In this document: piece after piece, positions 1 through 64,000 of the stretch | Numbering within the stretch: position 1 is the first letter of the stretch | How the letters are laid out: the number at the start of each line of letters is the position of its first letter | Made by a program: the position numbers and the translations under genes | From: Somniosus microcephalus | Lineage: Eukaryota | NCBI GenBank assembly: GCA_052327205.1 | Contig: JBMRGM010000043.1 | Coordinates: 31,682,001-31,746,000 of the forward strand | Length of the DNA: 64,000 bases | Reading direction: 5' to 3' | The notes under the pieces: model-generated | What the model was told of the DNA's origin: nothing | Databases searched by the model: none | The model's input: only the letters and a program-made list of their open reading frames with translations

Positions 1-720
1 GGACCTGTGTGTCCTTGTACCCCAAACACTGAAAGCAAATATGCAGGTACAGCAAGCAGTTAGGAAGGCAAGTGGTATGTTGATATTCATTGCAAGAGGA
101 TTTGAGTACAGGAGCAAGGATGTCTTTCTACAGTTATAGAGGGCCTTGGTGAGACAACACCTGGAGTACTGTGTGCAGTTTTGGTCTCCTTACCTAAGAA
201 AGGATGTACTTGACATAGAGGGAGTGCAGCGAAAGTTCACCAGACTGGTTGCCGGGATGGCAGGACTGTCGTATGAGGACAGACTGGGTCGACTAGGCCT
301 GTGTTCACTACAGTTTAGAAGAATGTGTGGATCTCATTGAAACGGTTAAAATTCTGGCAGGGCTACGCAGACTGGATGCAGGGAGGATGTTTCCCCTGGC
401 TGGCGTGTCTAGAACGAGGGGTCACAGTCTCAGGATACGGGGTAGGAAGTTTAGGACTGAGACGAGGAGAAACGTCTTCACTCATAGGGTGGTGAACCTG
501 TGGAATTCTCTACCACAGAAGGCTGTGGAGGGCGAGTCACTGAATATATTTAAGAAGGGGATAGATAGATTTCTAGACACAAAAGGCATCAAGGGGCATG
601 GGGAGAGAGCTGGAATATGTTTGTGAGACGTAGGATCTGCCATGATCATATTGAATGGCAGAGCATGCTCGAAGGGCTGAATGGCCTACTCCTTCTCCTA
701 TTTTTCCATGTTTCTGTGTT
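1..720 (+). mobile_element. CR1 LINE 3' fragment (RT C-terminus and 3' tail)
   Basis: ORFs 146..340 and 327..626 give CR1 ORF2 motifs (HLEYCVQFWSPY, RGHSLRI, FTHRVVNLWNSLP); frameshifted. Confidence 0.92.
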
Positions 721-1036
721 TCTAAGCTGGGTCCGGTGTAAATCACAAAATCCTGATTTGCATGGTGACAGAGGAGTACCGCCAGGAAAAGGCAGGTGCT
801 TCTGCCGCCCAAAGGTCGGCCATTCTAAAAGTTTAAGCAGCCAGGGAGTTTCCGTTTACAACGTGCTGAGGTCGATATCAACGATGTAAAGTCATCACCA
901 ACTCAAAAGATCGATCCATGGGCACCCGATAGGTAGCGCCCATTTTGGACAGCGACTAGAAATTCTCTGTAGTGGATATTGCACAGATTAGTTTCAACAA
1001 TTCTAATCAGAACATTATTTTAATTTCATTCTACAG

Positions 1037-1291
1037 CCCATGTCCCAGAAGTAGTCCTTAGCAATCCGAGCGATGGAATCGTGAAAGAAGGGGAGACATT
1101 TTACCTGCAGTGTCGATACAGAGGCATGAAAACATTGGCTTATTGGTATAAAGATGAGACTTATATTCATTTTAAATATATGTTCTTTGAAAGATATGCA
1201 GATAGTCGCAGTGGAGCGTCTTACCAGTGTTCAGTGCCGCTGCCTTGGTCCTCCTCTGAGAAGAGTAAACCTCTGGATTTAGTCACCATTG
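1037..1291 (+). CDS. Gene A Ig exon 1 (FcR D1-like)
   Basis: ctacag|CC CAT GTC...ATT G|gtaggt; 255 nt, phase 1-1; LQC..WYK..SYQC; paralog of 35841-36092. Confidence 0.88.
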
Positions 1292-2559
1292 GTAGGTAAA
1301 CTTCGACACCAATGATCATAGCTCAGTTTTAGTCGAGAAATGTGTCGCTTATAAAGGGGCCTCACAGTCAAATATAGTACAGGATATCAAGCACATGCAA
1401 TACTGGGATAAAATTGGACCACTGGGCAGAAGTGTATCTTCATCCCTCCTCCTAACAGGGGGACCTCTCGGTTTCCCCAGAGTTGAAATATATGCCGCTA
1501 TTTTGTGCGGTAGTATCAGCCAGTTTCACCTCCCATTTATATCACATTAACTTCAATTGAAATATCGCACAGAGTCTAAATCTACCCAAATTCTTACATG
1601 TTGTTAGGTCAATCAAATGTTATTTATTTCAAGAGAGACCTTAAACCGCTAATTGTGCATGGAACAGCGGCTCTCTAAAACAGCAGATACGAGAAAGCCA
1701 CCGTTAATATCTCCTAGAGTAATTTTAAGACTGTGGTGAAAGCTTAAATTCTATTTCCAAAGTTCAAACTACAAAATCTGTGATCTGCAAACTAGTTTAT
1801 ATTAATAATAATGACATCTGAGAATTGCTGTGTCGCCTTCTGGCTGCGTTGTGTCGCTGGTCTGATATGCAATGACTTCTCCATTTAAACATTACTTCAT
1901 CCTCTGCGAAGTAGGTTGTAGGGTGACCCATCACAGGTTTAAAATCCAACTTTGGTGGAAGCACGTAATGGGCTCTACTCTCTCCAACCCTGTTACAAAT
2001 CAAATGTAAAAGTCATAAAACCGACTGCTGTTTCGTATTCGCTCATTTGCCGCCAATGTGTATTGCAAATTTATACCGGAGTGGGAATAACTTTACCTTT
2101 CATCGCAGGGTGAAATAAACAGGCGAGGTCCAATCAATCGCCATGTTTTAGATTCAGGTGGAGTCGCATTTCTATTTACTTCAGTGTTAAATAAATCGAG
2201 AGTGGTTTGAAACTTATGGCTGCTCCATTACTGCCCTTTGGCCTCTTGGCGGTAAAAGTGAAAAGTAGCTCAAGTGTATCCTCCCGGCGCTCCCCTGGGA
2301 TCAGGATTGGTTGGAAGTGCATCTGCAGACCCGAGGCATGGTGAGAAGTGGAGTGTACATTTATCTTGTGTCTCTCAGAAAACAAATTATTATGAGGTGC
2401 AACGGATGCTTTTATCTAGGTAATAAGCAATGCTAGAAAAATTGTTGATAGGTGACTAACTAGGGGCGCTCCTTGAGCACTGCCACAAGTTTATTGTATG
2501 TGCAGTGCAAAAACCCTTTACATACATAAATGGGGTTCCCTTCCGCACACCTGGCGAAG

Positions 2560-2780
2560 TTACAGCGGAGGAGCGAAGGCAGGAAATTGCCCTGTGTTTC
2601 CACAAAAGGTAATGGGACAATGAGCAGCTAATTTGTTTGGTCTTGCTGGACGAACGAGCAATACCCCAGGACACTGGAACGACTTCTTCGTCTTGGCGTC
2701 GTTCAATGGGATTTTTAACTGATATCAGAAGCACCTGAACAGGTGAAAGCGGCCACGGTTTTAATATCTTGATTCCACAA
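2560..2780 (-). mobile_element. Degenerate Deu-domain SINE fragment
   Basis: Reverse-complement resemblance to the core of the SINEs at 24220 and 29309; boundaries approximate. Confidence 0.4.
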
Positions 2781-3107
2781 CATTTACAAATACCAGACGT
2801 TTATTTAGAGAGGGCTGGGCATCTGCCTGGCTGTTGAATCGATCCTCGCCATTGAACTTCGTTGATGAAACCTTGAAGGGCAATATGAGCAGTGATAGCT
2901 CAGCATTAGAAAGGGAACGGTCACTCTCTGAACCAATAAACATTAGTTTGGCTTTTCAGGTCTTAAAATTACTTTTAGTTACTGAGGTGATACCGATTGC
3001 TCTGGATATTGAGCTGCACTTTCAAGCCAATGTTTTTTAACATTGAAGAATGGTGCTTTAACATATTTTAATTTGTATTTCGTTCATATGTTTCACTTTT
3101 TTTGCAG

Positions 3108-3374
3108 CTTCTGATATGAATTTAACTCTGGAAGTGAATCCAACATCCGCACTGTCATGTGACAGTATTATCCTCAAATGTTTGATGCCTTCCTGGAAAT
3201 GGAGAGAAGGTTTTCCCTTCCTGTGGTATCGAGATAAACAGTTAATAGCAGAAACTGACGAATCTCAGTACACCATAGAAAACGCAAAAGAGTCAGATAC
3301 GGCACCATATCGGTGTGAACTCAAAATACGTTACAGGAAGTGGATCTCCCCGGATGTAACCATCACCATAAAAA
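3108..3374 (+). CDS. Gene A Ig exon 2 (D2a type)
   Basis: tttgcag|CT TCT GAT ATG...AAA A|gttggt; 267 nt; LKC..FLWYRD..DTAPYRC; paralog of 37090-37350. Confidence 0.88.
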
Positions 3375-3464
3375 GTTGGTCACTGCTTTTCTTTTTCATT
3401 TTCTTTATTTGATCTGGTAATGAGCTGTTGAAGGATGTGAAGTATTCTAAGAATCCTTGGCCTA

Positions 3465-3770
3465 TATATGACTGCACAACCACAGAAATGTGGTTGACTC
3501 TTAATCCCCTCTGAAATGGCCTGGCAAGCTACTAAGTTTTATCAAAGCACGAGAAAAAACTGTAAGATTAAAACTTGGAGGAACACCTGGCATTGAACTA
3601 GGCATCATATTCGGACACAGATAAGACACACAGTCAACCCTGCAAAGCCCTCCTCCCTAACATCTGGGGACTTCTGCAAAAATTGGGACAGCTGTCCCAC
3701 AGACCAGTCAAGCAATAGCCTGTCATAGTGATGATCACAGAATCATACCTTCCAACCAATGTGGTGGCTG
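3465..3770 (+). mobile_element. LINE-related fragment (5'/endonuclease-start region)
   Basis: aatgtggttgactcttaa..ctgaaatggcc also occurs near 60780; followed by an eroded endonuclease-like stretch. Confidence 0.5.
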
Positions 3771-4162
3771 GGTGGTGACAGAGTGATGTAACTGTGAATA
3801 TTTGCAGAATTCACAGTGATCATAGTAGATGTTGAGACACAGCAGGGAATAGCGAAAAGAGCAAAGTTCTATTGAAGGATTCATACTTGAATAAGTCTTG
3901 CACAGCGTGGAGTTCCTGTATCAGCAGAATATATTAAGCAGATTAAGTTCTCCGCAAACAAAGCAGCGAGTGCAAATCCATAACAATATAGTAATGCTGC
4001 CTACTGGAGTGTTCCACAATACAGCTGCTGGTTACCATTTAGTACAGTCGCACCTCGTGGTGGTTCTTGGTATATCCTTGCTCTTGTTATCAATAATCTC
4101 TGCTATTTGTTTAACTATATGAGATGAATTCTTACCTCCCAATCCATATTCTGTTTTCACCG

Positions 4163-4440
4163 AACTCTTCTCCAAACCTAAACTGAGGACTGAGCCTACA
4201 GTTAAAATATTTGAGGTAGATCAGTTAAAATTCATTTTTTTTATTGAAACAATGCTGTTCAATATTAGGCTTCAATACACATTTCACAAAAATGGCAAAG
4301 CTCTGCAGTTGAATTCATACATCAACTCTAAGCACATGGGGGCAGCTTCTTTGAAGGGCTCGGTGACTTAGCCTTGTTGAGCAAATGCTTTCTACCACCG
4401 TGATAACAACAGAGTGATGAGGTTTCCATTACGGTAGAAG
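4163..4440 (+). pseudogene. Dead D3a-type Ig exon inside gene A
   Basis: Homolog of 40236 and 46307, but acceptor cacag>caccg, first Cys TGT>TTT, and in-frame TAG/TGA near 4368-4380. Confidence 0.88.
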
Positions 4441-4995
4441 GTAAATAGAACCAGCTGTAATTACTGTTCATCTTTCATTTAAAGAATTCTTCAGGGGATT
4501 ATAGATAAATAAATATACGGGAGGGATCCAATGTGGAAAAAGATTTACTCCCAGCTTTATCACATAATAAATCAATTTTGGATGTGATCTGTTTAAATCA
4601 AAGCGCCACCTGGTTCTATATAAAATCCATACATTTACTGAAACCCACACTTGTAATAGCTGCAACGTTTGAAGACCAGTGTCCACTCCCAGTGGCTAAT
4701 ATTAGCTTCCTGCAATAGTGTCGAATGGGCGATACTGAATTTGCCTCCCATTATATGTCCCTCCCGTGTTTGCGTCGCATCATTATCATTGGACAGGAAC
4801 ATCGTGCGTGGTGTACAATTGGTGCAAGATTCGATACCATGCGTTTTACACCATGGATCCAAGGTCAAGTTACCTCCTCTGTGTCTGTCTGACTGAATCA
4901 GCAACGAGCAGAACCTGGTCAGGAACAGCACGGTGTTTAATCAGACAGTGCCTTACCACTTACTAGTCCCGGCAATCGTTGCTAGCTGAAATCTC

Positions 4996-5129
4996 GGTGC
5001 TAAAATTTAACTTGGAGAGTGCAGTAGATAATTGGCAGACAAGGAAATCGAATTTCACCTGTGTGTAGATAGTATGGCCAATGAGCTACTACCGGTTTTG
5101 CACCCCAGACAAACTTGAATTTCCACCCC
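4996..5129. mobile_element. Short MITE-like hairpin element (copies near 41058-41192 and 47139-47272)
   Basis: Terminal inverted repeats of type ggggtaaaatttaa ... ttgaattttcacccc. Confidence 0.5.
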
Positions 5130-5775
5130 TCCAATTTCAGTAGAGGGGGATGACGGGGTGGCAAAACGCCGGAGGCTATTGAAGGCTGAGCCCCTGATGT
5201 CCGGCCTCTCGATTGCGTTCAGTTAGAATCTGCCAATCATAACTCTATCTTTACATTTTAAAAGGAGCAGGCAATCAGAACACCAAGTGGGTGTTATCGA
5301 TCCTGTGTCATCAGTGCATTTTCAAAGAATTGCATTGTCCATAGCTGAGCGTTTAACATGAATGTCCTAAAATGTGAAGGTGCTGCAACAATGACCAATG
5401 AGGTTTCAGTATTTAAGACTTGGGCATAAAGCATCGCCTGGGCGGAGAGCAGAGTCCAAAATCTGAGTGGGGGGAATGGGGTGGGCTGAAGAGGGATAAT
5501 CTCACAGGACCCGCAGGGTGTTTCCTCCATTCATTTTAACGGAAGGGTTAACTTCTCCCCAAATCTAGCCACGAGAGTATGTTCAGATGTCGGTGTTCCA
5601 AAGTGCATCTTCCTATAAACAGAGTGCAACCAAGGATTATTGAACGGCTCTTTCTTTGAACCGCTGTCAGCATTTCATTGCTCTGATCATTAACTTGTGT
5701 TATCCAAACAAATACTTTCATAAATCTTTGAGAGATGCTTCAGCTGGTAAATCTATTTTTTACTCTATTTTATAG

Positions 5776-6054
5776 AGCTCTTCTCCAAACCTACATTGAG
5801 GGCTGATTCTGAAGCTCAAATATTTGAGGGCCAACAGTTAAATCTCGCATGTTTGGTTGAAATATTTTGCTCCAATTCGTCTTTGAGATATGTATTTTTC
5901 AAAAATGAACAAGCTCTCAATTCAGCGGCAGACCACAACTATTACATCAAGGAGACATCACTGCTGGACGATTCGGGGATTTACCAGTGTGAAGCAAGTA
6001 CTTTGAACAGTGAGGTGAAGAAACTGAGTAATCAGGTTTCTGTTTCAGTCAGAC
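5776..6054 (+). CDS. Gene A Ig exon 3 (FcgRI/FCRL D3-like, D3b type)
   Basis: tatag|AG CTC TTC TCC AAA CCT...AGA C|gtgagt; 279 nt; ELFSKP..EG..LAC..YVFFKN..DDSGIYQCEA..KKLS. Confidence 0.9.
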
Positions 6055-6933
6055 GTGAGTACAATTTACTGTTAGAATTTAGCATCTTTCATCCACAAAA
6101 TTCCCAGCAGGTTCGCACACGGGGATTGATCCGTGAAGTAAGGGCCTTACCTATATGTTCAACATGCACTGAATACATAAATAACTAAATTATTGTCGCA
6201 TAGACAACAGGGGAAAGGAAATAATAGCATGTTTATACAACACATTCGTGAGGCCACAGATACTGTGTCCAATGTCCTGCCTTCCATTTTAAAGAGAACA
6301 GTAAAATCACAGAAAACGGGCAGCGTTGATTCACCAGATGACGCCAGGGATGGAAAACTTTATTCACCAGAATAGACTTGAGCTACTGGCACGAACACTA
6401 CCGGAGTAGCCATGGCTAAGAGTTATTTCATTACTGTTTATTACATGATAAGACCGAGATAGGGTGATAAGGGAATGGTATTTACTCTGATTGCGAAGAC
6501 AGGAAGGAGGGATCATTGATGTATAATTATCAATATAAGCGGGAGGATAGCTTAGAAGAACGTTCTTTATTCGAGGATTGCTGGAACAAAGAATGATTGG
6601 CCAAGTGGAGCAGTGGAGTTAGATGCAATTGCATTTAGGTAGATAGTGTTTATGGTACTGGAATAGTGCAGAGTTAGTAGGAATCAGTACCAGGCCAGAG
6701 ATAGTAGGGTGGCCACTAGTGGATTGCAATAGGAATCATTGCAGTTCCAGAATCAGTTTTTCCTCTATTAATTCCACTGACTGCTGAAGTAGGAGAGGGG
6801 CACGGGCGCCCAAGATTGGAGTGGTAACCTAAATGACGAGGCTCTTTATTTTGATGAGAGCCCTATTTCACTTTGAAAGTAATACTACAAATTCCACAAA
6901 AGCAATGTAATTGACAAATGGTTATATTTACAG

Positions 6934-7221
6934 GAATCCCAGTGTCCAAACCGGAACTGGCAATCAGCCCTGGTAAAGAGTTACTGGAAGGCGACACAGC
7001 ATCGTTAACCTGCTCAGTGTTCAACGGTTCTACCCCGATTACCTACATATTCTACAAAGGCCCAAATAAAGAACTCTTCCGAGAGGAGTCCAACCTAACC
7101 GAAATTACTTACCAAATCGGTAAAGTCAACCAAAGCACCCAAGGGGATTATATTTGTGGTGTTTCAAACGAAGCGACCAGACGTCCTCTACACAGCGATT
7201 TTGTTACGGTTGCAGTGCTAG
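6934..7221 (+). CDS. Gene A Ig exon 4 (FCRL D5-like, membrane-proximal)
   Basis: tacag|GA ATC CCA GTG...CTA G|gtgagt; 288 nt; PVSKPEL..LTCSVFNGSTPITYIFYK..GDYICGVSN. Confidence 0.9.
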
Positions 7222-7729
7222 GTGAGTTATTATAAATACCTCTGAGGCAGAACGAAACAAGTGACTCAGTGAGAACAGTCCGGGAATCACTGCTTTTGCC
7301 AATAGCTTGGACGTTGTAACATCTTCTTTGACATTCTTCTGTGTGAAGTGAGGCACTGCGCCATTTACATTAAACAGGTGAATGCCTAAAAAGAACAAGA
7401 ATGTCATCTGATTGCATCAAGTATTGGTCTACAAACTGCAACTGTTAGTTGTAGATTTAAAACGGCTGATCAGTCTGTTTAATTGACAAATTGAGAGAAG
7501 TTATACGGAGAGGTTAATGACGACTCAAATCTTAATACCATCGGCAGTAATTTTTGGGCTATAAATTTTAGAACATCATCTCTTAACCGTAGCTGCTAAT
7601 ACTTTTGTATTTGTATATGGGATTGGGCGTCGCTGGCAACATTTGCTTTAATTGGCCATCCCTAATTGCCCTTGAGAAGGTAGTGGTGAGCCACCTTCTT
7701 GAACCGCTGCAGTCCACGTGGTGATCATC

Positions 7730-8197
7730 CAAATTCAGTACCCTGTCCCTGCTTTCTACCCACATCCCTTGATCCTGTTAGCCTTAAGCAACATATCTAA
7801 CTCCTTCTTGAAAATAATTAATGAATTGGCCTCAACTTCCTTTTGTGGTAGAGAATTCCACAGGTTCTCCACTCTCTGGGTGAAGAAATTCCTCCTCATC
7901 TCTGTTCTAAATGGCTTACCCCTTATCCTTAGACTGTGACCCCTGGTTCTGGACTCCCCGACTATCGGGAACATCCTTCCTGCATCTAATCTGTCGAGTC
8001 CTTTTAGAATTTTATACGTTTTATTGAGATCCCCTCTCATTCTTCAAAACTCCAGTGAATATAAGCCCAATTGACCCAATCACTCCTCATACGGCATTCC
8101 TGTCATCCCAGGTATCAGTCCAGTTAATCAGCGCTGTACTCCCTCCATGGCGAGAACATCCTTCCTCAGATAAGGAGAACATCCTTCCTCAGATAAG
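7730..8197 (-). mobile_element. 5'-truncated CR1 LINE
   Basis: ORF 7756..8040 (MRGDL..RGHSLRIRGKPF..NLWNSLP); 23-nt tandem duplication at the truncation end. Confidence 0.92.
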
Positions 8198-8200
8198 TTA

Positions 8201-8387
8201 CTTGAGGGCCAACAGTTAAAACTCGCCTGTTTGGTTGAAATATTTCGCTCCAGTTCAGCGGCAGACCACAACTATTACATTAAGGAAACATCACGGCCTG
8301 ACGATTCGGGGACTTACCTTGGTAAAGCAACTACTTTGCACAGCGAGGTGAAGAAACTGAACAATCAGGTTTCAGTTTCAGTCAGAC
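8201..8387 (+). pseudogene. Truncated duplicate of the D3b exon
   Basis: Matches 5822-6054 with no acceptor or 5' part, an internal deletion, and the second Cys lost (GTYLGKAT); donor and about 120 nt of downstream intron retained. Confidence 0.85.
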
Positions 8388-8580
8388 GTGAGTACAATTT
8401 ACTGCAATTATCTATCATCTTTCATCCACTAAATTACCAACACATGCACACAATGGGATTCTTCATTCTGGCACAGGGCTTATCTATATGTTTAAGATGC
8501 ACTGTATAAATAAATGAATATATCCGTACATACTTGAAACCGTATTATGTTATTCATGGGATATGTTTATTTTATTCCAG

Positions 8581-8682
8581 TGCAGATTCACACAACCGCG
8601 ATCAGAGCCTCAGTTTTTACACTTTTTCTTGTTGCTGCCCTGATTGCACTGGTACTCGTCAATCGTCCCAACAAGAAACAAG
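8581..8682 (+). CDS. Gene A transmembrane exon with Arg (VQIHTTAIRASVFTLFLVAALIALVLVNRPNKKQ)
   Basis: ttccag|TG CAG ATT...CAA G|gtgagt; 102 nt, phase 1-1; AGA at 8604-8606; paralog of 50884-50985. Not in the ORF track. Confidence 0.87.
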
Positions 8683-9206
8683 GTGAGTCATGTTTTACAG
8701 GCAGGTGATTGGCTCTATAGTCACGTGAAGGGCTTCAGTGTATTCTATATTCAGTTGCGACATTCAAAATGCAACCATATTATTTGGGCAAAAGAGGGAT
8801 AGTCTGGGCTGGAAAAAGAAAAATGTTATTTGAAATGACGATCTCAGAACAGACAGGAGCTTAAGACTGGGGCGAATTTGCCCAGTTAAGTGTTTTTATT
8901 TCCCTTTGTGCTGTTCAGAATTGATATGCATGTGGCCGAGGGGTAGAACAATAAGTGGCAGCATCATTCGTGGTTAGTGTGAGGAGACGATGCATCCTAA
9001 AGGATTTGTAACGCGGTATATGGTAATATCTTACATGTTTCTGTATATCTTTTCTGTATTGATTCTGTATTAATAAGTCATTTAATGCACGTTTGTAAAA
9101 GTTTAGATTTAATGTGAATGAATACGTTTGCAGTTAAACAAATCCACCTGTACAGCAATATTTATTGTACAACTTGCTGAAGTAGGTCTCTTCCTGTTTT
9201 ATCCAG

Positions 9207-9237
9207 AAAATTCTTCAAGAATTTCACAATCGTTTGG
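9207..9237 (+). CDS. Gene A cytoplasmic mini-exon 1 (ENSSRISQSFG)
   Basis: atccag|...GG|gtaagt; 31 nt, same length and phase as 51513-51543. Confidence 0.8.
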
Positions 9238-10149
9238 GTAAGTCCACGCAATTTTTAGCTGAATAAGCCATAGCTATATCCCTGAATATACTCAGTCTCT
9301 GTATAGCTGAACTAAACGCGGTAAATGCTTGTGCGGTAGATTTTATCAATTGCATTGAACTTTAATCTGGCATTACGGATCAGCCTCCTGTTATAGAAAA
9401 CACCATATTTTAATTTAATTTGAGTTGAATGGGATTGAAAAACATGTGGTTTCTACAACGCGTGTCTGTTCTGCTACACCACTTTTTATTCCGGGCACCG
9501 AGTTGGAAAATCTGCCCCATTGACGATAAGCCTTTACTGTAGCTCGCACTCAAACGATTACACTCCCTGCAGTCTATAAGGAGTGATCATTTTCTAAGTT
9601 ATGTCAGTTGTACCTGAACTTCCTAACTTAAACAGAGTGAAATTCGCCCTGCGTGGCACAGTAAAAGGGGTGATTACAAATCGTTTTACAGTCCGCAGAT
9701 TAGATTCCAGTGACTTGTAAACAAATATTGGGCGGAGTGTAAAAACTGTTGGAGTTTCGTTTAACCCTGCTCTCCACCACCGCCCAAGAAGAAATTATAC
9801 CCCAAACTCTTCAATCACTCAGTGAGCTGGACTATTCTTTAATCCTCCAATTTAATCCTCATGTAAATCACAGGGACCTGAAGCATTCTAGGATTTGGTG
9901 TGCAGGGCGATTGCGCATGTAGTTAATTTTAGTAACATTCACACACTGACTATCTCAGGCAGTGGTCCATTTAACTGAACAAGCTTTTCTGGATACAGTT
10001 CTACTATTGATCAGCTTGAACAGTGTTTGTTGGCTTGGAATATCTAGTCCCCTTGTGAATCCAGTCGCTGTTTATTTTCCGACTCCCCTATGCTGGACAT
10101 CATTCCACATGTGTTTTAACCTCTGACTGAATGTTGCTTGAACTTTCGA

Positions 10150-11470
10150 TACGCTTGTGTGGCCCTCAATTTGAAACTGTGGCACTCTTCTAGAGCTTCG
10201 GTATGGAAGCACATCTCTATACGCATTACCCAATCCTTTCATAACCATAAATAATAATTTTTAAAACTTCTCCATCTTCTTTCAAGATTGATTTTTTTTT
10301 AAATTACTCCAACTCCTTTCAAGGCTTTATCTCCCTGGTTTTGTAACTAATCTAGTGACCCAGCCTTTATATTCAACAAGCGTCTAGTATGTTTCTCTTA
10401 TTAAAAAGATATCAACATTGTATTCACTGCGCCAGATGTGGGACATCTGCTGGGCAGAGCACAGAAAGGAAGATCTGGTCGGAATGATCTCTTGCTGAAA
10501 GCAGAAACGCTTGATTTCTGTTCCATTAAGTACCGTGAAAGGAAAAGCCTGCATGTTCTGTAAAAGATGTGTTAACCTCTCCACCATATTCTCATCTTTG
10601 CATTCCTTCAACATGATTCTTAACAAACAAATGGCAGGAAAAATCATTGATACCCCATGAACTTGCATCAATACCAATTATACATTTACGGTTATCTTTC
10701 TTGATTTCTGTGGCCCTCAATTTGTAACTGTGGCACTCTTCTTGAGCTTCGGTATTAAAACGCATCTCTAAGCACATTCCACCATCCTGTCATAATCATA
10801 AATAATATTTCAAAAAACTTCTCATTCTTCTTTCAAGACTAATTTTTTCAAAATACTCCAACTCCTTTCATCACTCTGTCCCCTTGGTTTTGGAACTAAT
10901 CTAATGATCCTGCCTTTACATTCATCAAGAGTCTAATATGTTTCTCTTATAAAAATGATATCAACACTGTACTCACTGCGCCAGATGTGGGACATCTGCT
11001 GGGCTGACAGCATAACGTATGTTCAGTTGGAAGGTATCCCTTGCTGAACGCAGAACCGCTTGATATAAACACATATAAAACACATCTGTATGCACATTTC
11101 CCAAAAACCTCTTAATCATAAATAATTATTGCTAAACTTCGCATTATTCTTTCAAGACTGAATTTTATCACAATACTCCAACTCCTTTCAAGGCTCTATC
11201 GCCCTGGTTTTGAATGTAAGCTCGTGACACGCCCTTTATATTCAACAAAAGAATCAATGTTTATTTTATTAAAATGATACCAGCACTGTACTCCCTGCGC
11301 CAGATGTGGGACATCTGCTGGGCAGAACACAGAAAGGAAGCTTGGTTGGGAAGGAGCTCTTGCCGAAAGCAGAACCACTTGCTCCCTGTTCCATTAAGCT
11401 GCGTGCAAGGAAAATCCTGCCTGTTCTGTAAATGATGTGTGAACCTCTCCACCAGGTTCCTCTTTGATTT
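10150..11470. repeat. Intronic tandem triplication, unit about 550 bp, later copies partial
   Basis: ctgcgccagatgtgggacatctgctgggc near 10427, 10976 and 11295; tgtggccctcaatttg near 10158 and 10709. Confidence 0.85.
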
Positions 11471-12572
11471 CCTCCAACGTGATTTTTAGCACAAAAATCA
11501 TAGAAAAAATGTTTTTAACAAAGGACATGCTCCAATACCAACTATAATTTTAAGGTTATCTCCCGTGATTTATAAGTTACACGGTGGTGATATATCTCAA
11601 CATTCTCTACAGTTCCTAATTCACTTTCAACACTGCACCCACTTTTTTTTTTAAACTGATACCCAAATATCAATGATACATTCTTCCTTTTATTTGGTAT
11701 TGAATCCTCCCTTCCATTTAGGACACAATGGGTCAAATTTGCTTTTCCAATGGAGTTGAAAGCAGGTGGTAAGGGATGGCCGGCCAGTTTTACACACAGC
11801 CTACTTTCCATTTCCAAATTCGGCTGGAGTGTAAAACGAGCGGCTGAGCCTTTACCACCCATATTCTGCTGGACGGTAAAAGTGAATATTAACTTCAACT
11901 TTCCAACTTGCCGCTCGGGCATAAACTGCCGTTTCTGGTCAGCCGTCCAATTGAGATTGCGCCCGATTATCCTGTGAAACAATTTCGAAGCTATGAAAAT
12001 CCGGCGAGTGCTGTTTCTTACTGCCCAGCAGTAATGTGGATCATATACCCCCCGCCAGGAGACACTCTTACTACGTTACAATCTTCAACCATAATCAGTA
12101 TAACTTAATTTGGGGCCGCAGCACACAGCGAGCACTAACGAATCTATTGCACATTTTGGACTCGACCGATTTTATTTTCCATAAATTTCAATGGATCAGA
12201 AATGATCTAGAGGATTTCGAAATGGACAGCCGATTCGCTACATTTCGCTTTGCGGTGTCTTCAAGGACCAATTTCTACTGAAGTGAGTCATGATAAGGGA
12301 AATCTGGAAAATACCTGAGGTAATTCAGGATCTGCTGAGAGAATGACGTTAGACCCCTGGGGAGGAAAGTGCCACGGATCGGCAACCTGTCTACCTTGAG
12401 CTTCTTCAACTGGTCCAATGGATGTGGACTTGCAAGTTTAAGGTTATGTCTCTTGTAAACTGCTTGCTTGTTTTTGATATTTATTCTACTATTTCATCTT
12501 ATTTGAAAGTAACATTTCCGTTGTCCACGATTATTGTTAAACTTTAATCTCTGTGAACATTTCCGCACTTAG

Positions 12573-12658
12573 GGAGGCAACTAGAAACAGACCTCCAAGT
12601 GAAGAGAATTCTGCAGACAATTCCGAGTCTGCAGGTGTGCGATCAGCTCAAAGCACCG
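12573..12658 (+). CDS. Gene A cytoplasmic exon 2 (EATRNRPPSEENSADNSESAGVRSAQST)
   Basis: cttag|G GAG...ACC G|gtaagt; phase 2-1; paralog of 53573-53664 with Ser in place of Tyr. Confidence 0.8.
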
Positions 12659-12924
12659 GTAAGTTCAACCTGATCAGCATGTGATGAACCGTAGATTGTT
12701 TGGGGTAACATTTCCATCGGAAGTTCTCTCCAATATCGTTATCACTTCGGCAGAAGTTAGGCTACAACTCCAGAGAGATCACCCTTTCTGCAAGTTTTCC
12801 ACGGAAATTCCACCAACGTTACGACGAGACATTGGGAAAAACCACATAGAGTTTCTATTTCCTTCTCTGCGTACACTCAGCACAATCTAGCGTTAGGTTT
12901 TCTTCTTCACTGTCTGGATATTGA

Positions 12925-13620
12925 CCTATTATATCTCTAACATTATCTCAAAGTCTATGTCAATGGCTGGTCTACATCTATATCTGTGTCTATGTCTATG
13001 TCTCTCTCTATGTCTATTCCTATCTCGAACTCTATGTTGATCTCTATGTCCACCTCCATCAATCAGTCTTTACCTATCTCCATATCTATGTCTAGCTCTA
13101 TCTTTATATCTCTACTTCTTTATCCACCTCCATCTCTCTATCTCTACGTATATCCCAGTCTCTCGCAATCTATCATCATGCCTCACTATATTTCTTTACA
13201 TTTATCTTGCTTTCCATCGCTCCATCTCTCTCTCTATCTATCTATTTGTATCTATCTCTATTGATCACTCTGTCTTGCTGGTTACAACTCTATCTCTCTC
13301 TGTCTATGTCCATTTAGATATCGATCTCTAGCTCCCCTATCTCTACGTCTATGCCAGACTCTTTCTATATGTTTATGCACCTCTATTTGTATCAAATAAT
13401 TTATTAGTATCTCTATCACTGGCTCTAGTTATTTGTCTACCAGTAACTCCAAATTTATGTCGGTCTCAATCATCTCTCTGTCTCTGTGCCTATCAATATC
13501 TATTTCGATTTATATCCCTCTTTCTCTATATTCTATCTCTATCTTTATCTCTATCACTATCACTATCTCTGTCTCTATCTCTACCTCTGTCTAAAATCTC
13601 TACTCCCTATCTCTTTCTCT
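12925..13620. repeat. Degenerate (TCTA/TATCTC)n low-complexity tract
   Basis: Pyrimidine-rich imperfect microsatellite; a shorter counterpart lies at about 55280-55400. Confidence 0.85.
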
Positions 13621-13648
13621 AAACCGTCATTAATCTCTGATATTACAG

Positions 13649-13689
13649 TCATACTCTTATGGACACCTGTTGCTTGCGAAACTGTGTAA
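13649..13689 (+). CDS. Candidate terminal exon of gene A (VILLWTPVACETV*)
   Basis: ttacag| acceptor, phase compatible with the previous exon, TAA at 13687-13689, AATAAA about 30 nt downstream. Confidence 0.5.
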
Positions 13690-13720
13690 ATCCTGAGTGA
13701 AATATGATGGCTCTCTACAG

Positions 13721-13726
13721 AATAAA
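13721..13726 (+). promoter_or_regulatory. Candidate poly(A) signal of gene A
   Basis: AATAAA just after the candidate stop, followed by a TGTG/T-rich stretch. Confidence 0.45.
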
Positions 13727-14687
13727 ATTGTGCCTTATGTAAAGAATCAAAGTTAAGTTATACTAATATTGCAGTTAATTTACTTGGATACTCTTAAGAG
13801 CCGAGATGGATTTCCTTCTCCACCACTCGGTCGAACGAAATAAAAGTGATCTTACTGTCCTTAGATATCTTTTTCTTAATCTTTATATTCGATCTGATAA
13901 TTAATTCCTTGTGAAAACATATCAAACGAGTAACAGAAATGGACTCAAAATGTGCAATACAATAGAGAATTTTGCATTGATAGAATGTTAACTTCCTTTC
14001 ATGGAAAGTTTGAATCTTCTGACTGTAACGAGGCCCATGTGACATGAATCATCAGCAACTGGAAGGCAATCGAGAGCCTGAGCACCAAGAAGATAAATAC
14101 AGATGTTCGGAGTCTACAGGAATCTACAGAAAATTCTGAAGGCAATAGTTGAAGCAAGCATGTTATTCCTACAAGTGACTAAAGAACGATATTACTGGGG
14201 AGCACCTCAGTTCGTGATGTTCATTCAAAGCAAAAACTGTCAATCGTCACGATTCAACCACGATTTGGATTTTTCTTCACAAGAGCCTCTATGTACAGAA
14301 CCTGATTCATTTCATTGCTGTATACAGCTGTTGATGCCTCATCACAGAGAATAAGGGGCCCAAGTTGAATAACTTCAGCATCTGTTTCTGGATGTAGATG
14401 CCATGAGGCCAATGATCTAATGAAACTTTTGATAAACTAGCTTCCTGACTGTGCCTGAAATATTTTCATTCTGACCTAAATGACTTTCGATCGCTTGGAC
14501 ATTTCGCTTGTATACGCCAGATTAATAACTGCTTACCTCCCAGATGTTTCGGGACATCTTCTGATTGATTGATTTCGCCTGGAGTTTCTGTATTGGTACT
14601 AATTGTCTGCTTATAAACCTGGATGTATCATTTCAGCTACTGAAGAATTGGATTAGGTTCTGGACAGTTTCATGTGTAAGCCTTATT

Positions 14688-17600
14688 CATAAGAACATAA
14701 GAAATAGGAGCAGGAGTAGGCCAATCGGCCCCTCGAGCCTGCTCCGCCATTGAATTAGATCATGGTTGATCTGATCCTAACCTCAAATCTACTTCCACTC
14801 TCCATCCCACCCGAACCTATGTGATCTACAAGGAGAGGAGAAAAACCAGATAAAAAAACCCAATGGCCAATTTGGGAGAAAAAATCTGGGAAATTCCTCT
14901 CCGACCTATCTAGGCGATCGAAACTCGTCCAGGAGAGCACTCTGTCCATGTCATTCCTACAGTACTTACCTTCTGTAAAAGGTGATCTCCACCCCAGCCA
15001 GCAACAGGCCCAATTTACTCTTGAAGGACACCTAGCTGGCAGCCTGTTCCCGAGGTCTCCACTAATTCCTGTGAATAGAACCATCTCCTGAAATGTAGCA
15101 CAGAATTAGAACACAAGAAGTAGGAGCAGGACCAGGCTACACGGTCCCTGGGCCCACTCCGCCACCCACAGAGCCATGACCGATCCGAACCTAGACTCAT
15201 GTCCAATTTCCTGCCCGCTCCCCGTAACCCCTAATTCCCTTTACTTCTCGGAAACTGTCTATTCCTGTTTTAAATTTATTTAATGATGTAGCTTCCACAG
15301 CTTTCTGGGCAGCAAGTTCCACAGACCTACTACTCTCTGTGTGAAGAAGTTTCTCCTCATCTCAGTTTTGAAAGTGCAGTTTCTTATTCTAAGATTATGC
15401 CCCCTAGTTCTAGTTTCACCCATCATTGGGAACATCCTCACCGCATCCACCCGATCAAGCCCCTTCACAATCTTATATGTTTCAATAAGATCGCCACTCA
15501 TTCTTCTGAACTCAAATGAGTAGAGTCCCAATATACTCAACCACTCCTCATATGTCCACCCCCTCATCCCCGGGATTAACCGAGTGAACCTTCTTTGTAC
15601 TGCCTCGAGAGCAAGTATGTATTTTCTTAAGTATCGACACCAAAACTGTATGCAGTATTCCAGGTGCGGTCTCACCAATACCGTGCATAACTGCAGCAAT
15701 ACCTCCCTGTTCTTATATTTTATCCCCCTAGCAATAAAGGCCAACATTCCATTGGCCACCCATGCCAGACTATTTCCCCAATTCCATGATCACCTGCTGC
15801 ACCTGCATACTAACATTTGGAGTTTCATGCACCAGGACCCCCAGTTCCCTTTGTACTGCAGTACTTTCCAGTTTCTTGCCATTAAGATAATAACTTGCTC
15901 TATGATTTTTCCTGCCAAAGTGCATAACCTCACACTTTCCAATATTGTATTCCATCTGCCAAATCTCTGCCCACTTATTAGCCTGTCTATGTTCCTTTGC
16001 AGGTTTTTTATGTCCTCCACACTCACTACTTTCCCTCCCATCTTTACATCTTCTGCAAACTTTGCTATGTTACACTCGGTCCCCTCCTCCAAATCGTTAA
16101 TATAGATTGTAAAGAGTTGAGGACCCATCTCTGACCCCTGCTGAACACCACTAGTTACTGATTGCCAGTCTGAGAATTAACCATTTATCCCAACTCTCTG
16201 CTTTCTGTTAGATAACCAATCCTCCACCCATGCCAGACTATTACCCCAATTCCATGATTTTTTATCTTGAGCAATAATCTTTTGTGTGGCACCTTGTCAA
16301 TTGCCTTTTGGAAGTCTAAATACACTACTTCCACTCGATCCCCTTTAATCACCCTGTATGTTACGTCCTCAAAAAAACTCAAGCAAATTTGTCAAACATG
16401 ACTTCCCCTTCATAAAAGCATGCTGACTTTGTCCTATTAAATTATGTTTATCCAAATGTCCCGTTACTGTCTCCTTATTAATGGACTCCAAAATTTTACC
16501 AACCACAGATGTTGGGCTAACTGGTCTATAGTTTCCAGCCTTCTGCCTACTACCCTTTTTAAATAAGGGTGTTACATTAGCAGTTTTCCAATCTGCCAGG
16601 ACCTTTGAATACAGGGAGTTTTGGAAAATTATTACCAATGCATCCACAACCCCTACCGCCACTTCCCTCAAGACCCTAGGATGTAAGCCATCAGGCCCAG
16701 GGGATTTATCCGCCTTGAGTCTCATCCTCTAAGGGACCAACATTTACTTTAACCACCCTTTAACTTTTTATATAACTATAGAAACTCTTGCTATCTGTTT
16801 TTATATTTTATTTAATTTACTTTCATAATCTATCTTCCCTTTCTTAATCAATTTTTTAGATATTTTTTACTGTCTTTTGAAGACTTCACAATCTTCTATC
16901 CTCCCACTAGATTTGGCTACCTTATATGCCCTTGTTTTTAGATGGATACTTTACTTAATTACTTTACTTAGCCACAGATGGCTGTCATTTCTTTTACACC
17001 CTTTTTTCCTCAGTGGAATATATATTTTTTGAAAGTTGTAAAATAACTCCTTAAATGTACACCACTGCTCATGTACCGTCTTACCCTTTAATCTATTTTC
17101 CCAGTCCACTCTAATCAATTCCGCACTCATAACTTCATAGTCTCCTTAATTCAAGCTCAGTACGCTTGTTTGAGATCCAACCTTCTCGCCCTCTAATTGA
17201 ATATGGAATTCAACCATGTTATGGTCACTCATTACAAGGGGATCCTTTACTAGGACATTTTTAATTAATCCTGACTCATTAAACAGGACCAGATATAAGG
17301 TTGCTTGCCCCCTGGTCGGTTCAGTTGCATACTGCTCAAGAAACCCATCCCTAATGCACTCAATAAACTCTTCCTCAAGGCTGCCCTGCCCAATTTGATT
17401 TGTCCAGTTAATATGATAGTTAGAATCCCCCATAATTATAGCTGTTCCCTTATTCCAAGCCCCAACTAGTTCCTGATTAATACTCCGTCCAACAGATTTG
17501 CAACTTTTAGGAAGCCTATAGACTATGCCCACTAGTGTTTTCTTCCCCTTATTATTCCTTATCTCACAATCCTGATCCTTTGACCCAATATCATTTCTCT

Positions 17601-18035
17601 GTATTAGTGATTCCTTCCTTTATTAACATAGCCACCTCACATCCCCTTCCTTCCTGCCTGTCCTTCCTGATTGTTAAATACCCTGGTATGTTTAATTCCC
17701 AGTCATGGTCAACCTGCAGCCATGTTTCTCTAATGGCCACAAGATCATACCCATATGTCGTTATTTGTGCCGTTAACTCGTCCATTGCGTTACGAATGCT
17801 ACGTGCATTCAGATAAAGAACTTTCAAATATGTTTTATATACTTAGTCCTTGCTTTTTCCCCTTTTACTACTTTACATTTTACTCCATACCTTCTGTCCC
17901 TTCCTGACACGCTCTGATTTTTAATTCCCCTACTGTTACCTAGGTCTATGACCTTCTCCGTTGTCATTTTTATTATTTGCTCTCTAGAAACCTCCCCCCC
18001 ACCACTTATTAGTTTAAAGCCCTCTCTACAGCCCT
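14688..18035 (-). mobile_element. Long degenerate CR1 LINE (endonuclease, RT, composite 3' tails)
   Basis: Minus-strand ORFs: YLNARSIRN (APE start), DHNMVEF, KSPGPDGLHPRVL, YRPVS, YLDFQKAIDKVPH, GPQLFTIYINDL, HLEYC; frameshifts and internal deletions. Confidence 0.95.
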
Positions 18036-19689
18036 GAAGCTATTCTTTCTGAAGCATTCCGAATATTTGTTACCCTAATAATTCTCTGCAGGACAATTTA
18101 TTTCAGTGCTATGTTTCCTTGAATATAACATATTGACGTTGGAGCACACCGATTGGCCGATTTTAACTTGGCTGTATCATTTCAGCTCCTGATCAGTTAG
18201 GTTCGGGCCTCGATATTTTCACGTAATAGCTGATTGGCTTTATGTAAACTTGGCACTCTATTTTGGCAGCTGAATAAATAATTTTAACTGGAATGATTCT
18301 CTGCTGGCTGCCCTCTTTCAGTGACGGGATATTCGAACATTTCTCATGGCATTCGGAGAAAACTGATTGGCTGATTGTAAGCACAGTGGGCTCTTCCAAT
18401 ATAAAAATAATCGCAATTACTATTGCAACACATATGATCAGGAGATGGTAACGTACCCGTCTGAAGTCTGTTCCCCATTACTGAATGAACAACACAGTAC
18501 TGAGCGCATTCTGCTTTTCAATGGCAGGTGGAATCAATATCTTAGGAAGGGAATATTCTGACTGATCTGTAACATGAATCGTCTTTCTTATAAGATAACT
18601 AATTAGATGAATGATTAACTATTAGAAAGCCTGAACATGAAATAGCTACGTTGGTTATTGTTGAACAGACTGGGGAAGGGGACGAATCTCTGGTTGAAAG
18701 GGTGAAGAAGTGCGAATTTTTGAAATAAATCTGAGTGTGGAGATGCCGTGTTGGATAGTTTGAACATGAGCGCCGGGTCTGATACACTTGTTTATTAACC
18801 TGACCTGTATCACCCGTGACTTGACTCACTGAAAGTGATGGAGGGGTGGAGGGGGGGACTCTTGCATGTTTAACGCTGCTGTGTATGAAAATGTTGCTGC
18901 AGTTAGTCCAAGCACAGTATGTGACTTAAAGGAAGTCGACAGCGGTACAGGTGATTTACTGATACATTGGGTACAAACACAATTTCAGATGGATGACAGC
19001 ATAAGTGCAGGCAGCACCATTGATTAGTGAGGACAATGATATTGAAGCATATTTAAAAGCTACTCACAGTTTGATGTGGTGTAAATGATTCACAGCATAA
19101 TAGTTTCGCCACAGACTGAGGCAGGCAGGATTGGTGCTCGACACATGGCGTTTTAGTGCCTTGAAGAAAGACTGGGGAGGATAGTATTTTGTGACTGAAT
19201 GTCGAGGAGAACTGAAGATTCGCTGACAGACTGCATTTTACAGACTGGAACAATGGTATTATCCTTTGCAGTTAAAATCCAGACAAAGCGACATGGACAA
19301 GATTTAATTGGTTTATAACATATTAGTAAAAATATAACTTTTTAAATACAGGATAACAAAACTGAGTAAGTGTTATAATCATTACTATTTAGATTGTTGT
19401 TAGACAACCGATATTCTAGTAATGCTTGGGACAGGAGCACAATTATTGATTCACAGCCAGCCTGCTCAGGGACACGAATTATCAAAATAAAATAGAAGCT
19501 GATGGTGTGAATGACTTGCAGGCAGGTTGGGGATGAAAGTTATTACCAACATCCAAAGACTTGGACATCTGAAGTATAATTTGAGAACCAGCAATGGACA
19601 GGGTTGATGCCAGTATGAGAGCAGGAACTAATAGAGATGCAGCGGAGAGGGTCAATATTGGGACTGTACCCAAACTTATAGGGCAATTT

Positions 19690-20160
19690 AGAGAGGGTGC
19701 AGAAGAGATTTATTAGAATGGTTCCCGGGATCAGGGTTTACAGTTACGTGGATAGACTACAGTAGCTGGGGTTGTTCTCCTTAGAGCAGAAAAGGCGAAG
19801 AGGAGATTTGATAAAGGTATTTAAAATCATGAAATGTTTATGTAGATTAAATAATTGAAAATCTTTCCAATGACTGAAGGATCGATAACCAGGGGGGAGA
19901 GAATTAAGTTGATTGGCATAAAAACAGACGCGACATGAGGAAAAATTATTTTAATGCAATGAGTGGTTATGATATTGAATTCATTGCCCAATAGAGTGGT
20001 GGATGCAGATTCAATAGCAGCCTTCAATAGGGAATTGGATAAATACTGGTAGGAGAAACAAACTTCAGGGATATGGGGCAAAAGCGGTGCTGTGGTACCT
20101 TGAAAGAGCCGGTGCAGATTCGATGGACCGAATGGCCTCCTTCTGTGCTGTACTATCCCA
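19690..20160 (+). mobile_element. Old CR1 3' fragment
   Basis: agagggtgcagaagagattta..aggagatttgat..aatggcctccttctgtgctg tail. Confidence 0.8.
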
Positions 20161-20221
20161 GGCTTCTATAAAATTATATACCCGTGCCAGTAGGACACTG
20201 ATATGGTTAATCGATTCATAC

Positions 20222-20575
20222 AGCACGGTGGCACAGTGGTTAGCACTGTTGCCTCACAGCGCCAGAGACCCGGGTTCGAATCCGGCCTCGGGCGACTGTC
20301 TGTGTGGAGTTTGCACATTCTTCCCGTGTTTGCGTGGGTTTTCTCCGGGTGCTCCGGTTTCCTCCCACAGACCAAAGATGTGCGGGTTAGGTTGATTGGC
20401 TATGATAAATTGACCCTTAGTGTTAGGGGGATTAAATACGTGGGGTTACAGGGATAGGGTGGGACATGTGTTGGTGTAGGGGTTACGGGGATCGGGTGGG
20501 ATATGTGTCAGTGCAGGCTCGATGGGCCGAAATGGCCTCTATCTGCACTGTGGGGTTTCTGTGATTTCTGTGACA
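20222..20575 (+). mobile_element. HE1-like tRNA-derived V-SINE
   Basis: A box (tggcacagtgg), B box (ggttcgaatcc), V-domain tgtgtggagtttgcacattc..ctccggtttcctcccac, LINE-like tail. Confidence 0.9.
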
Positions 20576-22507
20576 ACACATACTCAGTAATTAGAATGTT
20601 ACACCACCACAATAAAAACTTGAATGGACACATTTTTTAAACACAGTCAGCACTGAATGTGTAAGATATTCCATTGCCCTGCATGTCTGCAATTAGATGG
20701 CTAAACTTATCTAGAGTGCAAAAATTAACGTTAAATTATAATTAGAATATTGGCTCTGTAGAGCCAAGTTAACGGTTACCTGGAGTGAGCCAGATGCTGG
20801 GACGAGATTGGGCAGCTAAAGCAGATACACTGGATAAGCCTGTGTTTAGGCTTCAGTAATTTGTGAGTTGAATCGCCTCTTTGTAAAACACCGGGTTAAA
20901 CTCTCGGGACTTTAATGGTTAATGGTGCCAGTGTGAAACACGTTCAGTGGTCACAGCTCACATTAGTTGCAGCCCTTCACCTCGGTTCCCTCTCAACCGT
21001 TGTGCCAGGCCACACACACAGAGCGGGTCTGACCGCTTCCGTAAACCCGTGAAAATAACAATCCTTCAGCCTGGGGCCACAGATCAGTCCAGTCTATGTG
21101 TTAACGGTACAAGATGCGCTTACAATAAATCATGTTCAAAACAGTTTCCAGAGATGTCTCCGGCCTGTATTCCAACTGTTCGCTTCTGATAAGAATGTAT
21201 TTTAAAACTGCCAGGGCTAATTTCACGTTTCAACGTTAGGGTGAACTCGTCATCACGGTTTAAGTTCCCCTTTTCTCCAATGTGGTCAGAAGTCACACTG
21301 ATCTCAGTGCGCAGTCGCGTGGTGCATGGGCAGTGAGCTCCACAGCTGCAGACTGCTCTCGTGGAACTCGCTCCAGCCGCTGTCTCCTCATTCCCCATAA
21401 GTACAGACTCGGGATCTGCGCGTGTGGGCGTTTGGTACTGAAGAAGTAGAACAGTGTCATCGGCTGAATGTGGGCGGGTACATTTGTCGGGAACAGGAGT
21501 GGGAAGCGGAGCAATGCGCTTGGGAATAGATTGTTCTGTGTTTGACGGAATCGATCTGTTCTGGCTCTCAGTGCAAATGTTCACCCACACCTGACTAAAT
21601 AGAGGCTGCATTGAAAAAAAAAAATATATGATCCATGAGTTCTTAAAAATTGGCTTGGCTCTCTCGAAGGCGAGTGACTGTCTGCAAAGTGGAAAAATGC
21701 AATGATTTGGGGAAAGGGCAGGGGAGTGGGATCAGTTAGCAAGTGCTTTCGAAGATCCGGCACAGGCACCAAGGGCCGAATGGCCTCCTTTTGTGCTGTA
21801 TGATTCTATGACCTCACTTTTCAGTTAAAATGAACTGAAAACAGCTGAACCGAAGCGAGCGGTTTCACAGATGGAATGGAGCTTCTGCTTGGAGCCCCCG
21901 CTTTCTAAATGAAGAACATCTGTCGCCTTCTGATCCTCTGTAAGGGAATCTCAAATATCACTAGTGCCTTTGAAAATCTGCGTCATTCACCCCGGACCCA
22001 CAATCAGATTAATAAGGCTCATTCTGTAAAAGGCAGCGACGCACTAAATGGATATTGACAGTTTCTGAAAGTAAGACATTTATTTAAAATGCGTTGAAAT
22101 GTCCTTACTATGTTTCAATTTTAATCTGAATTTAGTGCAACAATACTGGGTTTGATTCGTCAGGGTAACAGGATCTTTCTGCTCATCTAAAGAGATCCAC
22201 TTTACTATAACAGGTTGCTTCTAAACAGCATAATATTTTTGCTTTACCAATTATTTAGCCTCACCTGCAGAAACAGCTTTCAAATGTCTAATTTTTTTAG
22301 TTTTGTTTATAAGTAGGAATTAACAGCTTATGCACTTCATATGAAGTGTCGGCGTTGTCCCATTTGTTTCACTCTTACTAAATGCTATTAATAAATGCAG
22401 TGAGCTTTGCAGTGCTTGGTTTCTGTGGCTAGCTGTTAATCTTGGTCTAAAGCATTGCTTCATGGTTTTGTGTGGCACAGGCTGGCTTCTTGTTTAACAT
22501 CTGCTAT

Positions 22508-23165
22508 AGAGAGACTGGGATAAAGATAGATTTATAGAGAGATAGAGAGGGACAAACTTTCACACAGACACAAACACACACACACAAGCAGATAACGAAA
22601 AATGCAGAGAGAGACCGAGACAGAGATAGAGTCAAAGAGAGAGAGATGGATTCAATGAGTCAGAGTGAAAGAGGAAGATTAACACACGAGAGAGACAGAG
22701 TCAAAGAGATACCTCAAGTCATAGACACAGATGACTGAGAGAGAGACACACAAAAAGAGGCAGAGAGAGAGAGAACATGAGGGAGAGACAAGGAGGTACA
22801 GACACATAGTTAGACACACAGGTAGAATGGAACAACATGCAGTGGCACAGATAGCCAATGAGAGAGATAGAGCGTCAAATAGACAGAGAGAGAGCAACAG
22901 AGAGTGACATGCAGACAGTTACACTGACATATAAGGCAAGTCAGAGAGAGAGTGAGACCGAGAGTTATAGAGGCAAACAGATGAAGACCGGGAAAGTCTG
23001 ACAGAGAAAGATTCAGCAAGGGACAGAGAGAGAGAGCCAGAGACAGACAAGCAGAAGGTAAACATTCAGGGAGGCGGTGGGCTAGAGATTCCGTGAGAGA
23101 GAGCGAAAGAGAGAGAGGCAGAGCGAGAGACACACAGATAGGGACAGAGCGAGACAGAGAGAGAG
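22508..23165. repeat. GA-rich low-complexity tract (copies 28097-28280, 31200-31865)
   Basis: Imperfect (GA)n/(GACA)n. Confidence 0.9.
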
Positions 23166-24219
23166 CATTAGTTTTTTTTCACTCACCTATGAGCAAACAT
23201 AATGATTATATTTTTAAAATTACTGGTGTAAGGGAGAGCAACATACCAGGCACCATTTTGAATTTCAGGCTCATTTAATATCTGCTGCCAAACCTGGAGT
23301 TAACAAAGCTGAAGAGATAACAGTTACTTTGATTTAGCTTGAACTAAACTGACGGCTTCAAGGATTTTGGCAACGAAATTTATAATTATAGATCTTTAAT
23401 GTTAATGTCTGATGCAATTTACTGGCATTTAGACTGGAGTGATTCCTTACGGTCAAATGTCATTGAGACTGCCTTGCTGTGAGATGCTGATGTCAGCGCT
23501 CTGTTGTCTGGTTAGCCAATGCACCACAAGAGATGAAAACAGGAACAAATAACGGGGTTTGCATCTTTAGTGTACCACAGGCTCTTTTAGCAGAACCTCA
23601 TCTATTTTAATAACAAGACATTAGTTGTGGGACCATGTCAGCCACAGCTAGTTCCACAGCTTAATGCGGTAAATCTTAAATGATGATAAGTAATTCTTAA
23701 CTTGTCTGTTCTTGACCTTATAATCGCCCCCATGTTTTATTTGTTGCACAGCACATAAAATCCACCTTGTGAAAAAAATTGGCCAAATTAAATACTTGAA
23801 TCATTCACCTCATTGAATCCTAGCTGGACAAAAGGCCCAGGTTCTACATGCTAAACAAGGAAATACACACACATCTGCATTGATCATTGACTTTTTTGCA
23901 ATTATTTTTGAAAAGGTTGCAGCATTAGGCGTTGCCTTAGTAGTGTGATTCCTCTGGTCTGAGGCGTGATAAAATATTTCTGCAGCCAGCTGCTTGATCA
24001 TGCACTGTCTTCACGAGCAACATTTGCCACCCAGTCAAAACTTGTGATGCTGATTAGGCTAAAGATGATTTAAATGATGATAGAAACATTTGAAATGGAG
24101 TAGCCCATTCAGCCCTTCGAGGCTGCTGATTTTTCATTCAACTATACAATGGGTGATCTGTACCTCAACTCCAATGACCCCCTTTTGCTCAATATACATT
24201 GTTGCCCTCGCTCAACTAG

Positions 24220-24610
24220 AGTCAGCCGTGGCTCAGTGAGCAGCATGCTCGACTCTGAGTCAGAAGGCTCGTGCATTCAAGTCGCACTCCAGAGATTTGG
24301 GCAAAAAATCTGGGATCAAACTCCAGTGCAGTGCTGTGGGAGTGCAGCATTTTCAGAGGCGCCGTCTTTCGGATGATACGTTAAAGCGAGGCCCCGTCGG
24401 GGAGATTATCCCCGGTGCCCTGGGCAATATTTGTCCTTCAGTCAACATAACATAAACAGATTATCTGGTCATTATCATCATCACTGTGTGAAAATTGACT
24501 GCTACTCTTCCTACAGTGACTACACTTCAAAAGTACTCCACTGGCTGCAAAGCGCTTTGGGAAGTCCTGAGGTTGTGAATGGCGCTCTAAAAATGCAAGT
24601 CTTTCTTTTT
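24220..24610 (+). mobile_element. tRNA-headed Deu-domain SINE (SacSINE1-like)
   Basis: gtcagccgtggctcagtg..ctctgagtcagaagg head; ccagtgcagtgctg..gtctttcggatga core; aaagcgctttggga..atgcaagtctttc tail. Confidence 0.8.
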
Positions 24611-26040
24611 TTAACTAAAATATATCTTGATCGCCGTATTGGCCGTTCCAATTTACCACCAGATTCCACAGCGCTCTTAGCGGAGTGAGTTGCAATTTCT
24701 CAATACACAATGCATGAAAAGGTGCTTCCTGATTTCCATCCTAAATGGACTATCACTAATTTTGAAGAAATGTTCTCTTCTCCATGACAGAACAAACACA
24801 CTCATTGGCTCTCAGAACAATGGCTCATTTCAATCTTTGTCAGTTTCCTTTCATCCGGCAGCAACTTTCCCATGTAGTACTCAGACCATTAGGATCTTCA
24901 ACAATAAAAACATCTTATCTTTCTTCGTGAGATGGTCAATTGACATAATTCGATGTATTAATATTTTACATTTACATCAACAGAACTGAATACCTGGCAG
25001 AACGTATAGACTAGCAGCAAATGTGGTACCGCCTGTTTTGTGTCCCTGCCGAAGTCGAATTTCTCCCCCTGGGTATTTCCTCTTCAGCTGCCTTACAGAT
25101 GAGCAGCTTTGGTCAAATTTGAAGATGGTCTCAGATAATGAAACACATTTTACATTGTCTTCTCTCTTTCAGTGCAAGTTACTCATCAGTCGAACACACA
25201 AGGTATGATGACAATAATCTGCATTATTGATAATGCATTATTGATAATCCAGTTTGTGGAATGAACGCTTCCAATTTATAGCTATAGGACAGCAGCAATC
25301 AAGCAATGAAGTCATTTTCAGCTTCCGCCCGAGCGTGAAACTGCGTTCTGGAATCGCCACCTATAATGGAAAAGCTCGATCATCATTTTCATTGATTCAG
25401 GGTGAATTGAAAGTGGGCGGTTTCTCTAATGGTCGGCCAATCAGAACCCCATTTGTAAGCCTCAACGTAAAGTTTAATGTCTACCACAATATATTAAAGA
25501 CAAAGTGACCTATAAATTGGTGTGGGTAACTGTCAGCTCATCAGCTGAGGATTGGAAGCGTGTAATCATAATTGAGTAAATAAATGGATGGATAGATCGA
25601 CAGGTCTAAGATGAAATAACAACAAATGTTGATGAAATTAGGGTGTTACTCTTGTGATTAGACTTTGCAAAAGCGCTTAATGAAGTTCCACATAATAGAC
25701 TTGTTTGTGAAATAGAAATCAAAGTATTAAGGACAACATAAGGGGCATCAGCTTATCATAAGAAGGGACACGTGACCTTCAATTGCCACGATTGTCGCTA
25801 TGGCTTTTCGGGTTATAGATCTATTGGTCGTTAATCAAGTGCTTTTAAGGAAATATTCTAAAGGATGTCATACCTGTACTTTAACATATTCCAATATATA
25901 CTTACTTTATATTTCTTCTGAGTAATATACAACATTTTCAGTCTGTTGTTATCTACATATCGATGTATCTCTTTTTGATTGTCTTACCATCTATCTAAGT
26001 ATCTGTCTGTTTATTCATCGACAGTATAGCAAATAATCAA

Positions 26041-26720
26041 AGGCAGGCACCAATAGGACAGATTAGGTTCCAGTCATAAATTGTATCAGTAAAATAGTCC
26101 AGGTACTAACCATAGACCTGTATCATTAGGACAGTGTAATTGATAAACATAGGCCTGTATGAGTAGGAAATAAAGTTTGAAAAATGTGCCGATACCAAAA
26201 GGACAGTATAGTTACAAATCAAAAACCTGCAGCAATAGGACAACATAAACAGTCATCAAAATACCTCAGCCAGTATGACAGATAAGGTATTAATCATAGG
26301 CCTGCATCAATAGGACGGTATAGATAGATAATGATTAGAGACATGCAGCAGTCGGACACTGCAGGCATTAATCATAGACCTGTATCAGAAGGACTGTGAA
26401 TGTACTGAGCATTGACCAGCACCAGTAGGGCTATATATGTTGTAATTACTAACTGCATGAGTAGTAAATTAAAAGTTCCTTATCTAGTGCCTCTGTGTCG
26501 CATCCAGTTCTAGACCAACACCAATAGAACTGTGGAGATTCTAAATAGATTTCACTGCAGTAGTATAGAGTTGGTATTTATCGGCGATCTGGGCAATGGG
26601 GACAGTATAGCTACTAAAAGCTGACCTGTACTAGTGGTGGAGTCAAGTACTGATGACATACATTCTGCAGTGGGAGAGTCGAGGCAGCAAAAATAGACCT
26701 GCACCAGTAGGTGAAACCTA
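26041..26720. repeat. Degenerate minisatellite, unit about 37 bp
   Basis: Recurrent catagacctg(c/t)a(c/t)cagtaggacag-like core at about 37-nt spacing. Confidence 0.75.
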
Positions 26721-26836
26721 GAGAGAGCTCCAGAGAGGAACAGAACTATGCGGCTCAAGGAGTCGCCCCATATAATCCTGGTTTTAGGCTTCATTAATTT
26801 GAGTCGAATCACCTAGTTGCTAAACATTACTGACTG

Positions 26837-29700
26837 GATTAAACTCTCGGGACTTAAATGGTTAATTATGCCAGGGTGCAACAGTTTCAGTGGTCTGATG
26901 TTTCACTGGTATTAGCACTTCGCCTCCGTTCCCCCTCTACAGATGTACCAGGCCACACACACAGAGCTGGGGTGACCACTTCCCTAAGCCCTTGAAAAAA
27001 ACAAGCCTTCAAACTGGGGCCACAGAGCAGGCCAGTTTCTCTTTTAACGTTATAAACTGCGGTTAGAATAAATCATATTGAAAACAGTTTCAAGCGATGA
27101 CTCCGGCCTGGAATCCAACTGTTCTCTTCTGATAAAAATTAATTTTAAAACTGACAGGGCTCAGTTAACTTTTCAGCGTTAGGTTGGATTCGTCACCGTG
27201 TACGGTTTAATTTCCTCTTGTCTCAAATGTGGTCAGAAGTCAAAGTGATCTCAGTGTGCAGTCGCCTGGTGCATGGACAGTGAGCCCCACAGCTGCAGAC
27301 TGCTGTCGGGGCACTCGCTCCAGCCGCTGTCTCCTCATTCCCCATAAGTACAGACTCGGGATCTGCGTGTGCGGGCGTTTGGTACTGAAGAATTAGCACA
27401 GAGTCAGCGGCTGAATGTGATTCTATGATCTCACTTTTCAGGTGAACAGAACTGAAAACAGCTGATCCGAAGCTCGCGTCTTCACAGAGGGAGGTGGACT
27501 GCTGCTCAGGTCCCCCGCATTCGAAATGAAGCACATCTGTCGCCTTCGGATCTTCTGTAGGTGAATCTCAAATATATCCAGTGCCTTTGAAAATCAACGC
27601 CACTCACCCCTGACCGTTAATCAGGTTAATAAGACTCATCCCGTGAGAGGGATCATCACACTAAATTAATATTCAGAGTTTATTAAGTTCAAACATTCAA
27701 TTATACTGCATTGAAATGTCATTTCCATGCTTCAGTTTTAATCAGAATTTAGTGGAACAACAGAAATAAATTTGATTAGTCAGGCTAACAGGATCTTTCT
27801 GCTCATCTAAGGTTGCAGCCGACTTTAGACACATCTAAACGGTCCAATATTTATTATTTTACCAATTATTTAGCCTCACCTGCAGAAACTGCTTGCACTT
27901 TTCTTATTGTTGTCGTTTTGTTAATTAAAAAAAAAAATTCATGCGCTTCATATCAAGTTTCAGCGTTGGCTCAGTTGACTCACTCTTACAAATTGCTATT
28001 AATACATGCGGTGAGATTTACAGTGTGTGGGTTCTGTGGGTAGATGATAAACTTGGTGCATGTCATTGCTTGATGATTTCGAGTGCGGCAGGCACGCTTC
28101 TTGTTAACAACTGCCACAGAGAGAGAGAGAAAGAGAGAGAGGGGGAGAGAGGCGGAGCGGGAGAGGGAGTCAGAGCGAGATACAATCAGATAGGGACAGA
28201 GAGAGACAGATAGACAGAGATTGTAAGAAAGTAACAATGAAGCTGTCCACGAAGGAGAGTGACAGAGAGAGGGAGAGAGGGCAGGAGTTTTTTTTTCAAC
28301 TCAGTTTTGCAGATTCACTATATGAAGGGCTTATTTTATTTTCTGTTGTGAGGGAGAAAATACACATTAACGGGACGACATCCCTTGAGTTAATAAAGCT
28401 GAGGAGAACAAATTTACTATGATTTTACTTGACCTAAACTGACGGCTTAAGGGTGTTTGGCAGGGAATTTTAAAATGCTGGATCTTTAAAATTAATTTCT
28501 GATGCTGTTTACTGGAATTTAGACAGAAGTGACTCTTTATGGTTACAGGACATTGAGGCTGCCTTCCTGTGAGATGCTGACGTCAGCGCTCTATTGGCTT
28601 GTTAACCACTGGATCACAAGCCCAGCAAACAGGAAAAAACAACAGGGTTTGCATCTTTAATGTACCATCGACTCTTTCGCCAGAATCTCATCTATTTTAA
28701 CAACTTGACATTAGTTGTGGGACCATGTTGGTCACAGCTAGTTCCACAGATTAATGAGGTAGAGCTTAAAATATGTGGTTAATCTCAAATTGTTCTTGAG
28801 CTTATAATAAGCCACATGAGTTATGTGTTGCACTGCACGTAAAACCCACTTTTTGGAAAGAATTGTCCTAACTGAATGCTTCAATCATTCACCCTATTGA
28901 ATCCTAGCTTGACAAGTCCCAGGTTCGACATGTTGAACAATGAAATACAGACACATCTGCATTGACCATTGACCATTTTGCAATTATTTTTGCAAAGTTT
29001 GCAGCAACAGGCATTGCCTTAGTAGTGTGATTCCTGTGGTCTGAGGCCGACAAAAGCTTTCTGCTGCTTTCTGCTTCTAGCTGCTGGGTCATGTACTGTC
29101 TTCACGAGTATCAGTTGCAACCAAGTCAATACTTGTAATTCTGATTCAGTTAAAGATGAGTTAACTGATAATAGGAACATAACAACAGGAGTAGGTCATT
29201 CAGCCCTTCGAGGCTGCTCTGTCATTCAACTATATCATGGTTAATCTGTACCTCCACTCCAATTACCCCACCTTGCTCAATATCCAATGTTACTCTTCCT
29301 CAACTAGTGTCAGCCGTGGCTCAGTGTATAGCATTCTCGCCTCTGAGTCAGAAGGTTCGTCCATTCCGGTCCCACAACAGGGACTTGAGCACAATCAACT
29401 AAGCTGACACTCCAGTGCAGTGCTGAGGGAGTGCTGCAATGTCGGATTTGCCGCCTTTCGGAGGAGACGCTAAAGTGAGGCCCCGTCAGGGGAGTTATCC
29501 CAGGTGCCCTGGCCAATATTTCACCCTCAATCACCTAACAAAAACAGATAATCCTGTCATTATCAACATCACTGTGTGGAAATTGACAGCTACGTTTCCT
29601 ACAGTGACTGCACTTCAAAGGTACTCCATTGGCTGCAAAGCGCATTGTGAAGCCCTGAGGTAGTGAACGGCGCTATAGGAATGCAAGGCCTTTTTTCGTT
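26837..29700 (+). pseudogene. Orphan copy 2 of the gene B 5' module
   Basis: Aligns to 20896-24610 with deletions; candidate leader 27941-28010 (MRFISSFSVGSVDSLLQIAINTC, G|gtgaga); ends at the SINE, no mini-exon. Confidence 0.72.
29309..29695 (+). mobile_element. Deu-domain SINE (copy in module 2)
   Basis: Same element and position as 24220-24610. Confidence 0.8.
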
Positions 29701-31021
29701 GTCTGCAATGAGATGGGTAAACTTATCTAGAGTCAAAAAATTAATGTTAAAATTTAATTAGAATATTTGTTCTGGTAGAGCAAAGTTAACGGTTACCTGG
29801 AGTGAGTCGGATAGGCGGAATAGATTGGGCAGCTCAAGCAGATACACTGGATAAGCCTGTGTTTAGAATTTATTTTAAAATTGCAAGAGCTCATTTCACT
29901 TTTCAGCGTTAGGTTGGAATCATCATCACGTTAAGTTTAAGTTCCCCTTTTCTCCAATTTGGTCAGAAGTCATAGTGATCTCAGTGCGCAGTCGCGTGGA
30001 GCATGGCCAGTGAGCTCCACAGCTGCAGACTGCTCCTGGGGACCTCGCTCCAGCCGCTGTCTCCTCATTCCCCGCAAGTACAGACTCGGGATCTGCGCGT
30101 GCGGGCGTTTGGTACTGAAGAAGTAGAACAGTGTCAGCGGCTTATTGTGGGCGGGTACATTTGTTGGGTGCAGGAGTGGGAAGCGGAGCCATGCGCTTGG
30201 GAATAGGTTGCTCTGTGTTTGATGGATTCGATCTGTTCAGGCTCTCTGTGGAAATGTTAACCCAAATCTGAATAAATAGAGGCTGCATTGAAATAAACAG
30301 AATTATGATCCATGAGTTTTAAAAATTGGCTTGGCTCTCTTAAAGGCGAGCGACTGTCTGCAAAGTGGAAAAATGCAATGTTGGGGAATGGCAGGGGAGT
30401 GGGAACAATTAGCAAGTTCTTTCGAAGAACCGGCACAGGCATCATGGCCGAATGGCCTCCTTCTGTGCTGTATGATTTTTAATTTCACTTTCCAGATAAA
30501 AGGAACTGAAAACAGCTGATACGAAGGGAGCCTTTTCACAGAGGGAAAGGAGCTTCTGCTTGGAGCCCCCGCTTTCGAAATGAAGCACATCTGTAGCCTT
30601 CTGATTTTCTGTAAGTGATTCTCAAATATTGCCAGTGCCTTTGAAAATCTGCGTCACTCACCCCGGACCCACAATCAGAATAATAAGGCTCATTCTGTAA
30701 AAGTCAGCGACGCACTAAATTGATATTGACAGTTTCTGAAAGGAAGACATTCATTTAAAATGCGTTGAAATGTCATTTTCTATGTTTCTGTTTTAATCAG
30801 AATTTAGTGCAACAACAGACCTAAGTTTGATTATTCAAGGTAACAGGATCTTTCCGCTCATCTAAGAGATCACTTTTGCTATAACAGGTTGCAGCTCAAT
30901 AGGATTGCTTCTAAACAGCCTAATATTTTTTAATTTACCAATTATTTAGCCTCACCTGCAGAAACTGCTTTCAAATTTCTAATTCTTGTAGTTTTGTTTA
31001 TAAGTAGGAATTAACATTTTT

Positions 31022-31091
31022 ATGCAATTCATACCAAGTGTCAGCGTTGTCCCAGTTGTTTCAATCTTACTAAATGCTATTAATAAATGCG
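31022..31091 (+). CDS. Candidate leader exon 1 of gene B (MQFIPSVSVVPVVSILLNAINKC)
   Basis: ATG, hydrophobic core, phase-1 donor G|gtgagc compatible with the 30-nt mini-exon; only moderately signal-like. Confidence 0.4.
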
Positions 31092-32190
31092 GTGAGCTTT
31101 GCTGTGCTTGGTCTCTGTGGCTAGCTGTTAATCTTGGTCTGTATCATTGCTTCATGATTTTGTGTGGCCCAGGCTGGCTTCTTGTTTAACATCTGCTATA
31201 GGGAGACAGGGAGATAGATGCATTTAAAGAGAGGGAGAAACTTTCACACATACACACACACACAGCTAACAAAAAATGTGGAGAGAGACCGAGGCAGAGA
31301 TAGAGTCAAAGAGAGAGAGAGCAAAAGTGAGAGAAAGAGATGGAGTCAATGTGTCAGAGTGAAAGTGGAAGATTAACACACGAGAGAGACAGAGTCAAAG
31401 AGATACAGCAAGTCATAGACACACATGACTGGGAGAGACACACAAAAAGAGGCAGAGAGAGAGAAAATGAGGGAGAGACAAGGAGGTGCAGACTCAGAGT
31501 GAGAGAGACATAGATTGAATGAAACAACATGCAGTGACACTGATAGTCAATGAGAGAGAGAGCGTCAAATTGACAGACAGAGCAACTGAGAGTGACATTC
31601 AGAAAGTGAGACTGACATAAGGTAGGTCAGAGAGAGGGTGAGGCCGAGGGATCTACGGGCAAACAGATGAAGACTGGCAAAGTTTGAAAGAGAGAGATTG
31701 AGTCAGCGAGGGAGAGACAGAGAGAGCGAGAAACAGACAAACAGAAGGCAAACATTCAGAGAGGCGGTGGGCTAAAGTTTTCGTGAGAGAAAGCGAGAGA
31801 GAGCGAAAGAGAGATATGCAGTGCGAGAGACACACAGATAGCGACATAGCGAGACAGAGATAGAGCATTAGGATTTTTTTCAATGCAGCAATATAATTAT
31901 ATTTTTTTAATTCCTGGTGTAAGGGAGAACAAAATACAGCAATGTGCTAACCGGGCACCATTTTGAATTTCAGGCTCATTTAATATCTGCTGCCTAACCT
32001 GGAGTTAACAAAGCTGAAGAGATAACATTTACTTTGATTTAACTTGACCTAAACTGGCGGCTTCAAGGATTATGGCAGCGAACTTTATAATTGTGGATCT
32101 TTAATATTAATGTCTGATGCAATTTACTTGAATTTAGACAGAAGTGACTGATTATGGTCAAATGCCATTGAAACTGACTTGCTGTGAGAT

Positions 32191-32270
32191 GCTGACGTCA
32201 GCACTCTATTGTCTTGTTAACCACTGGACCACAAGAGCAGAAAACAGGAACAAACAACAGGGTTTGCATC
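32191..32270 (+). promoter_or_regulatory. Candidate leukocyte cis-regulatory cluster
   Basis: TGACGTCA (CRE, 32193-32200), ACCACA (RUNX, 32228-32233), AAACAGGAA (ETS-like), TTTGCAT (octamer-like) within 80 bp. Confidence 0.4.
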
Positions 32271-32869
32271 TTTAGTGTACCACCGACTCTTTCACCATAA
32301 TCTCAACTATTTTAATAACATGCCATTAGTTGTGGGACCATGGTAGCCACAGCTAGTTCCACAGCTTAATGCGCTAATTCTTAAATGATAATTAGTAATT
32401 CGTAACCTGTTTGTTCTTGAGCTTATAATCACCCCCATGTTTCATTTGTTGCACAGCACATAACACCCACCTTGTGAAAATAATTGGCCAAATTGAATAC
32501 TTGAAACATTCACCCTATTGAATCCAAACTGGACAGAAGGCCCAGGTTTTACATGTTAAACAATGACATACAGAGACATCTGAATTGATCATTGAACCAG
32601 CATCAGATATTGCCTAATTAGTGTGATTCCTCTGGTCTGAGGCGTGAAAAAATCTTCCTGCAGCCAGCTGCTTGATCATGTACTGTCTTCACGAGCAACA
32701 TTTGCAACCCAGTCATAACTTGACATGCTGATTAGGATAAAGATGTTTTAAATTATGATGGAAACATATGAAAACGAGTAGCCCATTCAGCCCTTCGAGG
32801 CTGCTCTGTTATTGAATTATATCACGGTTGAACTGTACCTCTACTCCAATGACCCCCCTTTGCTCATGT

Positions 32870-33210
32870 TCGTGGATTCAAGTCGCAGACCAAAGACTTG
32901 AGCACATAAATCTGGGATCAAATTCCAGTGCAGTGCTGTGGGAGTGCTGCACTTTCGGTGGTGCCGTGTTTCAGATGATACGTTAATGCGAGGCCCCTTC
33001 GGGGAGATTATCCCTGGAGCCCTGGGCAATATTTGTCCTTCAATCAACATAACAAAAACAGATTATCTGGTCATTATTATCAACACTGTGTGAAAATTGA
33101 CAGCTATGTTTCCTACAGTGACTACACTTCAAAAGTACACCATTGGCTGCAAAGCGCTTTGGGAAGTCCTGAGGTTGTGATAGGCGCTATAGAAATGCAC
33201 GTCTTTATTT
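32870..33210 (+). mobile_element. Deu-domain SINE, head deleted (module 3)
   Basis: Near-identical to 24270-24610. Confidence 0.78.
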
Positions 33211-33513
33211 TATTAACTAAAACCAATCTTGATCTCCATAATCAAAGTTCCAATTTATGCGCAGATTGCACAGCGTTCTTAGCGGATTGAGTTGCAATTT
33301 CTCACTACGCATTGTGTGAAAAGGTGCTTCTTCATTTCCATTTTAAATGGCCTATCACAAATTTTAAAGTAAAATTTCCTTCTCCATGACAGAGCAAACA
33401 CACTCAGTGGCTCTCGGAACAATGATTCATTTCAATCTTTGTCAGTTCCCTTTCATCTGGCAGCAACTTTTCCATGTAGTCCTCAGACCATTAGGATCTT
33501 CAAAAAAAACCTT

Positions 33514-34279
33514 GGCCCGTAAATTCGGTTCTCCACGGGTGAGCACGCATGGGGTACTCTCCCGTAAGCCCAATGGAAGTGCCGGTTTAGTGCAAGCACT
33601 TTGTATGCGGGGGAAACCGGCGCTTCTGTTCCCCCGAAAGAAGGGATTCAGAGGTTGACAGCGTGCACGGGAGAAGCTGCGCATGCGCATCCAAGTTACG
33701 TTTATTTTGCAGATTTTCCCAGGAGGGTATGTCTCCAGAAGTTACACGTTAAAAACCAGGTGTGAGGCCTGCTTTTTACAAGGTAAGTGCGGTGAATTAA
33801 CTAAAATTAAAAAAAAATTTCCTCAGGTTTATTATTTTAAAATACTTTAAAGCAAGGTAAGTTTATTTTTAAACCCGTTACAAAAGAAAATTATTTTTTT
33901 CAAAAATGTAAATTATTGTTTAAAATAGTTATTTCATGTAATTTATAGTTTATTTAAAAAACTGTGACGAATTTTTAAAATCATTTGAAGATTTAGTGAT
34001 GTTTTGGGGCCCGTAGTATTGATAAGTTTTGACAGCTCTTCCTGTCAAACTTATGAATGGGCATTCCCTGCTCCGATTGGCTCTCCATGGCGCACGTGAT
34101 CCGAGGGAATGCATTGAACTAACTGCGCCCTTGGGATACGCAAGCACTCTGCGCCGGCAGTTGGAGCATGCCCAGGATCGGAATTCCACGCGGGCCCACA
34201 GCTCAACGTCAGGCGCGCAAAGTAAGTGCAGGTCGGGGGCTTGCACCCGCGGGAAGCCCACGACCCGAATTTCTGGGCC
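33514..34279. mobile_element. MITE of about 766 bp with TIRs and 3-bp TSD
   Basis: TIRs ggcccgtaaattcgg / ccgaatttctgggcc, ctt on both sides, AT-rich centre; empty site near 24913. Confidence 0.85.
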
Positions 34280-34539
34280 CTTATCTTTGTTCGTGAGAGG
34301 GTCAATCGACATAATTCGATGTATTATTATTTACATTCACATCACCTGAACTGAATACCTGGCGGCATGTATAGACTGGCGGCAAATGCGGTACCGCCTA
34401 TTTTATGTCCCTGCCAAAGTCGAATTTCACCCCCTCGGTGTTCCCTCTATTCAGCTGCATTACAGCTTAGCAGCTTAGGTCAAACTTGAAGATGGTCTCA
34501 GATAATGAAACATATTTTACATTGTCTTCTCTCTTTCAG

Positions 34540-34569
34540 TGCAAATTACTCATCAGGCGACCACACAAG
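34540..34569 (+). CDS. Gene B leader mini-exon (30 nt; QITHQATTQ)
   Basis: tcttctctctttcag|TG CAA...CAA G|gtatga; phase 1-1; conserved copy at 25173-25202. Confidence 0.75.
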
Positions 34570-34894
34570 GTATGATGACAATAATGTCCATTCGGTTTGT
34601 GGAATGAACGCTTCCAATTTATAGCTAAAGGACAGTAACAATCCAACAATTGAGTAATTTTCAGTTGTTCACCCGAGCATAAAACTGACCTTCTGGATAC
34701 GCGAAGTTAATTGATTCAGTGGGAATGTAAAGTGGGCGGTTTCTCTCACGGTCGGCCAATCAGAACCGCAGTTTTAAGCCTCAGCACCAAATTTAATGTC
34801 GACCACAATATGTTAAAGACAAAGTGACCTATAAATTGGTCTGGGTAACTGCCAGCTCAGTCACCTGAGGATTGGCAGCGAGTAATAATAAATG

Positions 34895-35500
34895 AGTAAT
34901 TATATGGATTGATAAATAAACAGTTCTTTGATGAAGTAACAGCATGTGTTGATGAAATTAGTGCGTTAATGTTGTGTATAGGCTTTCAAAAAGCGCTTAA
35001 TGAAGTTCCACATAACAGGTTTGTTAGCAAAATTGAAATCCATGTGAATAAGGGGAAGTGGCAGTGTGGATAAGAAATGGACTGAGACAAATAGCAGAGA
35101 TTGGTTGTGAAGTGAATATTCAGTGGTGTCTCGCAGAGGTCTGTATTGGGACCTCTGTTCTGTCTGATAATTATATATCACTAGGACTTGGGTATACAGG
35201 GGTACAATTACAAACCTTGCAGAAGTCATGAAGCTCGGAAATGTAGCTAGCAATGCGAAAGATAGAAACAGACATCAGAAGGATAAAGACAGACTGGTGA
35301 AATGGGCAGACACATGGCTGATGCAAATGAATGCTGGAAATTGCAAAGGACATTTACTAAAAGTGTACCAGGGACACGGGATTTCAGTTGCATGGAGAAA
35401 CGAGAGCTGTTCTCCTTTGAGCACAGAAGTTTAAGGTGTGACTTGATAGAGGTGTTCAAAATCATGAAAGGTTTTGATACAGTAAATAAGGAGACACTGT
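34895..35500 (+). mobile_element. Old CR1 RT fragment
   Basis: Eroded DFQKAFDKVPH-like, DRLVKWADTWLM and DLIEVFKIMKGFD motifs. Confidence 0.8.
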
Positions 35501-35840
35501 TTAAATTTAAGTTAATTGATAGATTTAAAACGCCTACCGCCTGATACAGGGAGGCGATTGTGCCGCCCAAACATTGGTCCTTGTGAAAATGGTAGGGGGC
35601 AGAGTGTCGGCGTTAAATGGATGGTAAGTCTACCGACCCCATGTCGAGGCCGTTACCACCCGATTTCAGCAAGTTAATTTCACTTCATGAATAGAAATTT
35701 CGATCAATAGACACCCGATATGTCGCACCTGGTTGGGACACTGAGTAGAAATTACCCACTGTACTTACTACAGTGTATAGTGCAAAGACTGGAAGTTTCC
35801 AAATTTCTAATCATAAATTCCATTTATTGTCCTTCTGCAG

Positions 35841-36092
35841 CTCCTGGGCCGGAAGTGCTGGTTAGTTTTCCCAGCAGTGGTGTGGTAAAGGAAGGAGAGG
35901 AATTTAAGCTGCAGTGTAGATACAGTGGCAAAGCTACTTACACTAATTGGTTAAAAAATAATATACATTTCCATGAACCTCAGAGTGAGTTTTATGAATC
36001 ACTAGCAGACAGCAGCAGTGGAGGCTCTTACCAGTGTGATGTATGGTCAAACAAATCGGAGAGGAGTGAGGCTCTGGAAGTGGTCACAATCG
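35841..36092 (+). CDS. Gene B Ig exon 1 (D1-like)
   Basis: ctgcag|CT CCT GGG...ATC G|gtaggt; 252 nt; LQC..W..GSYQC. Confidence 0.9.
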
Positions 36093-37089
36093 GTAGGTGA
36101 ACTTTGACACTTAATAGCATAGAAAATAGACAAAAGACAGAATAAGAAGCATTCATATAGCGTCTATCACGACCTCCGATTGCACTGCACAGACAATTAA
36201 TTACTTTTCAATATAGTCACTGATGTAACGTGAGATAAGTGACAGCTAGTTCGGGCAGAGCAAAGCTCCCACAAAGAGCATTGTAATAATGACCAGATCA
36301 TTTTACACTTCTATGCTTGCTCTAATGATTGCTCTTTCAATTATTTTTGTTGGATTTTTGACGTCCATCTAAGTGGGGATATGGGGCCTCAGTATAATGT
36401 CTCATTGGAAAGGAACCGTTTCCTGCAATAACGACACCGGGAGTCTCTGGTGTGGGATTCGAACCAACGCCTTATTGTGGCAGAGGCGATTGAGCCACGC
36501 CTACTGTTGATTATTGGCTGCTGAGTCAATCCGCTGGAAGTGGCCACCATCAGTCGCTGAACTTTGACCCATAGTCAGCTCAGCTCTTGTCACGAAAATT
36601 TACTGTTTTAAAGAGGACTCTCAGTATATATTGTGAGACAGTGTATCAAACATATTACTTACTTGAGCAAAATTGCCAAGTGGACACTGGGATGAATGAT
36701 ACCATTCTGCCGCAACTCCCTTCAACCAGCTCTGCTCTAAATAGAACAATCCCAGCTCCTTAAGTCTCACCACACCCAATGAACAAATACCAGTCGTTCC
36801 TTGAGAGAGTGCCGAGTTTGTTGCTGATTTGTAGAATCGGGTTTCGAAGTAAAAGTTATTTGATGAACGTTTGAAGGACAACATACGGGGCATCAGCTGA
36901 ACATAAGAAGGGACACGTGACTTTCTAATGCCACATTTGTCTCTACAGCTTTTCGGGTTATAGGCCTGTTGTTCTTTACTGAAGTGATTACTATAGATGC
37001 ACTCTAATGGAAATATACTATAGGATGTCATACCTGTAGTTTAACATATTACAATTTGTACTTACTTAATATTTCTTACATATTTTCAG

Positions 37090-37350
37090 CTTCTGATATG
37101 ATTTTAACTCTTGAAGTAAAACCAAGAGCCACGCTGTCAGGTGAACGAATTATCCTGAATTGTTTGGTGTCTGACCAGAAAGGGAGAGGATACTTCCTGT
37201 GGTATCGGAAAGAAGAGATAATACATGGAAGTTCTCAATCTCAGTACATCATAACTAAAGCAGAAATTGCAGATGGGGCATCTTATCGGTGTGAATGCAA
37301 AATAGGCTACAGGAAGTGGGTCTCGCAGGAAGTAAATCTCACCGTAACAG
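37090..37350 (+). CDS. Gene B Ig exon 2 (D2a type)
   Basis: ttttcag|CT TCT GAT...ACA G|gttggt; 261 nt. Confidence 0.9.
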
Positions 37351-38931
37351 GTTGGTCGCTGGCTTTGCTGTTTTCCTCCCAAAGTTGCTGCTTGTTAATT
37401 TGCTGAAAGATAGAAAACGATGCGAAGAACATTCTTTGGCTGGACAATTTTTGTTTAAGTTGGTAAATATTTGCAATTACTGGGAAAACATTCCAAGCTG
37501 TGCATTGTAGGCAAGCTTCTGGGTCGCATGTGGCAAAATCAGACACTGCGTTAACTGTAAGGGCCCCATGAATCCGTAGGAGTGCATGTCTCCTTCTCGG
37601 TTGCTCCTGAGAATTATCGGGAAATGTCGTTGGAGTTCATCTGCATTTCATTTCCGTGCTCTCACGCTGCTGGGCGATTGCATGGGCATCCCCGTGCTCA
37701 TATCATTAGACCTGCATATGGGCTAGTAATAAGAGGGTGGTTAGAATGTGGAACTCGCTCCCACAGGGAGTAGTTGAGGGAACAGCAATTAAGGTGAAGC
37801 TAGATAATTACATGAGCGAGAAAGGAATTTAAGGATATCTTGATGGGGTAGATGATGAAGGCTGGGAAGAGACCCGTGTGGAAGATAAGCACCTGCATGG
37901 ACCTATTGGGCCGAATGGCCTGGCTCTCTGCTGTAAATACCGTGTACAATGTACTATGAGTCTGGAGGGATGTTTCTGGTCTTCCACAAAAGTTTCCTAT
38001 TCATTTACAATGGCGGACCCCAAGAGAGGAGGGCTCTTGAAGGACACTGGTGGTGGAGCTTTCGTCCGCTTAATCTGCCAACCAAAGTCTTTGTGAGGAT
38101 CCAAGGGCATCCTAAAGTGATAAAAAGGTAGGTAGTTATTTGAATTAAATTCTCACACCCCAAACTCCTGCCTGTCGATCGTAGGTATTGGAAGATTTTG
38201 AACTGCTAATTTGTGACTGCAACCAGAAAGCCCCATTTCAAAGTTAACATGAGTCTCCTGGCAGTGATCTCGGTCCTACTGATGTGTATGCAAACCAACG
38301 TAAGACCATCCCAACATAGGCGGATTTGATGCTAATGGATGGAAGATTGTAGCTGGTTCAGGCTTATAGCTGAGGCCTGGAATATTTGGGGCACTCTTTA
38401 CCTTATGTTGACAACGCATCTCTGGGACCTTGTGCCCACTGGCCGATTCAGAAGGCAAAATGAGCTGGATGCACTCCTTCCAGAATCTGGTGCTGTGGAT
38501 GGAATGCTCCTCAAAAAATCCGGCGTAATTTCCTTCTTTTGAAATCAAAAGTGTACATATACGGCGGGTTCAGAAAGCAATAAGTGATCCTTTGTGCCGG
38601 ATTTTCTATTCCCTTTTCTGCTTATGAGTTTCTTAACCGCCGTACCCAACATAGATTATTTTCAGTGTTCCAACCTAAGAGTAGCTGGGCCAAATGGGGG
38701 AAAGTGCTGCAGGAGGAGAGCAATATCAATAAACCCAAATTGGAACCATCAGTATATTCAACAGCAACTGTCCACTGCTTCCTTTCTGTTCTGTATTTGC
38801 CCCAGCCTGGATTGGATTTGGGATTGGGATTATATAACGTGTCCAATGTATTCGGGCTGTTGTCGAAGCAGTTCTTCGTTTGATTTAATCATTTGTTAAA
38901 CTAAACTACGAAATTTTGTTCCCAACATTAG

Positions 38932-39186
38932 ATCGCAATGTGGCCTTCCAGGTCGACCCACCTTCGGTTTTGGAAGGAGATGTTCTGAATCTGAATTGTC
39001 GGTACAGAAAATATTATTTGTGGAAAGATGTTGGCTTTTACAAAGGAAATAGAAGGATCCACTCAATGAAGTTGTATTATTGGAACGCTCTGCATAGCAT
39101 TAGGGTGAATAGTTCAAAAGACAGTGGATCATACCATTGTACTATTGACGAGAAAATTTCTCGAAGTGTTCATGTTCACGTTCACG
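38932..39186 (+). CDS. Gene B Ig exon 3 (FcR D2-like, D2b)
   Basis: attag|AT CGC AAT...CAC G|gtacgt; 255 nt; FQVDPPSVLEGDVLNLNC..FYKG..DSGSYHC. Confidence 0.9.
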
Positions 39187-40235
39187 GTACGTATGCAAAA
39201 TTTCAATTGGTGATATCCCTCTTTAATATTTATAAATATTACTGGTCCGAGAATTTCTGAATCTGTACAAAATTATATATAGTTCTGTGATCTCGGAATA
39301 ATTTGTTCACGTTAGGTCATATGATGTTTGTCTAACAACGTGCTACTTTAGTCGATATTTAACACGGGCGGGTCTCCTCCCATGCCAGCTCCAGCAGATT
39401 TCTTTCTCCTCCCGACCCACCTTTGAGGAGAATTTGGCGGCTTCCTCCATTACCACCATGTGACATCTAGAGGCTGACGGGCAGTTTTCTGCCACGAAAC
39501 CGAAATTTGATGCTGCCTCTGTCCTTAATAAGCACGATGAGTATATTTGACATAAAGTACCAGCAGGTCCTCGTGAGACCCTGGAACGTCAGTGGTCGGT
39601 CCGCTGACGAACATTGTGGAAGGATAGAATAAGCAGTGTGCTCCTCTCCACTCTGTTTTGCTATTTTCACTTACGTGTTTGGCGCAAACTTCGCCACAGA
39701 CCCCTAATAAACTATGGGAGCAGATTCCCTTGGATGCCCTTGTCATCGCAGCGGGTGTGTTATATCATCACTGATCCATCACCCTGGCCGTGAGAACCTG
39801 GAGTCTTTGTAAATTGAGATGGTGACAACGGAGCAGGGGGCTTTGTTGGGGACAGAGCGATTTTGCTGCGACCAATTGTGGAGTTCACCGTGGTCATAGT
39901 AGATGGTGAGACACGGCAGATAATGGCTAAAAGAGAAAAGAGCTATGGGAGGATTCCTGCTGAAATATAAGTCTTGTCCTGGTTGGAATTTCTGTTTCAG
40001 CCCTTTATATTAAGCAGATTAAGATCTCCGCAAACAAAGCAGCGAGAGGAATTCCACAACAATATAGTAATGCTTCCTGCTCTAGTGTTCCACAATACAG
40101 CTGCTAGTTACCGTTAATTGTAGACGCCCCTCGTGGCGATTTGCGGTATTGCCTTGCTCCTATTAAAAAGCTCTGCTGTCTGTTTAACTCAGTGATAGGA
40201 AATGTTACCTGTCAATCCAGATTCTGCTTTCACAG

Positions 40236-40511
40236 AACTCTTCTCCAAACCTAAACTGAGGACTGACCCTGCAGTTGAAATATTTGAGGGACACCAGTTA
40301 GTATTCATCTGTATTATTGAAACAATGCCGTACAGTAATGGGCTTCAATACTCATTTTACAAAAATGGCGAAGCTCTGATATTGACTTCATACAACACAT
40401 TTAAGCTCACGGAGACAGCTTCTTTGAAGGACTCGGGGACTTACCTGTGTGAAGCAAATATTTCCTACCGCGTTGTGAAAAAGAGTGATGAGGTTTCCAT
40501 TGCGGTTAAAG
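40236..40511 (+). CDS. Gene B Ig exon 4 (D3a)
   Basis: cacag|AA CTC TTC...AAA G|gtaagg; 276 nt; ELFSKPKL..C..YSFYKNG..DSGTYLCEA. Confidence 0.9.
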
Positions 40512-41840
40512 GTAAGGACAGCCAGCTGTAATTATAGTTGAATGAAAGAATTCTTCAGGGGATTATACTTAAATAAACATACGAGAGGGATCCAGTCTGG
40601 TAAAGGATTTACCCACAAGTTTATGACGTAATAATCAATTTTGAATGCAACCTGCTAAATGACAGCGCCACCTGGTTCTTACACTATCCATACATTTGCT
40701 GAAAACCGAAGTTTTAAAAGCTGCTACGTTTGAGGACCAGCGCCCACTCCCAGTGGGTAATAGTAGCTTCCTGAAATAGTGTGGAATTGGGCGATATTGA
40801 ATTTATCTCCCATTATATGTCCCGACCGTTTTTGCATCCATTGATCTTCAATGGACAGGAATATCGCGCGTAGTGTAGAATTGGTGCAAGATTCGATGCC
40901 GTGCATTTTAACCCATAACCCCAAGGTAAAGTTACCTTCCCTGTTTCTAACTGGCATATTCAGCAGCGAGCAGAACCTGGTCAGGAACAGCAGGGTGATT
41001 AATCAGCCAATGCCTTACCACTTACTAGCCCCGGAAATCTTTTATAGTTGAAAACTCGGGGGTAAAATTTAACATTGAGAGCGCTAAAACTGAACGGCAG
41101 AAAATTGAATTGAAATTGGCCTGTGTTTATAAAGGGTGAGCAATCTGCTACCACCGGTTTTTTACCCCAGACAAACTTGAATTTTCACCCCCTCCAATTT
41201 CAGTAGCGGTGGATGCAAAATGCCCGAGGTCACTAACGTCTGTGCCTCTGGTGCCCGGGGATTCCTTCCCAATCTTTTAGATCCGACCAATCATAACTCG
41301 AGCTTCGCATTTTCAATGGAGCAGGCAATCTGAAAACAAGGTGGGAGTTATCAATCCTGTGTCGGCAGTGGATTTCAGAAAAATTGTATTGATAGTAGCT
41401 GAGCGTTTAACATGAAGGTCCTAAAATTTGCAGGTGCTGCCACAACGACCAAGGATATTTCAGTATTTAAGACCCGGGAGTAAAGCATCGCCTGGGCTGA
41501 GAGCAGAGTTCAAATGATGGGGTTGTGGGGTTGGGGTGTTGGGGGATAATCTCACAGGACCCGCAGGATGTTTCTTCCATTCATTTCAATGGAAGGGTTA
41601 ACTTGTTCCCAAATCTAGCCACGACAGGATGTTCAGATCTCAAGTGATAACTGTGTCAATGTCCCGAACTGTATATTCCCGTGGCAGAGCGCAATCAAGG
41701 ATTATTGAAAGCCTCTTTCTCTGAGCTGCTGTCGGCTTTTCATTCTTCTGCTCATTAACGTGAGCTGTCCAAACACATAAATTGTTAAGTCTGTGATGGA
41801 TGTGGAACCCGGAAAATCCATGCATTATTCTATTTTATAG

Positions 41841-42119
41841 AGGTCTTCTCCATACCTACACTGAGGGCTGAGTCTGGAGCTCAATTATTTGTGGACCAAC
41901 AGTTAAATCTCGCCTGTTTGGTTAAAATATTTCGATCCAATACTTCCTTGAGACTCGTATTTTACAAAGATGGACAATCTCTCACTACAGCGGCAGACAA
42001 CAACTATTACATCAAGAAGGCATCTCGGCCGGACGATTCGGGGAATTACTGGAGCGAAGCAACTACTTTGAACAGTGAGGTGAAGAAACTGAGTAATCAG
42101 GTTTCCGTTTCAGTCAGAT
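41841..42119 (+). CDS. Gene B Ig exon 5 (D3b; second Cys replaced by Ser)
   Basis: tatag|AG GTC TTC...AGA T|gtgagt; 279 nt, open; DSGNYWSEA. Confidence 0.75.
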
Positions 42120-43191
42120 GTGAGTACAATTTAAGACAATGTTATAACACTTTTAAAGAGAACATGAAAATCATAGAATACGGGTAGCGTACACCAGGGA
42201 AGTAAAAGTGTATTCACCAGGATAGACTTGAGGTATTGGGACTAACACTACCGGGTTAGCCATAGCTAAAGGTTATTTCATTAGTGGTTTTTAAATGCAA
42301 ATTCCGAAATTGGGCGATTAGGGAAAGATATTTTCTCTGATTGCGAAGACAGGAAGGAGGGATCAGTAATGTATAATTATCATTAAAGCGGGAGGGTAGC
42401 GCTTAGAAGGACGTTCTTTATATAGACGAGTGCTGGAACATAGAATGATTTGCCAGGTGGAGCGGTGGAGTTAGATAGAATTTTACAGTGAACATGAGGC
42501 TAGTGGCAGTGCCCTCGGGCCTACTGATGTGCGCCTGTCACTGCCCTACAGAAACCAGCGTAAGCCCGTCCCAACATAGGCAGATCTCTTGCTAATGGAT
42601 GAGAGAGTGTAGCTGAATCAGGCATGTAGCTGAGGCCAGGAAGGTTTGGCGCACTCTTTCCTTATCGTCACAACGCAACTCGGGCACTGTGTGCCCTCTG
42701 GGAGGCTCAGAAATCAAAAGGAGCTGGATGCACACCTTCCATAATCTGGTCGGAGGGGGGGATGGAATGCACCTCACAGAATCCGGTGGAGTTTCCTTCT
42801 GTTGAGATCAATGGAGTACATTTACTGTGAGTTCGGTAAGCAATAAGTGATCACTAGTGCTAGATTTTCTAATCCCTTATGTGCTCGGGCGTTGCTTAAC
42901 CGTCGTTCCCAAAATAGTTTATTTTCAGTGTATCAAACTAAGAAGAGCTGGGCCAAATGGTGGGGAGCTGCTGCACGAGGATAGATTATCAATAAACCCC
43001 ATTTACAACCATCAGTAAATTCAACACCACCCGACTGCTGTTTCCTTTCTGTTCTTCTTTTTCCCAGACTTGCCTGGAGTTGGGATTGGGGTTTTCTCGT
43101 GTCCAATGTATACGGGCTGTTGTGGAGCAGTTCTCAGTTTGAGTTAAGCATTTGTTAAGCTAAAACCGCCACATTTTGTTCCCAACATTAG

Positions 43192-43449
43192 ATCGCAAAG
43201 TGGCCTTCAATGTCGACCCACCTTCGGTTTTGGAAGGAGGTGTTCTGAATCTGAATTGTTGGTTCAGAATGCATTATTGGAGGCATAAAGATGTTGGCTT
43301 TTACAAGGGCAATATAAGGATTCACTCAATGAAGTTGACCGATCGGAGAGCTCTGCATAGCATTAGAGTGAATAGTTCAAAAGACAGCAGATCATACCAT
43401 TGCACTGTTGGCAATAAGGAATCACGAAGTGTTCATGTTCACGTTCAAG
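43192..43449 (+). CDS. Gene B Ig exon 6 (D2b duplicate)
   Basis: attag|AT CGC AAA...CAA G|gtacgt; 258 nt. Confidence 0.88.
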
Positions 43450-43584
43450 GTACGTCGGCAATATTTCAATTGGCGATATCGCTCTTGGATATTTATCCAT
43501 ATTACAGGTCCGAGAGGTTCTGAATCTGTCCACATTTATGCATAGCTGTGTGAGCTCGGAAGAATTTGTTCGTGTTAGGTCATA

Positions 43585-44304
43585 GAGGCCTTGAATTTCC
43601 GTTCGGCGGTTTCCTGCCGGTAGATGCCTCCAATCGGAAACAAATCTACGAACTTACCTGCTGGTTTGGAGAGCCCGAGGCTTCCGATCCTGGGCCTCTC
43701 CTGTTGGAAATGCGCAGAGGCCCAGGTATCCCAGGGGCACATACGGTTTGCAAGCGCTCCTGGGATCACGTGAGAAAGGCGAACAAATCAAAGAAGGGAA
43801 TCCCCCTTCATACATTTGACAGGTCTGTAGGGACTGAACTGTCAAAAGTATGATTGGGAACCACATTTAAAAACACACTAAAACAGTAAATAAACTATTT
43901 AAAATTACAAAATTAAAATGAATTAAAATTCCATTTAATTAAATATTTTAAACATAATTTATAGAAAAAAAATTAAACATTTTTACTGGGCTATAAATAA
44001 TTTACCGTTTCAAGAGTATTTCTAACTTATAAGTGAGTGATCAAATTTGTTATTTCTAACTTTCATCACTCTTATGCCTACTTTTACCAGTCGGACGAAT
44101 TCTACAGCCTTTCAGCTGCCGGAAGTTGTGCAAACTCTCCAGCCACAGAGGCTCTTTTCTTGGGCAAGTGGATCATCTGTCAAGAGAATTCTTGACAGAT
44201 CGCAGGTGCCGGTTTTAAGCGCATACCTGAAATCGGTACCTGCAAGGCCCCTATGGGTGAGTACACAGCTCGTATGCACCCGTGGGGGTTGGAAAACTTG
44301 GCCC
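43585..44304. mobile_element. MITE related to 33514-34279, opposite orientation
   Basis: Imperfect TIRs ggccttgaatttcc / ggaaaacttggccc; empty paralogous site near 39320; AT-rich centre. Confidence 0.78.
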
Positions 44305-45134
44305 ATGATGGCTGTCTAACACCGTGCTACTTTAGCCAATAATTAACCCAGGGTGGGTCTCCTCCCGTGCTAACGCCGGCAGCTTTCTTTCTCCTCCCGC
44401 CCCACCTCAGAGGAGAATTTGGCGGCTTCCCATTACCAGCCTGTTACATCAAGAGGCTGACGGGGAGTATTCCCCCACTAAACCGAAATATGATGGTGCC
44501 TCTCTCCCTAACAACCACGATGATGAGTTGACAAAATGCACCAGCAGGTACTCCTGAAAATTCAGTGGTGGGTCCGCTGATGGACTGTGTGGAAGGACAC
44601 AATAAGCAGTGTGCTCCTCTCCCCTCTCTTTTGCCCTTTCCACTTACCTGTTTGGCATAAGCTTAATCACAGGCTCCTAATAAAATCTGTACACTAATGC
44701 CATTGGATGCCCTTATCATCGCAACGGGTGAGTTATATCATCACTGATCCATCACCCTGGCCGGGAGAATCGGGAGTCTTTTTAATTTCAGATGGTGACA
44801 GCTGAGCTGGGGGCTGGCTAGGGACAGAGCAATGTAGCTGTGGATATTGGTGGAGCTCACCCTGGTCATACTAGATGGTGAAGACGCAGCAGAGAATGGC
44901 TAAAAGAGAAAAGATCTAAGGGAGGATATTCCTGCTGATAATTAAGCCTTGCCCAGTATGGAATTCCGGTTTCAGCAGAATAAATTAAGCAGGTTAAGTT
45001 CTCCGCAAACAAAGCAGCGAGAGGAAATCCATAAAAACATAATAATGCTTCCTGCTCTAGTGATCCACAATACAGCTGCTGGTTACCATTAAGTATAGGC
45101 GCCCATCGTGGCTATTCTCTAGATGTAATCTCTC

Positions 45135-46215
45135 CAAATTTGCAGACAACACAAAGCTTGCTGGGCGTGTGTGCTATGAGGAGGATGCCAAGAAACTCCA
45201 GGCTGATTTGGAGAGATTGGGTGATTGGGCAAAAGCGTGGCAGATGCAATATAACGTGGATAAATGTGAGGTTATCCACTTTGGTGGCAAAAACAGGAAG
45301 GCAGATTATTATCTGAATCGCAATAGATTGGGAGAAGGGGAAGTGCAACGAGACCTGTGTGTCCTTGTGCACCAGTCGCTGAAGGTAAGCATGCAGGTGC
45401 AGCAGGTGGTTAAGAAGGGAATTGGCATGTTGGCCTTCGTAGCGAGATGGTTTGAGTACAGGAACAAGGATGTCTTGCTGCAGTTATACAGGGCCGTGGT
45501 GAGACCACACCTTGAGTATTGTGTGCAGTTTTGGTCAGCTTATCTGAGGAAGGATCACAGATCACAGAAACCCCACAGTGCAGATAGAGGCCATTTCGGC
45601 ACATATCCCACCCAATCCCCGTAACCCCTACACCAAAACATATCCCCATTTAATCCCCCTAACACTAAGGGTCAATTTATCATAGCCAATCAACCTAACC
45701 CGCCATGGAAGGAGTTCAGCGAAGATTCACCAGGCTGATACCTGGGATGGCAGGAATGACGTATGAGGAGAGATTGGGTCGATTGGGCTTGTCCTTGCTG
45801 GAGTTTAGAAGAATGAGAGGGGATCTCATTGAAACTTATAAAATTCTGACGGGACTGGACAGACTAGATGCAGGAAGAATGTTCCCGATGGTCGGGCAGT
45901 CCAGAACCAGGGGTCACATTCTAAGGATAAGGGGTAAGCCATTTAGGAGAGCAATGAGGAGGAATTTCATCACCCAGAGAGTGGTGAACCTGTGGAATTC
46001 TCTGCCACAGAAGGCAGTAGAGGCCAATTCATTAAATATATTCAAGAAGGAGTTGTATATATTTCTTAAGGCTAAAGGGATCAAGGGGTATGGGGATAAA
46101 GCAGTGACCAGGTACTGAATTTGGTTGATCGGCCATGATCGCATTGAATGGCGGAGAAGGCTCGTGGGGCCGAATGCCAACTCCTGCTCCTATCTTCTAT
46201 GTTTCTATGTTTCTC
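45135..46215 (+). mobile_element. CR1 3' portion with a nested inverted HE1-like SINE tail (about 45556-45702)
   Basis: ORFs 45169 and 45705 are CR1 RT C-terminus; the start of the interruption is the reverse complement of 20527-20570; absent from the paralogous intron near 40140. Confidence 0.92.
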
Positions 46216-46306
46216 GGTATTGGCTTGCTCTTATTATCAATCTCTGCTATTTGTTTAACACAGTGATAGGAACTGTTACCTATCAATCCATATTCTGTTT
46301 TCACAG

Positions 46307-46585
46307 AACTCTTCACCAAACCTAAACTGAGGTCTGAGCCTGCAGTTGAAATACTTGAGGGAGACCAGTTAAAATTCATCTGTTTTATTGAAAATATACC
46401 GTCAAATATTTGCTTAAAATATTCATTTTACAAAAATGGCACAGCTCTGATCTTGACCCCATACTACAAATATATTCTCACTGAGGCAGCTTCATTGAAG
46501 GACTCAGGGACTTACCAGTGCGTAGCAAATGCTTTCGACTTTGGTGTGAAAAAGAAGAGTGATGAGGTTTACATTTCGGTAACAG
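46307..46585 (+). CDS. Gene B Ig exon 7 (D3a duplicate)
   Basis: cacag|AA CTC TTC ACC...ACA G|gtatgg; 279 nt, open by manual translation; missed by the ORF track. Confidence 0.88.
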
Positions 46586-47773
46586 GTATGGACATCCAGC
46601 TTTAATTATTGTTCATCTTTCATTTAAAGAATTCTTCAGGGCATTATAGTTAAGTAACCATACGGGAGGGATCCGGTCTGGTAAAGGGTTAACCCTCAAG
46701 TTTATCGGGTATAAATCAATTTGAATGCAATCTTTTCAAATCTTATCACCACGTGGCTCTTATACAATCCTTACATTTGCTGAAAACCGCATTTGTAGGA
46801 GCTGCAAAATTTGAAGTCCAGTGCCCACTCTCAGTGGGTAACATTAGCTTCCTTCAGTAGTGTGGAAATGGGCGATTATGAAATTGCCTCCCATTATTTG
46901 TCCCGCCCGTTTTTGCTTCCCATCATCTTCAGCAGACAGGAAAATCGTGCGTGGTGTACAATTGGCGCAAGCTTCGATATTGGAAATTTTACCCCATGGC
47001 TCCAAGGTAAAGATACTTGCTCTGTTTCTGTCTGGCTGAATGAGAAACCAGCAGAACCTGGTCAGGAATAGCAGGGTGTTTAATCAGACAAAGCCTTAGC
47101 ACTTACTAGTCCCGGAAATCTTTGATAGTTGAATACTCGGGGGTAAAATTTAACTTTGAGAGCGCAGTAGCGGATCAGCAGACAATGGAATTGAAATTTG
47201 CCTGTGTTTATAACGGGAGGCCAATCTGCGACCACCGGTTTTGCACCCCATCGAAATTTGAAATTTCACCCCGTCCAATTTCAGTAGAGGTGGAAGAGGA
47301 TGAGGAAAAACGCCCGAGGTCACTAAAGTGTGAGCCTTTGATGCCCAGGAATTCCGTTTCCACTCCGTTAGATCCGGTCAATCATAACGCTATCTTTGCA
47401 TTTTCTATGGAGCAGGCAATCTGATGACAAGGTGGGAGTTATCGATCCTGTGTTGGGAGTGGATTTCCAAAGAATGGCATTGTCAGTTGCTGAGCTTCTA
47501 GCATGAATGTCGCAAAGTTTGCAGGCGCTGCAACAATGACGAAGGAGACTTCAGTATTTAAGGCCTGGGCGCAAAGCATCATCTAGGCAGAGAGCTGAGT
47601 TAAAATTCTGGATCAGGGGCGCGTTCTGGTGTTGTGGGCTAATCTCACAGGACCCGCAGGATGTGTCTTCCACTCAATGTTCCAAAGATTAACATTTGCT
47701 GCACAAATCCGAAATTGTAATGTCTGTGATAGTTGTGGAATCTGTCAAATCCATAATTCGTTCTATTTTATAG

Positions 47774-48052
47774 AGCTCTTCTCCGAACCTACTTTGCGGG
47801 CTGATTCTGGAGCTCAATTATTTGAGGGCCAACAGATAAAACTCGCCTGTTTGGTAGAAATATTTCGATCCAATTCTTCCTTGAGACTCGTATTTTACAA
47901 AGATGGACAACCTCTCAATTCAGCGGCAGACCACAGCTATTACATCAGGGAAGCATCTCGGCCGGAAGATTCGGGGATTTACCGGTGTGAAGCAACTACT
48001 TTGAACCGTGAGGTGAAGAAACTGAGTAATCAGGTTTCAGTTTCAGTCAGAC
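47774..48052 (+). CDS. Gene B Ig exon 8 (D3b duplicate)
   Basis: tatag|AG CTC TTC...AGA C|gtgagt; 279 nt; EDSGIYRCEA. Confidence 0.9.
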
Positions 48053-48742
48053 GTGAGTACAATTTAAGATAATTGTTTATCACTTTTAAAGAGAACAGGA
48101 AAATCATAGAGAACGAGTAACGCTGATTCAACAGATGATGCCAGGGAATGGAAATTTTATTCAACAGGATAGACTTGAGCCACTGGGACTAACACGGGTT
48201 TGCCATGCCTAAGAGTTATTTCATCAGTGCTTAGTACATGCCAATTGCGAGATAGGGCGATTAGGGAAAGCTATTCCCTCTGTTTGCGAAGACAGGAAGG
48301 AGGATCAGTAAAGTATAATTATCACTAAAAGCGAGAGGGTAGCGCTTACGTGAACATTTTATGTGTAGCTGACTGCTGGAAAGTAGAATTATTTGTCAGG
48401 TGGAACGGTGAAGTTAGATACCACTGCATTTAGGTAGAGTAATGTTTATGGTATTGGAATAGTGCAGAGTTCCTGCTTTTCACTAGCAGAGTCAGGAGGA
48501 ATAAGGACCAGGCCAACATAGTAGGGTGGCCATAAGTGGATTGCAGTAGGAATCATTGTCGTTCCAGGATCAGGCTTTCCTCTATTAATTCCACCTACTG
48601 CTAAAGTAGGAGAGGGAGACGGGCGCCCAATATTGGTGTGGTAACCTATATGTCGAGCCTTCTTTATTATGATGAGAACCCTATTTCACTTTGAAAGTAA
48701 TGCTACAAATTCTGCAAAAGCAATGTAATTAACAATTTGCAG

Positions 48743-49030
48743 GAACCCCAGTGTCAAAACCGGAACTGGCAATCAGCCCTGGTAAAGAGTTAATAGAAGG
48801 AGACACAGCGTCGTTAACCTGCTCAGTGTTCAACGGTTCTACCCCGATTACTTACATTTTCTACAAAGACCCGGATAAAGAACTCTTCCGTGAGGAGTCC
48901 AACCTAACCGAAATTAATTACCAAATCAGTGAAATCAACCAAAGCACCCAAGGGGATTATAGTTGCGGTGTTTCAAACAAAGCGACAGGACGTCCTCTGC
49001 AAAGCGATGTTGTTACAGTTTCAGTGATAG
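48743..49030 (+). CDS. Gene B Ig exon 9 (D5-like)
   Basis: ttgcag|GA ACC CCA...ATA G|gtgagt; 288 nt; about 15 aa differences from 6934-7221. Confidence 0.9.
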
Positions 49031-49424
49031 GTGAGTTATTATAAGTACCCCTGAGGCAGAACGAAACAAGTGGCTCAAAGTCAGATGAGCCCGGTAATCA
49101 CTGCTTGTGCCATCAGCTTGGATGGTGTAACATTTTCTTTGACATTCCTCTATGTGAAGTGAGGCACTGCACCATTTACATTAAACAGGTGAATTACTAA
49201 AAAGAACTAGAATGTCATCTGATCGCATCAAGTATTGGTCTATAAACTGCAACAGTTATTTGTAGGTTTAAAAAGGCCGATCAGTATGTTTAATTGACAA
49301 ATTGAGGGAAGTAATACGGATAATTTAAGGACTCAAAACTTAATGCCATAGGTAGTAGTTTCTGGGCTATATGTTTTAGACCACCATTTCTCGACAGTTG
49401 TTGCTAATATATTTGTATTCGTTT

Positions 49425-50012
49425 ATGTGATGTGGGTATCTCTGGCAATGCCAGAATTTATTGCCTATCCCTAATTGCCCTTGAGAAGGTAGTGCTGAGC
49501 GGCCTTCTTGAACCGTTGCTGTCCGTGTGTTGACGGTACTCCCGTAGTGCTGTGAGGGAGGGAGTTCCAGGAATTTGACGCAGTGACGATGAAGGATCGG
49601 CGATAAACTTTTAAATCAGGATGGTAGATGATTTGTAAAGGATCTTACAGGTGCGGTGTCCCCATGCCTCTTCTGCTCTTGTCCTTCTAAATGGAAGAAG
49701 TATCGGGTTTGGGAGGTGCTGCCGAAGAAGTCTTGGCATGTTGCTGCAGTGCATCTTGTAGATGGTGCACACTGCAGCCATGATACGCTGGTGGTGGAGG
49801 GAGTGAATTTGTTACTTGTTGGATGATGTGCCAATCAAGGAGGCTGCTTTGTACTGGCTGGTGTCGAGCTTCTTGAGTGTTGTTGGAGCTGCACTTATCC
49901 AGGCAAGTGGAGAGTATTCCGTCACACGACTTACTTGTGCCTTGTAGATGGTTGAAAGGCTTTGGGGAGTCAGGAGGTGAGACACACGCCGCGGATTACC
50001 CAGCCTCTGCCC
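49425..50012 (-). mobile_element. LINE 3' fragment (second family; related pieces at 7618-7720, 52680-53005, 60868-61100)
   Basis: Shared tail ccaccttctcaagggcaattagg.atgg..aataaat in either orientation. Confidence 0.75.
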
Positions 50013-50883
50013 TATATCGATATCATGGTACCAGGTAGAAGTTTCATAAAGCTTGATCTGATTTCATGAAATACTTTTCTTTCGACAACGCAAACAGTAT
50101 ATTGATTTCGTATGATTTATACGTCATAAAGGACACATCACACCTCAGGTGAACATTTATAAGTCTAGTTTCTGATTAAGAAATTGATCATAACTAGATG
50201 GAAATAGACCTGAAATAAACTAGCAGAATTTCCCACAAGCGCTTTAGAATTTGAAATTGATAAGGTCAAAAGCAGAGCCATGGTTATAAAGCGAGAGAGA
50301 GGGAGAGATTGGAAGGGGTGAGCAAAAAACTGGCTGCAAATATGGGTCTGGTAGGAAGTTTGAAGCAGGCTGTAGTAGAGATGTAAATGCGATTAATGAG
50401 ATGGTTTAAGAGAGCAGAAGCAAATTACTTTCACTAATGGTGTGACAAAGGAAGCGTATATGCCCAATCGGCCACAAATCAATTGACTAAACTGTGTAAA
50501 GACAGAGATAAAATTGGAGGAGATTTGTCAGAGATATAGTGAACAGGAGGACCAGGAGTTTAAGTTTATTACATTGGAGGACAGGGAGCTAGATGAAAAC
50601 AATGGCGAGTAAGAATTAACGTGGGACAGGGACGTTTGGATTAGTTGGAATTAGTGGACAGCGGGGTCAGGAGCCCAGAAAGGAAGTCATTGTAATAATC
50701 GAGGCTAGAGCTTGCAAATCCACGGATCAGTGTTTCAGCGTGCAGGGGTTGAGGTGGGTAGAAAGGGAATCAATTTAGTGCAGATTAAAAAATAAAAATT
50801 AATTCTGCGTATGGTGCGAGGTTGAATTTGTTATGATTGGAACGGTTTTATATGATTCATGGAATAATTTTGTTTGATTCCAG

Positions 50884-50985
50884 CACAAAGTCACACAACC
50901 GCGATCACAGCAGCCGTTCTTCCACTTTTTCTGATCGCTACCCTGATTGCACTGGGTTCCTTCAAACTTCGGAAAAAGAAACAAG
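50884..50985 (+). CDS. Gene B transmembrane exon, uncharged (QSHTTAITAAVLPLFLIATLIALGSFKLRKKKQ)
   Basis: ttccag|CA CAA AGT...CAA G|gtgagc; 102 nt; basic stop-transfer segment. Confidence 0.88.
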
Positions 50986-51512
50986 GTGAGCAGTGTCTTA
51001 CGGGCAGCTGAGTGGCTTGACAGTTACGTGAGGGGATTCAATCCCCTCCATATTCAGATGCAGCATTCGAAATGTAACAGAATGATTTGAGAGGGAGACC
51101 AATAGTGTGGGCTGGAGAACGAAGACTTAATTACCAGGATAAGTTCGGATCATGAAGTCAGCTTACTGGTTTGAGGGTATTTTTCCACCTTCTTCCATTT
51201 TGAAAAGGTCTGCATCTTGGCGAGGGACAGACAAATAACTGGCAGGTGGTTAGTAAGAGAATGTGAAATCTGATAGCGGATGTCTAATGCCTGGTAACAT
51301 CTTAAAGTTTCCCAGACGCTCTTTGTGCATTCGTCCTCTGTTTTAGTTAGTGATTCATTTAAATGCACGTTTGCAACAGTTTCTGATTAATAATCAACGA
51401 AAAAGTTTACTGTTTGGAGATTACTTAAGGTAACTCAAGCCAGCTCTAGCCAGGAAGAGCGCAATATTTACTGCACAACTTGCTGAAATATGTCTCTTCC
51501 TATTTTATCCAG

Positions 51513-51543
51513 ACAATTCCTCAAGTGTTTCACAGCCGCAGGG
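51513..51543 (+). CDS. Gene B cytoplasmic mini-exon 1 (DNSSSVSQPQG)
   Basis: atccag|...GG|gtaagt; 31 nt. Confidence 0.82.
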
Positions 51544-51844
51544 GTAAGTCTGCAAAATATTTGTATTTGTCAGTCATAACTATATCCATGATTATACTGA
51601 AAGGGTGAACATCGTCTTTGGCATGGTTGCAAATCAGGCGGCATTGCATCTACCACCATTTATACACCCCCGAATTGAACTGAATATTGGATGGACATTG
51701 ATGGGCGGTAGGGGCACTTCAGTCAGTTATTCCTCCACGCCCAATTCGAATTCTCCCCGTAGTATCTGATATAGCTCCGCTGGAGACAGTTACAATTTTT
51801 AAGAGCTAAATATTACCTTATTTTTGTTTTTGCTTTTTAGTTTA

Positions 51845-53465
51845 TCAACAGGCCAGTCAGCCTAACATAGTTATTTGGAACCATTATTAGGGAAAAAATA
51901 AACTTTTATTTGGAAATCATGGTTTAATCAAGGAGATCCAACATGGATTTGTTGAAGGCAAATCGTGTCTGACAAACTCGATTGAATTCTTTGATGAGGT
52001 AACAGAAACTTTTGATCAAGGTAGTGAAGTAAATGTTGTATATTATAGACTTTCGGAAGGCAGTCGACCGAGGCTTGTTAAAAAATATGTAAACTCATGG
52101 GATTAAGGGAACGTGGCGGTATGGATAGGGAATTAGCTCGGTGACAGGATGCAGAGTGTGGTGGTGGATGGATGTTTCTCAGACTGGGAGGCGGTTTTGC
52201 AGTTCTGTTCCCCAAGGGTCAGTTTGGGGTCCATAACTCTTTGCAATTGCAATGAGCGACCGAGATTAAGGTGTAGGGGGCAACATTGTAAACTTGCAGA
52301 TGACACATAACTTGGCCAGGTAGTAGATAGTGATGAGGATACTTGTAGTCTTCAGGGTAACATAGACAGGAATGGTTAAATGGGCAGAAGCATGGCACTT
52401 GGAGTTCAACCCTGAGAACTGTGAAGTGATGTACTTCTGGAGAACTAATCTGGAAAGACAATATACAATAAAGGACTCGATTTTGAAAATGGTGGATGAG
52501 CAGAGATGACTTGATGTGCTTATAAACAAATTCTTAAATATGGCAGGACAAGTTGCTAAGTTGGTTAAAGCAGCATAGGGAACACTTGTATTTTTTAAAT
52601 AGCGGCTTAGAATATAAAAGCAAAGAGAACATGCTAGAACTTTTGAAATCAGTAGTTAGACCTCAGCTGGACAATTCTAGGCAGCAACTTGCCAAGGCTC
52701 CTTCGACAGCACCTCCGAAACCCGCTATCTCTTCCACCTAGAAGGACAAGGCGCATCAGAACACCACCTCCGAGTTCCCCTCCAAGTCAAACACCATCCT
52801 GCCTTAGAAGAATATCGCCGCTCCTTAATCGTCGCTTGGGCCAATATCCTGGAACTCCCTCCCTAACAGCACTGTGGGAGTACCTTCACCACACGGACAG
52901 CAGCGGTTCAAGAAGGCAGCTAACCACCACCTTCTCAAGGGCAATTAGCGATGGGAAGTATATGATGGCGTTGTCAGCGATGCCCACATCCCAAATACGA
53001 ATAAAATCACACTTCAGGAAACATGTAAGAGGCAAAGAAAGCATACAGAGGATGTTTACAGGATATTACCAGGGATGAGAGACTTTATTTACGAGGAGTG
53101 GTTGGAAAATTAGGAGGTGGAAGAGAGAAGGTTAAGGGGTGAGTCAATAGTGGTTTTCAAGAGGACGAGAGGTTTTGTTAGAGTAGATAGAGAAACAATA
53201 TTCCCTCTTGATCAATAACTAGAGTTCGTAGATTTAACATCATTGTAAAAAGATCTTGAGGGGAGATGTGGAGAACTATTTTTCATTCAGAGAGTTGTCG
53301 GTATCTAGAACACTCCACCTGAAAATTTGGTGGAAGCTATTTCCATCAATAACTTTAGCAGTTAATTGGACGGATCTTTGAGGATGAGGACCTTACAGGG
53401 CTGCAGACAAAAGCCAGGGATATGGGACTAAGCAGGATTGCTCCTTCAAGGAGTTCTATGTTCTC
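51845..53465 (+). mobile_element. Old CR1 RT region with nested LINE tail
   Basis: Eroded QHGFVEGKSCLTNSIEFFDEVT and VVRPQL motifs; insert at 52680-53005. Confidence 0.82.
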
Positions 53466-53572
53466 TGTAGCTACTGCTGAATGTTTCTATGATGCTGTAA
53501 CATTTCGTTGAAAGTGAACTTTGAGTTGTTGATGCATGAATCCTTAATTTCTAAGAATATTTTCGTGCAAAG

Positions 53573-53664
53573 GGTGACAACTGAAAATAGATCTGTACCT
53601 CCGAGTGAAGAAACATCTGCGAGCAATTTCGAGTATGCAGTTGGGGGATCAGCCCCAAATACTG
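53573..53664 (+). CDS. Gene B cytoplasmic exon 2 (VTTENRSVPPSEETSASNFEYAVGGSAPNT)
   Basis: caaag|G GTG...ACT G|gtaagc; phase 2-1; paralog of 12573-12658. Confidence 0.8.
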
Positions 53665-54647
53665 GTAAGCATGAACTGACACTTGAAAAATATGGTAGAT
53701 TGTTCACGGTAACATTTGTTCTGCTGGTAACCCACTGTCACATCAGTGGAAGTTCAGTGAAAACTTTAGGGAGACGGCCGTTTCACATGACTTGCGCCAA
53801 TATTCCGCCGACATTGCGACGAGACATGGTGGAAATCGACCATGGACATTGGAGATCTTCATCTGCAAGCATTCAGCATACTCTAGTTAGATTTATAACT
53901 TACTGCCTGGACAGGTAGCATCGCATGGGTTGAGCATACGAAGGGAAATAGTTTGGGGTCTTTGGCACGGTCCATTTGAACCATGTTGATAGAAAGAAAT
54001 GCAGGTGGTTCAGTAAAGGATGTGCCTGTTGCCCCAGCAGACTGAGCTGTCTGCGCTCTTTGCAGATGATGCTAACTGCTCCGACGCCAAGACAAAAAGC
54101 TACCCCTTATTCCCTTTTCCTTTTGAATTAATTATTTCCTCTACTTCTCCTTCTCATCTTTTTCTGAAGTTAGTGGGTCCCAATCGGCCGGGATTGATAG
54201 GAAGGCATCTGGGTGCTAGTCCATATGTGTTAATCTCAGAAACTGATAATCAGACATAATGAGCAATATCTTGAGTACTCAATTGACATTGGGACCTGTC
54301 TCCTCACAACCACTACAAATCAAATTTCCAAGCAAAGAATGATGGAACTGGACCTCTCACCGCTATCTGGGTGAAAGGAATGGAGAGAATGAGAGAATGT
54401 GCTGCTCACCGCCACCCTGTTTACAAGCAAGCGACTCAGCCCAGCCCCATGGCTTGGGACCAAGACACTTCATGACTTTGCTCACGGGACTTTGGATCAG
54501 CTTGTATTGATCAGGGTAAATAGTTGCTAGCTTTTAAAACCAGTGAACACAGCTGTAAATTTCCAATCATGAATTGTAGGATGGGTCTGGTATCGAAGTG
54601 CTTCCTTGATTATCATTGATCGCAGTTTCCTCTTTCTCTCTCTACAG

Positions 54648-54704
54648 CTTCTAGTTCTGATCAGGTAACCTACAGTTTAGTACAAGGCACGAAGCCCATG
54701 GAAG
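54648..54704 (+). CDS. Gene B ITIM exon 1 (ASSSDQVTYSLVQGTKPME)
   Basis: Strong polypyrimidine tract, ctacag|...GAA G|gtaagg; 57 nt, phase 1-1; VTYSLV fits (I/V/L/S)xYxx(L/V). Confidence 0.85.
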
Positions 54705-55450
54705 GTAAGGAATCGCTGCATTACTTTGCTAGAGGGCTTGTTAACTACTGTAAGTGTAGCGTCTGTCTTCAGTTTGTGAGACGTCATCTGGGAAGAGCCT
54801 GAATCGATTGATGCATTATAGGACTGACACCACAATACCAGTATTTGTAAAAGAAAAAATCACTATAGGCTCTTTGTAAGTTCCATCTCTCGGGATTAGT
54901 ATCCTTAGAACCTGCACACAAACTCCCCTGTTCTGGTTTTTTGATAACATCATAACTGGCCGGACTATTAGTGTTGCCATAAACTGCAATGACGATAACA
55001 AATGCTTAATATAAGTCGATCGATACATTTGAAGGCAAATAATGTGTACTTTTGGTGGCAAACATCATCCATTCTTGGACATTTAAATCAATGCTATTCA
55101 ATTAATGATTATATATCATCCTTATTAAACTGATGGAAATGACATGATCTATTCCCATGCACTATATTCATATGGATACTAATACGGTTGTCTCAATTCA
55201 TTATCGCTATCAATTAATTTATATCAAGTAATCAATCAGTCTACCTTTGTAAATGGCTGTCCATTTATCCATCAATATGTTTCTATCTATTTATCTATCT
55301 ATCTTTATATCTATTTTCCAAATATCTATATCTTTCTATCTATCTCCCCGTGTCTTCCTCCCTATTTCTCTATATATATCTATCGTCTCTCTATCATCTA
55401 TATATTAATCCCTCGTTTTTGTCTTGTTTTCTCTTTTTGTTTCTGTTTAG

Positions 55451-55516
55451 ATATTACCGGAAATGCTGCCAATTTAGTGTATTCGGAGGTCACGATCAGA
55501 AAGTCACGAGAATGTG
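55451..55516 (+). CDS. Gene B ITIM exon 2 (DITGNAANLVYSEVTIRKSREC)
   Basis: T-rich tract, tttag|AT ATT...TGT G|gtaaat; 66 nt, phase 1-1; LVYSEV. Confidence 0.85.
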
Positions 55517-55799
55517 GTAAATTCTGTGAATTGTTCGCTGCTGTTGCTAAGGGAGATGATAATTACAGTTCTAGATAATGTTGGGATATTCCTGTGCTTG
55601 GTACAGTGGGAATGAGGCACATGGACTGTAAACTAAATAGTGGGGGTTGGGAATCAGGTGAAGGGGAACTTCGAAAGTCAAAGAGAAGGTTGAAGGTAAT
55701 AGTGCAAGGTAGCGATAGGGTTAATGATAACTAGAGAGTGACAGAAGGAGATAGAGCATACAAACATAAACCTGCAACTACACATAGATTCAGAGTCGG

Positions 55800-58700
55800 T
55801 AAAAATGGTATAAAATAAATAAAGGTTATTTATCTGAATGCACACAGCATTCGTAACAAGATAGATGAGTTGGTGGCATGAAGAGAAATAAATGTGTGTG
55901 ATCTGAAAGCCATTACAGAGACGGGGTTGCAAGGTGACCAAGGCTGGGAACTGAATATTCAGGGGTATTTGACATTTCGGAAGAATAGGCAGAAAGCAAA
56001 AGGAGTTGGGTAGCTCTTTTAATAAAGGATGATATCAGTGCAGTGACGAGAAATGAAATTGCCTCAGGAAATCAAGATGTAGATATAGTTTAAACGGAGA
56101 TAAGAAATAATAAGTGAAATAAGTCACTAGAGGGAGCAATCTATAGGCCTCGTAAAAGTACCTACACTGTAGGACAGAGTATAAATCTTGAAATAAGATT
56201 GGCTTGTAAGAAATGTACTGTGATAATCATGGGCAATTTTAATCTTTATATAGATGGAACAAATCGAATTGACAAGGTTAGCCTTGAGGACGAGTTCATA
56301 GAATGGATTCAGGATGGTTTGCTAGAACAATACGTTGTGGAATCAACCAGGGAGAAGGCTATTTTAGACCTGGCAATATGTAATGAGGCAGGATTAATTC
56401 ATGATCTCATGGTAAAGGATTCTCTAGGGAACAGTGATCATAGCATGATGAATTTCTAATTCAGTTTGAGGGTGAGAAACTTGGGTCTGAAACTAGTGTC
56501 CTAAACTTAAATAAAGGCAGTTACAAAGGTATGAAGGCAGAGTTGGCTAACGTAGACTGGGAAAATAGATTAATGAGTAAGACGGTAGAAAATCAGTGAC
56601 AGATATTTAAGGATATTTTTCGTAACTCTCAGCAAAGATTTATTCCAGCGTCAAAGACAGACTCTACGAGAAGGATGAACATCTGTGGCTAACTAAAGAA
56701 GTTAAAGACGGTATCAAATTGAAAGAAAAGGCAGATAATGTTGCAAAAATTAGTGGTAGGTCAGAGGATTGGGAGATTTTTGGAATTCGGCAAAGGATGA
56801 ATAAAAAACTAATAAAGAGGAAGAAATAGATTATGAAAGGAAACGAGCACAAAATATAAAGGAACAGACAGTAAGAGCTTCTACATGTATATAAACGGGA
56901 AGAGAATAGCTAAAGTAAACGTTGGTCACTTAGAGGATGGGACTGGGGAATTAATAATGGGAAATAGGGAAATGGCAGAGACTTTGAATACACTAAAAGC
57001 ATCACAATAATAATTGGTAATCAAGGGGCTATGTTCACAATATATATCAGTAATTTAGGTGAGGGTACCAAATGTAATATTTCCAAGTTTGCTGACGTCA
57101 CGAAACCAGGTGGGATTGTGAGTTGTGAGGAGGATGCAAAGAGGCTTCAAGGTGATTTGGAGAAGTTGAGTGAATGGGCAAATACATGGCAGATGCAGTA
57201 TAACGTGGATAAATGTGAGGTTATCCATTTCGGTACAAAAAACAGAAAGGCTGAATATTATTTAAATGTTGATAGATTGGGAAATGCTGAATTACAGAAG
57301 GACCTGGCCGTCCCTGTACACCAGTCACTGAAAGCAAACATGGAGGTGCAGCAAGCAGTTAGGATGGCAAATTATATGTTGGCCTCCATTGCAAGATGAC
57401 TTAAGTAGAGGAAAAATGAAACCTTACTACATTATACGTGGCCTTGGTGAGACCTTGTGCATTTTTGGTCTCCTCACCTAAGAAAGGATAAACTTGCCAC
57501 AGAGGGAGTGCAGCGAATGTTCACCAGTCTGATTCCTGGGAAAGCAGGACTGTCGGATGAGCAGAGATTTGGTCGACTAGGCCTGTATTCACTAGAGTTT
57601 AGAAGAATGAGAGGGGATCTCATTGAAACGTATAAAATTCTGACAGTGCTAGACAGACGGGATGCAGGGAGGATGTTTCCCTGGCTGGGCGGGTGGGGTC
57701 TAGAATGATGGGTCACAGTCTCAGGATGCGGGGTAGGACATTTAGGACTGAGATGAGGAGAAATTTCTTCACTCAGAGGGTGGTGAACCTATGTAATTCT
57801 CTACCACAGATGGCTGTCGAGGCCAAGTAACTGAATATATTTTTAGAAGGAGATAGCTAGATTTCCAGACACAAAAGGCATCAAGGGGTATGAGTAGAGA
57901 GCGCGAATATGATATTGAAATAGATAATCAGCCATGATCACTTGAATGGCGAGCAGGCTCAAAGGGATGAATGGCCTACTCCTGCTACTAATTTTCAATT
58001 CACTATGTTTTCTAAATCAATGACTATCACTAGAGAAAAACTGCGAGGCAAATTAATGAGACTAAAGACTGACAATTGCCCTGGACCTGATGGCCTACTT
58101 TCAAGGGTCTTAAAAGAAGAGGCTCCAGAGATATTGGATGCGTTGTTTGTAATCGACCAAAATTCCATGGATTCTGGCGAGCTCCCAGTGCCTTGGAGAA
58201 CCGCAAATGAAGCACTTCTATTAAAGAAAGGAGGGAGGCAAAAAGCAGGAAACTATAGGCCAGTTAGCCTAACATCTGTCATTGGGAAAATGCGGGTATC
58301 CATTATTAAGGAAGTCATAGCAGGACATTTAGAAAATCCTAATGCAAACAAGCAGAGTCAACATGGTTTTATGGAAGGGAAATTGTGCTTGACAAATTTA
58401 CCAGAGTTCTTTGAGGATGTAACGAGCAGGGTGGATAAAGGGGGACCATTAGATGTGGTGTATTTGAATTTCCAGAAGGCATTCGATAAGTTGCCACATA
58501 AAAGGTTACTGCACAAGATAAGAGCTCATGGGGTTGGGAGTAATATATTAGCATGGATAGTGGATAGGATAACTAACAGAAAAATAAAAAGCCGGGATAA
58601 ATGGGTCATTTTCCAGTTGGCAAACTTTAACTAGTGGGGTGCCACAAGAATCAGTGCTGGGGCCTCAACTATTTACACTCTATAGTAATGACCGGGCCAA

Positions 58701-59600
58701 ATTTGCTGATGATACAAAGATAGGTGGGAAACAAATTGTGAGGAGTACACAATTAGTTTGCAAATATAGATATGTTAAGTAAGTGGGCAAAAATATCGCA
58801 GATGAAGATTAATGTGGGAAAATGTGAGATTATCAACTTTGGTAAGAAAATTAAAACAACAAATTATTATTTAAATGGAGGGAGACTATTTAATCCTGCC
58901 ATACAGAGGGATCTGGGTGTCCTCGTATTTGAAACACAAAAGGTTAGCATTCAGGTACAGAAAGTAATTAGGAAGGCAAATGGAATGTTGTCCTTTATTG
59001 CCAGGGGGTGGAGCATTAAAGTAGGGAAATCTTGCTACAACTGGAGTACTGCATGCAGTTTTGGTCTCCTTTTTTCAGGCGGGATATACCTGCATTGGAG
59101 ATAGTTCAGAGAGGGTTCACTAGGCTAATTCCTGAGATGAAGCGATTGTCTTCTGAAGAAACGTTGAGCAGGATGGGCCCATACACATTGGAGTTTAGAA
59201 GAATGAGAGGTGATCCTATTGAAACATATAAGATTCTGAGGGAGCCTGACAGGGTAGATTTAGGGAGGATGTTTCCCCTCGTGGGGTAATCTAGAAGTAG
59301 GGGGCACAGTCTCAGGATAAGGGATCGCCCATTTAAAATGGCGATGAGGAGTAATTTCTTCTCTGAGGTTCGTGAATCTTTGGAATTCTCTACCCCAGTG
59401 AGCTGTGGAGGCGGAGTCATTGATTGTATTCAAGGCAGAGATAGACATATATGTGAGCTACAGGGGAGTGAAGGTTTTTGAGGAGCGGATGGGAAAGTGG
59501 CGTTGAGGGCAATATCAGATGAGACATGATCTTATTGAATGGTGGTGCAGGTTCGAGGGTCCGAATGGCCTACTCTTGCTCCTATTGCTTATGTTTCTTA
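55800..59600 (+). mobile_element. Composite CR1 LINE: endonuclease-RT copy with another CR1 3' end nested at about 57025-58010
   Basis: YLNAHSIRN-like start; ORFs 56199, 57031, 57457, 57942, 58772 and 59032 carry CR1 motifs; the RT C-terminus occurs twice. Confidence 0.92.
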
Positions 59601-59890
59601 TGAAATATCACGTAGATGTTATTAGCACATGTAATTTTTACCTTACTCAGCCTGGCCGAAAATGGACAGGGTCTGGTGAAATGCCGGTTCTCAATCGCAC
59701 CCATTTTTACTCTCCTACTACAATGGAGAGAAAATCCACTGGGGATAAACCCAGAAATTGTCCCGATCCCTTCAGTTTACCGGTAGGGTAGGTGAGATTA
59801 AAATGACCCCGGATTAGGCTGGATTCATCTAATTCTGTTCATCAACTTCCCCAGATTGTTTCATTTATAATGCGTCTCCTTTATTTACAG

Positions 59891-59922
59891 GTAATGATGG
59901 TGGCGCCTCAGGAAGGAAACAG
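59891..59922 (+). CDS. Gene B cytoplasmic mini-exon (GNDGGASGRKQ)
   Basis: ttacag|GT AAT...CAG|gtaagt; 32 nt, phase 1-0; consensus splice sites. Confidence 0.7.
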
Positions 59923-60512
59923 GTAAGTTATCTTTATAGGGGAAAGATGCTGCTGATAAATACCACGACCAATGCGGGTAGATTTCTAACTTACCTTCGC
60001 AAAGTAAAGTGTCAGCCATCAGTTATAGCAATGGCCCGATTGATACACACACCCTTATTGAAAAGATAGTCGTTTGGACTGTGAACCGAGCAGCACATTC
60101 GCTGTCACCCGTTATGGTCCCACACTGCCCAAAAGCAATTTTAAACCTGATGTCTATTATTCTCTATCATTGGGGCAGATATTCTGCTTGCTTCTTGGGC
60201 TTAATAGAGGCAATCAGGATCTTTCACGCAGAATAGAAAACGCACACATTTAATTTGCATTGATTTGAATTAAAAGTAGAATCCGGCGGTTCCGATCACT
60301 GCAAGTTTTAAGCCTTGACCCAATTTCTAATATCCACATCATTCTGTCTGCAAAGGTCATCACTAAACTGAATATATTGTCTCCACCCCACTCAAGTAGC
60401 CAGTGAATAGTAATTTAATTCCCGACGATTATTTTAAAAATTCAGTTACCAGTTGTTTACAAAATGGTAAAGACAATTGTAGATTCATTCCCCCGAAAGT
60501 TCATTGCAATCA

Positions 60513-60830
60513 TGGGTGCAGTAGCTTAGTGGTGACATAACTGGACTAATAATCCAGAGGCTTCGACTAATGATCCGAAGAAATGAATTCAAATCCCACC
60601 ACCGGCAGCTGGGGAATGTAAACTCAGTTAAATAAATAAATCTGGGATAAAAAGCTGATAACAGTAAAGGCGACCACGACACTCTCAGGTTGTTGTAAAA
60701 CCCAACTAATGTCCTCCAGGAAGGAAATTGGCTGTCCTTAGCTGGTCTACCCTATATGTGACTCCAGACCCACTGCCAATGTGGTTGACAGTTAACTGCC
60801 CCTGAAATGGCCGAGCAAGCGGCGCAATTG
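60513..60830 (+). mobile_element. tRNA-headed SINE (third family)
   Basis: A-box-like tagcttagtgg, B-box-like ttcaaatccc, tail shared with 3465-3530. Confidence 0.6.
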
Positions 60831-62514
60831 CAACAAACCATTACGAAAAGATGTTACCCCTATGGTAACACCTTCCCCTCCAAGTCACACACCATCCTGA
60901 CTTGGAAGTACATTGCCATTCCTTCATCGTCGCTGGGTCAAACTCCTGGAACTCCCTGTCTAACAGCACTGTGGGATAACCTTCACCACACAGATGCAGC
61001 ATTCCAAGAAGGCGGCTCACCACCACCTTCTCCAAGGCAATTAGGGAGGAGCAATAAATGCGGGCCTTGCCAGTGATGCCCACATCCTGTGAATGAATAA
61101 AAAATTATCATCCCTTGTTTAAATTTAGTCGTTGGTTTATTCATTGCTCGTTTCATTCCAACCATTTTCTTTAATTTTTTTGCTATAAAATAAATTCAGA
61201 GAGGAATCATAAGTGTATTTTTGTGTGACCTCAGCCAGTTAATTGTCAGTAGTTTTGAACACACTGAAAATCGGGCGATATTGAATTGGCCATCCATTAT
61301 CCATCTCTCCCGACTTCCCTTCCACTGAAATAACCACTGATTCTACCTCGCCAGCTGTGCACCACCGCCTGAGACCAATTTCAGCTTCCTGTTCATTAAT
61401 TCCAGGCTAACAAGAATGGTCCCAACGACTATTGTGTCACATACGCCATAGTTAACCGTGCAAACACTGAAGCTAGTTTGGAAGGAGGCCCAATGGAAGA
61501 AGGCTGTGTCTACGAAAACTTTCCACGGAAATAAGAGCAAAGCAGGATTAACAAGCATAGAAACAACAAAGAAAACAGAATGGAGGCAACGGCAATCAAC
61601 TTGTGCTCTGCGCAAATTACCTGCCCTCAGGGACTTTAGTCTGAAGGCAGGTTAGGCCATTGTTCCTTGTGCAAGGCCTTCTAGGCACAGAGTTCGTGCC
61701 CGCCAGCCATTCAATTTATACGTATGTTTTACTCTGACAGGACTTTATATCTCTGCAGCTTATATTTTGCAGAGGGCTCCTACCTCTGGCTTTGGTGGTG
61801 CTACCTGCAAGACTATACTGTTTGTAAGACCATTACATCAGAATGTATACCCATTTTATCCATGTTAAAATGCAATTAACTAACGGGCGTGTTGGGGCTC
61901 TTGCTCTAATATTCTGCCAGTGTTCTTGAATGCTTCCGTAACTGCAGAGGGAGATCAGTAGATCTTCTGGAGAAATTATGCAAATGGCCGAAGGTGGGAG
62001 AAAACCTGTAGCAATTTCCAGGGTCAATTTTTTCTTTAATAATGTTGTAAAATGAATGCTATCAAATTGACCGCTTGTATAACCCCACGGCCTATTTACT
62101 TTTCCATTATTTTGAATAAAGGAAAAGCGGGCATGATGTACAATGGGAGCCTTGATTGATATCATACATTTCCCATCCTCGCCCAAATTCCAATCTATCT
62201 GAATGCCACAAATAAACTGTGTATAGAGTAACTGGTTACTGCTTAATCTTCATCACCTTGGGGTTTAGCATTCGAGGGGCAGAGCGCAGGATAATACATC
62301 TGGCGGGGAGGATGGCTTGTTACTTGCAAAACCCATCGAATTTTGCTTTCTTTCAGCCTTTAAACATCAGGCCATTCCGTTACCGGTATCCCTCTTGCCA
62401 AATCTTCCATCCACATTCTGGCGGTAAAGTCTGAACTCTACCTCACCATATATTAGTGCCAAATGCATAAGACATAGCGTTTTGTATTGCTACATGATAT
62501 GATGGGATTTTAAA

Positions 62515-63725
62515 AATTACACAGAATTTAAAGCACAGTAACCGGCCATTCTGACCAACAGGTCTGTGCTTGTGTTTATGATGCACACGAGACTCTTCTC
62601 ACCTTCTTTCGTCTAATCCTATCAATATCTCCTTTAATTCCTTTCTCTCATATGTACTTATCTAGATTACCCTTTAAGATATCTGTGTTGTTAGCCTCCA
62701 CCACCTAAACTTCTGGAATTTCTATAAGTGGACTCCTCTTCTCTATGCCTACCCTATCAAACCCCTTCATAATTTAAAATAACTCTACTCGTTCTCCCCT
62801 CAGACCTCTGTTTTCTACAGAAAAGAATCCCGATCTATTAGTTATATCTTGAGAGTTAAGACGTTTCATTTCTGGTACAATGCTCCTCAATACGTTTTAC
62901 CGTCTCTTTTTCCTCTATGCATTTTGTAATATATAACAATAAAGAACATAAGAAGTAGGAGCAGGAGTAGACCATATGGAGCCTCGAGGCTGCTCTTGCA
63001 TTCAATAAGATCATGGCTGATCTTCAAACTTAACTGCACTTGTTTGCACTAGAATCCAAAAATCAATCTTATCTCAGCCTTGAATGTACTGAACGATTCT
63101 GCATGCACAGCTAATTGGGAAAGAGAATTCCAAAGAGTAACTAACCTCTGAGTGAAGACATTTCTCCTCATCGCTGACCCATATCTTGAGACTATGCCCC
63201 CTAGTTATAGACTCTCCAGCCAGGGGATACAGCCTGTCAGCATATAACCTGCAAATCCCCCTCTGAATCTTATGTTTCAATGAGCTCACCCCTCATTCTT
63301 CTAAAATCCAGTGCTTATGGTCTCAATCTACTCAATCTCTCCTCATCGGACAACCCTCTCATCCCGGGAATCAATCTAGTGGAGCTGCATTGAACCGCCT
63401 CTAAAATGGAGACCACAAGTGTACACAATACTTTAATGTGGCCCAACTACGTTTCTATACAAATTTAACATGGCTTCTCTGCTTTTCAATGCATTTCCTC
63501 TAGAAATGCACTCCAATACTTTGGTAGCATTTTTCGGGCCTTGTCAAATTGCGTTACTAATTTTAATGATTTGTGAATGTGTACCCCTGGATACCTTTGC
63601 TCCTCTGCCACATTTAGATTCTTATTTTGCGAGGATAAAGTGCTTCCTCATTCCTTCTACCAAAATTCACAAACTAACTATGTTAAAATTCGCTTGCCAT
63701 GTAGATGCCCATTCATCATGATTAT
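62515..63725 (-). mobile_element. Nested degenerate CR1 3' fragments
   Basis: aagaacataagaagtaggagcaggagtag tail at about 62942; ORF 63074..63289 RGHSLKI. Confidence 0.82.
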
Positions 63726-63818
63726 TACCGTCTTTTTATATTTTATCGTGCTTCGACAATAATTTTTTATCGCTGAATAATAAATATAATGTTAAGAAAT
63801 ATTCCCTGTTGTTCACAG

Positions 63819-63830
63819 ATTGAGACATAA
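63819..63830 (+). CDS. Candidate last coding micro-exon of gene B (IET*)
   Basis: ttcacag|ATT GAG ACA TAA GT|gtaagt; phase 0 matches the preceding exon. Confidence 0.45.
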   Translation: MET

Positions 63831-64000
63831 GTGTAAGTCTATTCACTAGGATTTCAACCAAACCTTCTGCTAATTCAATGCACAAATAAAGTGGCTTTAG
63901 TTTGAAACTGGGCAATGACCATGCCTTTCTGCCGGTGTTTCACTGGAGACTCTCTCCCAATGATTGGGTAGGACAGGGGAGGAAAAATGTATTTCTGGTG

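What the first reader, a model, noticed from the sequence alone, without database searches (positions are those of the whole stretch)
1037..63830. Candidate paired activating/inhibitory FcR-like receptor system in a cartilaginous fish
Seen: two tandem paralogs with homologous Ig, TM and tail exons. A has an Arg at the N-terminal end of its TM and a modelled tail with no Tyr. B has an uncharged TM and two consensus ITIMs. Established: TM Arg plus a motif-less tail marks FcRgamma-coupled activating receptors (LILRA, FcalphaRI, GPVI, NKp46), tandem ITIMs recruit SHP-1/2, and the ELF..P/DSG.Y.CEA and PVS.P.L/GS.PI.Y.FY domains resemble FCRL D3 and D5. Inference: an activating/inhibitory pair analogous to teleost LITRs and Xenopus FcR-like genes. 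I cannot confirm whether it is already described.
Basis: partly seen in the sequence, partly recalled or inferred. Interest (0 to 1): 0.9.

Follow-up and report, generated by a model that had tools for sequence, protein, structure and literature searches.

The report
Shark paired FCRL-type receptor cluster
This shark carries a cluster of at least 46 Fc-receptor-like genes in two forms, one predicted to brake immune cells and one likely to activate them, on the chromosome that holds marker genes of our killer-cell receptor cluster, although reviews say sharks lack such genes.

Summary
Gene B encodes 9 Ig domains, an uncharged TM and three ITIMs, not two, plus a C-terminal YENF. Its last exon is 61406-61534, not about 63830. 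Gene A has a TM Arg and a Tyr-free tail; one of its Ig exons is dead. A and B belong to an array of at least 21 Arg-type and 25 Thr-type genes. A's closest inhibitory twin is gene C, just beyond the window (99% identical over 7.7 kb). The Arg is a one-base Thr>Arg change in a TxxR context, not the NxxR motif of LILRA and Xenopus XFL receptors. The D2 and D3 domains and the tail match tetrapod FCRL best; D5 is closer to shark PECAM1. The array flanks TTYH1 on the contig carrying PRPF31 and NDUFA3 (LRC markers), not on the FCER1G/NDUFS2 or PRCC contigs. An FcRgamma-like gene is present. Activation is inferred: two RNA runs of unknown tissue gave no reads on A's TM or tail, and all 10 older Arg loci examined are damaged or lack Ig exons. 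RefSeq already names shark homologues FCRL; in 10 literature searches I found no description of the pairing or the LRC linkage.

The parts
1037..1291 (+). Gene A Ig exon D1a (distal, most variable among siblings). A's leader exons S1 and S2 lie 1.3-4.1 kb upstream of the window.
3108..3374 (+). Gene A Ig exon D1b (its counterpart B2 matches FcR D1 weakly)
4163..4440 (+). Gene A dead D3-type exon (acceptor CG, two stops, frameshift); the same dead exon is in inhibitory gene C
5776..6054 (+). Gene A Ig exon, FcR/FCRL D3 type
6934..7221 (+). Gene A Ig exon, D5/PECAM type; protein identical to gene C's (95 of 95)
7620..8170 (.). Retroelement fragment; A's 99% identity with gene C ends inside it, at 7724
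8186..8386 (+). Partial dead D3-type exon just ahead of the Arg TM, seen in all 11 A-type copies
8581..8682 (+). Gene A TM exon with Arg (codon AGA where the Thr type has ACA); identical in 11 copies
9207..9237 (+). Gene A tail exon C1
12573..12658 (+). Gene A tail exon C2; Ser in place of B's Tyr in 11 of 11 A-type copies
13649..13689 (+). Likely terminal exon of A, Tyr-free; probably a decayed remnant of B's ITIM exon C4 (placed by position, local alignment not significant)
21909..25202 (+). Orphan leader exons S1 (21909-21939) and S2 (25173-25202) with no Ig exon behind them
27526..27556 (+). Extra S1 copy
30580..34569 (+). Gene B leader exons S1 (30580-30610, 31 coding nt) and S2 (34540-34569, 30 nt)
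   Evidence: same leader in RefSeq P0001 and P0224
35841..49030 (+). Gene B nine Ig exons: D1a 35841, D1b 37090, D2 38932, D3 40236, D3 41841 (second Cys lost), D2 43192, D3 46307, D3 47774, D5 48743
50884..50985 (+). Gene B uncharged (Thr-type) TM exon
51513..53664 (+). Gene B tail exons C1 (51513-51543) and C2 (53573-53664, one non-consensus Tyr)
54648..54704 (+). Gene B C3, ITIM VTYSLV
55451..55516 (+). Gene B C4, ITIM LVYSEV
59891..59922 (+). Gene B C5
61406..61534 (+).

Best explanation
The window holds two members of a tandem array of at least 46 FCRL-type receptor genes: the Thr-TM members carry three ITIMs and are predicted to inhibit through SHP-1/2, and the Arg-TM, Tyr-free members such as A likely activate through FcRgamma. 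Shown: the gene anatomy, the two TM classes, the ITIM exons behind the Thr type only, an FcRgamma-like gene, and A's ectodomain being a 99% copy of inhibitory gene C joined inside a retroelement to an Arg-TM/short-tail cassette. Inferred: the Arg type arose from an inhibitory gene by one Thr>Arg change plus loss of the ITIM exons; unequal crossing-over or conversion keeps regrafting the cassette onto new ectodomains; activating copies are short-lived, as proposed for activating KIR; and each pair would read one ligand through the variable distal D1 domain with opposite outputs. The ligand (MHC-I, Ig or a pathogen decoy) is unknown.
For: (1) 25 of 27 ITIM/YENxP terminal exons lie within 30 kb behind a Thr-type TM, and none lies within 30 kb behind an Arg-type TM. 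(2) All 21 Arg-type loci carry the Arg: 11 are identical to A, 6 further sequences have codon AGA, and the rest were translated. All 11 A-type copies have intact TM/C1 splice sites and Tyr-free C2 and terminal exons. (3) A versus C: 7.7 kb at 99.0%; domains identical at 78/84, 86/88, 87/92 and 95/95 residues, TM at only 20/33. A versus B: 42/84, 44/88, 72/92, 80/95. The A-type copy at 31.07 Mb has a D1a protein identical to C's. (4) The same TM/tail cassette sits on different ectodomains. (5) 0 of 24 alignable TMs from other sharks and rays have Arg or Lys at this site, and most have Thr (32 examined, 8 gave no TM match; isoforms included). (6) Two zeta/gamma-family genes: a 92-nt TM exon with a downstream YESL exon on the NDUFS2 contig (FCER1G-like) and a CD247-like exon (the exon-length and sequence assignment is recalled). 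(7) D3 best matches FCRL5 D3, FcgammaRI D3 and FCRLA; D2 best matches FcgammaRI/FcepsilonRI D2. Alligator FCRL3 finds this cluster in 50 of 52 scored matches. B's tail aligns with the alligator FCRL tail at z=6.8, against -0.7 to 4.1 for six PECAM1 tails. (8) The dead D3 exon is shared with intact inhibitory gene C, so it does not mark A as a pseudogene.
Against: The motif is TxxR, not NxxR (PMC2413239, PMC6557307, passages), so FcRgamma coupling cannot be borrowed by homology, and the Arg could sit at the membrane surface. All 10 older Arg-type loci examined have broken exons, lost or non-canonical splice sites, or no Ig exon in the stretch held, so Arg conservation may reflect descent alone. 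Two RNA runs (tissue unknown, 24% and 31% read) gave zero depth on A's D1a, TM, C1 and C2 bins and no spliced joint; the 18 reads at 3353 carry a variant found in gene C and in three A-type siblings, not in A. No Arg-type protein appeared among other sharks' annotated homologues, though these sets lean towards long-tailed forms. The careful tree does not separate shark D3 from PECAM D3/D4 (p-AU 0.43), and D5 scores best with ray/shark PECAM D4 (155-160 versus 110-116). The 6 nonsynonymous and 0 synonymous codon changes in D1a between A and C are too few to be significant.
Confidence: 0.58

Rival explanations
1. Only the Thr/ITIM genes signal. Arg-type genes are non-signalling decoys or decaying duplicates carried along by segmental duplication, and the Arg is a neutral juxtamembrane change.
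For: No NxxR. All 10 older Arg loci examined are damaged or lack Ig exons. No RNA on A's TM or tail in two runs. Arg type not seen in other sharks. A's terminal exon looks like decayed C4.
Against: The 11 A-type copies keep intact TM, C1 and C2 splice sites and frames and have lost even the C2 Tyr that older Arg copies keep. The cassette sits on several open ectodomains, including near-exact copies of an inhibitory gene. An FcRgamma-like adaptor gene exists. The RNA tissue is unknown.
Confidence: 0.27
2. The family is an expanded PECAM1/MILR1-like group (adhesion or inhibitory), not FCRL.
For: D5 best matches chondrichthyan PECAM D4. D3 with PECAM D3/D4 is not rejected. RefSeq names some homologues 'PECAM-like'. 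LVYSEV resembles PECAM1's TVYSEV (recalled).
Against: Separate chondrichthyan PECAM1-like proteins exist and group with bony-vertebrate PECAM D1 (98/97). All 7 D2 and D3 domains of A and B score best with tetrapod FCRL. No PECAM1 chain is among the PDB hits. The tail and the D6 domain group with alligator FCRL. The C43 Tweety gene is TTYH1, whereas TTYH2 (17q25, recalled) is on C21. MILR1 was not tested.
Confidence: 0.1
3. The high copy number is an assembly artefact and the real locus is a small pair.
For: 11 TM exons and 11 terminal exons are 100% identical, at about 70-kb spacing.
Against: The copies differ in D1a sequence, exon content and whole ectodomain type, and some are inverted. At least 14 distinct TM sequences were seen. 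Other sharks have several paralogues on one contig.
Confidence: 0.05

Closest known systems
Xenopus FcR-like (XFL) paired receptors (Guselnikov 2008, PMC2413239; passages read)
   Same: Large expanded family with FcR-type D1/D2/D3 domains, two TM classes (charged at the N-terminal end versus uncharged), a two-exon leader and domain shuffling.
   Different: XFL TM1 carries NxxR, homologous to LILRA/GPVI; here TxxR derived from the uncharged TM. XFL leader rule 30/21 nt; here 31/30 nt. XFL genes are linked to SLAMF8/IGSF9/DUSP23; this array flanks TTYH1.
Tetrapod FCRL2/3/5 (alligator P0026/P0230, marsupial P0037, lion P0195)
   Same: D2, D3 and D6 domain types; tail motif order V/LVYSxV, VTYA, YEN; best match of alligator FCRL3 in this genome.
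   Different: Not on the contigs with FCER1G/NDUFS2 (C40) or PRCC (C41); 30-nt S2 exon; D5 closer to PECAM; paired Arg forms; about 50 copies.
LRC paired receptors (LILRA/B, KIR, CHIR)
   Same: Chromosomal neighbourhood (TTYH1, NDUFA3, PRPF31; marker list from PMC6557307); activating forms derived from inhibitory ones by a charged TM residue, as that paper cites for KIR.
   Different: The ectodomains are FcR type: no LILR or KIR chain is among the PDB hits listed for the D1, D2 and D3 exons (best 60 shown in 31 and 32). No NxxR.
Teleost LITRs
   Same: Paired, expanded, FcR-like distal domains.
   Different: PMC2413239 says LITRs lack D3/D4/D5, whereas these genes have D3 and D5. LITR-like domains fall apart from the shark domains in both trees (my LITR labels on P0088, P0132 and P0042 are inferred, not given by a source).
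Skate MDIRs (as described in PMC3031540; passages read)
   Same: A multigene activating/inhibitory family already known in a cartilaginous fish.
   Different: V-type, CD300/pIgR-like domains; unrelated to the C2 FcR-type domains here.
RefSeq 'Fc receptor-like 2/3/5' and 'PECAM-like' models in sharks and rays; fcrl3/fcrl5/fcgr1a-like in bamboo shark B cells (PMC11372145; passages read)
   Same: Direct homologues with the same leader, domains and six-exon tail.
   Different: Automated names only; all retrieved models are Thr/uncharged type; no pairing or synteny described in what I read.

Membership tests
FcR/FCRL family | D2-type Ig domain | tested here: met
   B3 top PDB hits are FcgammaRI/FcepsilonRI D2 (E 6e-5); groups with FCRL D2 at 91 (quick tree) and 85/75 (careful tree)
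FcR/FCRL family | D3-type Ig domain | tested here: met
   Best pairwise hits are FCRL5, FcgammaRI and FCRLA D3; the tree alone does not exclude PECAM (p-AU 0.43)
FcR/FCRL family | D1-type Ig domain | tested here: inconclusive
   D1b's top PDB hits are FcgammaRI/III, but PECAM D1 and LITR-like domains score as high or higher; D1a has no clear match
FcR/FCRL family | D4/D5-type Ig domain | tested here: inconclusive
   Top PDB hit is FCRL5 D4-D9, but chondrichthyan PECAM D4 scores higher
FcR/FCRL family | Two-exon leader with a 21-nt second exon (30/21 rule) | tested here: not met
   Two exons, 31/30 nt; PMC2413239 says only a fraction of XFL genes meet the rule
FcR/FCRL family | Linkage to 1q23 markers (FCER1G, NDUFS2, PRCC, SLAMF8/DUSP23) | tested here: not met
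   FCER1G-like gene and NDUFS2 on C40, PRCC on C41, array on C43; the 1q23 map positions of these three are recalled; SLAMF8 and DUSP23 were not searched
FcR/FCRL family | Multi-exon tail with ITIMs and terminal YEN motif | tested here: met
   (z=6.8 with the alligator tail, 5.6 with lion, 0.8 with the marsupial FCRL3 tail)
FcR/FCRL family | Immunoglobulin binding | not testable with these tools
   Needs binding assays with shark IgM, IgW and IgNAR
LRC-type FcRgamma-coupled activating receptors | NxxR motif at the TM N-terminus | tested here: not met
   TxxR or similar in the Arg-type exons; one has Asn three places before the Arg only in a damaged locus (NTIR, R31.83)
LRC-type FcRgamma-coupled activating receptors | N-terminal TM Arg with a short Tyr-free tail | tested here: met
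LRC-type FcRgamma-coupled activating receptors | FcRgamma gene available | tested here: met
   PF11628 hit on C40 beside NDUFS2, with a YESL exon 10.5 kb downstream; the first ITAM Tyr exon was not located
LRC-type FcRgamma-coupled activating receptors | Arg-dependent adaptor binding | not testable with these tools
   Needs co-IP
LRC | Linkage to the TTYH1 and NDUFA3-PRPF31 blocks | tested here: met
   TTYH1 at C43:26.9-27.1 Mb between the sub-clusters; NDUFA3 at 16.22 Mb, PRPF31 at 16.29 Mb. Distances are 1.2-14 Mb, so the linkage is loose; one Tweety exon scored higher with TTYH2
LRC | LILR/KIR-type Ig domains | tested here: not met
   LILRB is only a weak hit for D5
PECAM1/MILR1 | Six-domain PECAM architecture with PECAM D1/D2 | tested here: not met
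   Separate chondrichthyan PECAM1-like proteins hold these domains; MILR1 was not in the set

The most novel reading that the evidence does not exclude
This shark chromosome preserves the ancestral leukocyte receptor complex, in which FcR-type paired receptors and LILR-type Ig exons lie interspersed around TTYH1. The FcR/FCRL family was born at the LRC in the first jawed vertebrates and moved to the 1q23 region in bony vertebrates, and sharks re-invented FcRgamma-coupled activation by a single Thr>Arg change.
Probability: 0.3. Interest if true: 0.9.

Novelty: new variant of a known kind. Interest (0 to 1): 0.74.

Why it matters
Akula 2014 (PMC4016189) and a 2017 review (PMC5742104) state that cartilaginous fish lack FCRL and FcRgamma, and Akula also found no LRC-type C2 genes. 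A June 2026 review (PMC13337447) repeats that FCRL is lacking and asks how sharks manage antibody-driven phagocytosis. This genome holds an FCRL-type paired family, an FcRgamma-like gene and LILR-like exons. That would move this receptor system back to the jawed-vertebrate ancestor and gives testable candidates for shark Ig or MHC receptors. FcR-type genes flanking TTYH1 bear directly on the long-debated common origin of the FcR and KIR/LILR families. The A/C twins give a natural pair, with nearly the same ectodomain and opposite predicted output, for testing how activating receptors arise.

Tried and rejected
The complex prediction of A's TM with two FcRgamma-like TM chains gave no answer (score 0.07); it is not evidence either way. 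The run search listed no RNA holder of A. The 63819-63830 ending of B was rejected in favour of 61406-61534. The search for hidden ITIM exons behind A found none above shuffles; 3 of 22 acceptor-like sites gave chance Tyr motifs, in low-complexity or retroelement DNA. The careful tree left D3 and D5 unresolved (46 of 185 domains used; the quick tree used 129 of 185, leaving out CEACAM-like, NCAM2, Polypterus, bird, two fish sets, one PECAM and two shark sets). 90 kb of flank around TTYH1 was repeat-rich and yielded no further marker gene in the part of the output shown. No partner exon was found in 21 kb around one LILR-like exon. No direct TM-only homologue search could be run, so Arg types in other sharks were sought only through ectodomain queries. 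Not held, so not read: Wang, Belosevic and Stafford 2021 on LRC- and FcR-like regions in fish, Nikolaidis 2005, Ohta 2019 and Flajnik 2018; these could already mention shark genes. No supplements were read. The ten literature searches found no description of this family. Earlier scan findings: none.

Full report
Gene anatomy. I rebuilt both genes by splice sites and frame. B has leader exons of 31 and 30 nt, nine Ig exons, an uncharged TM exon and six tail exons, about 999 residues in all. Its tail holds VTYSLV, LVYSEV and VTYAIV and ends in YENF. The last exon, 61406-61534, is open in 27 of 27 genomic copies. RefSeq homologues from Mustelus and Heptranchias end the same way, so the ending near 63830 is very probably wrong. 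One B domain (41841) has lost its second Cys.

Gene A. Its leader lies just upstream of the window. It has four open Ig exons, a dead D3 exon (4163-4440), a TM exon with Arg, and a Tyr-free tail. Homologues of B's ITIM exons C3-C6 are absent behind A: scores were within shuffles, while the C2 control stood far above. The probable last exon sits where B's C4 would be and looks like its decayed remnant; this rests on position and a global alignment only.

The array. The window lies on contig C43 (44 Mb) of a 6.45-Gb genome. A's TM exon finds 21 Arg-type copies, 11 of them identical to A, and B's finds 25 Thr-type copies (40 of 46 candidates scored each). They lie at 21.5, 25.3-25.5 and 30.3-31.9 Mb and largely alternate. 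Of 27 ITIM terminal exons, 25 lie within 30 kb behind a listed Thr-type TM; for the other two the nearest listed TM is about 50 kb away, probably because their own TM was not scored.

The real partner. Window 1-7724 is 99.0% identical to gene C, the next gene downstream. C has a Thr TM and a full ITIM tail, and it shares the dead exon. Identity ends inside a retroelement, after which A carries a partial dead D3 exon and the Arg TM. The same cassette sits on a different ectodomain in 5 of the 10 other A-type copies, and on exon-deleted versions in 3. A and C differ mostly in the distal D1a domain (6 nonsynonymous codons, 0 synonymous; suggestive only). This is the anatomy of paired receptors made by recombination. 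It also argues against an assembly artefact.

The Arg. It is codon AGA where the Thr type has ACA. None of 24 alignable TMs from other chondrichthyans has Arg or Lys there, so Thr is ancestral and Arg derived. The context in A is TxxR. The module shown to bind FcRgamma in LILRA, FcalphaRI, GPVI, NKp46 and Xenopus XFL is NxxR (PMC2413239 and PMC6557307, passages). A therefore resembles these receptors but is not a member by that feature.

The adaptor. The genome has two zeta/gamma-family TM exons. The C40 one is 0.34 Mb from NDUFS2, has a 92-nt exon and has a YESL exon downstream. I read it as FCER1G, and the C14 one as CD247; the naming uses recalled sequences and exon lengths.

Against activation. 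All 10 older Arg loci examined are damaged or lack Ig exons in the stretch held, although one (31.83 Mb) could still encode a one-domain receptor. Two RNA runs of unknown tissue, 24% and 31% read, gave no depth on A's D1a, TM, C1 or C2 and no spliced joint. One run had 18 reads on D1b carrying a sibling's variant and thin cover on D3. This is weak negative evidence.

Family. The D3 exon's best solved relatives are FCRL5, FcgammaRI and FCRLA D3; the D2 exon's are FcgammaRI and FcepsilonRI D2; D1b leans weakly to FcgammaR D1; D1a is unplaced. Ectodomain searches return some 30 shark and ray proteins, then alligator, frog and marsupial FCRL. Alligator FCRL3 finds this cluster in 50 of 52 scored matches and nothing on C40 or C41, under a strict first look. 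In pairwise scores all 7 D2 and D3 domains favour tetrapod FCRL, but both D5 domains favour chondrichthyan PECAM D4. Trees join shark D2 with FCRL D2 (85/75) and D6 with alligator FCRL (95, quick tree); D3 with PECAM is not rejected. I call the family FCRL-type by domains and tail, and do not file it as FCRL proper, because the leader rule and the 1q23 linkage were tested and not met.

Position. A Tweety gene lies at C43:26.9-27.1 Mb, between the sub-clusters. One of its exons matches TTYH1 at 4e-11 against 1.2 for TTYH2; another favours TTYH2. The C21 and C11 copies are clearly TTYH2 and TTYH3, so the C43 gene is TTYH1. NDUFA3 and PRPF31 are adjacent at 16.2-16.3 Mb. These are the two blocks that interrupt the mammalian LRC (PMC6557307). 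PRCC is on C41. Distances are megabases, and only three markers were tested.

LILR-like exons. At the distal end of the array lies an exon whose top PDB hits are LILRB2 and LILRB1 (E 4e-5). A sibling resembles KIR3DX1, IGSF1 and A1BG clusters in the ESM Atlas. Of 150 scored matches, 53 are close copies, all on C43 between 23.7 and 42.5 Mb, and weaker relatives lie on C39, C40, C41 and elsewhere. The six copies I read lack the second Cys, and I found no partner exon near one of them. This is a lead, not a gene model.

Literature. PMC4016189, PMC5742104 and PMC13337447 (passages) say sharks lack FCRL, and the first two say they lack FcRgamma. PMC11372145 lists fcrl3, fcrl5 and fcgr1a-like in bamboo shark B cells by name only. 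Skate MDIRs are a known, unrelated paired family (PMC3031540). PMC4536121 and PMC8302630 were read as passages and add no shark receptor data. Ten searches found no account of this family, its pairing or its position; four relevant papers were not held.

Verdict. The inhibitory half is secure on sequence grounds (about 0.9). That A-type genes activate through FcRgamma is more likely than not but unshown (about 0.58 overall). It is a new variant of a known kind. Interest is 0.74, rising to 0.9 if the LRC linkage proves ancestral.

Noticed in passing
L153:8293-8589 (G000:C43:31.898 Mb) and 52 further close copies on C43, 23.7-42.5 Mb; weaker relatives on C39, C40, C41: Large family of LILR/KIR-like C2 Ig exons; the six copies read lack the second Cys, and no TM exon was found near one. 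Possibly a shark LRC-type family or a repeat-borne exon.
   Followed up: partly
G000:C40:10596641-10607176 (L079, L089, L141): FCER1G-like gene near NDUFS2, contrary to published statements that sharks lack FcRgamma; a CD247-like exon is on C14 (L078).
   Followed up: partly
G000:C43:31757864-31777950 (L077, L100, L101): Gene C, the inhibitory twin of A; it has an extra D6 exon and a duplicated C3 exon, one copy with Tyr>His.
   Followed up: yes
window 20700-35100: Triplicated leader/promoter modules (three S1, two S2) and a deletion junction at about 25718; possible alternative first exons for B.
   Followed up: partly
G000:C43:25.61-25.66 Mb (minus strand), and about 14 kb upstream of the Arg TMs at 25.30 and 30.30 Mb: A divergent Ig gene type (D2-like, D3-like, D5-like and repeated PVSCP exons, 23-43% identical to the window-type domains) that scores high with alligator FCRL3.
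   Followed up: no
G000:C43:27.02 and 27.08 Mb: The last Tweety-matching exons of TTYH1 occur twice (partial duplication).
   Followed up: no
window 1131-1136: Contigs from two other runs carry different letters in the variable patch of D1a, which points to allelic or paralogue variation there.
   Followed up: no
window 1-725, 15270-17850, 45123-46214, 55800-59600; L092:7147-9660: CR1/LINE-like fragments (family assignment recalled) fill several introns; a long retroelement pol-like frame lies beside TTYH1.
   Followed up: no
P0005, P0011 (Carcharodon, Cetorhinus): These homologues have a Lys just before the TM core but keep long ITIM tails.
   Followed up: no

Follow-up and report, generated by a model that had tools for sequence, protein, structure and literature searches.

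A predicted activating, arginine-bearing class of receptor genes without the main ITIM exons in a Somniosus microcephalus cluster assigned to the FCRL-related family

From teleosts to mammals, immunoglobulin (Ig) receptors are well known to occur as activating and inhibitory pairs. All FcRgamma partners of the arginine type carry this residue at the N-terminal end of the transmembrane (TM) segment; in CD89 it lies at TM position 3, against the Asp at position 6 of FcRgamma, and a lone Arg placed in polyleucine gave FcRgamma assembly at 11% of the wild-type level (PMC1440944; articles are cited here by PMC number and from excerpts of their text). The TM1 type of the Xenopus XFL receptors has been shown to need or bind FcRgamma (PMC2413239; PMC4536121), and the TM motif of the classical activating FcRs is (M/L)Fxx(D/N)TxL (PMC2413239). 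As for sharks, a survey of 2014 found neither FCRL nor FcRgamma (PMC4016189), later database annotation names shark FCRLs, and B cells of the bamboo shark express fcrl3/fcrl5 (PMC11372145). No description of an Arg-class shark FCRL was found in the literature searched, which covered papers outside subscription. A 2021 paper in Immunogenetics on the LITR/FCRL regions of fish reportedly included the elephant shark and may bear on novelty.

We analysed a stretch of 64,000 nucleotides of the S. microcephalus genome (the window), in which two genes, A and B, made of C2-type Ig exons are arranged head to tail. Their features are the following.

1037..1291, + strand: gene A Ig exon 1, N-terminal C2-type domain
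3108..3374, + strand: gene A Ig exon 2 (FcgammaRI/FcepsilonRI domains match it weakly)
4163..4392, + strand: gene A broken Ig exon, predicted to be skipped (acceptor CG not AG, first Cys lost, in-frame stops)
5776..6054, + strand: gene A D3-like Ig exon (donor 6054 joined to 6934 in a contig of data set X1)
6934..7221, + strand: gene A membrane-proximal Ig exon, FCRL D5-like (best match FCRL5, E 7e-30)
8186..8386, + strand: gene A relic Ig exon with an internal deletion, just 3' of a LINE fragment
8581..8682, + strand: gene A TM exon, Arg class, 102 nt, phase 1-1 (8579-8682 is covered by an RNA-like X1 contig whose loose ends look exon-like on either side)
8604..8606, + strand: gene A Arg codon AGA, residue 9 of the TM exon
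9207..9237, + strand: gene A cytoplasmic exon c1, 31 nt
12573..12658, + strand: gene A cytoplasmic exon c2, 86 nt (tyrosine codon here TCT, Ser)
14009..14013, + strand: first coding bases of the terminal exon in the Arg class (one Val codon is completed and TGA follows)
34540..34569, + strand: gene B second leader exon, 30 nt
35841..49030, + strand: gene B ectodomain, nine Ig exons
50884..50985, + strand: gene B TM exon, Thr class (ACA at 50907-50909)
51513..51543, + strand: gene B exon c1
53573..53664, + strand: gene B exon c2
54648..54704, + strand: gene B ITIM exon c3 (VTYSLV)
55451..55516, + strand: gene B ITIM exon c4 (LVYSEV)
61406..61534, + strand: gene B terminal exon, ITIM (VTYAIV) and a further Tyr

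Gene A consists of four intact and two broken Ig exons, the Arg TM exon, c1 and c2; its leader exons precede the window, at about -4054 and -1292. The model computed for it has 418 amino acids in an open frame, and c3 and c4 are absent from the 21 kb that follow. Gene B consists of nine Ig exons, a neutral TM exon and three ITIMs, located in c3, c4 and the terminal exon, and the phase of its exons implies a further small exon between c4 and the terminal exon, which was not located. The fifth Ig exon of gene B (41841-42119) is without the second canonical Cys. An orphan second leader exon was observed at about 25173, where a duplicated relic region (20.6-33.5 kb) also contains first leader exons in repeated form.

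The locus is assigned, by its protein matches and its leader exons, to an FCRL-related family of cartilaginous fish. In searches of the PDB, the D5-like exon of gene A matched LILRB1 with an E-value of only 5e-4, far behind FCRL5, and the D3-like exon of gene B gave FCRL5 and FcgammaRI as best matches. The FcR matches of gene A exon 2 ranked behind NCAM1, exon 1 gave no FcR match, and the 34-residue TM exon returned a single unrelated match (E 1.1). A word-indexed search of longer proteins with the D5-like exon gave no match, but later protein searches did; the nearest proteins in the databases are from sharks and rays, most of them annotated as Fc receptor-like. The leader is split over two exons of 31 and 30 nt, as in the FcR/FCRL family, and the second one measured 30 nt in all three copies seen. 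LRC genes have a second leader exon of 36 nt. Since the shark exon is 30 nt and not 21 nt long, we filed the locus as FCRL-related and not as an orthologue of any mammalian FCRL; the 21-nt form belongs to mammalian FCRL1-6 and to only a fraction of the Xenopus XFL genes (PMC2413239).

The original prediction was that a single-base difference, AGA in gene A against ACA in gene B, separates the Arg TM from the neutral TM. Both codons are present at 8604-8606 and 50907-50909, and both TM exons have 102 nt, share CAC ACA ACC GCG ATC and are bounded by AG and GT in phase 1; the shared 18-nt pattern has two exact matches in the window, against 0.02 expected by chance. The single-base story itself is wrong, however, as the exons of genes A and B differ at 24 of 102 nt (76% identity) and at 15 of 34 amino acids. 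Two genome searches for TM exons, in each of which 40 of the 46 candidates were scored, yielded 46 distinct exons, all on contig C43, 21 with AGA (Arg class) and 25 with ACA (Thr class). Eleven nucleotides and seven amino acid positions are fixed between these 21 Arg and 25 Thr copies, the Arg base being among them, and the difference between the classes is one of the whole 3' module, not of one base.

A homologue of ITIM exon c3 was found downstream of all 25 Thr exons and of none of the 21 Arg exons, and the same distribution (25/25 and 0/21) was obtained for the ITIM terminal exon; a stop exon homologous to window 14009 followed 19 of the 21 Arg exons and none of the 25 Thr exons. By word-7 BLAST of the window and of six other Arg loci (about 20 kb each), no c3 or c4 of an Arg gene was found. 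The proposed co-occurrence of Arg with ITIM loss thus holds for the main ITIM exons, but not for c2, which is kept by the Arg genes and retains its tyrosine, within the weak ITIM-like motif SxYxxV, in all six older Arg lineages. Gene A and four of the five sister copies checked have Ser for this Tyr (the fifth sister was unread by the pattern), and none of four computed tail forms of gene A contains a Tyr. In a tree of 29 distinct TM-plus-intron sequences, each class fell on one side of a branch with a support of 100/100 and one change, the Arg column having been kept in as 1 of 505 columns. Because the 46 copies form two clades, the perfect association between Arg and ITIM loss amounts to a single event, and no significance test is reported for it.

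Several features of the cluster were recorded along the way. A pair of Arg and Thr genes recurs about every 70 kb at 30.3-31.9 Mb of C43, with 98-100% identity and partly inverted (30.38-30.64 Mb), which reflects either very recent tandem amplification or, in part, haplotype or assembly redundancy. Further copies lie on C43 at 25.3-25.5 Mb and 21.5 Mb. Four Thr genes (C43 30916k, 31354k, 31477k and 31767k) have two copies of the c3 ITIM exon. Three tail modules, two of the ITIM type and one of the Arg type (near C43 30456k, 30590k and 30937k), showed no TM exon in the stretches examined, and a stop-exon match at C43:30941420 was rejected as a 22nd Arg gene, as the preceding 9.9 kb contain no TM exon.

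The end of the Arg-class transcript was read from a contig of data set X1, which comes from another organism, 90-95% alike, and covers 8579-8682 with 14 differences. This contig runs from the end of a D5-like exon through the full Arg-class TM exon into letters that match the window from 14009 at 27 of 30 positions; base 8605 is not listed for it, and its 3' end and the exon to which it is spliced were what placed it in the Arg class. The joint is in frame and yields one Val and a stop, that is, a tail of about eight residues without Tyr, and the longer tail with c1 and c2 is still Tyr-free in gene A. The identification of X1 as RNA is an automatic guess, supported by GT..AG-type joints; a second X1 contig is of the Thr class, and the 6054 to 6934 junction comes from a third. 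The C-terminus of the Arg class may lie either in the exon at 14009, as the X1 splice indicates, or at the conserved TGA reached by read-through of the c2 donor, both being possible. No RNA data set was listed for 5700-7300. At 93% likeness the RNA runs X6 and X7 had no depth on either the TM or the tail exons, and at 80% X7 gave a single read, too little to be of use; most reads fell on a LINE, and the DNA contigs of X4 and X5 had no readable base at 8605.

In order to establish the direction of change, 43 homologues were examined, seven of which were dropped for want of a real TM match (six by script and P0038 by eye). Arg at position 9 of the TM exon was found in none of the remaining 36, the closest of which (Heptranchias and Heterodontus) carry Thr; the homologue databases contain cluster representatives only, so that an Arg class in those species is possible. 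Arg is thus the derived state, as the proposed convergent gain would have it. Compared with the Heptranchias proteins, the Arg class shows T9R, P14T, F27V, K28N and R30P, and these changes, together with the Thr of the closest homologues, identify the Arg exon as a remodelled neutral exon and not as an NxxR module. Both ITIM loss and the direction of change are better supported now than they were in the first reading.

With regard to possible partners, the genome contains two TM exons of the zeta/FcRgamma type, both with Asp. The one on contig C40 has FcRgamma as its best PDB match (E 3.7e-12), and its gene has an ITAM-type, YxxL-bearing last exon about 10 kb downstream, the middle exons not being located. 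The zeta-type gene (C14) and the FcRgamma-type gene (C40) are separate and lie on contigs other than that of the receptor cluster.

The Arg exon was correctly set apart from two known TM types. It is not of the classical FcR type, since the corresponding motif is absent and no Asp or Asn occurs in residues 10-27 of any Arg copy, and it is not of the LITR type with Lys, as none of the 46 exons has a Lys in residues 7-27. The further likening of its TTAIR context to the TM Arg of LRC receptors stands as regards the N-terminal position of the residue, but not as regards NxxR: Asn three residues before the Arg was found in two of the 21 copies, gene A having Thr there, and the closest precedent is to be sought not in the LRC alone but also in the Xenopus FCRL family. 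The upstream DYT and the acidic C-end residue (PMC6557307) are absent from all 21 Arg copies, and TM and tail are not one exon, since the TM exon ends in a donor and is joined by splicing to a separate stop exon. The two Asn copies (C43:31830965 and 31540893) recreate N-x-x-R and lie within the Arg clade; frameshifts are present in the one for which upstream exons were read. A TM Arg in N-terminal position, in some cases in an NxxR context, was also observed in multi-Ig proteins of bony fish (CD22-like, HSPG-like and FCRL2; P0078, P0009, P0034, P0126 and P0036).

The reading we favour, with a probability of roughly 0.55 on the strength of the sequences, is that the Arg class forms the activating side of a paired family and pairs its TM Arg with the Asp of FcRgamma (or zeta). 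Ligand binding would cluster the Arg-class receptor, the TM Arg, if within reach, would pair with both Asp residues of a dimer of FcRgamma or zeta, and the signal leading to cell activation would run via the adaptor ITAM; the Thr class, predicted to be inhibitory, would recruit phosphatases through its ITIMs. The Arg class would have arisen once, by the five point changes listed above, from the family's own neutral TM exon, losing c3, c4 and the ITIM-bearing terminal exon and acquiring a new last one, and the finished 3' module would have been copied and placed behind different ectodomains. It is thus likely an independently evolved activating partner, in which the Arg is one of several changes and adaptor binding is predicted.

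Whether the Arg enters the membrane was judged from hydropathy windows only, which place it ambiguously: the 21-residue Kyte-Doolittle window covers residues 7-27 in all Arg variants, which makes the Arg TM position 3, a register that fits that of CD89, but the 19-residue windows start at 10-12 and leave it outside in all 21 copies. The 21-residue Eisenberg window spans 7-27 in gene A's 11-copy subfamily and shifts to 10-30 in the older copies, 10 in number, and the Zimmerman windows are mixed. These shorter or shifted windows favour a functional short-tailed receptor with an interfacial Arg, in which the loss of K28 and R30 would let the helix slide to 10-30 and which would serve as a decoy or bind adaptors independently of the Arg; we hold this to be unlikely, though the most serious of the alternatives. 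Basic residues at positions 7-8 (Lys/Arg) occur also in ITIM-bearing homologues of shark and ray (P0012, P0035, P0163 and P0172), the Asn of NxxR is missing in 19 of the 21 copies, and LITR 2.6b binds adaptors without its Lys (PMC4810170), all of which would suit an interfacial residue. In the gene A subfamily, however, Arg29 restores the cytoplasmic anchor and both 21-residue windows are 7-27; the run of uncharged residues after the Arg is 18 here and 17 in a toad DYT/NxxR protein, within the 15-18 of four other Arg-TM matches, which are putative comparators as regards adaptor use and from whose range P0099, with a Lys seven residues on, was left out. Moreover, the gain of Arg and the loss of the ITIMs fall on the same branch.

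A decaying lineage, which lost its ITIM exons and whose neutral Arg was multiplied by segmental duplication along with the Thr neighbours, appears improbable. It would account for the TM exon pN/pS of 0.96 among seven Arg lineages, which, with 18 of 34 residues invariant, gives no specific signal of selection on the Arg; the Thr class also has a high value (1.6 among 10 lineages), so that the test has little power. It would likewise fit the broken Ig exons of gene A, the TM-less orphans of both classes and the state of the six older Arg loci: in three, no family Ig exon lies in the roughly 20 kb upstream; two are disrupted by frameshifts or stops, in one case with a TT donor behind the TM exon; and the last combines a GC donor with the absence of a stop exon. 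In the 11-copy subfamily, by contrast, gene A and one sister are open throughout with AG/GT ends and three further sisters have four intact Ig exons in the part examined, another sister being without one Ig exon. Two further points speak against decay: among the Arg lineages the TM exon has diverged only about half as far as the intron that follows it (0.12 vs 0.23), and another organism joins a TM exon of the Arg class to the same stop exon. Far less probable still is inheritance in place of convergence, in which the Arg would have been kept from the old NxxR TM module of LRC and Xenopus FCRL. An NxxR TM has been suggested as the ancestral one of FcR/KIR receptors (PMC2413239), and two Arg copies do have N-x-x-R; these lie inside the Arg clade, however, and the lack of DYT, the separate tail exons, the close identity of the Arg exon to the Thr exon, the homology of introns, c1 and c2, and the neutral form of the outgroup shark and ray proteins largely refute an inherited module.

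The activating reading can be taken further, tentatively and at somewhat less than even odds, to one shark lineage having invented an FcRgamma-coupled receptor de novo in an FCRL-related family, by Thr-to-Arg at TM position 3 and tail remodelling and without the NxxR module that tetrapods reused; the 3' module would still be swapped by LINE-mediated recombination, and one sub-branch would have gained the NxxR Asn. A 7-kb 3' module, about 99% identical (window 7719-14700, starting at the LINE), stands behind a different, 78%-identical ectodomain in three of five sisters checked (near C43 30843k, 31394k and 31613k), and the break at the LINE fragment suggests recent module swapping by recombination. 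If the de novo reading is true, the cluster would show, as an experiment of nature, whether adaptor coupling needs no more than the Arg. Whether the polar residues located one turn above the Arg of CD89 matter is treated as an open question in a 2026 review (PMC13107469), and the excerpt of PMC6795676 says nothing on it. For this question the cluster is a ready mutational series, because the Thr and Arg exons are so similar and two copies have gained the Asn.

Among described proteins, the automatically annotated elasmobranch 'Fc receptor-like protein 2/3/5' (e.g. XP_067833440.1 and XP_038642884.1) belong to the same family and have the domain types, neutral TM and ITIM tail of the Thr class, whereas an Arg-class TM or tail was found in none of the 36 TM-bearing proteins examined. 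Teleost LITRs such as IpLITR 2.6b are paired fish Ig receptors whose stimulatory type binds FcRgamma-type adaptors, but, unlike the shark Arg, the charged residue of catfish LITR 2.6b is a Lys and is dispensable for adaptor binding (PMC4810170). The activating KIRs took the same route as proposed for the shark, their activating form having been derived from an inhibitory one whose TM is otherwise similar (PMC6557307, citing Abi-Rached and Parham 2005); they use a central Lys and DAP12, however, and the shark class an N-terminal Arg. The activating receptors of the LRC (CD89/FcalphaRI, LILRA, GPVI, NKp46 and OSCAR) share with the shark class an N-terminal TM Arg, a short tail and few basic residues at the inner boundary, but the shark ectodomains match FCRL5/FcgammaRI far better than LILRB1, and its TM lacks the DYT and the acidic C-end described for the LRC (PMC6557307) and, in 19 of 21 copies, NxxR. 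In Xenopus, the XFL genes form an expanded FCRL-type cluster in which about equal numbers of Arg-TM short-tailed genes and neutral-TM ITIM genes are intermingled, with domain shuffling, as in the shark (PMC2413239). XFL TM1, nevertheless, has NxxR, is homologous to the TMs of the LRC and is encoded with the tail in one exon, whereas the Arg exon of the shark goes back to the neutral exon of its own family, is mostly without Asn and is followed by separate tail exons. If the Arg class couples to FcRgamma, sharks would have a full paired system with an Arg solution independent of the conserved NxxR module, and the Arg class is likely convergent on the Arg solution of the LRC and Xenopus receptors.
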